From contig JBFKCG010000003.1 in the NCBI GenBank assembly GCA_041620675.1, positions 1-32,435 of the forward strand: a stretch of 32,435 nucleotides of DNA, given 5' to 3'. The translations under genes were made by a program, and so were the position numbers. Below, one piece after another: positions 1-32,435 of this stretch. This DNA is from Nevskiales bacterium (lineage in GTDB: Bacteria; Pseudomonadota; Gammaproteobacteria; Nevskiales; DATLYR01). The notes beneath the pieces were generated by a model. That model did not search any database, was not told the DNA's origin, and saw only the letters and a program-made list of their open reading frames with translations. Position 1 is the first letter of the stretch. Every line of letters starts with the position of its first letter.

Positions 1-1047
1 ACCGGCCTAGAGGGCGTGACCCTGGGCGCGCGCCGCATCCAGGTAGACGACAAGGCCATCATTAACTGCAAGGCCGACCTGAACCAGCTGGTGCCGTTCA
101 AGTACGAGTGGGCGTGGAAGAAATACCTGTCCGCCTGCAACAACCACTGGATGCCGCAGGAAATCCAGATGACCGCCGATCTTGCCATGTGGCAGGACCC
201 GAACGGGCTGACCGATGACGAGCGCATGATCATCAAGCGTTCGCTGGGCTTCTTCTCGTCCGCGGATTCACTGGTCGCCAACAACCTGGTGCTGGCGGTC
301 TACCGTCACCTCACCAATCCCGAGTGCCGCCAGTACCTGCTGCGCCAGGCCTTTGAGGAGGCGTTGCACACCCATGCCTACCAGTACTGCGTCGAGTCAC
401 TGGGCCTGGACGAAGCCGAAGTCTTCAACATGTACCGTGAGGTGCCGAGCATCCACGACAAGGCCGCCTGGAGCCTGCGCTATACCCAGGAACTGTGTGA
501 CCCGAACTTCCACACCGGCACCATGGAGGCCGACCAGCGCCTGCTGCGCGACCTGATCGCGTTCTACGTGGTATTCGAGGGCATCTTCTTCTATGTCGGC
601 TTCGTGCAGCTGCTGAGCTTCGGCCGGCGCAACAAGATGCCGGGCATCTCCGAGCAGATCCAGTACATCATGCGCGATGAGTCGATGCACATGAACTTCG
701 GCATCGACGTGATCAACCAGATCAAAATCGAGAATCCGCACCTGTGGACACGCGACTTCCAGGAGGAAATCGCCGAGATGCTGCGCGAGGCGACGGATCT
801 CGAGATCAAGTACGCCCATGAGACCATGCCGCGCGGCGTGTTGGGGCTGAACGCCGGTATGTTCAACGAATACATGAAGTTCGTCTGCAATCGCCGCTGC
901 ATCCAGATTGGCCTCAAGGAGCTGTTCCCTGGTGCCAGTAACCCGTTCCCGTGGATGAGCGAGGTGATGGACCTGAAGAAGGAAAAGAACTTCTTTGAAA
1001 CCCGCGTGACTGAGTACCAGACCGGTGGGGCACTCAATTGGGATTAG
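1..1047 (+). CDS. nrdB: Class Ia ribonucleotide reductase beta (R2) subunit, 5'-truncated by window edge
   Basis: Frame is open from base 1. Di-iron motifs [15 protein letters not shown] (radical Tyr present), FEGIFF and RDESMH; C-terminal [11 protein letters not shown] tail. Confidence 0.96.
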
Positions 1048-1084
1048 ATCGGCAGGCCTTGTGCCTCGCCAAGATGTCGAGAGT

Positions 1085-1109
1085 ACGGGGGGCTGTGCCC
1101 CCCGTTTTT
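1085..1109 (+). terminator. Intrinsic terminator after nrdB
   Basis: ACGGGGGGC-TGT-GCCCCCCGT followed by TTTT. Confidence 0.8.
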
Positions 1110-1161
1110 GTATACAGGACGTAGCGGCAACGCGACGATAAATTCAAAACAGGAGATGAGC

Positions 1162-1440
1162 ATGGCAACGAAGACAGCAAGCCCGAAGAGAAAGCCCAGC
1201 GCGGCTTTCATGAAGCCGATGAAGGTGAGTCCTGCACTGGCCGCCGTGATTGGCAGTGAGCCGATGCCCCGCACCGAGGTGACCAAGAAGCTTTGGGCCT
1301 ATATCAAAAAGAACAAGCTTCAGGATGCGACCAACAAGCGCATGATCAAGTCTGACGAGAAGCTGAAAGTGGTTTTTGGTGGCAAGTCGGTCGTCAACAT
1401 GTTCGAGATGACCAAGCTGGTGAGCAAGCACCTGTCCTGA
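1162..1440 (+). CDS. Stand-alone SWIB/MDM2-domain protein (Lys-rich paralog)
   Basis: AFMKP..SPALAAVIG..PRTEVTKKLWAYIKKNKLQD..NKRMI..D..L..VF....VNMFEMTKLVSKHL is the SWIB signature. AGGAG at 1151-1155 precedes ATG 1162. Confidence 0.93.
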   Translation: MATKTASPKRKPSAAFMKPMKVSPALAAVIGSEPMPRTEVTKKLWAYIKKNKLQDATNKRMIKSDEKLKVVFGGKSVVNMFEMTKLVSKHLS

Positions 1441-1491
1441 GGGTGCCAAGGGGAGTGGTTCTTTATTTTGCGTGAAGCGAAGGAGGACACC

Positions 1492-1758
1492 ATGAGCAAG
1501 AAGAGAAGGAATCCGCGTTCGAGCTTCTGGAAGCCACTGCAGCCCAGCCCTAGGCTGGCCGCCGTGGTGGGTTCACGGCCAGTCACGCGCACGGAAATGA
1601 TCAGCAAGCTCTGGCGTTACATCAAGCGCAACAATCTGCAAAGCAAGACCAATCGCCGCATGATCAAGGCCGACGCGGCCCTGCGCGAGTTATTCAGGGG
1701 CAAGGCATCCGTGAACATGTTCGAAATGACACGGATGGCACATCGGCAGCTGGCGTAG
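1492..1758 (+). CDS. Second stand-alone SWIB/MDM2-domain protein (Arg-rich paralog)
   Basis: SPRLAAVVGS.P..RTEMISKLWRYIKRNNLQ...NRRMIKAD..L..LF.GK..VNMFEMT aligns with the upstream paralog. AGGAGG RBS at 1481-1486, ATG 1492. Confidence 0.9.
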   Translation: MSKKRRNPRSSFWKPLQPSPRLAAVVGSRPVTRTEMISKLWRYIKRNNLQSKTNRRMIKADAALRELFRGKASVNMFEMTRMAHRQLA

Positions 1759-1777
1759 CTAGCGAGAAGATCGAGGG

Positions 1778-1837
1778 AAGGGCGACAGATAATCTTTAGT
1801 CCCGGCATGACGGGATGATGAGTCTGTCGCCTTTTTT
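1778..1837 (+). terminator. Long hairpin/terminator after the SWIB pair
   Basis: GGCGACAGA (1781-1789) pairs with TCTGTCGCC (1823-1831); inner TCCCG/CGGGA stem; then TTTTTT. Confidence 0.6.
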
Positions 1838-1939
1838 CTGGGCACTGCTCCGCAGGCCCAGACGCCCGGAAGCTGAGGCGCAATGCCTTGCCAGGATGAC
1901 TCGCACGAACAATACAACCGGTGTGTTGTCCTATTGGCC

Positions 1940-3100
1940 ATGATGCCGCTGCGCTTCCCCTGTTTATTCGTGCCGCTTCGGGCAGGTATCGGCACGCGCA
2001 GCGTGCTGGCCGTGCTGCTATGGCTATCCTGTACTGCCGTGGTGCTTGCCGAGAATGTCGACAAGGAAATTCCTTACCGGCCAGTCAAGCTCGTGGGGGG
2101 ACTGGAGAACCCCTGGGGCATGGCGTTCTTGCCTGATGGCAGTGTGCTGGTCACCGAACGCCCAGGGCGCTTGCGGTTGATCAAGGATGGCCGGCTTCAA
2201 GCGGCCAGTATCAGCGGTTTGCCGCCCATCGTCGCGCGCGGCCAAGGCGGCCTGCTGGACGTGGCCCTGCATCCTGAGTTCAGTAAAGACCCTTGGGTGT
2301 ATCTGAGCTATGCAGCGCCTGGGAAGGGCGGCATGGGCACGGCCGTTGGGCGAGGTCGGCTCAAGGGCGGGCAATTGGCGCAATGGCAGACGCTGTTCAG
2401 CCTGGAACCGAAAACCGCAGAACGGCAGCATTTCGGATCGCGGCTCGTGTTCGATGCCAACAACCATCTCTTCATTACGCTGGGTGATCGCGCGGAGCGT
2501 GACCGCGCACAGGATCTGGCCGATCCGGCCGGTTCCGTATTGCGCCTGCATGACGATGGGCGCATACCCGCGGATAACCCATTTGCCAGCAGGAAGGGTG
2601 CACGTGCGGAAATCTACAGTTACGGCCACCGTAATCCGCAGGGAATGGCGATACACCCGGAGACAGGCCAACTCTGGTTGCATGAGCATGGGCCACAAGG
2701 AGGAGACGAGATTAATATCATCCGGGCGGGTGCCAATTATGGCTGGCCGGTGATTACCCATGGTCGTGAATATGTGACGGGCTTCAGGATTGGCGAAGGC
2801 ACCCATAAGCAGGGCATGGAGCAACCCCTGCACTACTGGGTACCGTCTATTGCCCCGTCAGGCATGGCGTTTTATGCAGGTGATCGCTATCCGCACTGGC
2901 GCGGCAACCTCTTCGTTGGCGCGCTGAAAGAACAGATGCTGGTCCGGCTTGAACTGGCTGGAAATCGCGTCGTTCGTGAGCAGCGACTGTACAAGGGGGA
3001 GATCGGGCGCATTCGCGATGTGCGAAATGGGTCCGATGGCTATCTGTACTTGTTGACTGACGATAACCCGGGTGCGCTGTATCGGCTGGAGCCGCGCTAG
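1940..3100 (+). CDS. PQQ-dependent aldose/sugar dehydrogenase (YliI/Asd, GSDH family), exported
   Basis: GLENPWGMAFLPDG, GQGGLLDVALHP, HFGSR, YGHRNPQG, EHGPQGGDE, NYGWP, SIAPSG and GRIRDV motifs; hydrophobic signal region. Start uncertain. Confidence 0.9.
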   Translation: MMPLRFPCLFVPLRAGIGTRSVLAVLLWLSCTAVVLAENVDKEIPYRPVKLVGGLENPWGMAFLPDGSVLVTERPGRLRLIKDGRLQAASISGLPPIVARGQGGLLDVALHPEFSKDPWVYLSYAAPGKGGMGTAVGRGRLKGGQLAQWQTLFSLEPKTAERQHFGSRLVFDANNHLFITLGDRAERDRAQDLADPAGSVLRLHDDGRIPADNPFASRKGARAEIYSYGHRNPQGMAIHPETGQLWLHEHGPQGGDEINIIRAGANYGWPVITHGREYVTGFRIGEGTHKQGMEQPLHYWVPSIAPSGMAFYAGDRYPHWRGNLFVGALKEQMLVRLELAGNRVVREQRLYKGEIGRIRDVRNGSDGYLYLLTDDNPGALYRLEPR

Positions 3101-3123
3101 CCGTATTGCCGGAATGAGGACGG

Positions 3124-3783
3124 TTAAGAGGACGCCTTGTCCTCTAGCCTGAGGATCAGGGCTTGCAGCCCGTTCTTGCGAAGCTCATGCACGAACATCC
3201 CGCGATAGTTCGTGACCAGGCTGATGCCATCAATCGAAAAGTCATAGACACGCCAGTCATCATTGACCTGATGTAGCCGGTACAGGACTGACAAGGGCGG
3301 GCCATCCTGTCGGAGTATGGATGAACTGACATCCGCCTGGCGCCTGTCATCGGAGTAAACGACCGGTTGCCATTCAAATGCATCCTCATCCACGCTGAGC
3401 AATGCCGCCGAATATTGCCGGATCAACAACACCTTGAAAGCCGTAATGAAGCGCTGGCGCTGTTCTGCTGTCGCGCCGTCCCAGTACTTGCCGAGGACCT
3501 TGTTCGAGATCTGGTTCATGTCGAAATGCGATGTCAGGCGCCGTTCAACCAGGCGATGCAGCTTCGATTGGTCGCGGGAATATTCCTCATGCCGCAGCCT
3601 GAGTTCCTGCATGAGTTCCTTCACGATCCTTTCTGCCAGTACATCGGGAGCCACGGTTTCCGCGTGCGCCGGGAAGAAGGCGGCTTGCCATGCCAGAGCC
3701 AATGCCATGCATAGCGCAATCCAGCCGCCGAGGCTGCTCGCAGGGGCTGGTGGCGCGTTATGTTTGATCAACATAATTGGCAT
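3124..3783 (-). CDS. mlaC: MlaC/Ttg2D-family periplasmic phospholipid-binding protein
   Basis: Signal peptide ending AHA; HFD....VLGKYW..AT.EQRQRF...F, YRLH....WRVYD..IDGISLV.NYR..F motifs. Start uncertain. Confidence 0.85.
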   Translation of the reverse strand: MPIMLIKHNAPPAPASSLGGWIALCMALALAWQAAFFPAHAETVAPDVLAERIVKELMQELRLRHEEYSRDQSKLHRLVERRLTSHFDMNQISNKVLGKYWDGATAEQRQRFITAFKVLLIRQYSAALLSVDEDAFEWQPVVYSDDRRQADVSSSILRQDGPPLSVLYRLHQVNDDWRVYDFSIDGISLVTNYRGMFVHELRKNGLQALILRLEDKASS

Positions 3784-3960
3784 GAGATATGAAGGAGACG
3801 ATCCTGTAACCAGACTAGTGCACGGCAAATCTGGAAGCTATGGATTATTGTCACTATTCGACCTGACGGTCAGGGAATGGTTCAGTTTCAGGCCGATTGC
3901 AGGGTGTCCTGCCAGCGCAACAGTCGGGTAAGCTTGGTTTTTTGGCAACAGAGGCAGCTC

Positions 3961-4215
3961 ATGGTCATCAAGAAGTTTTACGTGCACTGGGACGCGGTAA
4001 CGGTAATCGCGCTGGTCTTGGTCGCATCATTTGGATTCAATCTTTATCAGCGTCACCAGTATCGGACGCTATTGCAGCAATGGGTCGACACGCAATGGCA
4101 GGCGGACACTATGGAAGTAAACTGGCAGTACGTGAAGGGTAAATTGGAAAAATGCGAGGGCGGCGCTGGCACTGGCAATGAAACCAGTCCAGAAGGGTCC
4201 GAAAACACTCGGTGA
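3961..4215 (+). CDS. Small single-TM hypothetical protein
   Basis: AGAGG RBS before ATG 3961; one hydrophobic segment followed by a helical tail; co-oriented with the next genes. Confidence 0.6.
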   Translation: MVIKKFYVHWDAVTVIALVLVASFGFNLYQRHQYRTLLQQWVDTQWQADTMEVNWQYVKGKLEKCEGGAGTGNETSPEGSENTR

Positions 4216-4219
4216 TGAC

Positions 4220-4456
4220 ATGAGCGATAACCAGACACCGCGATCCGGGGAGTTTATTCCTGGCGCGCAGCAGCAGGCGCGCGGATGGCGAGTATTCAAT
4301 ACCCGCATTGTCCAGGTACCAACCTTCGGTGCATTCAGCTTCGGCACTGCACTGGCCATCGCGATCAGTTACGTGCACAACCAATCCATTGGTTGGGCCA
4401 TTGTGCATGGCTTGTTGTCCTGGTTCTTTGTCATCTATGCCGCACTCTTCTACTGA
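4220..4456 (+). CDS. Small hydrophobic membrane protein of unknown function
   Basis: FGTALAIAISY..NQSIGWAIVHGLLSWFFVIY two-helix pattern; starts 4 nt after the previous stop. Confidence 0.7.
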   Translation: MSDNQTPRSGEFIPGAQQQARGWRVFNTRIVQVPTFGAFSFGTALAIAISYVHNQSIGWAIVHGLLSWFFVIYAALFY

Positions 4457-4480
4457 GGCGACGCTGGACGGCCCCCTCGG

Positions 4481-4951
4481 GTGAACCGCATGGCGCGACT
4501 GGCCGTCCTCATGGGCGCACTGGCATTCCTTGGTCCCGTGTCTTACCTTGCCGCGAGTGACTGCCCGCCCTCGGGGGTGCTTACCCAAGCACCGATTGAT
4601 GTGATCAATACCGAGGGTGTTCGCCGCATCAACGTGGAAATTGCAGACACTGCCGCCGCACGGGCTGCCGGTCTCATGTGTCGTGATTCAGTCGCCGCTG
4701 ATGGCGGGATGCTGTTGGTTTATCCCGGGCCACAGCCTGCCCGGATATGGATGAAGAACACCCGTGTTCCTCTGGATATTGTGTTTATCGCGGTCGACGG
4801 CAGGGTCGTCAAGATCGTGGAACAGGTTAAACCCAACCAAACCAAGCGGATTGAGTCGGATCAGCCGGTAATCCAGGTATTGGAGTTGCCGGCGGGCAGC
4901 GCAGCTCGTTACGGATTGCGCGTCGGTGATGCAATTCGTCGCGCGGAATAA
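4481..4951 (+). CDS. DUF192-family exported protein
   Basis: VEIADT...RAAGLM.R......GML, WMKNT.VPLDIVFI..DG and VLELPAG motifs; N-terminal signal peptide. Confidence 0.9.
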   Translation: MNRMARLAVLMGALAFLGPVSYLAASDCPPSGVLTQAPIDVINTEGVRRINVEIADTAAARAAGLMCRDSVAADGGMLLVYPGPQPARIWMKNTRVPLDIVFIAVDGRVVKIVEQVKPNQTKRIESDQPVIQVLELPAGSAARYGLRVGDAIRRAE

Positions 4952-4992
4952 ACCCAACCTCTCCTTGGCAAACCCAAGCTGGTGAGCAGGTT

Positions 4993-5075
4993 AAAAAAGA
5001 CCCGGCATTAAGCCGGGCCCAAGAGTGTGCGACCGGGGGGTGGTCGCGATGACGGAGGAGGAAGATTGTCCGTCG
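4993..5075 (-). ncRNA. Candidate three-hairpin sRNA with anti-SD/C-rich loops
   Basis: Minus strand: GACGGA-CAAUCUUCCUCC-UCCGUC, GCGACC-ACCCCCC-GGUCGC, then terminator CCCGGC-UUAAU-GCCGGG-UCUUUUUU. Upstream FNR-type box at -41.5. Confidence 0.6.
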
Positions 5076-5109
5076 ACTCCAAGGCTGATGGATCAACCCT
5101 GACCGCGCA

Positions 5110-5123
5110 TTGACCTGCGTCAA
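5110..5123. promoter_or_regulatory. FNR/ANR-family (Crp/Fnr) binding site
   Basis: TTGAC-CTGC-GTCAA palindrome (extends to ATTGAC..GTCAAT); minus-strand -10-like CAGCCT at 5087-5082. Confidence 0.65.
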
Positions 5124-5138
5124 TATGGGGTCGCAGGC

Positions 5139-5169
5139 AAAAAGAAACCCCGGTCATGCCGGGGTTTCT
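5139..5169 (-). terminator. Intrinsic terminator of the cold-shock gene
   Basis: AGAAACCCCGG-TCATG-CCGGGGTTTCT with an A-run on the + strand (U-tract on minus). Confidence 0.85.
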
Positions 5170-5188
5170 GAATCAAACACTGACCGGT

Positions 5189-5395
5189 TTAGACAGCTTT
5201 GATCTTCGAAGCCTGCGGGCCTTTCTGGCCCTGGGTGACTTCAAATTCCACGGTCTGGCCTTCCTTCAGTGGGACGCCATTCTGCACTTCATTGATGTGC
5301 GCGAAGAGGTCCTTTCCGCCGCTGGACGGCGTGATGAAACCATAACCCTTTGATTCGTTGAACCACTTGACGGTTCCAGTTCCTGCGTTCGACAT
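5189..5395 (-). CDS. Cold-shock protein (CspA family)
   Basis: GTVKWFN..KGYGFI (RNP1), LFAH (RNP2), LKEGQ.VEF and GPQA; 68 aa. Confidence 0.96.
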
Positions 5396-5602
5396 AACGT
5401 GTTCTCTCTGTAAGTAAACTAACTAATAGGACACGGGCAATTGCCCGCGGTATGCCAGCGATTGAGACACGTGTATGTGTGGACTTAGGCGTACCAGGGG
5501 GGACGTATAAGAAGACCGCATAAATGCTGCCTGAACCGACTGTAGTCACACTCTAGTCCCTTAATGCCCCCGTGTCGAATGCCACTGGGGCCATGCAGGG
5601 GG

Positions 5603-6175
5603 TCAGGGGCGTTCCGTACGGGGTTTGGCCGGCTTGAAATCGAAGTCCCAGAAGCTGCTTTCTTTCTTGGGTGTGGGCATGACAGCGCCACTGCCGTCGG
5701 GTTGTGCGCCAGGCATTCGCGGGACAAAAGAAATATAGGCCGTTGTGGGTTCCTGGTCGGGAGGCACAAATGCGGGGGCTGAAGTGCCGGCGGGACCAAG
5801 GTGGCGGATGAAGCGGTACAGCGCGCGCAGGTCATCTTCCGCCATCTCACGCAACACGTACCAGGGCATGGGTGGCCGCGCAGGTTTGTTGCGCGCAACC
5901 ACGATCCACTGCGACTCGCTCATCGGATCGAGGTAGAGGCGCAGGTTAATCGGGTAGGTCGTGCCCCAGGGTCCGCGCCAGCCGGTGTTGTCGCCGAGCA
6001 GCCAATCCTGTTCCGGTATCTCGCCGTTCTTCTGCATGTAGCCGGCAGTATGGCAGTCGTTGCAACCGCCGATCTTGGCCAGATAGCGACCGCGCTCAAC
6101 CAGTGGGTCATTTGCCTGTGCGATAACCGAGGTCAAGCCGAGAATGACCCCTAACAGAACGCCCCGACTTCTCAT
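5603..6175 (-). CDS. Periplasmic monoheme cytochrome c
   Basis: Signal peptide ending AQA; VERGRYL...GCNDCHT (CxxCH); GPWGTTY; PPMPW with a candidate axial Met. Confidence 0.85.
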   Translation of the reverse strand: MRSRGVLLGVILGLTSVIAQANDPLVERGRYLAKIGGCNDCHTAGYMQKNGEIPEQDWLLGDNTGWRGPWGTTYPINLRLYLDPMSESQWIVVARNKPARPPMPWYVLREMAEDDLRALYRFIRHLGPAGTSAPAFVPPDQEPTTAYISFVPRMPGAQPDGSGAVMPTPKKESSFWDFDFKPAKPRTERP

Positions 6176-6292
6176 GGCCTGCGACTCCTTGGATGTGCCG
6201 CGATTGCAGGAAATGCAATCCGCAAATGCCGCGTCACTGGGAACTGTGAAACAGGAATATAAAGGAAGTCTCAGGTCAGGACATCAGGGGTG

Positions 6293-7792
6293 CTAATCGG
6301 GCGTGGCCACCGGTAGGGTGAAATGCACCTCTGTGCCCTGGCCCGGCATGCTTTCTACCCAGATCTTGCCGTTGTGCCGCTCAATGATCGCCTTGCACAA
6401 TGCCAGGCCAATGCCAGTGCCCGGTGAGTTGGGGTCCAGGCGCTGGAACACCGCGAATATGCGGTCATGGTGCTCAAGCGCAATGCCACAACCATTGTCC
6501 TTGACGACGACTTCAACCCTATCGCCCGCCGGCTTGGCGGAAATGCGTATGTCCGGCGGCTCGGTGCCACGAAAGCGCAGCGCGTTCGTCAGCAGCTGGT
6601 TGAACAGGGTCAGGAGTTGGGCTTTGTCCGCATGAACCCTGGGCAGAGGCTGTGGCCGGATGCTTGCACCTGCCTGCGCCGTGAGCGGTGCGAGTCCCTG
6701 CTCGGCGGCGGCCAGAACTTCCGATAGCGAGATGTTCTTGTGTTTGCGCGAGACCGAGCCGGCTTGCGAGTATTCCAGCAGGTCATTGATCAGGCGCTTC
6801 ATGCGATGGACGCCATCCACGATGTAACCGATGGCTTCGTCCGAGTAATCGCCCAACTCGCCCTTGTTCTCGGTTTCGAGTAATTGCACGAAGCTGGCGA
6901 TGGTTCGCAGCGGTTCCTGCAAGTCGTGCGATATCACGCGGGCGAACTGTTCAAGGCGCGCATTTGATCGCGCCAGCTCGGCAGCGTGCTCGGCCATGCG
7001 ATTCTCTGCAAGCTTGCGATCGGTGATGTCCTGGCACACACCCGTGAGGCGAATGAGTCGCCCTTTGTCGTCGGTGACCGGTGTGGCCCACGTGTGCAAA
7101 TAGCGCAGCTCGCCATCGTTGCGATAGATGCGTTCGTCATGGGAATAGGGTTGCAGCTCGTGGAAGGCGTGGTTGGTGGCCGCCTCGACACGGTCGCGGT
7201 CGTCTGGGTGCACCCGGCTGAGATAGTCCGCATAGGTGGGCACATGGGTCGCAGGGTCGAGGCCGTAAATCCGGTAGAGCTCCGGGCTCCAGACCGCATG
7301 GGGCTGGCTCACGTCCCATTCCCAGACGCCGAGATGTGCGACACCCTGGGTGTCGACCATCAAGGCATGACTGCGCCGCAGTTGATCTTCCTCTTGCTTG
7401 TGTTCACTCACATCAGTGGCGATGACCATCAGCTGCTTGACGGCATTGGCCTGCCACAGGGGTGTGACCTCTATTGAGTACCAGCCGGGTGACGTATCAG
7501 CGCGCTGACCCGCCGCTTCCACGAACAGCGAGGTTCTGCCATGTGCAGCCTGCGTGACGAGGCGCTTGATGTCAGCGCGACTGGTTTCGGCAAAAAAATC
7601 GGCAAGCTGAACATGCCCGGCACGCGAACGGCTGCCCGGCGGCAGCGGACGGTTCGCATGCATGACGCGCCCGTTGGGTTCCAGTATCGCAACCAGGTTA
7701 CGGCTGTCCCGGAAACAGTCATCAATCCAGTGTTCCCGCGACACGCCTGCGTGCACAGGGGCCGGTGGCGGTTGATAGGCGTGTGATCTCAC
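6293..7792 (-). CDS. Cytoplasmic PAS/PAC sensor histidine kinase
   Basis: Two PAS-like regions (LGVWEWD...VHPDDR...CQDITDRK); H-box SHDLQEPL; N, G1 (DNGCGI), F and G2 (GTGIGL) boxes; no TM segment seen. Confidence 0.92.
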   Translation of the reverse strand: MRSHAYQPPPAPVHAGVSREHWIDDCFRDSRNLVAILEPNGRVMHANRPLPPGSRSRAGHVQLADFFAETSRADIKRLVTQAAHGRTSLFVEAAGQRADTSPGWYSIEVTPLWQANAVKQLMVIATDVSEHKQEEDQLRRSHALMVDTQGVAHLGVWEWDVSQPHAVWSPELYRIYGLDPATHVPTYADYLSRVHPDDRDRVEAATNHAFHELQPYSHDERIYRNDGELRYLHTWATPVTDDKGRLIRLTGVCQDITDRKLAENRMAEHAAELARSNARLEQFARVISHDLQEPLRTIASFVQLLETENKGELGDYSDEAIGYIVDGVHRMKRLINDLLEYSQAGSVSRKHKNISLSEVLAAAEQGLAPLTAQAGASIRPQPLPRVHADKAQLLTLFNQLLTNALRFRGTEPPDIRISAKPAGDRVEVVVKDNGCGIALEHHDRIFAVFQRLDPNSPGTGIGLALCKAIIERHNGKIWVESMPGQGTEVHFTLPVATPD

Positions 7793-8077
7793 GAATTGGC
7801 CCGTCCTTGAAGTACGGCTTGACTATAGGGCGTGAGGCCACGGTATTCAGTAGAGGATTCTGGCTACTGGCCAATCGGCCCGGTTGAACGATTTGAGCCA
7901 TTCATTAATCAACGCGCAGTTCCGGGGCTTTCCTCTGCGATGCGGGCTTTGAGCCAGCAAGGGATTTGCAGGCCGGTTGTGTGATCTCCTCCGTTCGGGG
8001 GGGTCATCGGGGGGACTGAATCTGTTAAAAATACGGTATCTGCAGCCAATGGCTGCCTGCCTGAGCCCGGAGTCGCC

Positions 8078-9445
8078 GTGAGCACCGTTTCTGAGTCTGT
8101 CCCATCGCGCGAAACCCCGCGTGTTCCTGGTCTGCCGTTCTTGGGCAACCTGTTTGGCATGGCCCGTGGCCCGGCCCGCTTCTTTGCGGAGTGCTACCGC
8201 AAATATGGCTCAGTGTTCGAAATCGTCATCCTGGGCAAGCGCTACAAGGTCATTGCCGGCATCGAGGCCGCGAACTTCGTGGGTTCGCGCGAAGGCAAGG
8301 AGTGCCTGCGCTCCAAGGAGATCTGGGCGGGCCTGACCGAGGAGTATGGCGCGACCCGGCTGCTCGGCGGTGAAGATGGCGAGAGCCACCGGCAGTTGCG
8401 CGACATCATGCGCCGCGGCTATTCCAAGGATTCGATCAAGGGCCGGTATAACGAGCTGATCAAGATTACCGATGGCGCCATTGAGCGTGACTGGAAGACC
8501 GGCGCGAAGGTGCCTGTGGTCGAGGCCATGCAATACATGGTCGTGGACCAGCTTGGCACGATCCTGACCGGCGCTGCCCCACTGGAATACGTCAAGGATA
8601 TCCGGCGGATGATATTGGTCATCCTCAATGTGCTGGTGACGCGCCAGCGTCCCAAGTTCCTGTTGCTGGATCCGCGCTACAAGAAGGCAAAGGCGCGCGT
8701 GTTCGAGCTGGGACGCAAAATGATTGCGGACTGGTTTGCCACTGGTCGTGACAAGCCAGAGGAAACAAAGAACCTGATTGACGACATCATGCAGACACAC
8801 GTGGATCGGCCTGACGTGATGCCGGCGTCGGACCTGATCCTGACCCTGACAGGCCCGTATGTGGCGGGGTTGGACACCGTGGCCAACACCGTTGGTGCAA
8901 TGGTGTATGGCGTACTCAAGCACCCTGAGGTATTGGCTCGCATCCAGAAGGAAGTGGATGAGTTGTTCGCCGAAGGGGAGATCAGCGAGGAACAGCTGAT
9001 GAACAAACTGCCCTGCGTCAATGGCGCAATCATGGAATCCATGCGCCTGTTCCCGGTGGCCGCCGCGCAGATCCGCGTGGCCAACAAGGATTTCCAGTTC
9101 GAGGGTCACCAACTGCATGAAGGCGAGCTGCTGTACCTGGGCACTACCGTGCCGCACTTCATGGAAGAGTATTATCCGGACCCGGAAAAATTCGACATTG
9201 ATCGTTACCAGAAACCACGTGCGGAACATATGCGGCCGGGTGCGTATTCTCCGTATGGGCGTGGGCCGCATACCTGCCTGGGCAAGAGCCTCGCAGAAGT
9301 GCAGATGGCGCTGTCCATGGCGCGGCTGTTCTACCGACTCGACCTGGAACTGGAATCACCGGACTACGTGCTCAAGACCAAGACGGCGCCAACCCCAGGG
9401 CCTGCAATGAGCTTCAAGGTGCGGGTCAAGGGCTACCGCCACTAA
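8078..9445 (+). CDS. Cytochrome P450
   Basis: I-helix AGLDT, K-helix ESMR, heme loop PYGRGPHTCLG. Confidence 0.95.
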   Translation: MSTVSESVPSRETPRVPGLPFLGNLFGMARGPARFFAECYRKYGSVFEIVILGKRYKVIAGIEAANFVGSREGKECLRSKEIWAGLTEEYGATRLLGGEDGESHRQLRDIMRRGYSKDSIKGRYNELIKITDGAIERDWKTGAKVPVVEAMQYMVVDQLGTILTGAAPLEYVKDIRRMILVILNVLVTRQRPKFLLLDPRYKKAKARVFELGRKMIADWFATGRDKPEETKNLIDDIMQTHVDRPDVMPASDLILTLTGPYVAGLDTVANTVGAMVYGVLKHPEVLARIQKEVDELFAEGEISEEQLMNKLPCVNGAIMESMRLFPVAAAQIRVANKDFQFEGHQLHEGELLYLGTTVPHFMEEYYPDPEKFDIDRYQKPRAEHMRPGAYSPYGRGPHTCLGKSLAEVQMALSMARLFYRLDLELESPDYVLKTKTAPTPGPAMSFKVRVKGYRH

Positions 9446-9448
9446 ATA

Positions 9449-9470
9449 CGGGCATGTGTCTGCATGCCTG
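9449..9470. terminator. Hairpin between convergent P450 and tadG
   Basis: CGGGCATGT-GTCT-GCATGCCTG; no strong U-tract. Confidence 0.35.
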
Positions 9471-9506
9471 ATCCTTGAAGTGCAGCGGTGACTTGAGCTA
9501 GCTGGG

Positions 9507-10709
9507 CTACATGGTCAGGCGCAACAGGATCTTGGCCGCAACCTGACGAAACACTTCATCTAGGTCTGATGCGGTCGGCGCGAAGACCGCGGCCCCGGCG
9601 AGCTGAGTCGGGTTGTAGCTGGGGCTGCTGGGGTCATTCGCCATCTTCAGCAGCGAATTCTTCTCGATGTTGTTGCCCAGGCCAATCGCGAATACGATTA
9701 CGCCAGCCTTGCGTGCCTGCTCGGCGGATTTCTCGGCACGGAACAGCCCTTCTTCCGTGATGTTGCTGGAATTGCGGGTGCGGTTCTGCTGGTATTTCTC
9801 GGAGAAGAAGGTCGTCACTGACGAGTGGCAGGTCACTCGCTCGCCGTCCTTGGGATTCCGGAAGTCACTGGTGCCACTGCCGGGCGTAATGATCAGCTGC
9901 CGCGCCGGTTTGGTGGGGTCACATTTAACCGAGCTAAGGATGGCATTGGCGAAGCCGTCGGTGAAGAAGACCAGGGTCTTGAGTACGTTCTCGTCCGGAT
10001 TGACCTTCACGCCCTGGATCTCGCCATTGGCCATGTCGATGCCGCCATGGGCATAGGTCCAGCCGGTGAAATTGAGTTTGCCGGCTTCCTCCTTGATCTT
10101 TTTCTTGAAGTCCTTGGTCATCTCGACATCGACGGTGGAATGGTAGGCGTAACTGGTCATCGCCGCTTGATCGTTCTTGTCATCAAAAAAATCAATAAAA
10201 GTGGCCACGGCGCCTGGCAGGGCCTTGGCACCCCCATTGCCATTCATGGAGCCTGAACGATCCAGTGACAGGCCAATCAGCAGTTTTGCGCGTGCGGCTT
10301 CTGCACTGGCGCTGATGCCGACGGAATCAAAGGGCGGCAGGATGCTGATGAAAAAAGGGGTAACGCGGACTTTGGCCTCAACAGAGATCCGTCGGTTGTT
10401 ATTGCTGTCAGAAAAGAAGCGAATCTTCAGGTTGGGGTCACTGACCTGACGCGCTGGCAGGTTGGAGGCTGCATAGTTCATGAAAAAGGTGCTGGCGGCA
10501 ATCCGCTCGGCCTCAGCCTCGCCTTTGCCCAAAGTGCGCACGCCCATCAGCGCCGAGGCATCCACGCCTTTCGCCAGGGCAGCCTTGCTCATGTAGAAGA
10601 AGCCGGTGTCAATGGCGAGCCCAAACATCAGGATCAACACCAGCAGGCTGACGGCAAAGGTGACGAAGATGGCGCCTTGCTCGCGGGCATTTCTTGGCAG
10701 GATGTGCAT
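9507..10709 (-). CDS. tadG: TadG-like pilus adhesin/anchor with vWA domain
   Basis: Pilin-like N-terminus (EQG/AIFVTF + TM, LAIDTG, DASAL); vWA MIDAS DRSGS...T...FFTDG. Start reassigned to ATG 10709. Confidence 0.85.
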   Translation of the reverse strand: MHILPRNAREQGAIFVTFAVSLLVLILMFGLAIDTGFFYMSKAALAKGVDASALMGVRTLGKGEAEAERIAASTFFMNYAASNLPARQVSDPNLKIRFFSDSNNNRRISVEAKVRVTPFFISILPPFDSVGISASAEAARAKLLIGLSLDRSGSMNGNGGAKALPGAVATFIDFFDDKNDQAAMTSYAYHSTVDVEMTKDFKKKIKEEAGKLNFTGWTYAHGGIDMANGEIQGVKVNPDENVLKTLVFFTDGFANAILSSVKCDPTKPARQLIITPGSGTSDFRNPKDGERVTCHSSVTTFFSEKYQQNRTRNSSNITEEGLFRAEKSAEQARKAGVIVFAIGLGNNIEKNSLLKMANDPSSPSYNPTQLAGAAVFAPTASDLDEVFRQVAAKILLRLTM

Positions 10710-10719
10710 GGGTTCAGCC

Positions 10720-11247
10720 TCAGAAGAAGGCGACGTCGTAAGAAATCTCGCCAATGGATTGGTTGAGCAGCTTGCCGAGTGGCGTGATGGGCTCTGATTT
10801 GTAGAAGACCTCCGCGACATACAGGATCAGGCCCTGTGGTGGAATGGGTGAAGGCGTCGATGGCAGGGTGGCCGCGCTGCCGCTGCCCGAGCCGATACGA
10901 CTGGCTGAGGAAACCGTGCCGGATGAGACCTGGTTGCGGATCTTGACCTTGTTGTTCTGGTCGCGAATGACCTCGGTGATGATGATGAAGCCGTTTGCCT
11001 CCATGTCCAGCGGCTCGTCCGAGAGCTGGATGGCAGCAATGGAGTCATTCAACGACGTGCCGCGCGAGGCCAGGTTTGCGGCCTCCCGGCTCAGGTTGAG
11101 CAGGACTTGTCGCGTCAGCACGGCTCGACCGAGCTCTATCACGCCGAAGATAAGAACCAGGAGTATGGGCAGCACGAAGGCGAACTCCACCACGGCGATA
11201 CCGCGGTGATGGCGCGCCCCTCGACTTGTCCTGTCAGTGCGCCTCAT
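10720..11247 (-). CDS. TadE/TadF-like minor pilin
   Basis: RG/IAVVEFAFVLPILLVLIFGVIELG...SREAA signature. Confidence 0.88.
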   Translation of the reverse strand: MRRTDRTSRGARHHRGIAVVEFAFVLPILLVLIFGVIELGRAVLTRQVLLNLSREAANLASRGTSLNDSIAAIQLSDEPLDMEANGFIIITEVIRDQNNKVKIRNQVSSGTVSSASRIGSGSGSAATLPSTPSPIPPQGLILYVAEVFYKSEPITPLGKLLNQSIGEISYDVAFF

Positions 11248-11765
11248 TGGTTCACGGATGGCGGGAATGGCTCGTTCTTGAAACTGGTGCTGACCGTGAA
11301 CTTGTAGGCGCCGTCGTCGAAGAACTGGCTCAGCATCGGCGTGATGGGCTCGAAGCGGTAGCGCAGGGATATGGTCAGGATGTCGCCGGCATTGCCCGCG
11401 CTATTGGGTACTTGCGGGCCAGCAGGCTGGCCGCTGGATACGGAAATGTCAGCCTTGTCGATTTCAATGCCCGTAGCCGCCTGTGCCACCACCGCCTTGA
11501 TTGACTCAATGCGGGACTGTTTGGTCTTCGGATCGTTGGGATCATCAAGGCGCCCACCGGTGACCCCGTAACGGCCACCTTCACGCATGGCATGTTGCAG
11601 CGAGGTTTGGGTAAACATCAGGCGCGCGAAATCAATCACGCCGAACAACAGAAAAAGAAAAACGGGCAGCAGGATAGCCAACTCAACGGTTTCAACGCCG
11701 CGCTGGCGGCACCTGTTCCCGACCTCAGTGTGTCTTTTGAGACAGGTTGTCATTCCATCACGCAT
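11244..11765 (-). CDS. tadE: TadE-like minor pilin
   Basis: QRG/VETVELAILLPVFLFLLFGVIDF...REGGRY signature; 4-nt overlap with the next gene. Confidence 0.88.
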   Translation of the reverse strand: MRDGMTTCLKRHTEVGNRCRQRGVETVELAILLPVFLFLLFGVIDFARLMFTQTSLQHAMREGGRYGVTGGRLDDPNDPKTKQSRIESIKAVVAQAATGIEIDKADISVSSGQPAGPQVPNSAGNAGDILTISLRYRFEPITPMLSQFFDDGAYKFTVSTSFKNEPFPPSVNQ

Positions 11766-11844
11766 ATCTGGCCCGAGTTTTCCTACACACGATCAGTGCT
11801 GTCGAGTGGTTGAATCACACTAGTAGATTTCAGTGAAGTCTGGG

Positions 11845-11858
11845 TTGACTTAGGTCAA
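11845..11858. promoter_or_regulatory. FNR/ANR-family binding site in the divergent tadE/flp intergenic region
   Basis: TTGAC-TTAG-GTCAA; minus-strand -10 TAGTGT at 11822-11817 gives class II (-41.5) geometry. Confidence 0.65.
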
Positions 11859-11965
11859 TGCATCCATGTGCGCTAGGGAGGAACCTTGCGACATGGACAG
11901 GCAACCCTGCCGCCATGCAGCCCTAATCGAAGGGGTTTGCCAGAAATTGTTAAGGAGCCAATGCC

Positions 11966-12133
11966 ATGTCATTTCGAGATAGCGTCAAGCGGTTTATGCA
12001 AGATGAAGAAGGCCTGACGACAGTGGAATACGCCGTCGCCGGTGGCCTGATCGCAGCGGCCGTGATCGCCGCCTTCATCCTGTTGGGAGACAAGGTCAAC
12101 GAAAAGATCGGTGACATCACCGGCAACCTCTGA
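11966..12133 (+). CDS. flp: Flp/Fap type IVc major pilin (55 aa; missing from the ORF track)
   Basis: MSFRDSVKRFMQDEEG/LTTVEYAVAGGLIAAAVIAAFILLGDKVNEKIGDITGNL; Flp motif G-x4-EY; TAAGGAG RBS at 11951. Confidence 0.93.
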   Translation: MSFRDSVKRFMQDEEGLTTVEYAVAGGLIAAAVIAAFILLGDKVNEKIGDITGNL

Positions 12134-12145
12134 CCATGGCTGCAC

Positions 12146-12182
12146 AATGACGGCCCCGGGCAAATTCCTGGGGCTGTCGTTT
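12146..12182 (+). terminator. Stem-loop after flp (partial terminator or mRNA stabiliser)
   Basis: AATGACGGCCCCGGG-CAAAT-TCCTGGGGCTGTCGTT, with G-U pairs. Confidence 0.6.
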
Positions 12183-12218
12183 AGTCGCCAGATCTCCCAT
12201 ATAAAAAGTAAGTAGGGA

Positions 12219-12779
12219 ATGATCATGTTGCCGCACGATTTCCAGACGCTGACCCCCCTGCTGCTAGCGGCGGTGCTTGTTATCGCGGTCTGGCGAGATG
12301 TGACTCGTCACCGAATTGATAACTGGATCAGTGTTCTCGGAATTGGTGTGGCGCTTGGCCTGCAGCTGAATAGCGCAGGGATGGCTGGGCTGGCCCTTAC
12401 CCTTGGCGGCGTAATGGCCGGCCTCGCCATTTTTCTCCCGTTCTATGTCGCCGGTGGCATGGCTGCCGGTGACGTCAAGCTCATGGCCGCCGCCGGTGCC
12501 TTCCTCGGGCCCGTGGATGCCGTGATGGCAGGCCTCGCCAGCCTGATCGCCGGCACCGTGCTGGCGCTGCTGGTGATGGCGATGCATGGCGGCTTGCGCG
12601 AGGGCCTCGGTCATACCGGTCGCCAGGTGCTGGGTTTTGGCATGACGCGTATTTGGGTTCGTGCAAGTCCAGATTCAATCGCTGCTCGCCGGTTTCCTTA
12701 CGCTGGCGCAATTGCGGTTGGTTGCCTCTCGATATCAACCCTGCGGCTGTCCGGTGTGCTGCCAGGCGTCGTCCAGTAA
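12219..12779 (+). CDS. cpaA: Prepilin peptidase, A24 family (CpaA/TadV)
   Basis: Multi-TM; D...RI.N and GGMAAGDVKL catalytic Asp motifs; FPYA..I near the C-terminus. Confidence 0.92.
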   Translation: MIMLPHDFQTLTPLLLAAVLVIAVWRDVTRHRIDNWISVLGIGVALGLQLNSAGMAGLALTLGGVMAGLAIFLPFYVAGGMAAGDVKLMAAAGAFLGPVDAVMAGLASLIAGTVLALLVMAMHGGLREGLGHTGRQVLGFGMTRIWVRASPDSIAARRFPYAGAIAVGCLSISTLRLSGVLPGVVQ

Positions 12780-12797
12780 AGGTGCAGGAGATTACAC

Positions 12798-13583
12798 ATG
12801 ACCAACCGCCGCAATATCCTCATTTTCCTGATGCTCGCCGCCATTCTCGGCTTGGGGTCGGCCTTTCTGGCGCAGCGTTGGACTGAAGGTCGTATGGATG
12901 AGGCCAGGCAGCAGGCCAGCAGCAAGCTCACCAAGGTCGTGGTTGCCAAGGGCGAAATCACCTTTGGCAAGCGAATTGATCAGAGCACCATCAAGACGGT
13001 CGATTGGCCCAAGGATGCCGTGCCTCCGGGCGCGTTTCACATGATGGAGGACGTGGTTGGTCGCCAGTCCAAGTACCACATCCTCCCGGGTGAACCGATC
13101 CTCGAGCCACGCGTGGCGGATCCCAACAAGAGCCCATTACTGGCGGGCCTGATTGAGCCCAACAAGCGAGCCGTCACCGTACGCGTCGATGACGTGGTCG
13201 GCGTCGCGGGCTTCCTGTTGCCGGGTAGTCACGTTGATGTGCTGGCCTCGCGTCGCCTGGATTCTGATCGTTACGACACTCGCACGGTGCTGCATAACCT
13301 GAAGGTATTGGCGGTAGACCAGACCGCCTCGACCGGCAGCGAGGATAAGCCCGTGGTAGTGAGGGCGGTAACGTTGGAAGCAGACCTCAAACAGGCGGAA
13401 GTACTGGTGCAGGCCACCAGCGAGGGCAGCGTCCAGCTGGCCCTGCGCAACCCGGAAGATGATGCCGTGCCTGTCGTCGCCGAGGCGCCGGCACCCGTGC
13501 GGACGGCACCGCGCAGGACGAGCAGCAACCAAGTCACCGTCATTCGTGGCACCCATTCCAATTCTGCTGAAACCCGGCAGTGA
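12798..13583 (+). CDS. cpaB: Flp pilus assembly protein CpaB/RcpC
   Basis: N-terminal TM, SAF-like region (VVVAK..I), RAVTVRVDDVVGVAGFLLPG..VDVL, LALRNP. Confidence 0.93.
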   Translation: MTNRRNILIFLMLAAILGLGSAFLAQRWTEGRMDEARQQASSKLTKVVVAKGEITFGKRIDQSTIKTVDWPKDAVPPGAFHMMEDVVGRQSKYHILPGEPILEPRVADPNKSPLLAGLIEPNKRAVTVRVDDVVGVAGFLLPGSHVDVLASRRLDSDRYDTRTVLHNLKVLAVDQTASTGSEDKPVVVRAVTLEADLKQAEVLVQATSEGSVQLALRNPEDDAVPVVAEAPAPVRTAPRRTSSNQVTVIRGTHSNSAETRQ

Positions 13584-13609
13584 GCGCAGTCATGGACAAG
13601 GAGCAAGTT

Positions 13610-15202
13610 ATGAAAGCTCGCATTCGAACCCGGTCTTCAGCCAGCACAGGTCGCCTGATCCTTGCCATGGGACTTCTGTTCTTGCTGGTGGCTGCTTTGT
13701 TGGCCACCAACGCAAGTTCGGCAGGAGATGGCAATAACCTGACGGTACCGTTGTACAAATCAACCACGGTGCGACTGCCGCAGCCAGCCAAGCGGGTTTC
13801 GGTCGGCAATCCTGGTGTAGCCGACATCGTGATCCTGCATAGCCAGGAATTACAGATCGTTGGCAAGTCACTGGGCGCTACCAACCTAGTGGTGTGGGAC
13901 AAGAACAGCCGGGTGCAAGCGTCCTACAACATTGAAGTTGTGCATGACCTGGTCACGCTGCAGGACAAGCTGCATGCCTTATTGCCAGGTGAATCCATCA
14001 GAACGACCTCAGCCCAGGAAAACATCGTGCTGAGCGGCGAGGTCAAGAACGCCAGCCAGATGCAGGCAGCCGTCGCGCTGGCAGAAAGCTTCATACCGGA
14101 ATGCATCGAGGCCGTAACGCAGGGTGATGGCGGCAAAGGTGCGGTAACCGCGTTGCCTGGCGTGGGCAAGGGCCGTGACTGTGACAAGGGCAAGGTGGTG
14201 AACCTGATGCAGGTCGGTGGTGCGCAACAGGTCATGCTGGAAATAAAGGTCGCGGAGATGGCGCGCACGGTGCTCAAGACCATGGATGCTGATGTCAACA
14301 TCTACAACCTCGGCAAGCGCGGTGGCTTCGGCGCCGTCGAGGGCGGTGCCAACTTCCCCAATTCCGGCGGACCTGTCCTGGCCGGTCCGGGTGGGCCCAT
14401 CGGCCCAAATGTAGACCTGTTCGACCCGGTCGCACCCGCGATCGACAACAGCGGGATATTTTTCAGCTATCTCAAGGGTGACCTGTTCCTGCAGGCAGTG
14501 CTTGAGATTTCACGGCGCAAGGGCTTGGCGAAGATCCTGTCGGAGCCGACGCTGACTACGCTCAATGGCCAGGAAGCAGAGTTCCTGTCCGGTGGTGAGT
14601 TCCCCATCCCGGTGCCGCAGGGCACGGGCAACAGCATCACGATCGAGTTCAAGGAATTTGGCGTTGGCGTCAAGTTCATCCCGGTCGTGCTGGACTCGGG
14701 TCGCATCAATCTCAAGCTTAATGTTGCCGTCAGTGAGCTCTCCCAAGACAACAATGTGCAGCTAGCGGCTGCCGGTACCGCCAGCGCCTTCGTCATTCCT
14801 TCGCTGACCAAGCGCAGCGCCAAGAGCACGGTGGAATTGGCCAACGGACAAACGATCGGCATCGCCGGCTTGATCAGCGACAACACACGCGAGTTCGTCG
14901 ACAAGCTGCCGGGCCTGGGTGATATCCCGGGCCTGGGCGCGCTGTTCCGGAGCCAGGAATTCCGCTCAGGGCAGACCGAGCTGGTGATCTTTGTCACGCC
15001 ACACCTGGCGCGGCCGATCAGCCAGGCCAAGATCTCGCTGCCCACGGACAGCTTCGTGCCCCCCAGTGATCGTGATTTCTACCTGATGGGTCGCATGGAG
15101 GCAAAGGATGCCAAGGACGGCAAGGCGGCACCGCGCCGAGTAGCCAGGCCCGAGAGTTCTAAGGGCGGCATCGAAGGCGCCAGCATCGGCCATGACCTCT
15201 AG
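13610..15202 (+). CDS. cpaC: Tad secretin CpaC/RcpA
   Basis: VGNPGVAD, QVMLEIKVAE, ILSEP.L...NGQEA.FLSGGEFPIP and LPGLGDIPGLGALFRS..TELVIFVTP; AAGGAG RBS before ATG 13610. Confidence 0.94.
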   Translation: MKARIRTRSSASTGRLILAMGLLFLLVAALLATNASSAGDGNNLTVPLYKSTTVRLPQPAKRVSVGNPGVADIVILHSQELQIVGKSLGATNLVVWDKNSRVQASYNIEVVHDLVTLQDKLHALLPGESIRTTSAQENIVLSGEVKNASQMQAAVALAESFIPECIEAVTQGDGGKGAVTALPGVGKGRDCDKGKVVNLMQVGGAQQVMLEIKVAEMARTVLKTMDADVNIYNLGKRGGFGAVEGGANFPNSGGPVLAGPGGPIGPNVDLFDPVAPAIDNSGIFFSYLKGDLFLQAVLEISRRKGLAKILSEPTLTTLNGQEAEFLSGGEFPIPVPQGTGNSITIEFKEFGVGVKFIPVVLDSGRINLKLNVAVSELSQDNNVQLAAAGTASAFVIPSLTKRSAKSTVELANGQTIGIAGLISDNTREFVDKLPGLGDIPGLGALFRSQEFRSGQTELVIFVTPHLARPISQAKISLPTDSFVPPSDRDFYLMGRMEAKDAKDGKAAPRRVARPESSKGGIEGASIGHDL

Positions 15203-15212
15203 GAGATGTGAC

Positions 15213-15506
15213 ATGAAGCAGACAACAAGCGTAAACGCACTGGGGTTCGTGGCTGCCATGCTGCTGGCCGGTTGTGCCATGACCGCCTCTACCGATCCGA
15301 CCCGGGTTGAGAATGACTTCGGGAACTCGGTCAGGCAGATGGTGGATGGACAAATCTATGACACCAAGGCGGCACGCAAGCCCGCGACCGAACCGCCCTT
15401 GGGCCAGGATGGTGCACATACCGAGGTCATCCTAAGAAAACACCGTGAGCATGTCGGCGATCCCGCTTCTGTGGACGATGACGTGCGCGTGGGCGTAACC
15501 CAATGA
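15213..15506 (+). CDS. Small lipoprotein in the tad operon (secretin-associated candidate)
   Basis: AGGAG RBS; lipobox LLAGC; lies between cpaC and cpaE. Confidence 0.75.
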   Translation: MKQTTSVNALGFVAAMLLAGCAMTASTDPTRVENDFGNSVRQMVDGQIYDTKAARKPATEPPLGQDGAHTEVILRKHREHVGDPASVDDDVRVGVTQ

Positions 15507-15536
15507 CCGTGGGTACGCATTGTCAGGAGAGTCCAC

Positions 15537-16742
15537 ATGCATGAAAGGCACATAATCTGGATTGACGCGGCGACAGCCGAAGGTTGCACTCGGCTGACGG
15601 AGGCGCTTCAACACCAGAAGGACCTCGACATCCACTCCCGAGTGAGGAAGCCGGGGCCGCTGACATCCCCGTCATTCACCCCTTCAAGCCCGCGCATGGT
15701 CCTGCTGGAGCTGGGGGAACATGGGTCGCAGTTGCTCAGGGACTGGACGGAGCTGGCGGAGACCGCAGGCATCCCGCTCATCGTGGTAGGCCCCCCCCAC
15801 GACAGCCAGTTGATGCGCCGCGCGATGCAGGCTGGTGCGCGCGATTATTTCTCCGAGCCATTGCCCGTGGATGAGCTGGTGTCCTCCGTGCGGCAGATTG
15901 TGGCTGAAGCAGATGAGGCCGCGCTGGTGCGGCCGGGCGGAAAACTGACGTCGGTCATTGATGCCAAGGGTGGCTCGGGCGCGTCCTTTGTCGCCTGCAA
16001 CCTGGCCCATATGCTGACAGCGCACCTTGACCGAAAGACCGCGCTGATTGACATGGATCTGCAGTTCGGTGCCCTGCCGCTGGCGCTGGACATGAGCCCG
16101 AAATCAACGCTGTTTGACGTCATCGGGGCAGCCGATGGCCTTGATGCAGTGGCGCTTCGTGCCTACATGGCCGAGCACAGCAGTGGCTTGCATGTGCTTG
16201 GCACAATGGGCGAGCAGCTGGTCATGCCCTGGGAGGTGTCGGTAGAGGCGGCACAGAAGGTGCTGCGAGTTGCGCTGCAGAGTTATGCGCACGTGGTGAC
16301 CGATCTGCCGCGCTCAATCGACCCGATCACCAGCATGGTGCTCAGCGCATCGGATTTGATCATGGTCGTGATGCAAAGAAGTTTTGCGCACCTGCGGGAT
16401 GCACAACGCATGTTCAGCCTCATGCGAGGCTATCTGGGTATCCCCTCGGAACGCATCATCCTGGTCGTCAATCGCAACGAGGGCAAGAGCCCCATCACCA
16501 TTGATGATATCAACCAGGCCATACGGCCTTCCTTCATCGCGCAGATTCCAAACGACTTCGAGCATGTGACGGAGTCAATGAACCTCGGCGTGCCGTTGTA
16601 CAAGAGCGTGCGCACCGCACCGGTGACCAAGGCCTTGTGCAAGCTCGCCGAGCGGGTTGACGGTGTGATTGAAACGACGCCCGAGCAGGAAGAGCCCGCC
16701 CATGCTGGCGGCATCGCACGCCTCCTGGGCATGAATAAGTAA
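15537..16742 (+). CDS. cpaE: CpaE/TadZ (receiver-like domain plus MinD-type ATPase)
   Basis: AMQAGARDY receiver-like motif; deviant Walker A KGGSGAS; LIDMDLQFG. Confidence 0.92.
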
Positions 16743-18121
16743 TGGAGATGAAACTGGGTACCGGTACCCGGGGGGCGGACGCCAAGTCTGGCGCCTCGGG
16801 AGCATCAGGCAATCCAGCAGGAAATGCCATGAGTCGTACGATCAGTGGCACTGCTCAAGACCAGGATTGGGTGAAGATCGTACACCACGACTTGCTGGAG
16901 CAACTGGACCTCGCCCGCCTGGGCTCCTTGGATGAGCAGGCCGCGCGCCAGGAAATTCGAGACCAGGCCCAGCGCATCATGCAGGAGCACTCCGTTCCGC
17001 TGTCGGCGATGGCGCGCCAGCAACTGGCCAAGAGTGTCGAGGATGAAATCCTGGGCCTGGGTCCACTTGAGCCATTACTCAATGATCCGGACGTCTCTGA
17101 CATTCTCGTCAACGGGTACAACAAGGTTTTCGTGGAGCGACACGGCAAGCTTGAGTCAACCAACGTGCGGTTTCGTGACGAGGCGCACCTGATGATGATC
17201 ATTGATCGGATCGTAACCCGCGTGGGCCGTCGCATCGATGAATCATCGCCGATGGTGGACGCGCGCCTGGAAGATGGCTCGCGCGTCAATGCCGTCATCC
17301 GTCCACTGGCGCTGGATGGCGCGATGCTGTCCATCCGCCGTTTTCGCGTTGACAGCATGAGCGCGGAGGATTTCACCCGATTGGGTAGCTGGACGCCGGC
17401 CATCGGTGAGGTGCTCAAGGGCGTGGTGAGTGGACGCCTGAACGTGCTCATCTCCGGTGGTACCGGCACTGGCAAGACCACGCTGCTGAATGTGCTGTCT
17501 GGCTTCATCCCGCCTGACGAACGCATCATCACGATCGAGGATTCTGCTGAGCTTTGCCTGCGACAGCCTCATGTGGGTAGGCTGGAGACCCGTCCGGAAA
17601 ACATTGAGGGCAGGGGTGAAGTGACCCAGCGCGACCTGGTACGCAATGCCCTGCGCATGCGGCCGGACCGGATCATCGTCGGCGAGGTGCGCGCGGGCGA
17701 GGCTTTCGACATGCTGCAGGCCATGAATACCGGCCATGACGGCTCCCTGACCACAGTCCATGCCAACACCCCACGTGATGCCCTGTCTCGCATCGAGAAC
17801 ATGGTGGCCATGACGGGTATTGAGTTGCCCCCGCGTGCCGTGCGCAGCCAGATAGCCTCCGCCATCGACGTGGTGATCCAGTTAGAGCGCATGGAAGATG
17901 GCGTGCGCCGCCTGGTGAGCCTGCAGGAAATCCAGGGCTCAGAGGGGGACGTGATCATCATGGCCGAGATCTTTCGCTTTGAGCGCACAGGTCTCAGCAA
18001 GGACGGCAAGGTACTGGGCAAGTTTCGCGCCACGGGTCTGGTGCCGCATTTTCATGCGCCCTTGCATCGCCGTGGCATCGAACTCGATCTCCACCTGTTC
18101 GATATGGACAGGGAAGTTTAG
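16742..18121 (+). CDS. cpaF: Tad motor ATPase CpaF/TadA
   Basis: [30 protein letters not shown] and [14 protein letters not shown]. Confidence 0.96.
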
Positions 18122-18130
18122 GAGTTGGTT

Positions 18131-19093
18131 ATGGATCTCATGGTATGGCTCATCCCAGGATTTGTTTTCATCGCGGTCTTTGCGATCGTCTTGATGTTTG
18201 TGGTGCCATTCACCAACGACGACAAGAAGCGGATGCGCGAGCGCATGGCCAAGATCAACCATGGCGTGATGCCCGAGGCAGCGCACTCCCTGCTGCGGGA
18301 CCAGTACCTGCGCCAACTCTCCCCGCTGGAGCTGTGGCTGGAGGATTTGCCGGGCATGCGCAAGATCGAGCTCTTGTGTGAACAGACCGGCCGCCATATC
18401 CCCGCCTATCGTGTGGTACTGCTGGCACTCGCACTGGCGTCGGCTGCCGGCTTACTGCTGCTAGCCTTTGGGCGTCCGTGGTTTGCACTGCTAGTCTTTA
18501 TCCTGGTTCTGCCGCTGCCTTACCTCAAGCTGAAGAAGGATGCAGAGGCGCGGTTACTGCAATTTGAGCAGCAACTGCCGGACGCGCTTGATGTCATCAG
18601 CCGGGCCCTACGCGCAGGTAATCCCTTCGTTGAGACCCTGCGCGTGGTTGCCGAGGAAATGGATGATCCCATCGCCACAGAATTTGGCATCACGTTTTCC
18701 GACCTGAATTACGGCGTCAGCATCCGGTCCGGCTTTATGGCACTGCTTGAGCGGATACCCAACGTCGGTCTGGCGGCAATGGTAACGGCAGTACTGGTGC
18801 AACGGGAAACTGGTGGCAACATGGCCGAGATCCTTGACCGCATTGCTAGCGTATTGCGCCAGCGCATGCGTTTCCAGAGACGCCTGAAGACCCTGACGGC
18901 CGAAGGGCGCATGTCAGCCACGATACTTGTGCTGATGCCCTTCGTGCTGGCGCTGGTGCTTGCCTTCATTGCGCCGGATTACCTGCCCATGCTGTTGGAT
19001 AGCCCCATCGGCATCCAGCTAATCGGCTTGGCCCTGCTCATCATGGGGTTTGGAATCTGGTGGATTCGCCGAATCATCCGGGTGCAATTCTAG
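18131..19093 (+). CDS. tadB: Tad platform protein TadB
   Basis: T2SSF-like QLPDALD...LRAG, QRETGGN and TAEGRMS. Confidence 0.92.
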   Translation: MDLMVWLIPGFVFIAVFAIVLMFVVPFTNDDKKRMRERMAKINHGVMPEAAHSLLRDQYLRQLSPLELWLEDLPGMRKIELLCEQTGRHIPAYRVVLLALALASAAGLLLLAFGRPWFALLVFILVLPLPYLKLKKDAEARLLQFEQQLPDALDVISRALRAGNPFVETLRVVAEEMDDPIATEFGITFSDLNYGVSIRSGFMALLERIPNVGLAAMVTAVLVQRETGGNMAEILDRIASVLRQRMRFQRRLKTLTAEGRMSATILVLMPFVLALVLAFIAPDYLPMLLDSPIGIQLIGLALLIMGFGIWWIRRIIRVQF

Positions 19094-19102
19094 GAATGGC
19101 CC

Positions 19103-20044
19103 ATGAATAGCCTGACCACACTTGCGGAAAGCCCCTTCTTCGTCCAGCTGCTGGCCGGTGCGATCGGGGTCGCTGTCATGCTGGCAGCATTCCTCTTCCT
19201 CAGCATCGCGGGTGAGCGTGCGCATCCATTGCGGCGGCGACTCAACCGCCTGGGCACTGTCGATCTGCAGACCTCGGAAGTGACCGAGCCCGGCATGGGC
19301 AGTACCTTGCGTCCATTCGGAACTTATCTTTTGCCCAAGCATGAGAAAGAGCGCGAGACCCTCAAGCTCAAGTTGATACGCGCAGGCTTCCGATCAAAGA
19401 CTGCCGCCATCAATCTCTACATCGCCAAGATCGTGCTGGCGATCGTTCTGCCCATCGCGGTCTTGGCCCTGCTGGTTTCGACCACGGAGCTTGACGCCGC
19501 CTTTCTTGTGCTGATCGCGAGCGCGGTTTCCATGACGGGCCTTTTCCTGCCGAATTACCTACTGGATATCCGCATACAAAAGCGGCACCGGGAAATGTTG
19601 TATGCGTTGCCTGATGCGCTGGACCTCCTGGTGGCCTGTACCGAGGCGGGCTTGGGATTGAATGCGGCCTTGCAGCGGGTGGCCCGGCAGATGGACATCA
19701 GCAGCCCGCTGCTGGCCAGGGAGCTGGAACAGGTCAATGCGGAAATGCGTGGCGGCATGGACCGCATAGCCGCGCTCAGGAACCTGACTCATCGCACCGG
19801 CCTGGAGGAGATCCGTGGCCTGGTGTCGCTGCTGTCACAAAGTGTGCGCTTTGGTAGTGCCATTGCGGACATCCTGCGCATATATGCCGAGGAGTTTCGC
19901 GATAAGCGTTCGCAGGCAGCCGAAGAGCAGGCTGCCCTCGTCGGCACCAAGCTGATCTTCCCCTTGTGCTTTTGTATCTTCCCGTCGTTCTTCATTGTGG
20001 CAGTGGGGCCTGCGGTGGTGGCACTGGTCAAGGCACTGGCGTGA
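19103..20044 (+). CDS. tadC: Tad platform protein TadC
   Basis: LPDALDLLVAC.EAGLGL, AEEQA...KLIFPL..CIFP and GPA. Confidence 0.92.
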   Translation: MNSLTTLAESPFFVQLLAGAIGVAVMLAAFLFLSIAGERAHPLRRRLNRLGTVDLQTSEVTEPGMGSTLRPFGTYLLPKHEKERETLKLKLIRAGFRSKTAAINLYIAKIVLAIVLPIAVLALLVSTTELDAAFLVLIASAVSMTGLFLPNYLLDIRIQKRHREMLYALPDALDLLVACTEAGLGLNAALQRVARQMDISSPLLARELEQVNAEMRGGMDRIAALRNLTHRTGLEEIRGLVSLLSQSVRFGSAIADILRIYAEEFRDKRSQAAEEQAALVGTKLIFPLCFCIFPSFFIVAVGPAVVALVKALA

Positions 20045-20085
20045 AGGCTTGCTGGATGGTTTATAGGGATTCGGGAGACTTCGAC

Positions 20086-20982
20086 ATGAAGAAGAAATCA
20101 CGGATGGGATCAATCAATGTGCTGTTGCGGCCGCTCGTGGGCGTGCTGGTGTTGTTCCTGGCCAGCTGCACGGCGATGCCAACGAAGCACAATGTCCAGG
20201 GGTCCGAGCCCAATGAAGCGCAGCAGGCACTGCAGCGCGGGGACAGTGCATTCCAGGCGGGAGATTCCGGCAAGGCACTCATGGAATATGTCAGTGCCCT
20301 GCAGGCTGATCCGAAGAATATCGAAATACATTACCGGATCGGTGCGACTTACGAGGCCCGCGGAGAAAACCAGGCGGCACGGCAGGCCTTTCAGGACGCT
20401 CTCAAGATCAATCCGGCTCATGTCGGCGCACAAGAAGGCCTCGGCCTAGCCTTGATGAAGCTGCACCAGAAGAAAGAAGCGAAGACGCATCTGCAGCGTG
20501 CGCTGGCTGCCGATCCAAAACGCTGGCGCACACTCAACGGACTGGGGGTCGTGGCCGACCTGGAACGTAACCCCGAAGCAGCGTTCGGCTATTACCAGGC
20601 TGCGCTCAAGATCAAGCCGAATCACCCGATGTTGCTGAATAACCTGGGCTATTCGCGCTATCTGGCGGGCGACTATCCGGCTGCGCGTTCCTACTTCGAG
20701 CGTGTTCTGGCGCAAGACGCAGATAATCGTCGCGCCTGGGCCAACCTGGCGCTGGTCCAGGTCAGGCAGGGCAACAACGATGCCGGGGTGGCAGCCTTCG
20801 CCGAGGTGCTTGAACCGTATCAGGCCAATAATAATGTGGGCTACCTGCTCTATAAGCAGGGCAAGTTGAATGAGGCACGGCATTACTTGCAACGTGCCGT
20901 CAGCCTGTCGCCCACCTATTACGCGATGGCCAAGGAAAACCTGGCGCGCGTTGACGCGGCATCAAATTCCAAACCTCGGTAA
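20086..20982 (+). CDS. tadD: TadD-like TPR lipoprotein
   Basis: Lipobox LASC; multiple TPRs (LNNLGYS, NNVGY); last gene of the tad operon. Confidence 0.85.
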   Translation: MKKKSRMGSINVLLRPLVGVLVLFLASCTAMPTKHNVQGSEPNEAQQALQRGDSAFQAGDSGKALMEYVSALQADPKNIEIHYRIGATYEARGENQAARQAFQDALKINPAHVGAQEGLGLALMKLHQKKEAKTHLQRALAADPKRWRTLNGLGVVADLERNPEAAFGYYQAALKIKPNHPMLLNNLGYSRYLAGDYPAARSYFERVLAQDADNRRAWANLALVQVRQGNNDAGVAAFAEVLEPYQANNNVGYLLYKQGKLNEARHYLQRAVSLSPTYYAMAKENLARVDAASNSKPR

Positions 20983-21149
20983 ATCTTGGCCTGGGTGGCA
21001 GGGCAGGCGTCGGCAGCCATAACCGAGGTAACCGGGATGTCAGCGGCCTCGTGCCGCGCGAGCTGCCTGCGTGGGTATGTCAATTCGGTGGGGGGCTAAG
21101 GTAAAATTGCGCGGTAACCGCATCGTTTTACCAATCGCAACCCGACGTC

Positions 21150-21620
21150 ATGCCACGCAATATCACGCTTCGCAGTTCTGCCATCCACGGCAAAGGCATT
21201 TTTGCCGCCCGTGACATCCCCGCCGGCACCGAGATCATCGAATATCGTGGACGTGTCATTACGCACCGGCAGGCGGATCAATGGTATGGCGTGTATGAAG
21301 GCGAGGATGATGGCCATACCTTCTTGCTGACCTTGAATGACAAGTTCATCCTGGACGCGAACGTGGATGGCAACTGGGCGCGTTGGATTAACCACAGCTG
21401 CGATCCCAATTGTGAATTGCTGCTGTGGGAGCACGAGTCCGGTGACCCGCGCCGAGAACGCGTGCTCATCAGCGCGATCCGGCGTATCCGCAAGGGCGAG
21501 GAGCTGACCTACAACTACGGGATTGAGGCGCACGAGCCCGTCACGCCGGCCATGCGCGAAGTGTGGGCCTGTCGCTGCGGTGCCGTCGGTTGCCAGGGGA
21601 CGATGCTCAAGGCGGGATAG
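21150..21620 (+). CDS. SET-domain protein-lysine methyltransferase with post-SET Zn motif
   Basis: SAIHGKGIFA, EYRG, RWINHSCDPN, GEELTYNY and CRCGAVGC. Confidence 0.95.
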   Translation: MPRNITLRSSAIHGKGIFAARDIPAGTEIIEYRGRVITHRQADQWYGVYEGEDDGHTFLLTLNDKFILDANVDGNWARWINHSCDPNCELLLWEHESGDPRRERVLISAIRRIRKGEELTYNYGIEAHEPVTPAMREVWACRCGAVGCQGTMLKAG

Positions 21621-21682
21621 TCTCCTCGGGTAGCCGGCGCCCACGACTCCCCCCTCTGCATTCACTCTAGTATGGTATTGGT

Positions 21683-23083
21683 ATGACGCCCTCATACCGA
21701 TTGCGTGCGGCATGCGCCTGTATGCTGGTACTGGCACTCACGGCTTGCGCAAGCCTGCCGGACTATGGCGCCCTGAATCGAGAGACAACCTGGTGGCGGG
21801 TTGATGCCCCGCGCGTCCAGGTCACCCGTGGCTTGCTGTCAGAAGAACAAAGTGCCCGCATCATTCGACAGTTGGGTGAGCAGGGCGAGAGCACGTTGCT
21901 GCAGCGACACCTGGCATTCATGGAGGCAATCAGCGACATCCCGCTGGTCGCGGGCAATGAAGCAAGCCTGCTCATTGATGGCCCCGCCACGCGCAAGGCC
22001 ATGTTCGAGGCAATCAAGAACGCGCGTCGAGAGATCCTGGTCGAGACCTACATCTTCGAGGACGATGATTTCGGCACGGAATTGTCCGAGCTACTGCGGC
22101 AAAAACGGGCTGAGGGCGTCCAGGTCTATGTGATCTATGACAGCGTGGGGTCGGTGACGACACCCGTAGCTTTCTTCGACAGGATGCGGGAGGCTGCAGT
22201 TGGGGTCTGCGAGTACAACCCGATCAACCCGCTGCGCGCACGCATCTTCGATCCCAACCGGCGCGACCACCGGAAATTGATGGTGATTGATGGCGAGGTC
22301 GCGCTGACTGGCGGCATCAATATCAGCCGCGTTTACCAGCGCGGCTCGCTGGCGTTCTGGAGCCAGCCGGGCAGGCGCGACAAGGCCAGTCAGGTGGGTT
22401 GGCGAGACACCCATGTCCAGATCAGCGGGCCGGCGGCGGCCAGGTTTCGCGAGCTTTTTGTCGAGACCTGGGGTCGGCAGATATGTCCCGGCATCATCGC
22501 GGACGAGACGCTGCCTGTCGCAGCACCTCAGGGCAACAAGCTGGTGCGCGTGATCGGCACGAGTCCTGATGATGAGCAGAACCTCATGTACCTCGAGTTA
22601 TTGTCGGCCATCGATCACGCGGAAGAGAACATCCTGGTGACCATGGCCTACTTCGTGCCGGACCCCGAGATGATCCGTGTCTTGTCGGCTGCTGCCCGGC
22701 GCGGTGTCGAGGTAAAGCTCATACTTGCCAATGAAGGCAATTATCGGCTTGTGTTCCATGCGGGCCGGTCAAAATATACCGAGCTGCTCAGTGCCGGCGT
22801 GCAGATCTACGAATGGAAAGACGCGCCGTTGCATGCCAAGACGGCCGTGATTGATGGTGTATGGTCAAATGTGGGCTCTGCCAACCTGGACTGGCGCAGC
22901 TTCCTGCACAATGACGAGGTGAACGCGGTGATCCTGGGCGAGGACTTTGCACGAGAGATGGAGCTGCAGTTCGAGAAAGACCTGTCATTGGCAGATCGCA
23001 TCACGCTCCCGGAGTGGTCGCGCCGTGGTTATGAAGATCGCTTCAAGGAGTTTGGCGCACGTGTCTTCGAGTATTGGCTCTAG
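21683..23083 (+). CDS. Phospholipase D-family cardiolipin synthase-like protein with lipoprotein signal
   Basis: Two HKD motifs (HRKLMVID, HAKTAVID), GGINI, WRDT and GSANLD; N-terminal lipobox LTAC. Confidence 0.88.
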   Translation: MTPSYRLRAACACMLVLALTACASLPDYGALNRETTWWRVDAPRVQVTRGLLSEEQSARIIRQLGEQGESTLLQRHLAFMEAISDIPLVAGNEASLLIDGPATRKAMFEAIKNARREILVETYIFEDDDFGTELSELLRQKRAEGVQVYVIYDSVGSVTTPVAFFDRMREAAVGVCEYNPINPLRARIFDPNRRDHRKLMVIDGEVALTGGINISRVYQRGSLAFWSQPGRRDKASQVGWRDTHVQISGPAAARFRELFVETWGRQICPGIIADETLPVAAPQGNKLVRVIGTSPDDEQNLMYLELLSAIDHAEENILVTMAYFVPDPEMIRVLSAAARRGVEVKLILANEGNYRLVFHAGRSKYTELLSAGVQIYEWKDAPLHAKTAVIDGVWSNVGSANLDWRSFLHNDEVNAVILGEDFAREMELQFEKDLSLADRITLPEWSRRGYEDRFKEFGARVFEYWL

Positions 23084-23120
23084 TGATTGACGTATTGGCA
23101 GCACAGCAGACGGGCATACC

Positions 23121-25826
23121 GTGAAACCAGACCCAAGACCCATTTTCTCTGAGCGTGACCAGCCCCTGCGTGACGATGTCCGGTTGCTGGGTGCGATTTT
23201 GGGAGATGTGCTGAAGGAGCAGGGTCCGGACGGTTTATTTGAACGGGTCGAGGCGGTTCGCCGGGCTTCGCGCAAGCGGCGCATGGGCGAAGCCAATGCG
23301 GATAAGGAACTGGCCGAGCTCCTGGGCGGGCTCGAGGTGGAAGCGGCGCTTAATCTGGTGCGCGCGTTCTCGGCTTACTTCTTCATCGTCAATATGGCAG
23401 AGCGGATTCATCGCCTGCGACGCGCCATTGAATATCGGCGCGAGGGGCGAAGCCAACCGGGCAGCTGGGACTCGGTGATACAGGGGCTGGCCGCGGCCGG
23501 TGTCAGCGCCGACGAGCTGTTGGGAATGCTGGGGCGGTTACACATCAATCCGGTGTTTACCGCACATCCTACCGAGGCAACCCGTCGCACGTTGCTGGTC
23601 AAGGAGCAGCGCATCGCACGCGCGCTGATGGATCGCCTGTCATTGGAACCGGACCCAGAGGCCATCCTGGCACGCGTGCGTAACGAGATCACCGCAGCGT
23701 GGCAGACCGAGGAGCAATTGGCGATAAGGCCCAGCGTCGCCGATGAGGTCGAGCACATCCTCTTTTACCTTTCGGAAGTGGTGTACCGCATTATCCCGCG
23801 CTACTACAACAACCTGAATGCGGCCATCGAGCGCCATTACGGCTCAGGGGCAGTACCGGACGCGCTGCCAGTTATCCTGAGCTTCGCCTCATGGGTCGGT
23901 GGTGACATGGACGGCAACCCGAATGTCGGGCCGGATACCATCCGCGAGACGCTGGACCGGCATCAGGACCTGTGCCTGCGCAGGTATCGCGCGGACGTAC
24001 AGGACCTGTTTGGCCATCTCACCCAGTCGACCAGTCTGGTAACGGTGGATGCAGCCGTGCTGGCGCGCGTGGAGGCCTATCGACGGCAGATGCCGGATGA
24101 GATTGAGAAGATACCGGCCCGCTATCAGGAAATGCCATATCGGCAGTTGTTGTGGTGCATCGCGCGTCGCCTGGACGATACCCGTGGCGGCGGCAAGCAT
24201 CCCTACACAGTGCCCGCTGAATTCATGGAGGATTTGCAATGCATCCATGACAGCCTGCGCAACAACCGTGGCGAGCATGCCGGCGCCTACCTGTTGCCAC
24301 GCCTGATTCGCTGTGTGCAAACCTTCGGCTTTCACCTGGCTACGCTGGACGTGCGTCAGCACGCACTGACACACCGGCAGGCAGTCGGCGAGTTGTTGGG
24401 TGTGGCGGATTTCACCGAGCAAGCCGCAGTGCAACGCACCAGGCAATTGCAGGCGGCACTTGCGGAACTACCTCAGCTGCAAGCCCCGGCGTCAGCGGAA
24501 ACCACGCGATGTCTTGATGTGTTCCGCGCAATCGCCGAGGCGCGCGCCCGACACGGTGACAAGGCAGCCGGGTTGATGGTCATCAGCATGGCGCAGGGTG
24601 CCGATGATGCTCTCGCCGTGTTGCTGCTGGCCAAGGCCGCAGGCACGCTGGATGAGAATGGGCAAGCTGCCCTGGATGTCGCGCCCTTGTTCGAGACCGT
24701 GGATGACCTGGTCAATGCACGTTCAACGCTGGAAACCTTATGGGCAAACGAGCGCTACCGTGAGCATCTGCGCGCGCGGGGCGACATGCAGTACGTGATG
24801 CTGGGTTACTCCGACAGCAACAAGGACTCCGGCCTGGCCTCCTCGCGCTGGAGCCTCTACAACGCCCAACGCGAGATCGTGGCGGCATCAAAGCGGGCCG
24901 GCGTGCGCGTGACACTTTTCCATGGGCGCGGGGGCTCCATCAGTCGTGGAGGAGGCAAGCCACGCGAGGCGATTCTGGCGGAACCTGTCGGCGCCATCGA
25001 CGGGCGGCTGCGCATGACCGAGCAGGGCGAGATCATTCATACGAAGTTCGGCTTGCGCGGGCTGGCGATCCGTACCCTTGAGCTGGCTGGCTCTGCCGTG
25101 CTGGAGCGACTAGGACCAAATGCGCCGCCGGTGACCGCGACCGAATGGTCTGATGCGATGCAGGTGTTTGCCGACAGCAGCCGCGCCTGCTACCGCGAAC
25201 TGGTGTATGGCCATGCCGGCTTCAAGCAGTACTTCCGCGAAGCAACGCCTATCGACGTAATCGAGCGCATGCTGATCGGTTCCCGGCCGGCGCGCCGGAG
25301 CGGGCAGGCCGGTATCGAGGATTTGCGTGCCATTCCCTGGGTGTTCGCCTGGACGCAGTCGCGGCATATCCTGCCGGGTTGGTATGGCGTCGGCTATGGA
25401 TTGGCGCAAGCCGAGCAGCAATGCGGGCTGGCCTTGCTCAGGACTCTGGCAGCCAGGTGGCCTTTCTTCAGTGCGCTCCTGTCCGATGCCGAGATGGCAC
25501 ATGCCAAGGCCGATCTGGATATCGCGCGCCGCTATGCCGCGCTCTCCCCGGAAGTTGGTCCTGACATCTTCGCGAAGATAGAAGAAGAATATGCGCGAAC
25601 ACGCGAGATGATTTGTCGCGTGCGCGAGACGGATGAATTGCTGACCCATGAACCGGTGCTGCGGCGTGCGCTGTGGCTGCGCAACCCCTATGTGGATCCC
25701 ATGAGCGTGGTGCAGGTTGACCTGCTGCAGCGTTGGCGCGATTCGGGTCGCGAGGACACCCGACTTGAGCGTGCCCTGATCGCCAGTGTGCATGGCATCG
25801 CGCGGGGAATGCAGAACACGGGCTAG
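23121..25826 (+). CDS. ppc: Phosphoenolpyruvate carboxylase
   Basis: VFTAHPTE, VMLGYSDSNKD, FHGRGGSISRGG, TEQGE, LRAIPWVF, LRNPYVDP and C-terminal MQNTG. Confidence 0.97.
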   Translation: MKPDPRPIFSERDQPLRDDVRLLGAILGDVLKEQGPDGLFERVEAVRRASRKRRMGEANADKELAELLGGLEVEAALNLVRAFSAYFFIVNMAERIHRLRRAIEYRREGRSQPGSWDSVIQGLAAAGVSADELLGMLGRLHINPVFTAHPTEATRRTLLVKEQRIARALMDRLSLEPDPEAILARVRNEITAAWQTEEQLAIRPSVADEVEHILFYLSEVVYRIIPRYYNNLNAAIERHYGSGAVPDALPVILSFASWVGGDMDGNPNVGPDTIRETLDRHQDLCLRRYRADVQDLFGHLTQSTSLVTVDAAVLARVEAYRRQMPDEIEKIPARYQEMPYRQLLWCIARRLDDTRGGGKHPYTVPAEFMEDLQCIHDSLRNNRGEHAGAYLLPRLIRCVQTFGFHLATLDVRQHALTHRQAVGELLGVADFTEQAAVQRTRQLQAALAELPQLQAPASAETTRCLDVFRAIAEARARHGDKAAGLMVISMAQGADDALAVLLLAKAAGTLDENGQAALDVAPLFETVDDLVNARSTLETLWANERYREHLRARGDMQYVMLGYSDSNKDSGLASSRWSLYNAQREIVAASKRAGVRVTLFHGRGGSISRGGGKPREAILAEPVGAIDGRLRMTEQGEIIHTKFGLRGLAIRTLELAGSAVLERLGPNAPPVTATEWSDAMQVFADSSRACYRELVYGHAGFKQYFREATPIDVIERMLIGSRPARRSGQAGIEDLRAIPWVFAWTQSRHILPGWYGVGYGLAQAEQQCGLALLRTLAARWPFFSALLSDAEMAHAKADLDIARRYAALSPEVGPDIFAKIEEEYARTREMICRVRETDELLTHEPVLRRALWLRNPYVDPMSVVQVDLLQRWRDSGREDTRLERALIASVHGIARGMQNTG

Positions 25827-25847
25827 CCGCCATCGCGCACCAGCCAC

Positions 25848-25875
25848 AAAAAAGCCGGCATGCGCCGGCTTTTTT
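25848..25875. terminator. Bidirectional intrinsic terminator between ppc and the desaturase
   Basis: AAAAAA-GCCGGC-ATGC-GCCGGC-TTTTTT. Confidence 0.9.
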
Positions 25876-25889
25876 GATGACCCTAACGG

Positions 25890-27071
<1,182 letters not shown>

Positions 27072-27099
27072 GATCGAAACTCCCCTGAGTGACAAGTTA

Positions 27100-27141
27100 A
27101 TTATACATAGATATATACACATGTCTATACAGGTGTATAAT
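27100..27141. promoter_or_regulatory. Divergent promoters overlapped by three tandem FabR/DesT-type operators
   Basis: TATACAtaGATATA (27102), TATACAcaTGTCTA (27114), TATACAggTGTATA (27126); TATAAT on - (27105-27100) and on + (27136-27141). Confidence 0.75.
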
Positions 27142-27186
27142 GACTGCCACCGGCCTTAAGGCGTCTCCGATACTATTTAGTTAGCC

Positions 27187-27816
27187 ATGCAGAAAGCATC
27201 AGTCAGGAAGGGGGGAATTGAGCGCGATGACGTGATCGCGGCTGCGCTGAAGCTGCTTGGCCCAAATCGCAGTGTATCCAGCCTTAGCCTGCGCGAGGTT
27301 GCGCGTGAGGCAGGGATCGCACCCAACAGCTTCTATCGCCACTTCCGTGACATCGATGAACTGGCGGTTGCCCTGATTGACCTCGCAGGCGGCACCTTGC
27401 GCCAGATCATCCGTGAAGCCCGCCTGCGAGTCTCCGCAGGTGGGGAAGTCGTCCGGCCATCGGTTGAGGCTTTCATGGAGCAACTGGGATCGGATGACAA
27501 GCTCCTGCACATCCTGCTGCGTGAAGGTTCGGTCGGCTCGGACGCCTTCAAGCAGGCGGTGGATCGCGAGCTGCGTCATTTCGAAGATGAGTTGCGCGAT
27601 GACCTGATCCGCCTGTCGCAGGTAGATTGGCCCAAGGCTTACCAGCCTGCGCTGGTGTCCAAGGCCATCACTCGCCTGGTATTCGCGATGGGCTCTGCGG
27701 CCATGGACCTGCCGCCTGAGCAGCGCCAGCAGATGACGGACCAGACCGTCGAGATGGTGCGCATGATCGTGGTGGGCGCACAGGCGTTGGCACGCGAGGT
27801 TCCCAGCCCCAACTGA
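27187..27816 (+). CDS. fabR: TetR-family repressor FabR/DesT
   Basis: SSLSLREVAREAGIAPNSFYRHFRDIDEL HTH typical of FabR; divergent from a desaturase. Confidence 0.88.
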   Translation: MQKASVRKGGIERDDVIAAALKLLGPNRSVSSLSLREVAREAGIAPNSFYRHFRDIDELAVALIDLAGGTLRQIIREARLRVSAGGEVVRPSVEAFMEQLGSDDKLLHILLREGSVGSDAFKQAVDRELRHFEDELRDDLIRLSQVDWPKAYQPALVSKAITRLVFAMGSAAMDLPPEQRQQMTDQTVEMVRMIVVGAQALAREVPSPN

Positions 27817-27874
27817 TCTGACCGGTCGTGTTGCCTGCGACGCAGGCGTACCATACGGACATGGCCCGACCGGG

Positions 27875-28885
27875 GTGCCCCTCATGCCTGGAGGCGCTTC
27901 ACCATGGCAGCGGCGACTGTTGGTTGCCGGACTCTGTTGCCTGTTCGCGATGCCGGCGCAAGCGCGCAGGTTTGACCAGGCCGCGCCCACACACGCGATT
28001 TCCTACCGCTTCGATCACTTGCGCACCGCGCGCGATGCCGAGTTGCAGCAGCAGCTTGACGAGCAACTGCTAAAGCTACATCTCGGGCCCGCGCTGCGCA
28101 GTCAGCGGCTGGCGGTTGCGTTGGTTGACCTCACCGAGTTGTCAAAGCCACGCCTGGCAATGGCCAATGGCGACACCATGCTCTATGCGGCCAGCCTGCC
28201 GAAGATCGCGATCCTGCTAGCCGCCTACCAGCGCCGCCATGAAGGCAGGCTGAGATGGGAGCCCTGGCATGAATCACGGGTCGTCGACATGATCCGCGTC
28301 TCGTCGAATCGCGCGGCCAGCCAGGTCCTCGCCTGGGCGGGACAGAAGTACCTGCAGCGCCTGCTGCAATCAAGCCAGTACAAGTTGTATGACAAGCACT
28401 ACAACGGGGGCTTGTGGGTTGGTCGTGGTTATGGCGGTGGCGGACCGACAATGCGCGACCCGCTGCATAACCTCTCGCACGGGGCCACGGCTTTCCAGGT
28501 CGCACGTTTTTACCACCTGCTGGCCATTGGCCGACTGGTGTCGCGTAATGAAAGCAGGGCCATGAAGCGGGTAATGAGTTCACCCGGCATTCGCCATAAG
28601 TTTGTTGCCGGTCTGATGCCGATGTATCCGGACTCGGTCATGTACAGAAAGTCGGGCTCTTGGCGCAGCTTTCATGCCGATAGTGCGCTGGTTGAGCGCG
28701 GTGAGCGTCGCTACATCGCCGTGGCGCTGGCAGATGACCCTAGAGGTGAGCAGTGGCTGAGGCAGCTGATTGTTGCGCTAGACCAGATCATCTTCAGACA
28801 GCCATACCATGGATTTTCGATGTCGACGCCAAGTTGCCTGACTCGTTACGTCTGCAGAATCCCGTATCGCTACGCGGGAGAGTGA
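27875..28885 (+). CDS. Exported serine hydrolase, class A beta-lactamase-like fold
   Basis: SLPK (SxxK), SSN (SxN) and KSG; signal peptide ending AQA. Start uncertain. Confidence 0.82.
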   Translation: MPLMPGGASPWQRRLLVAGLCCLFAMPAQARRFDQAAPTHAISYRFDHLRTARDAELQQQLDEQLLKLHLGPALRSQRLAVALVDLTELSKPRLAMANGDTMLYAASLPKIAILLAAYQRRHEGRLRWEPWHESRVVDMIRVSSNRAASQVLAWAGQKYLQRLLQSSQYKLYDKHYNGGLWVGRGYGGGGPTMRDPLHNLSHGATAFQVARFYHLLAIGRLVSRNESRAMKRVMSSPGIRHKFVAGLMPMYPDSVMYRKSGSWRSFHADSALVERGERRYIAVALADDPRGEQWLRQLIVALDQIIFRQPYHGFSMSTPSCLTRYVCRIPYRYAGE

Positions 28886-29008
28886 AGTCGGCGACTTGCA
28901 AGACATGGCACATAGGCTCAAGCTGAACACAGCCCCACCTGTGGTGGACAACAACTGGCTCAGGGGTAGTTCCGATCACATCGAACGATAATTCGTAAAG
29001 GAGAGGAC

Positions 29009-29338
29009 ATGGCAACGAAGAAAGCAGCAAGAAAAAAAGCAGCACCCAGTCAGACACGTGCGGTCAAGGCAGCATGGGCAAAAGTCAGGCAGTCATTGAC
29101 ACGCGCCGAGAAGGCGATGGTTGATGTTGTCAATGCCAATCGCGCCCTGATGAAGGCTCTGGGCAATGCAGGCGTCTCCATGACCCATAGTGCGCGCAAG
29201 GACATGGATGCGCGCATTCGCAAGCTGGACGTCAGCAAAAAAAGCGCACGCAAGCACCTGGACCAGCTGACCAAGCGCCTGGTGGCGATGGCCAAGAAGG
29301 CACAGGCCAAGGTCAAGCCCAAGGCCAAGCGCCGCTAG
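29009..29338 (+). CDS. Lys/Ala/Arg-rich basic protein (histone H1-like termini, helical core)
   Basis: AAGGAGAGG RBS; 20 K and 12 R versus 6 D/E in 109 aa; MATKKAARKKAAP...AKKAQAKVKPKAKRR; followed by a terminator. Confidence 0.8.
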   Translation: MATKKAARKKAAPSQTRAVKAAWAKVRQSLTRAEKAMVDVVNANRALMKALGNAGVSMTHSARKDMDARIRKLDVSKKSARKHLDQLTKRLVAMAKKAQAKVKPKAKRR

Positions 29339-29357
29339 CGCGGTGGACGGATGAATT

Positions 29358-29381
29358 AAGGCGGCCACTGGCCGCCTTTTT
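29358..29381 (+). terminator. Intrinsic terminator
   Basis: AAGGCGGCC-ACT-GGCCGCC-TTTTT. Confidence 0.85.
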
Positions 29382-29423
29382 CTTGGCTATCCTTTTTAGT
29401 TACACGCTATACATAGAGCAGAC

Positions 29424-30098
29424 ATGACACCGAAGTTTGATTCCATCTATCAACGCGCCGTGGCACGCAAGGGGGGTGAAGCGGCGTTGCGAAAGCTGTT
29501 CCCGAAGCTGCGAAGTGCTGCCCAGCTCAGGCGCATCCCGGATGATCGCTGGCTGGCCGAAATCACCCGACGCGTGTTCTGTGCCGGTTTCGTCTGGAAG
29601 ATCATCGAGCACAAGTGGCCTCATTTCGAGAAGGCCTTCAAGGGCTTCAGTCCACATGCGGTTGCACATATGTCAGACGAGGTACTGGAGCGCCTGGCCG
29701 CAGACCCTCGCATCGTGCGTAATTATCAGCGCATCAAAAGCGTGCGCGAAAACGCCTTGTTTGTGCTCGAGATCGCAGAGGCGCATGGCAGTTTCGGCCG
29801 ATTCATCGCAGACTGGCCCGGTGATGACATTGTTGGCCTGTGCGCGCTGCTGAAAAAGCGCGGGAGTCGACTGGGCGGCATCAGTGGGCAATATCTCCTG
29901 CGCTTCATGGGCAAGGACACGTTCTTGCTGACACCGGACGTGATCACCTGCCTGAACAATCATGGCGTGTTGACAAGCACGTCGCCGACTTCCAAGCGTG
30001 ACCTTGCAACCATCCAGCGCACATTCAATGCCTGGCATGAGCAGACTGGCTTGCCACTCTCAGCCTTGAGTCGCATCGCGTCATGCGCGGTTGACTAA
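29424..30098 (+). CDS. DNA-3-methyladenine glycosylase I family protein
   Basis: DDRWL......FCAGF.W..I..KWP.F..AF.GF and RIVRN...I..V..NA motifs of the Tag family. Confidence 0.82.
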   Translation: MTPKFDSIYQRAVARKGGEAALRKLFPKLRSAAQLRRIPDDRWLAEITRRVFCAGFVWKIIEHKWPHFEKAFKGFSPHAVAHMSDEVLERLAADPRIVRNYQRIKSVRENALFVLEIAEAHGSFGRFIADWPGDDIVGLCALLKKRGSRLGGISGQYLLRFMGKDTFLLTPDVITCLNNHGVLTSTSPTSKRDLATIQRTFNAWHEQTGLPLSALSRIASCAVD

Positions 30099-30134
30099 GG
30101 CTAGGATCGTGCCTGGCGGGTTGCGCGCATGCTC

Positions 30135-30163
30135 TTCCATCCGCGGTGATTTGGTGACATGAT
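30135..30163 (+). promoter_or_regulatory. Putative sigma70 promoter for the Lys-rich micro-ORF
   Basis: TTCCAT-17 nt-CATGAT with extended -10 TG at 30155-30156. Confidence 0.4.
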
Positions 30164-30238
30164 CAAGACGGCAGAACTGAGAGGAGGAGGGTTTTCTCGG
30201 TGAATGCCACTTTGTTCCACCACATAGGAGGAGCTACC

Positions 30239-30280
30239 ATGGCTGCCAAGAAGAAAGCCGCTAAGAAAAAGAAAAAGTAA
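30239..30280 (+). CDS. 13-aa Lys-rich micro-protein MAAKKKAAKKKKK
   Basis: TAGGAGGAG RBS 5 nt before ATG; clean ORF to TAA; terminator begins 20 nt downstream. Confidence 0.65.
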   Translation: MAAKKKAAKKKKK

Positions 30281-30300
30281 AGAAGTACCCGTGAGGGTCG

Positions 30301-30333
30301 CGGGCGCGGAGAGGAAACTCCCGCGCCCGTTTT
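30301..30333 (+). terminator. Intrinsic terminator after the micro-ORF
   Basis: CGGGCGCGG-A-GAG-GAAA-CTC-CCGCGCCCG-TTTT. Confidence 0.85.
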
Positions 30334-30477
30334 CGTTTCTGCCCCTCCTGCTTCGTTTGCACGTTAACCACATCACTCGCTCCGGCACCTGACTGCGTGC
30401 ATTGCGTCAGGCCTGGGAACGCGAGCAACAGGACTCACGGGGCGAGTGAACCCCAATGGGTGGTTGCGCGGCTGATA

Positions 30478-30506
30478 TTGACAGCCCGATTGTGGCATTC
30501 AAAACT
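30478..30506 (+). promoter_or_regulatory. Putative sigma70 promoter of the acyl-CoA synthetase
   Basis: TTGACA-17 nt-AAAACT. Confidence 0.45.
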
Positions 30507-30596
30507 GCGGGAGGCTCGAAGGCGCCGGGTGGTCAATTCATATGGCCAACCCGAACCCCAGCCAACACGCCAAGAACGGGGGCTATTGAAACTGTC

Positions 30597-32426
30597 ATGA
30601 CTGATACACACCTCACCGACCAGATCCGGCTGCGCGACATTCTGCGTGGCCTAGTCCAAAGCCTGCCGGAAACCGTGACGGTGAATAAGGGTTTATGGAA
30701 CTTGGCGACCGCCAAGCCCGAGAAGAAGCTGTCCATTGGGCTGGTGCTGGAAAAGCACGCCCGGAACATACCTGACCAGATTGCGCTCAAATTCGGGGAC
30801 AGCCAGTGGACCTATGCTGAATTCAATGCCTGGGTGAACCGGATCGCTGAACAGTTCCGGCGTGATGGCGTCGGCATGGGTGATGTGGTCGGCATCCTTT
30901 CGGAAAACCGCCCTGGGGTGATGGCCTGCGTGGCCGCGGCAGTAAAGCTCGGTGCGATCGCCGGCATGCTCAATCACAACCAGCGTGGCGAGGTGCTCGC
31001 GCATAGCATCAAGCTCATCAGCCCCAAGGTCATGGTGGTCGGTTGCGAGAGCATCGAGGCCCTGGCCAGCACCCCGTATACACCGGGAACGCAAGGCATG
31101 CGCCACTACGCCATGGGAGACGCGGGTGTTGAAGGCAAGGCTCCAGAGGGTTATGTCGATCTCGATCGAGCCACCCTCGACCTCAGCAGCGAGAACCCCG
31201 AGAGCACGGCGCAGGTGCAGCTGAAGCATCCCTGCTTTTATATCTTCACGTCCGGCACCACCGGGCTGCCCAAGGCCTCGATCATGACGCACTACCGCTG
31301 GATTCGCAGCATGGCAGGCGTGGGACAAATGGCGCTGCGACTGAAACGCTCGGATGTGATCTACCTGCCGCTGCCGCTGTATCACAACAATGCGCTAACG
31401 GTGACCTGGAGTGCGGCAATGAGCGCGGGCTGCTGCGTGGCGCTGACGCGCAAGTTCAGCGCCACGCGCTTCTGGGACGAGGTGCGGCATTACGAGGCCA
31501 CGGCTTTCTGCTACATCGGCGAGCTGTGCCGTTATTTGCTCAACCAGCCAGCTTCGGCTGAGGATCGCCACCATCGCGTGCGCACGATCGTGGGCAATGG
31601 CTTGCGCCCCGAGATCTGGGATGCCTTCGAGAAGCGTTTCGGCATCGAGAACATCAACGAATTCTACGGCGCCAGTGAATGCAACGTGGCCTTCATCAAC
31701 GCGCTGGGTGCGAAGCGCTCGGCCGGCTTCTGCCCACTCAGCTTTGCGGTGGTCGAATATGACACCGAGAACGACCAGCCCATCCGCAATGCCGAGGGTT
31801 TCCTGAGCAAGGTGCCCAAGGGTGGCGTTGGCCTGCTCATCAGCGAGGTCACCGAAAAGACCCCTTACGATGGTTATACCGATGCAAAGGCCAGCGAGAA
31901 GAAGCTCCTGCACGACGTCTTCAAGAAGGGCGATTGCTGGTTCAACAGTGGCGACCTGGTACGCGACCAGGGTATGCGCCATATCCAGTTTGTGGATCGT
32001 GTGGGCGACACCTTCCGCTGGAAGGGCGAGAACGTCGCCACCACCGAGGTTGAGGCGGCACTGACGACCTTCCCGCAGATTGAACAAGCGGTGGTGTATG
32101 GCGTGGAAGTGCCCAACAGCGATGGGCGTGCGGGCATGGCGGCACTGACGCTCAAATCCAGCGTGAACCAACTGGATGGCGCGGGGCTGGCCAAGCACCT
32201 GCAGGCAAGCTTGCCCGCGTATGCGATCCCGATGTTCCTGCGCCTGCGCGAGTCGCAGGAAACCACCGGCACCTTCAAGTACCGCAAGGTTGAGTTGAAG
32301 CAGGAGGCCTTCGACCCGGCCAAGGTCAGCGAGCCGCTCTACGCCTTGCTGGATCGTGACAAGGGTTACGAGCGCCTCACGGCCGAAGGCTTCAAGAGGA
32401 TCCAGAACAGCGAAATCCGCTTCTAG
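30597..32426 (+). CDS. FATP/FadD6-type long-chain acyl-CoA synthetase
   Basis: YIFTSGTTGLPK, LPLYH, YIGELCRYL, EFYGASE and SGDL...DRVGDTFRWKGENVAT.EVE; likely start ATG 30597. Confidence 0.93.
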   Translation: MTDTHLTDQIRLRDILRGLVQSLPETVTVNKGLWNLATAKPEKKLSIGLVLEKHARNIPDQIALKFGDSQWTYAEFNAWVNRIAEQFRRDGVGMGDVVGILSENRPGVMACVAAAVKLGAIAGMLNHNQRGEVLAHSIKLISPKVMVVGCESIEALASTPYTPGTQGMRHYAMGDAGVEGKAPEGYVDLDRATLDLSSENPESTAQVQLKHPCFYIFTSGTTGLPKASIMTHYRWIRSMAGVGQMALRLKRSDVIYLPLPLYHNNALTVTWSAAMSAGCCVALTRKFSATRFWDEVRHYEATAFCYIGELCRYLLNQPASAEDRHHRVRTIVGNGLRPEIWDAFEKRFGIENINEFYGASECNVAFINALGAKRSAGFCPLSFAVVEYDTENDQPIRNAEGFLSKVPKGGVGLLISEVTEKTPYDGYTDAKASEKKLLHDVFKKGDCWFNSGDLVRDQGMRHIQFVDRVGDTFRWKGENVATTEVEAALTTFPQIEQAVVYGVEVPNSDGRAGMAALTLKSSVNQLDGAGLAKHLQASLPAYAIPMFLRLRESQETTGTFKYRKVELKQEAFDPAKVSEPLYALLDRDKGYERLTAEGFKRIQNSEIRF

Positions 32427-32435
32427 CGTGGTTCT

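Follow-up and report, generated by a model that had tools for sequence, protein, structure and literature searches.

SWIB, SET and lysine-rich genes on a single contig of a Nevskiales bacterium

Do two SWIB proteins, a SET methyltransferase, a small basic protein and a poly-Lys peptide, all encoded on one contig of a Nevskiales bacterium, form a single chromatin-like toolkit, or do separate units merely lie near each other? A preliminary description of this DNA had proposed the former, with the small basic proteins as nucleoid proteins and substrates of the SET enzyme. The window, by which we mean the whole stretch of DNA analyzed, is a contig of 32,435 nt (GCA_041620675.1 JBFKCG010000003.1:1-32435) from assembly G000, which comprises 2.54 Mb and is rated 100% complete; the sequencing runs that hold the stretch are labeled marine metagenome. 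Our reading is that the window probably contains four separate things (the SWIB pair, the SET gene, the 109-aa gene and the micro-ORF) as opposed to one toolkit. Of the families to which the five genes belong, SWIB and SET alone are coupled in their distribution across bacteria. The original interpretation is partly supported, in that its SWIB-SET part holds and its five-gene toolkit does not.

The genes of the window

The two SWIB genes, the SET gene, the 109-aa ORF and the 13-codon ORF were all found where the preliminary description had placed them. The features are as follows, all on the plus strand:

1..1047, +, 3' part of nrdB, ribonucleotide reductase small chain (PF00268, E 1.3e-90)
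1162..1440, +, SWIB1, minimal SWIB/MDM2-domain protein (92 aa) that begins with a short basic stretch (PF02201, E 1.5e-31)
1492..1758, +, SWIB2, 88-aa tandem paralogue of SWIB1 (PF02201, E 1.5e-24)
21150..21620, +, SET/post-SET protein lysine methyltransferase (predicted), 156 aa, free-standing (PF00856, E 3.5e-27)
29009..29338, +, 109-aa basic protein, two long helices and disordered Lys/Arg ends (ORF; AF2 model)
30133..30164, +, conserved sequence box, some 75-105 nt 5' of the micro-ORF (invariant in alignment A4)
30226..30233, +, Shine-Dalgarno (SD) box AGGAGGAG of the micro-ORF (read from sequence; conserved in G001)
30239..30280, +, 13-codon poly-Lys micro-ORF MAAKKKAAKKKKK (same peptide in G001)
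30300..30334, +, intrinsic-terminator-like hairpin and U-run (RNA fold; stem conserved in G001 and G005)

Here G001 is a genome of the same genus (98% complete), f2 is the sister family of the window's family, G162 is a bacterium of the same class, and G005 is an unpublished genome from another family that forms the third row of the three-genome alignment A4.

Both SWIB/MDM2 assignments are borne out, as each product exceeds the Pfam gathering score (25 bits) across the domain, SWIB1 with 108.4 bits over profile positions 1-74 of 74 and SWIB2 with 86 bits over positions 1-72 of 74. The genes are 51 nt apart, are the sole SWIB-family members in the assembly, and are retained as a tandem pair in G001 (83% identity). 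A conserved left neighbor, nrdB, adjoins SWIB in families f1 and f3 (loci L004, L005, L006 and L014). The closest solved structure to SWIB1 is the SWIB domain of yeast UAF30 (7z0o_G, E 3.2e-15), and UAF30 and the plant plastid nucleoid protein SWIB-4 likewise have SWIB domains joined to basic regions. SWIB1 is 67-80% identical to orthologues in its own order, some of which carry H1-like tails, and K/A/P repeat tails of 50-70 aa are fused to SWIB in five f2 genomes and in G162, which is consistent with a DNA-associated role. Unlike these, the window's SWIB1 and SWIB2 have a basic N-terminal stretch of just 12-17 residues and no long Lys/Ala/Pro tail. PMC6426960 describes a Waddlia SWIB-only protein with heparin-binding activity and 1920 ChIP-seq peaks across the genome. 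The two proteins encoded beside nrdB are most likely small DNA- or nucleoid-associated adaptors.

The SET/post-SET gene, reported as intact, proved so in both its Pfam match (95.3 bits, cut-off 22.4, profile positions 1-105 of 105) and its full motif set: GxG, NHSC, ELTYxY and the post-SET CxCx4C were all present. We take GxG, NHSC and the Tyr of ELxYxY to be SAM-binding or catalytic and CxCx4C to be the post-SET Cys cluster. Residues H13, G14, G16, N81, S83, C84, Y123, C141, C143 and C148 are invariant in 11 orthologues, and Y121 is nearly so. Identity to f2 SET proteins is 47-59%. Human KMT2 SET domains (KMT2A, KMT2B) align at E ~1e-25 with catalytic and post-SET motifs in register, and eukaryotic KMT2/MLL structures (7bre_B, 7w67_C) give an alignment of about 90 bits over residues 8-149; the window's protein differs in being a bare 156-aa catalytic module with no WIN, PHD or other chromatin-reading parts. 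It is predicted to be a catalytically intact, MLL-type SET/post-SET lysine methyltransferase, and is the only family member in the assembly. Assignment to the Dot/Icm effector AnkI/LegAS4 (NF043024) was tried and rejected, the score being 51.7 bits against an equivalog cut-off of 550 and the match being restricted to the SET part (profile 32-140 of 439). The gene is flanked by a TPR gene of a Tad pilus locus, 168 nt upstream on the same strand, and by a PLD-family gene. Neither a common neighbor nor Tad-SET adjacency was seen beside the SET orthologues of 10 f2 genomes. SET was not found in G001; the gene lies in a variable segment of the window that this nearest relative lacks.

The label "H1-like" given to the 109-aa protein did not survive. 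Its composition (20 K, 12 R, 23 A) includes only 2 Pro, it matches no linker-histone or Hc family nor any other Pfam or NCBIfam family, and it has no repeats and no 30-aa window with at least 10 Lys. The AF2 model (pLDDT 71.6) is a two-helix hairpin (residues 13-53 and 60-100), for which Foldseek returned no match at E<=0.001. A search of 5.8 billion proteins gave four close homologues and one of 1.84 billion gave 20 cluster representatives at E<=0.001; the family was found in 3 of 41 related genomes. As modeled, the protein is a helical hairpin with basic ends, and its family is small and lineage-restricted. The similar basic starts (MATK/MAAKK) to which the preliminary description had pointed are indeed shared, but are of low complexity and carry no weight of their own.

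Distribution and linkage of SWIB and SET

Three sets of genomes were used to assess co-occurrence: 81 from the order to which G162 belongs, those of the window's own order other than G000, and 15 phylum-diverse genomes chosen as carriers of the micro-gene class described below. P450 served as a control accessory family in the set of 81. Of these 81, 20 genomes have both families, 12 SWIB only, 2 SET only and 47 neither, an odds ratio of 39 (Fisher p 7e-9, which overstates the significance because the genomes are related and not independent). The control gave odds ratios of 3.6 and 4.3, so the SWIB-SET association exceeds that of an unrelated accessory family. Restriction to genomes of at least 3.5 Mb left an odds ratio of 19 (17/5/2/11, categories as above), the own order gave 45 (9/5/1/25), and the 15 diverse genomes were concordant throughout, 5 having both families and 10 having neither. 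Even so, SWIB commonly occurs without SET: this is the case for 5 of 14 SWIB-positive relatives from the own order and for 12 of 32 SWIB-positive genomes from that of G162. Coupling is weak in a class-wide sample, where 71 of 75 SET-positive genomes lack SWIB and, among nine other genomes with SET at E<=1e-19, SWIB occurs in G162 only. An uncorrelated distribution, named beforehand as grounds for abandoning the idea, is thus not what phylogenetic profiling gives for the SWIB-SET pair (odds ratio 39 vs about 4 for P450). The co-occurrence itself is already in print and is not new: PMC6426960 states, with reference to Aravind, Abhiman and Iyer 2011, that the two families often occur together in bacteria.

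The coupling does not extend to gene order. As the preliminary description had itself remarked, the elements are dispersed and not operonic, with unrelated operons between them, and no conserved neighborhood of SWIB, SET and K-rich genes was found in relatives. SWIB and SET share a contig in none of the nine f2 genomes that hold both. Of the 20 genomes from the order of G162 that carry both, just 1 has them side by side. G162 itself has a topoisomerase III-SWIB fusion divergently adjacent to SET. G001 retains nrdB-SWIB1-SWIB2, the 109-aa gene and the micro-ORF, and lacks SET, the Tad locus, PEPC and other window genes.

Both SWIB genes and the only SET gene of the assembly do lie on this one 32-kb contig, which is about a 1.5% event per pair, a post-hoc figure for a placement not reproduced in relatives. 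A pure separate-units view leaves this placement to chance.

A class of poly-Lys micro-genes

The poly-Lys micro-peptide ORF at 30239-30280 is present as described, with an SD box 5 nt upstream and a downstream hairpin, and is conserved in G001, where the peptide is identical and one synonymous change is seen; the G005 variant shows synonymous Ala-codon changes. The hairpin (-32.9 kcal/mol, z -3.76; 0 of 200 shuffles as stable) is followed by UUUU and is terminator-like, a putative end of the micro-ORF transcript. A consensus terminator scan missed it, which may be due to its long interrupted stem. The box at 30133..30164 has no sigma-70 consensus match and may be a promoter or operator. The gene downstream is an acyl-CoA synthetase in G000 and G001 and a membrane protein in G005, which argues against the micro-ORF as the leader of a fixed operon. 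As an alternative to a peptide-coding gene, the micro-ORF could be a cis-acting or RNA-level element.

We defined a class of poly-Lys micro-genes as Lys/Ala ORFs of 12-23 codons that start with ATG, follow an SD box, end at an in-frame stop and are conserved in relatives, and the window's 13-codon ORF has these features. In-frame poly-Lys micro-ORFs of 12-20 aa occur in at least 119 stretches of public genomes from many bacterial and archaeal phyla. Across 80 fetched loci, all 82 pattern matches were in frame; an SD-like box preceded 76 of the 82 (12 of 82 random positions) and a terminator-like hairpin accompanied 40 (3 of 82 random segments). Of the 41 genomes of the own order, 3 showed the pattern, and a control with the pattern reversed gave 0 matches. 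The class does not follow SWIB or SET: 10 of the 15 genomes tested have neither, and the pattern was found in 0 of 10 genomes of the SET-positive family f2. The correlated distribution of K-rich genes with SET that a toolkit would lead one to expect is accordingly not seen.

Six class members of 20-23 aa matched no NCBIfam or Pfam model even at E<=10, and literature searches together with a word look-up in the sORFdb paper found no description of poly-Lys micro-genes, so the class is apparently both widespread and undescribed. The chances seem evenly balanced that these are real, translated members of a pan-prokaryotic micro-protein class missed by annotation pipelines. Their products would most likely be polycationic peptides, abundant in the cell and with affinity for nucleic acids or other polyanions.

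Known proteins of comparable composition or size differ from them. Bacterial histone H1-like proteins of the Hc1/Hc2 and AlgP type carry Lys/Ala/Pro repeats. Their Lys/Ala composition recurs in the micro-ORF peptides, in the f2 SWIB tails and in a 164-aa Lys-rich repeat protein elsewhere in the genome (G000:C26:10231-10725), whereas the 109-aa protein is modeled as two long helices, and the micro-ORFs are far shorter (12-23 aa) and stand alone with their own SD box and, in many cases, a terminator. Ribosomal proteins that are very small and basic include bS22, bL37, eL41 and Thx. These, like attenuator leader peptides, resemble the micro-genes in being tiny, highly basic ORFs with predicted strong translation, and leaders also in the terminator hairpin directly 3' of the window's micro-ORF, but the six members tested match no family model and the downstream genes vary between relatives.

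Weighing the explanations

The chlamydial set of SWIB, topoisomerase-SWIB and SET (NUE) is among the nearest known parallels. It resembles the window in combining small SWIB-only proteins and a small SET protein in one genome with no operon, in the coupled distribution of the two families, and in the topoisomerase-SWIB fusion that adjoins SET in G162. In contrast, the window's host is a free-living-type bacterium with no T3SS or T4SS marker found, none of the 30 window proteins matches Hc1 or Hc2, and the SWIB genes form a tandem pair beside nrdB. That all five genes make up one endogenous system, with the SWIB proteins, the 109-aa protein and the poly-Lys peptide as nucleoid proteins and SET substrates, draws on their common contig, on the SWIB-SET co-occurrence and on enzymatic precedents: an archaeal SET protein is said to act on MC1-alpha (Manzur and Zhou, 2005) and the chlamydial one reportedly acts on Hc1 (Murata, 2007). 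The Hc1 result is termed discordant in a passage of PMC6426960. We consider such a system improbable, given that G001, at 98% completeness, has the four basic genes without SET, that SWIB and SET lie apart in nine of nine f2 genomes, that the micro-genes and the 109-aa family are distributed as described above, that unrelated operons intervene, and that the most H1-like protein of the genome is encoded on another contig. Export of SET, and perhaps SWIB, as effectors acting on eukaryotic host chromatin, after the manner of chlamydial NUE, Legionella LegAS4/RomA and Burkholderia BtSET, seems just as improbable. The nearest NCBIfam model for SET is an effector of a T4SS, albeit far below its cut-off, the nearest solved relatives are eukaryotic KMT2 enzymes, the genome is small, and the Waddlia SWIB protein reaches the host nucleus according to PMC6426960. 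Yet no match to VirB4 (T4SS) or FHIPEP (T3SS or flagellar export) was found in an assembly rated complete, the 156 residues of SET and post-SET leave no extra targeting domain, the SET-SWIB pair occurs in many environmental-labeled lineages (Binatia, Gemmatimonas and Verrucomicrobiia MAGs), and the source runs are labeled marine metagenome.

Somewhat less doubtful, though still unlikely, is that SET methylates an unrelated abundant protein (ribosomal, elongation factor or pilus component) and co-occurs with SWIB through ancestry and lifestyle only. Its position behind the Tad pilus/TPR genes would fit, as would the lack of a conserved SET neighborhood anywhere and the P450 odds ratios of about 4 that genome size and kinship by themselves produce. 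On the other side, the odds ratio for SWIB and SET is about ten times this control, the association persists among large genomes and in different phyla, and no Tad adjacency was seen beside the 10 f2 orthologues.

Our preferred reading remains four separate units, two of which are likely connected. Because SWIB and SET are coupled in distribution without being neighbors, a shared process is likely. The most economical mechanism would have SET methylating lysines of a DNA-associated basic protein, with the SWIB proteins or their Lys/Ala/Pro tails as first candidate substrates; coupling at about ten times the control points to tail-bearing SWIB proteins in particular. A bolder version, which we regard as a long shot, makes Lys/Ala tails the working substrate of a bacterial lysine-methylation system, whether fused to SWIB (f2, G162) or free as 13-23-aa micro-proteins here, with SET marks tuning the DNA coating. 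A review (PMC10117894) treats it as an open question whether lysine methylation marks the DNA-coating proteins of bacteria in the way it marks eukaryotic histone tails. The SWIB-SET coupling is seen in free-living-type bacteria from several phyla and is about ten times that of a control family, and the poly-Lys micro-genes, if translated, would be an overlooked source of abundant cellular polycations.

Gene content of the contig and persistence of its small basic genes

The G000 assembly (2.54 Mb in 342 contigs) is rated 100% complete with 1.9% contamination, and the window makes up all of contig C3. A Pfam scan of the window gave thirty likely genes, and the landmarks are listed below.

Main features of the window, from left to right
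Left end, before the SWIB pair: 3' part of nrdB (Pfam scan)
1162-1440: SWIB1, PF02201, 108 bits against a cut-off of 25
1492-1758: SWIB2, PF02201, 86 bits against a cut-off of 25
In order after SWIB2: glucose/sorbosone dehydrogenase, MlaC, DUF192, cytochrome c, PAS histidine kinase, P450 (Pfam scan)
9507-20982: complete Tad/Flp pilus locus with TadG, two TadE, CpaA, CpaB, CpaC secretin, CpaE, CpaF, TadB, TadC and, as its last gene, TPR
21150-21620: SET, PF00856, 95 bits against a cut-off of 22.4
In order after SET: PLD-family gene, PEP carboxylase, fatty-acid desaturase, TetR, beta-lactamase-fold gene (Pfam scan)
Right part, in order: 109-aa ORF, Tag-like glycosylase, 13-codon ORF, long-chain acyl-CoA synthetase

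All five small elements named in the preliminary description are present, with SWIB1, SWIB2 and SET recognized by Pfam and the 109-aa and 13-codon ORFs read from the sequence. SWIB and SET have no further copies in the assembly outside the window. At gathering scores, Rfam identified no RNA family in the whole window. The stretch is present in four public DNA runs, all from one study, and no RNA run is among the listed public runs that contain it.

The proposal that these five genes form one chromatin-like toolkit, in which the basic proteins are substrates of SET, was examined by synteny. In the same-genus genome G001 (98% complete), a single contig carries nrdA, a 17-aa poly-Lys ORF, nrdB, SWIB1, SWIB2, P450, dehydrogenase, PLD, desaturase and TetR, together with the 109-aa gene, an acyltransferase, an identical 13-aa ORF and acyl-CoA synthetase. 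This syntenic contig lacks the MlaC-to-kinase block, the Tad locus, TPR, SET, PEPC, the beta-lactamase-fold gene and Tag, and SET was not found anywhere else in G001. SET is thus located in a segment that varies among close relatives, and all four basic genes are retained where it is missing. Among nine genomes of the sister family f2 that have both SWIB and SET, the two occur on the same contig in none. The SET flanks of 10 f2 orthologues have no gene in common, either among themselves or with the window. The SWIB pair, SET, the 109-aa gene and the micro-ORF are not one unit, and genomic context lends no support to the toolkit or to the basic proteins as SET substrates.

Two side observations concern the same region. 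The complete pilus locus distinguishes the window from the syntenic contig of its same-genus relative. The position of nrdB directly upstream of a SWIB gene is kept in families f1 and f3 of the window's order (window 1-1758; fetched loci L004, L005, L006 and L014) for no obvious reason.

The 109-aa protein and other lysine-rich proteins

The 109-aa ORF contains 20 Lys, 12 Arg and 23 Ala and matches no family in Pfam or NCBIfam. It has four close homologues among 5.8 billion proteins and 20 cluster representatives (E<=0.001) among 1.84 billion; these representatives are 70-117 aa long, except for one 498-aa multi-stretch match. A core of RAAW...RTE...AN...LG.AG is common to the 13 homologues inspected. 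Its AlphaFold model (pLDDT 71.6) predicts two long helices at residues 13-53 and 60-100 and leaves the basic ends disordered. A Foldseek search of the PDB had no hit at E<=0.001, and the ESM Atlas gave nothing at 0.9 or above, the nearest clusters being unnamed. The protein is basic and could bind nucleic acids. The label "H1-like" that it had been given does not hold: it is modeled as two helices and has no family match.

The most H1-like sequences of G000 are located outside the window. One is a real Lys-repeat protein of 164 aa with no Pfam family (C26:10231-10725, minus strand), and the other, of 173 aa, joins a Lys-rich N-tail to an AtuA ferredoxin-like domain (C18:20851-21372, plus strand). 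In G036, another genome, a weak match to the 109-aa protein (28-32% identity) lies within a 325-aa open frame (L032:13513-13719; contig C3, about 301.5 kb), about 29 kb from the SWIB gene of that genome.

SWIB and SET across genomes

SET can be aligned with the SET/post-SET domains of human KMT2 (E about 1e-25), and none of its catalytic or zinc-cluster residues varies among 11 orthologues. A host-directed (effector) role for SET is improbable: although NCBIfam returned a match to the model of the Legionella effector AnkI/LegAS4, it is far under the cut-off, the VirB4 and FHIPEP families have no match in the G000 assembly, and many lineages labelled environmental carry the SWIB-SET pair too.

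SWIB proteins differ in their tails. SWIB1 orthologues in f3 and f5 are bare (85-86 aa) and the G001 orthologue has a Lys-rich start of 20 residues, while SWIB orthologues of five f2 genomes and the small SWIB of G162, a genome of the same class, have Lys/Ala/Pro repeat tails of 50-70 aa of the histone-H1-like kind. PMC6426960 reports heparin binding by the SWIB-only protein of Waddlia, together with 1920 ChIP-seq peaks for it genome-wide. The tails and this report both fit a DNA-coating role, and SWIB is plausibly a DNA-associated protein.

Co-occurrence of SWIB and SET in bacteria is already in print (a passage of PMC6426960, citing Aravind et al. 2011). Within the window's order (41 genomes including G000, from 8 families), SWIB is present in 15 genomes and SET in 11. 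Both are found in 10 (G000 and nine of f2), SWIB alone in five (G001, G003, G005, G010 and G015), SET alone in one (G023) and neither in 25; f5 is counted as SWIB-only on the strength of G005, an unpublished genome. The second sample, the order of G162, comprised 81 genomes from about 60 families. Here 20 genomes have both, 12 SWIB only (one of them, G314, unpublished), two SET only and 47 neither, giving an odds ratio of 39 with a p-value of 7e-9, which overstates the significance because related genomes are not independent. The odds ratio is 19 when this order is restricted to genomes of at least 3.5 Mb. For P450, an unrelated accessory family used as a control in the same 81 genomes, the odds ratio was 3.6 when paired with SWIB and 4.3 when paired with SET. 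SWIB and SET were also concordant in 15/15 genomes of different phyla (both in five, neither in 10), which were picked solely for carrying a poly-Lys micro-ORF. Among 249 further genomes sampled across the class, five had SWIB and 75 some SET, with SET in 4/5 SWIB-positive genomes. Counter to coupling, nine genomes of that sample have a high-scoring SET and only G162 among these has SWIB. Changes of SWIB/SET state seen within families were joint in two cases and single in six.

Physical linkage of SWIB and SET is rare. In the order of G162, the five other genomes with both on one contig have them at least 150 kb apart. G162 itself encodes a topoisomerase III-SWIB fusion of 1056 aa, carrying a Lys/Ala tail and the SWIB domain at its C-terminus, divergently adjacent to SET (L040:5986-9601; contig C1, about 4.340-4.344 Mb). 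This SET has a Lys/Pro/Ala-rich N-terminus, and a biotin ligase gene comes next.

The chromatin-like interpretation is partly supported. What stands of it is the coupling of SWIB and SET in distribution and the plausible DNA association of SWIB; the toolkit, the substrate role and the H1 label gain no support from context.

A class of poly-lysine micro-ORFs

A strong ribosome-binding box precedes the 13-codon ORF, and RNA folding places a hairpin of -32.9 kcal/mol with a U-run behind the ORF. Scanning 29900-30500 for consensus promoters and terminators returned 0 sites, and the hairpin came out by folding; Rfam on 29950-30500 returned nothing at E<=10. The ORF, an upstream box and the terminator are all kept in G001, and also in f5 (from unpublished G005), with synonymous Ala-codon changes and a different downstream gene. 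This 32-nt box (window 30133-30164) hardly varies among three genomes from two families. It has no match to the sigma-70 consensus, and inspection by eye for a sigma-54 promoter or palindromic operator gave no convincing match. A DNA search with the micro-ORF also found a long H1-like Lys/Ala/Pro repeat ORF with a similar start in the genome G009 (L036; contig C16, about 598.76 kb).

The whole G000 assembly holds four ORFs of up to 40 aa with at least 45% Lys, two of which have an ATG and SD box: the window's 13-aa ORF and one in the nrdA-nrdB gap of contig C139.

Second poly-Lys micro-ORF, in the nrdA-nrdB gap
G000:C139:4867-4938, plus strand, 23 aa
G001:C184:18976-19029, minus strand, 17 aa

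The two share a conserved GAGGAGGG box, and 23 versus 17 aa is an in-frame length change. Outside f1, G010 was examined and has no micro-ORF between nrdA and nrdB. C139 was rejected as the window's left neighbor, since its last 846 nt match window positions 1-846 at 85% with 128 mismatches and no gaps. The nrdB protein of C139 is 83% identical to that of the window, and that of G001 95%. Judging from the 85% DNA identity, the assembly would contain two nrdAB loci, with C139 as a second nrdA-microORF-nrdB locus, or C139 would belong to a co-binned relative.

The pattern 'MA[AT]KKKA ... KKK stop' was searched in species-representative genomes and occurs in at least 119 stretches. In 80 fetched loci (L042-L121, named public MAG records), 82/82 matches read in frame as ORFs of 12-20 aa. 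An SD-like box accompanies 76 of the 82 (12/82 random positions), and a terminator-like hairpin 40 of the 82 (3/82 random segments). By record title, hosts include Acidobacteriota, Binatia, Nitrospirota, Gemmatimonadota, Methylomirabilota, Alpha-, Beta- and Gammaproteobacteria, Patescibacteria, Verrucomicrobia, Planctomycetes, Omnitrophota and several archaeal groups. Upstream neighbors (80 ORFs scanned) vary across lineages and recur within a lineage. On the same strand, an Orn/DAP/Arg decarboxylase lies 5' at six loci, most titled Betaproteobacteria or Burkholderiales, and ribonucleotide reductase or its TSCPD domain at three; sigma-54 activators lie 5' at four loci, MurB at three and Rce1-like proteases at four. 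Six members of 20-23 aa matched no Pfam or NCBIfam model even at E<=10. Literature searches and a word look-up in the sORFdb paper returned no description of poly-Lys micro-ORFs, which does not prove absence.

In the window's order the pattern is limited to G000, G001 and G005, and it occurs in 0/10 SET-positive f2 genomes; the class is therefore independent of SET. This poly-Lys micro-gene class is the by-product that we rate as the most interesting of the analysis.

Follow-up and report, generated by a model that had tools for sequence, protein, structure and literature searches.

The mini-gene and its surroundings

The window analyzed here is the whole stretch of 32,435 nt from contig JBFKCG010000003.1 of a Nevskiales bacterium. 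We detected a self-contained mini-gene cassette at window positions 30132-30339 of the forward strand, composed of a promoter region, a folded 5' leader, a Shine-Dalgarno (SD) site, a 13-codon open reading frame (ORF), and an intrinsic terminator. Three relatives that carry the same unit are referred to below as G001 (same genus), L410 (a metagenome contig), and G005 (another family, with different neighbors). The features of the window are as follows.

10720-20982: Tad/Flp-type pilus cluster (TadE-like proteins, prepilin peptidase, RcpC/CpaB, secretin, ATPases, two T2SSF, TPR protein)
21150-21620 (+): SET-domain protein (PF00856, 95.9 bits)
29009-29338 (+): 109-residue protein with Lys/Ala-rich ends, with its own strong terminator at 29358-29378
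29424-30098: methyladenine-glycosylase gene (PF03352), the upstream neighbor of the mini-gene
30132-30141 (+): conserved upstream box CTCTTCCATC, overlapping a weak -35 position (TTCCAT, 30135-30140)
30155-30163 (+): extended -10 element TG-n-CATGAT
30170-30208 (+): predicted 5' leader hairpin with outer stem GGCA/TGCC
30177-30185 and 30192-30200 (+): inner stem of the leader, CTGAGAGGA with TTTTCTCGG, around the loop GGAGGG (30186-30191)
30225-30233 (+): SD site TAGGAGGAG, 7 nt before the ATG
30239-30280 (+): 13-codon ORF and stop codon, product MAAKKKAAKKKKK (8 Lys, 4 Ala, 1 Met)
30287-30298 (+): predicted small 3' hairpin ACCC-GTGA-GGGT, just past the stop codon
30300-30339 (+): intrinsic terminator, a 13-pair stem with one bulge (30300-30330) and a GAAA loop, with the T tract TTTTCGTTTC reaching 30339
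30466-30506: sigma-70-type promoter of the acyl-CoA-synthetase-like gene (TTGACA, 17 nt, AAAACT), conserved in G001 (AAAACT or AACACT)
near 30597 (+): start of the AMP-binding, acyl-CoA-synthetase-like gene, the downstream neighbor of the mini-gene on the same strand

The upstream box has at most two changes in G001, L410, and G005, and is probably a -35 element or a regulator site. The box and the sequence TGACAT-N-AT of the extended -10 element are common to all four lineage members, the -10 hexamer having a single variable position among them (G, C, or T), and transcription probably starts near 30170. The SD site forms a duplex of -10.2 kcal/mol with a generic anti-SD, within the strongest 2.2% among 1846 long ORFs of the genome. 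The ORF mixes AAG with AAA and GCT with GCC codons. The fold of the 181-nt unit was calculated as -67.9 kcal/mol, versus -51.5 +/- 4.2 for shuffled sequences (z = -3.9, 0/200 shuffles as good). Compared with the consensus, the weak points are the bulge in the terminator stem and the poor -35 match; in a simple scan for consensus sequences, the promoter and the terminator of the mini-gene both went unflagged. The Rfam search (E <= 10) produced no match for the unit in the window, nor for eight sister loci.

The elements listed in a preliminary description of the locus (extended -10, hairpin with the GGAGGG loop, SD, mixed synonymous codons, and GAAA-capped terminator) were all located in the sequence. 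Its proposal of a self-contained transcription unit was supported; the same architecture recurs in G001, L410, and G005, and the cassette retains its own promoter and terminator amid changed surroundings. Two further suggestions fared worse. The mini-gene and the 29009 gene had been described as bracketing the DNA glycosylase, and we found that the upstream neighbor of the mini-gene in G001 is an acyltransferase gene. A connection to the SET-domain protein had also been suggested; SET is present in 124/187 genomes of the order and in only 4/6 of the mini-gene carriers, and this link was dropped. The SET-domain protein is a lineage trait unassociated with the mini-gene.

Several other features of the genome were noted. 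The SET-domain protein is present in 123/129 genomes of one family of the order and absent from G001 and G005. For the 109-residue protein at 29009-29338 no Pfam or NCBIfam model scored above threshold, and the arrangement of its gene beside the glycosylase and the mini-gene is not retained in G001. The same genome encodes a second oligolysine mini-gene of 23 codons with 13 Lys (contig C139:4867-4938, forward strand, identical to locus L263:1468-1539), which has the SD GAGGAGGG and is located 52 nt past a 467-residue ORF with a Cys-rich C-terminal tail; its 23-residue product had no match in Pfam and NCBIfam searches.

Orthologues and distribution in the order

A DNA search of 61 genomes detected the unit in four, the genome of the window included, and a scan of metagenome contigs anchored on the leader contributed a further orthologue, L410, together with a chance match, L411. 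The peptides of G001 and L410 are identical to that of the window, each ORF carrying one synonymous change in a different codon. The product of G005, whose contig is locus L015 of the stop-free pattern scan described below, is a variant of 13 residues; its ORF shows an in-frame rearrangement and two synonymous Ala changes, and stops with TAG versus TAA. The search for synonymous variation in related genomes that the preliminary description had proposed thus returned only synonymous or in-frame changes.

The RNA structures are conserved as well. The inner stem of the leader is identical in the window, G001, and L410, with a loop length that differs by zero to two A, and the small 3' hairpin keeps its stem with a variable loop in these three and in G005. 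The terminators of G001, G005, and L410 keep the outer 9-10 pairs unaltered; their inner part is changed yet still paired. In the window, G001, and G005 a CCUCC-like element upstream is in each case able to pair with the SD. A general switch by SD sequestration was considered and rejected, the pairing probability over 173 units being 0.595 versus 0.551 with a shuffled upstream leader, which is no general signal.

Within the order of the window the ORF pattern was found in 6/187 genomes, representing 3/32 genera, and the reversed control pattern in 0/187. With this patchy distribution the mini-gene is dispensable or replaceable there. DNA similarity to the mini-gene additionally led to a 60-residue Lys/Ala/Val-rich protein in G009 (L004:1520-1702), in a different genomic context; it scored only E = 0.25 against the Hc2 profile PF07382.

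Coding selection in samples chosen by flanking sequence

Because a scan by pattern biases the ORFs it returns, two samples defined by their flanks were analyzed. For the first sample the DNA of a 211-nt sister unit, reaching from its promoter to its terminator, served as the query against the Acidobacteriota family to which it belongs, and matches were found in 88/101 genomes. The best 30 of these matches all contain an intact ORF of 13-16 codons (30/30). In the 28 unique ORFs of these best 30 loci the variable sites at codon positions 1, 2, and 3 amount to 2/11, 0/11, and 9/11, respectively. The ORF lengths are 42, 45, 48, or 51 nt, every length change being a multiple of three. The 25 nt past the stop codon are near random in the sister loci, with a minor-base fraction of 0.52. 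The sister-unit alignment also revealed an A/T-rich tract, a TTGACA -35 element, a 17-nt spacer, and a TATACA -10 element, followed by two hairpins in the leader, in which compensatory changes occur, and by a terminator that hardly varies.

The second sample was obtained by a scan anchored on the leader just upstream of the ATG, which yielded at least 120 loci. A stop codon is reached within the available DNA in 118 of the 120 loci listed, and in 117 of these 118 the ORF is Lys-rich and 12-22 codons long, with an apparent read-through extension in one case; in a single listed locus of the 118 the ORF is seemingly disrupted.

The preliminary description had made its case depend on conservation of frame and composition, and both were found: the ORF is intact in 30/30 and in 117/118 of the listed loci, with the 2/0/9 periodicity. 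Third-position variation, in-frame length changes, and the conserved start and stop codons identify a protein-coding gene. Judged by these alignments, which demonstrate conservation, the cassette anatomy, and protein-level selection, the locus is a real gene, and a chance ORF is practically ruled out.

The wider family

In a collection of 185,579 species genomes the stop-free pattern M-A-A-K3-A-(A)-K5 gave 91 matches in 89 loci. The ORF has 12-15 codons in 86/91 and 21-34 codons in three, and extends past the available DNA in two. A stop codon follows zero or one codon after the pattern in 84/91, where chance would give roughly one in ten; the stops are TAA in 65 and TAG in 24 matches, and never TGA. 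A looser pattern including the stop gave at least 119 loci, and 103 of the 119 listed encode 11-16 residues, mostly the Acidobacteriota form M-A-T-K3-A-K4/5-H. Two of the three collection scans were selected on the Lys codon pattern, so the ORF similarity in them is partly by construction. An SD-like site was found in 188/196 family units, and a terminator-like hairpin with a T run downstream in 153/196. In L043 (Acidobacteriota label) and L049 (Rokubacteria label) the 13-codon gene is present twice in tandem, the copies being about 180 and 100 nt apart, respectively, and every copy has an SD to itself.

By depositor labels the carriers belong to Acidobacteriota, Verrucomicrobiota, Planctomycetota, Binatia, Nitrospirota, Methylomirabilota/Rokubacteria, Chloroflexota, Elusimicrobiota, Spirochaetia, the Alpha-, Beta-, Gamma-, and 'Delta'-proteobacteria, Patescibacteria, and Nano-, Woese-, and Pacearchaeota. 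These labels are not all reliable, since a metagenome-assembled genome labelled Verrucomicrobiia (L007/L039/L139) has a sequence identical to G079 of the order of the window. All carriers among the matches listed in the three collection scans are metagenome-assembled or single-cell genomes. The viral collection contained just one matching locus, which indicates that the gene is not phage-borne. Sequencing runs with the locus comprised four DNA runs of one marine-metagenome study and one soil run with a small share; no RNA run was among them.

The neighboring genes were reviewed at 32 sampled loci. Their products include a DNA glycosylase, an AddA-type helicase-nuclease, RmuC, RecG, RsmB/F, MiaA, a hibernation factor, glycyl-tRNA synthetase, OsmC, thiolase, hydantoinase, MerR, and transporters. 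Across lineages, these 32 loci revealed no recurrent neighbor and no shared function. The mini-gene is a member of a large unannotated class of 12-16-codon 'K3-A-K4/5' genes, ranging from Acidobacteriota to Patescibacteria and DPANN-labelled archaea, within which the low complexity of the peptide sequence makes homology across phyla inseparable from convergence. No published description of an oligolysine mini-gene family was found by full-text searches of the literature.

Composition and codon choice

The number of lysines, usually eight, is better conserved than the peptide length: among the leader-anchored loci listed, eight lysines were counted in 94/117 loci and in 22/38 distinct peptides, with lengths of 13-17 residues. 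The window peptide also has eight. The length varies through AA, GG, or SS insertions in the middle of the peptide. The residues of the family are K, A, T, G, S, and P, and H at the end; R and E occur once each among the 38 distinct peptides, and large hydrophobic residues are essentially absent, as is D.

The codon choice is non-random in the lysine runs. The mean longest A run is 5.43, versus 6.37 +/- 0.14 when AAA and AAG are shuffled within the ORFs (0/1000 shuffles as low), and AAG makes up about half of the Lys codons even where the flanks have 20-30% GC, with the qualification that the family sequences are related and that these codon and charge statistics overstate independence. Such avoidance of A runs fits selection for faithful frame transcription and translation.

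Proposed function

We consider it rather probable that the locus is an autonomous monocistronic gene whose product is a diffusible octalysine polycation that would act on nucleic acid. The promoter with the extended -10 element would drive a transcript of about 170 nt, composed of a folded leader of about 70 nt, a very strong ribosome binding site, the 13 codons, the small hairpin, and the intrinsic terminator. Translation in vivo would produce the 13-mer, and removal of Met before Ala would presumably leave a 12-residue peptide with eight lysines. This 12-mer would be a free-diffusing polycation with a fixed valence of about +8, neutralizing and bridging phosphate backbones. The potential target is DNA, as with histone-H1-type lysine/alanine tails and the chlamydial Hc2 pentamers, or rRNA and ribosomes, as with tiny basic ribosomal proteins.

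The composition and the conserved valence are the reasons for taking the product as a phosphate-backbone-binding polycation. The K/A/T/S/P make-up without arginine, as in H1-type tails and Hc2 pentamers, favors DNA over a specific rRNA pocket. The promoter and the SD look like signals of high expression. A point against the proposal is that a 12-mer in free form should be subject to rapid degradation unless it is bound. The preliminary description had proposed a free H1-tail-like or polyamine-like polycation that would bind DNA, ribosomes, or polyphosphate. As regards charge and composition this stood, the conservation of eight lysines fitting it and the family composition being as in histone-H1-type tails; in vivo translation, Met removal, the binding partner, and the physiological role are what we infer beyond that.

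AlgP-type and HupB-tail repeats are bacterial histone-H1-like, lysine/alanine-rich nucleoid proteins. The window peptide shares with H1-like proteins a K/A-rich repeat composition without acidic or aromatic residues, and the composition of its family resembles that of the Hc2/HctB type (PF07382): K and A prevail, T, S, P, and G are used to some extent, and there is no arginine bias. The H1-like nucleoid proteins are likewise built of short lysine-rich units with presumed electrostatic DNA binding; chlamydial Hc2 is described as varying by the numbers of lysine-rich pentamers (PMC2848022). The difference is in size and organization: the H1-like proteins have 60-240 residues and many repeats, whereas the mini-gene peptide has 13 residues, about two units, and is encoded by a free-standing gene.

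Polyamines (spermidine and spermine) are comparable in being small, diffusible, multivalent cations able to neutralize nucleic-acid phosphates. Unlike them, the peptide would be encoded by a gene and produced on ribosomes, and its valence would be about +8 versus +3 or +4. Homologues of spermidine synthase and AdoMet decarboxylase are encoded in the genome, so the peptide is no stand-in for missing polyamine synthesis.

Alternative readings

A dedicated ribosome component would place the peptide in a specific rRNA pocket, as a tiny ribosomal or hibernation protein like bS22, bL37, bTHX, or eL41. The strongest points for this role are the conserved peptide ends, with the N-terminal M-A-[T/A/P]-K3-A tightly conserved and the C-terminal K-K-H likewise in Acidobacteriota, and the near-universality of the gene in one Acidobacteriota family (88/101 genomes). 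The promoter and SD also resemble those of highly expressed genes, and single loci adjoin genes for a hibernation factor, the RsmB/F rRNA methyltransferase, MiaA, or an aminoacyl-tRNA synthetase. However, there is no consistent neighbor across lineages and none of the 32 sampled loci is in a ribosomal-protein operon. The tolerated AA, GG, or SS insertions are a poor fit to a fixed pocket, arginine is essentially absent (one R in 38 distinct peptides), and the 23-residue paralogue lacks an NCBIfam or Pfam match. The known ribosomal microproteins bS22, bL37, bTHX, and eL41 have 24-33 residues and a fixed length, and are arginine-rich with some hydrophobic or aromatic residues. The mini-gene peptides share with them a tiny size, strong basicity, a tendency to escape annotation, and probable high expression, but differ in having 12-16 residues, lysine only without arginine or aromatics, insertions in the middle, and no ribosomal context. 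We regard the ribosomal role as rather unlikely.

It is less likely still that the transcript is mainly a small regulatory RNA, binding CsrA/RsmA via GGA motifs or Hfq via A-R-N repeats, with an ORF that is incidental or part of a dual function. Three GGA motifs are in or beside hairpin loops (leader loop, SD, and terminator loop), the leaders are structured and conserved, and the run of Lys codons doubles as a run of A-R-N triplets. The csrA gene is present in the genome of the window, so CsrA may control the GGA-rich leader in this lineage, and the transcript may have a regulatory role besides coding. Against a mainly RNA-level function, the 2/0/9 codon periodicity, lengths in multiples of three, TAA/TAG switches, and the conserved Lys count are protein-level signatures, the same ORF is found behind unrelated leaders, including those of Patescibacteria- and DPANN-labelled lineages, and no Rfam match was obtained for the window or the eight sister loci.

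The preliminary description had also raised a Lys-sensing leader peptide, which as an attenuator would control the downstream acyl-CoA-synthetase-like gene. The arrangement is superficially that of the leaders hisL, pheL, and trpL, which have 14-16 codons with a run of one amino acid and are followed by a terminator: the mini-gene is of similar length, is rich in a single amino acid, ends at a terminator, and precedes a gene on the same strand. The downstream gene, however, starts about 260 nt past the mini-gene terminator, and is served by a separate promoter that G001 also conserves. Of 41 relatives, 40 have an orthologue of the downstream gene, and the mini-gene adjoins it in only 2/25 fetched loci, both of the genus of the window. 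The downstream gene is different or on the opposite strand in G005, where the unit is upstream of an AI-2E-family transporter gene, and in other lineages. No alternative antiterminator fold was predicted, and the downstream enzyme is unconnected with lysine. Unlike the amino acid leaders, the mini-gene has no regulated downstream operon or antiterminator, and it has its own promoter, variable contexts, and a peptide under selection. The neighbors that vary by lineage and the conserved promoter of the downstream gene identify the mini-gene as something other than a leader peptide, and we abandoned this alternative as very improbable.

Two observations on the same interval are added here. Compared with G001, the window has about 110 extra bases between the mini-gene terminator and the downstream promoter. 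The origin of the mini-gene from a longer gene at the same spot was considered and rejected: in 23/25 fetched orthologous loci, those outside the genus of the window, no lysine-rich ORF was detected near the acyl-CoA-synthetase-like gene, and the K/A-rich protein of G009 is located elsewhere.

The reading that survives least, a functionless chance intergenic ORF or decaying remnant of a longer lysine-rich gene, could draw on the longer Lys/Ala-rich proteins of relatives (60 residues in G009) and on the few pattern matches that run to 21-34 residues or more, but it is practically untenable given the ORF intact in both flank-chosen samples (30/30 and 117/118 listed loci) and the reversed-pattern control at 0/187 genomes.

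Significance

Large small-ORF surveys are described as starting at 15 codons. The mini-gene is far below annotation cut-offs, yet it ranks with the intergenic features that are most clearly under selection. It is near-universal in one soil Acidobacteriota family, its cassette logic recurs in distant phyla, and it provides a searchable signature for annotation: a strong SD, M-A-x-K3-A-K4/5, a stop codon, and a terminator. The cassette may also be regarded, from its sequence signals, as a compact natural high-expression unit. Lysine-rich basic proteins are known as a kind; here such a protein is reduced to a single free-standing 13-codon gene.

A broader and more tentative suggestion is one that we regard as possible but on the doubtful side: gene-encoded octalysine could be an overlooked component, ancient or repeatedly invented, maintained at a constant valence of about eight positive charges in more than 10 bacterial phyla and DPANN-labelled archaea, and serving as a dedicated counter-ion of nucleic acid. 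If this is true, the peptide would act either on the nucleoid, as a minimal 'histone tail without a histone', or on the ribosome, as the smallest of the proteins bound there, and few known protein-coding genes that stand alone would be as small as its gene. Should the peptide be made, the cells hold a ribosomally synthesized polycation of defined charge alongside polyamines and nucleoid proteins, which would matter for nucleoid compaction, for the stability of ribosomes and RNA, and for the question of how small a functional gene can be.
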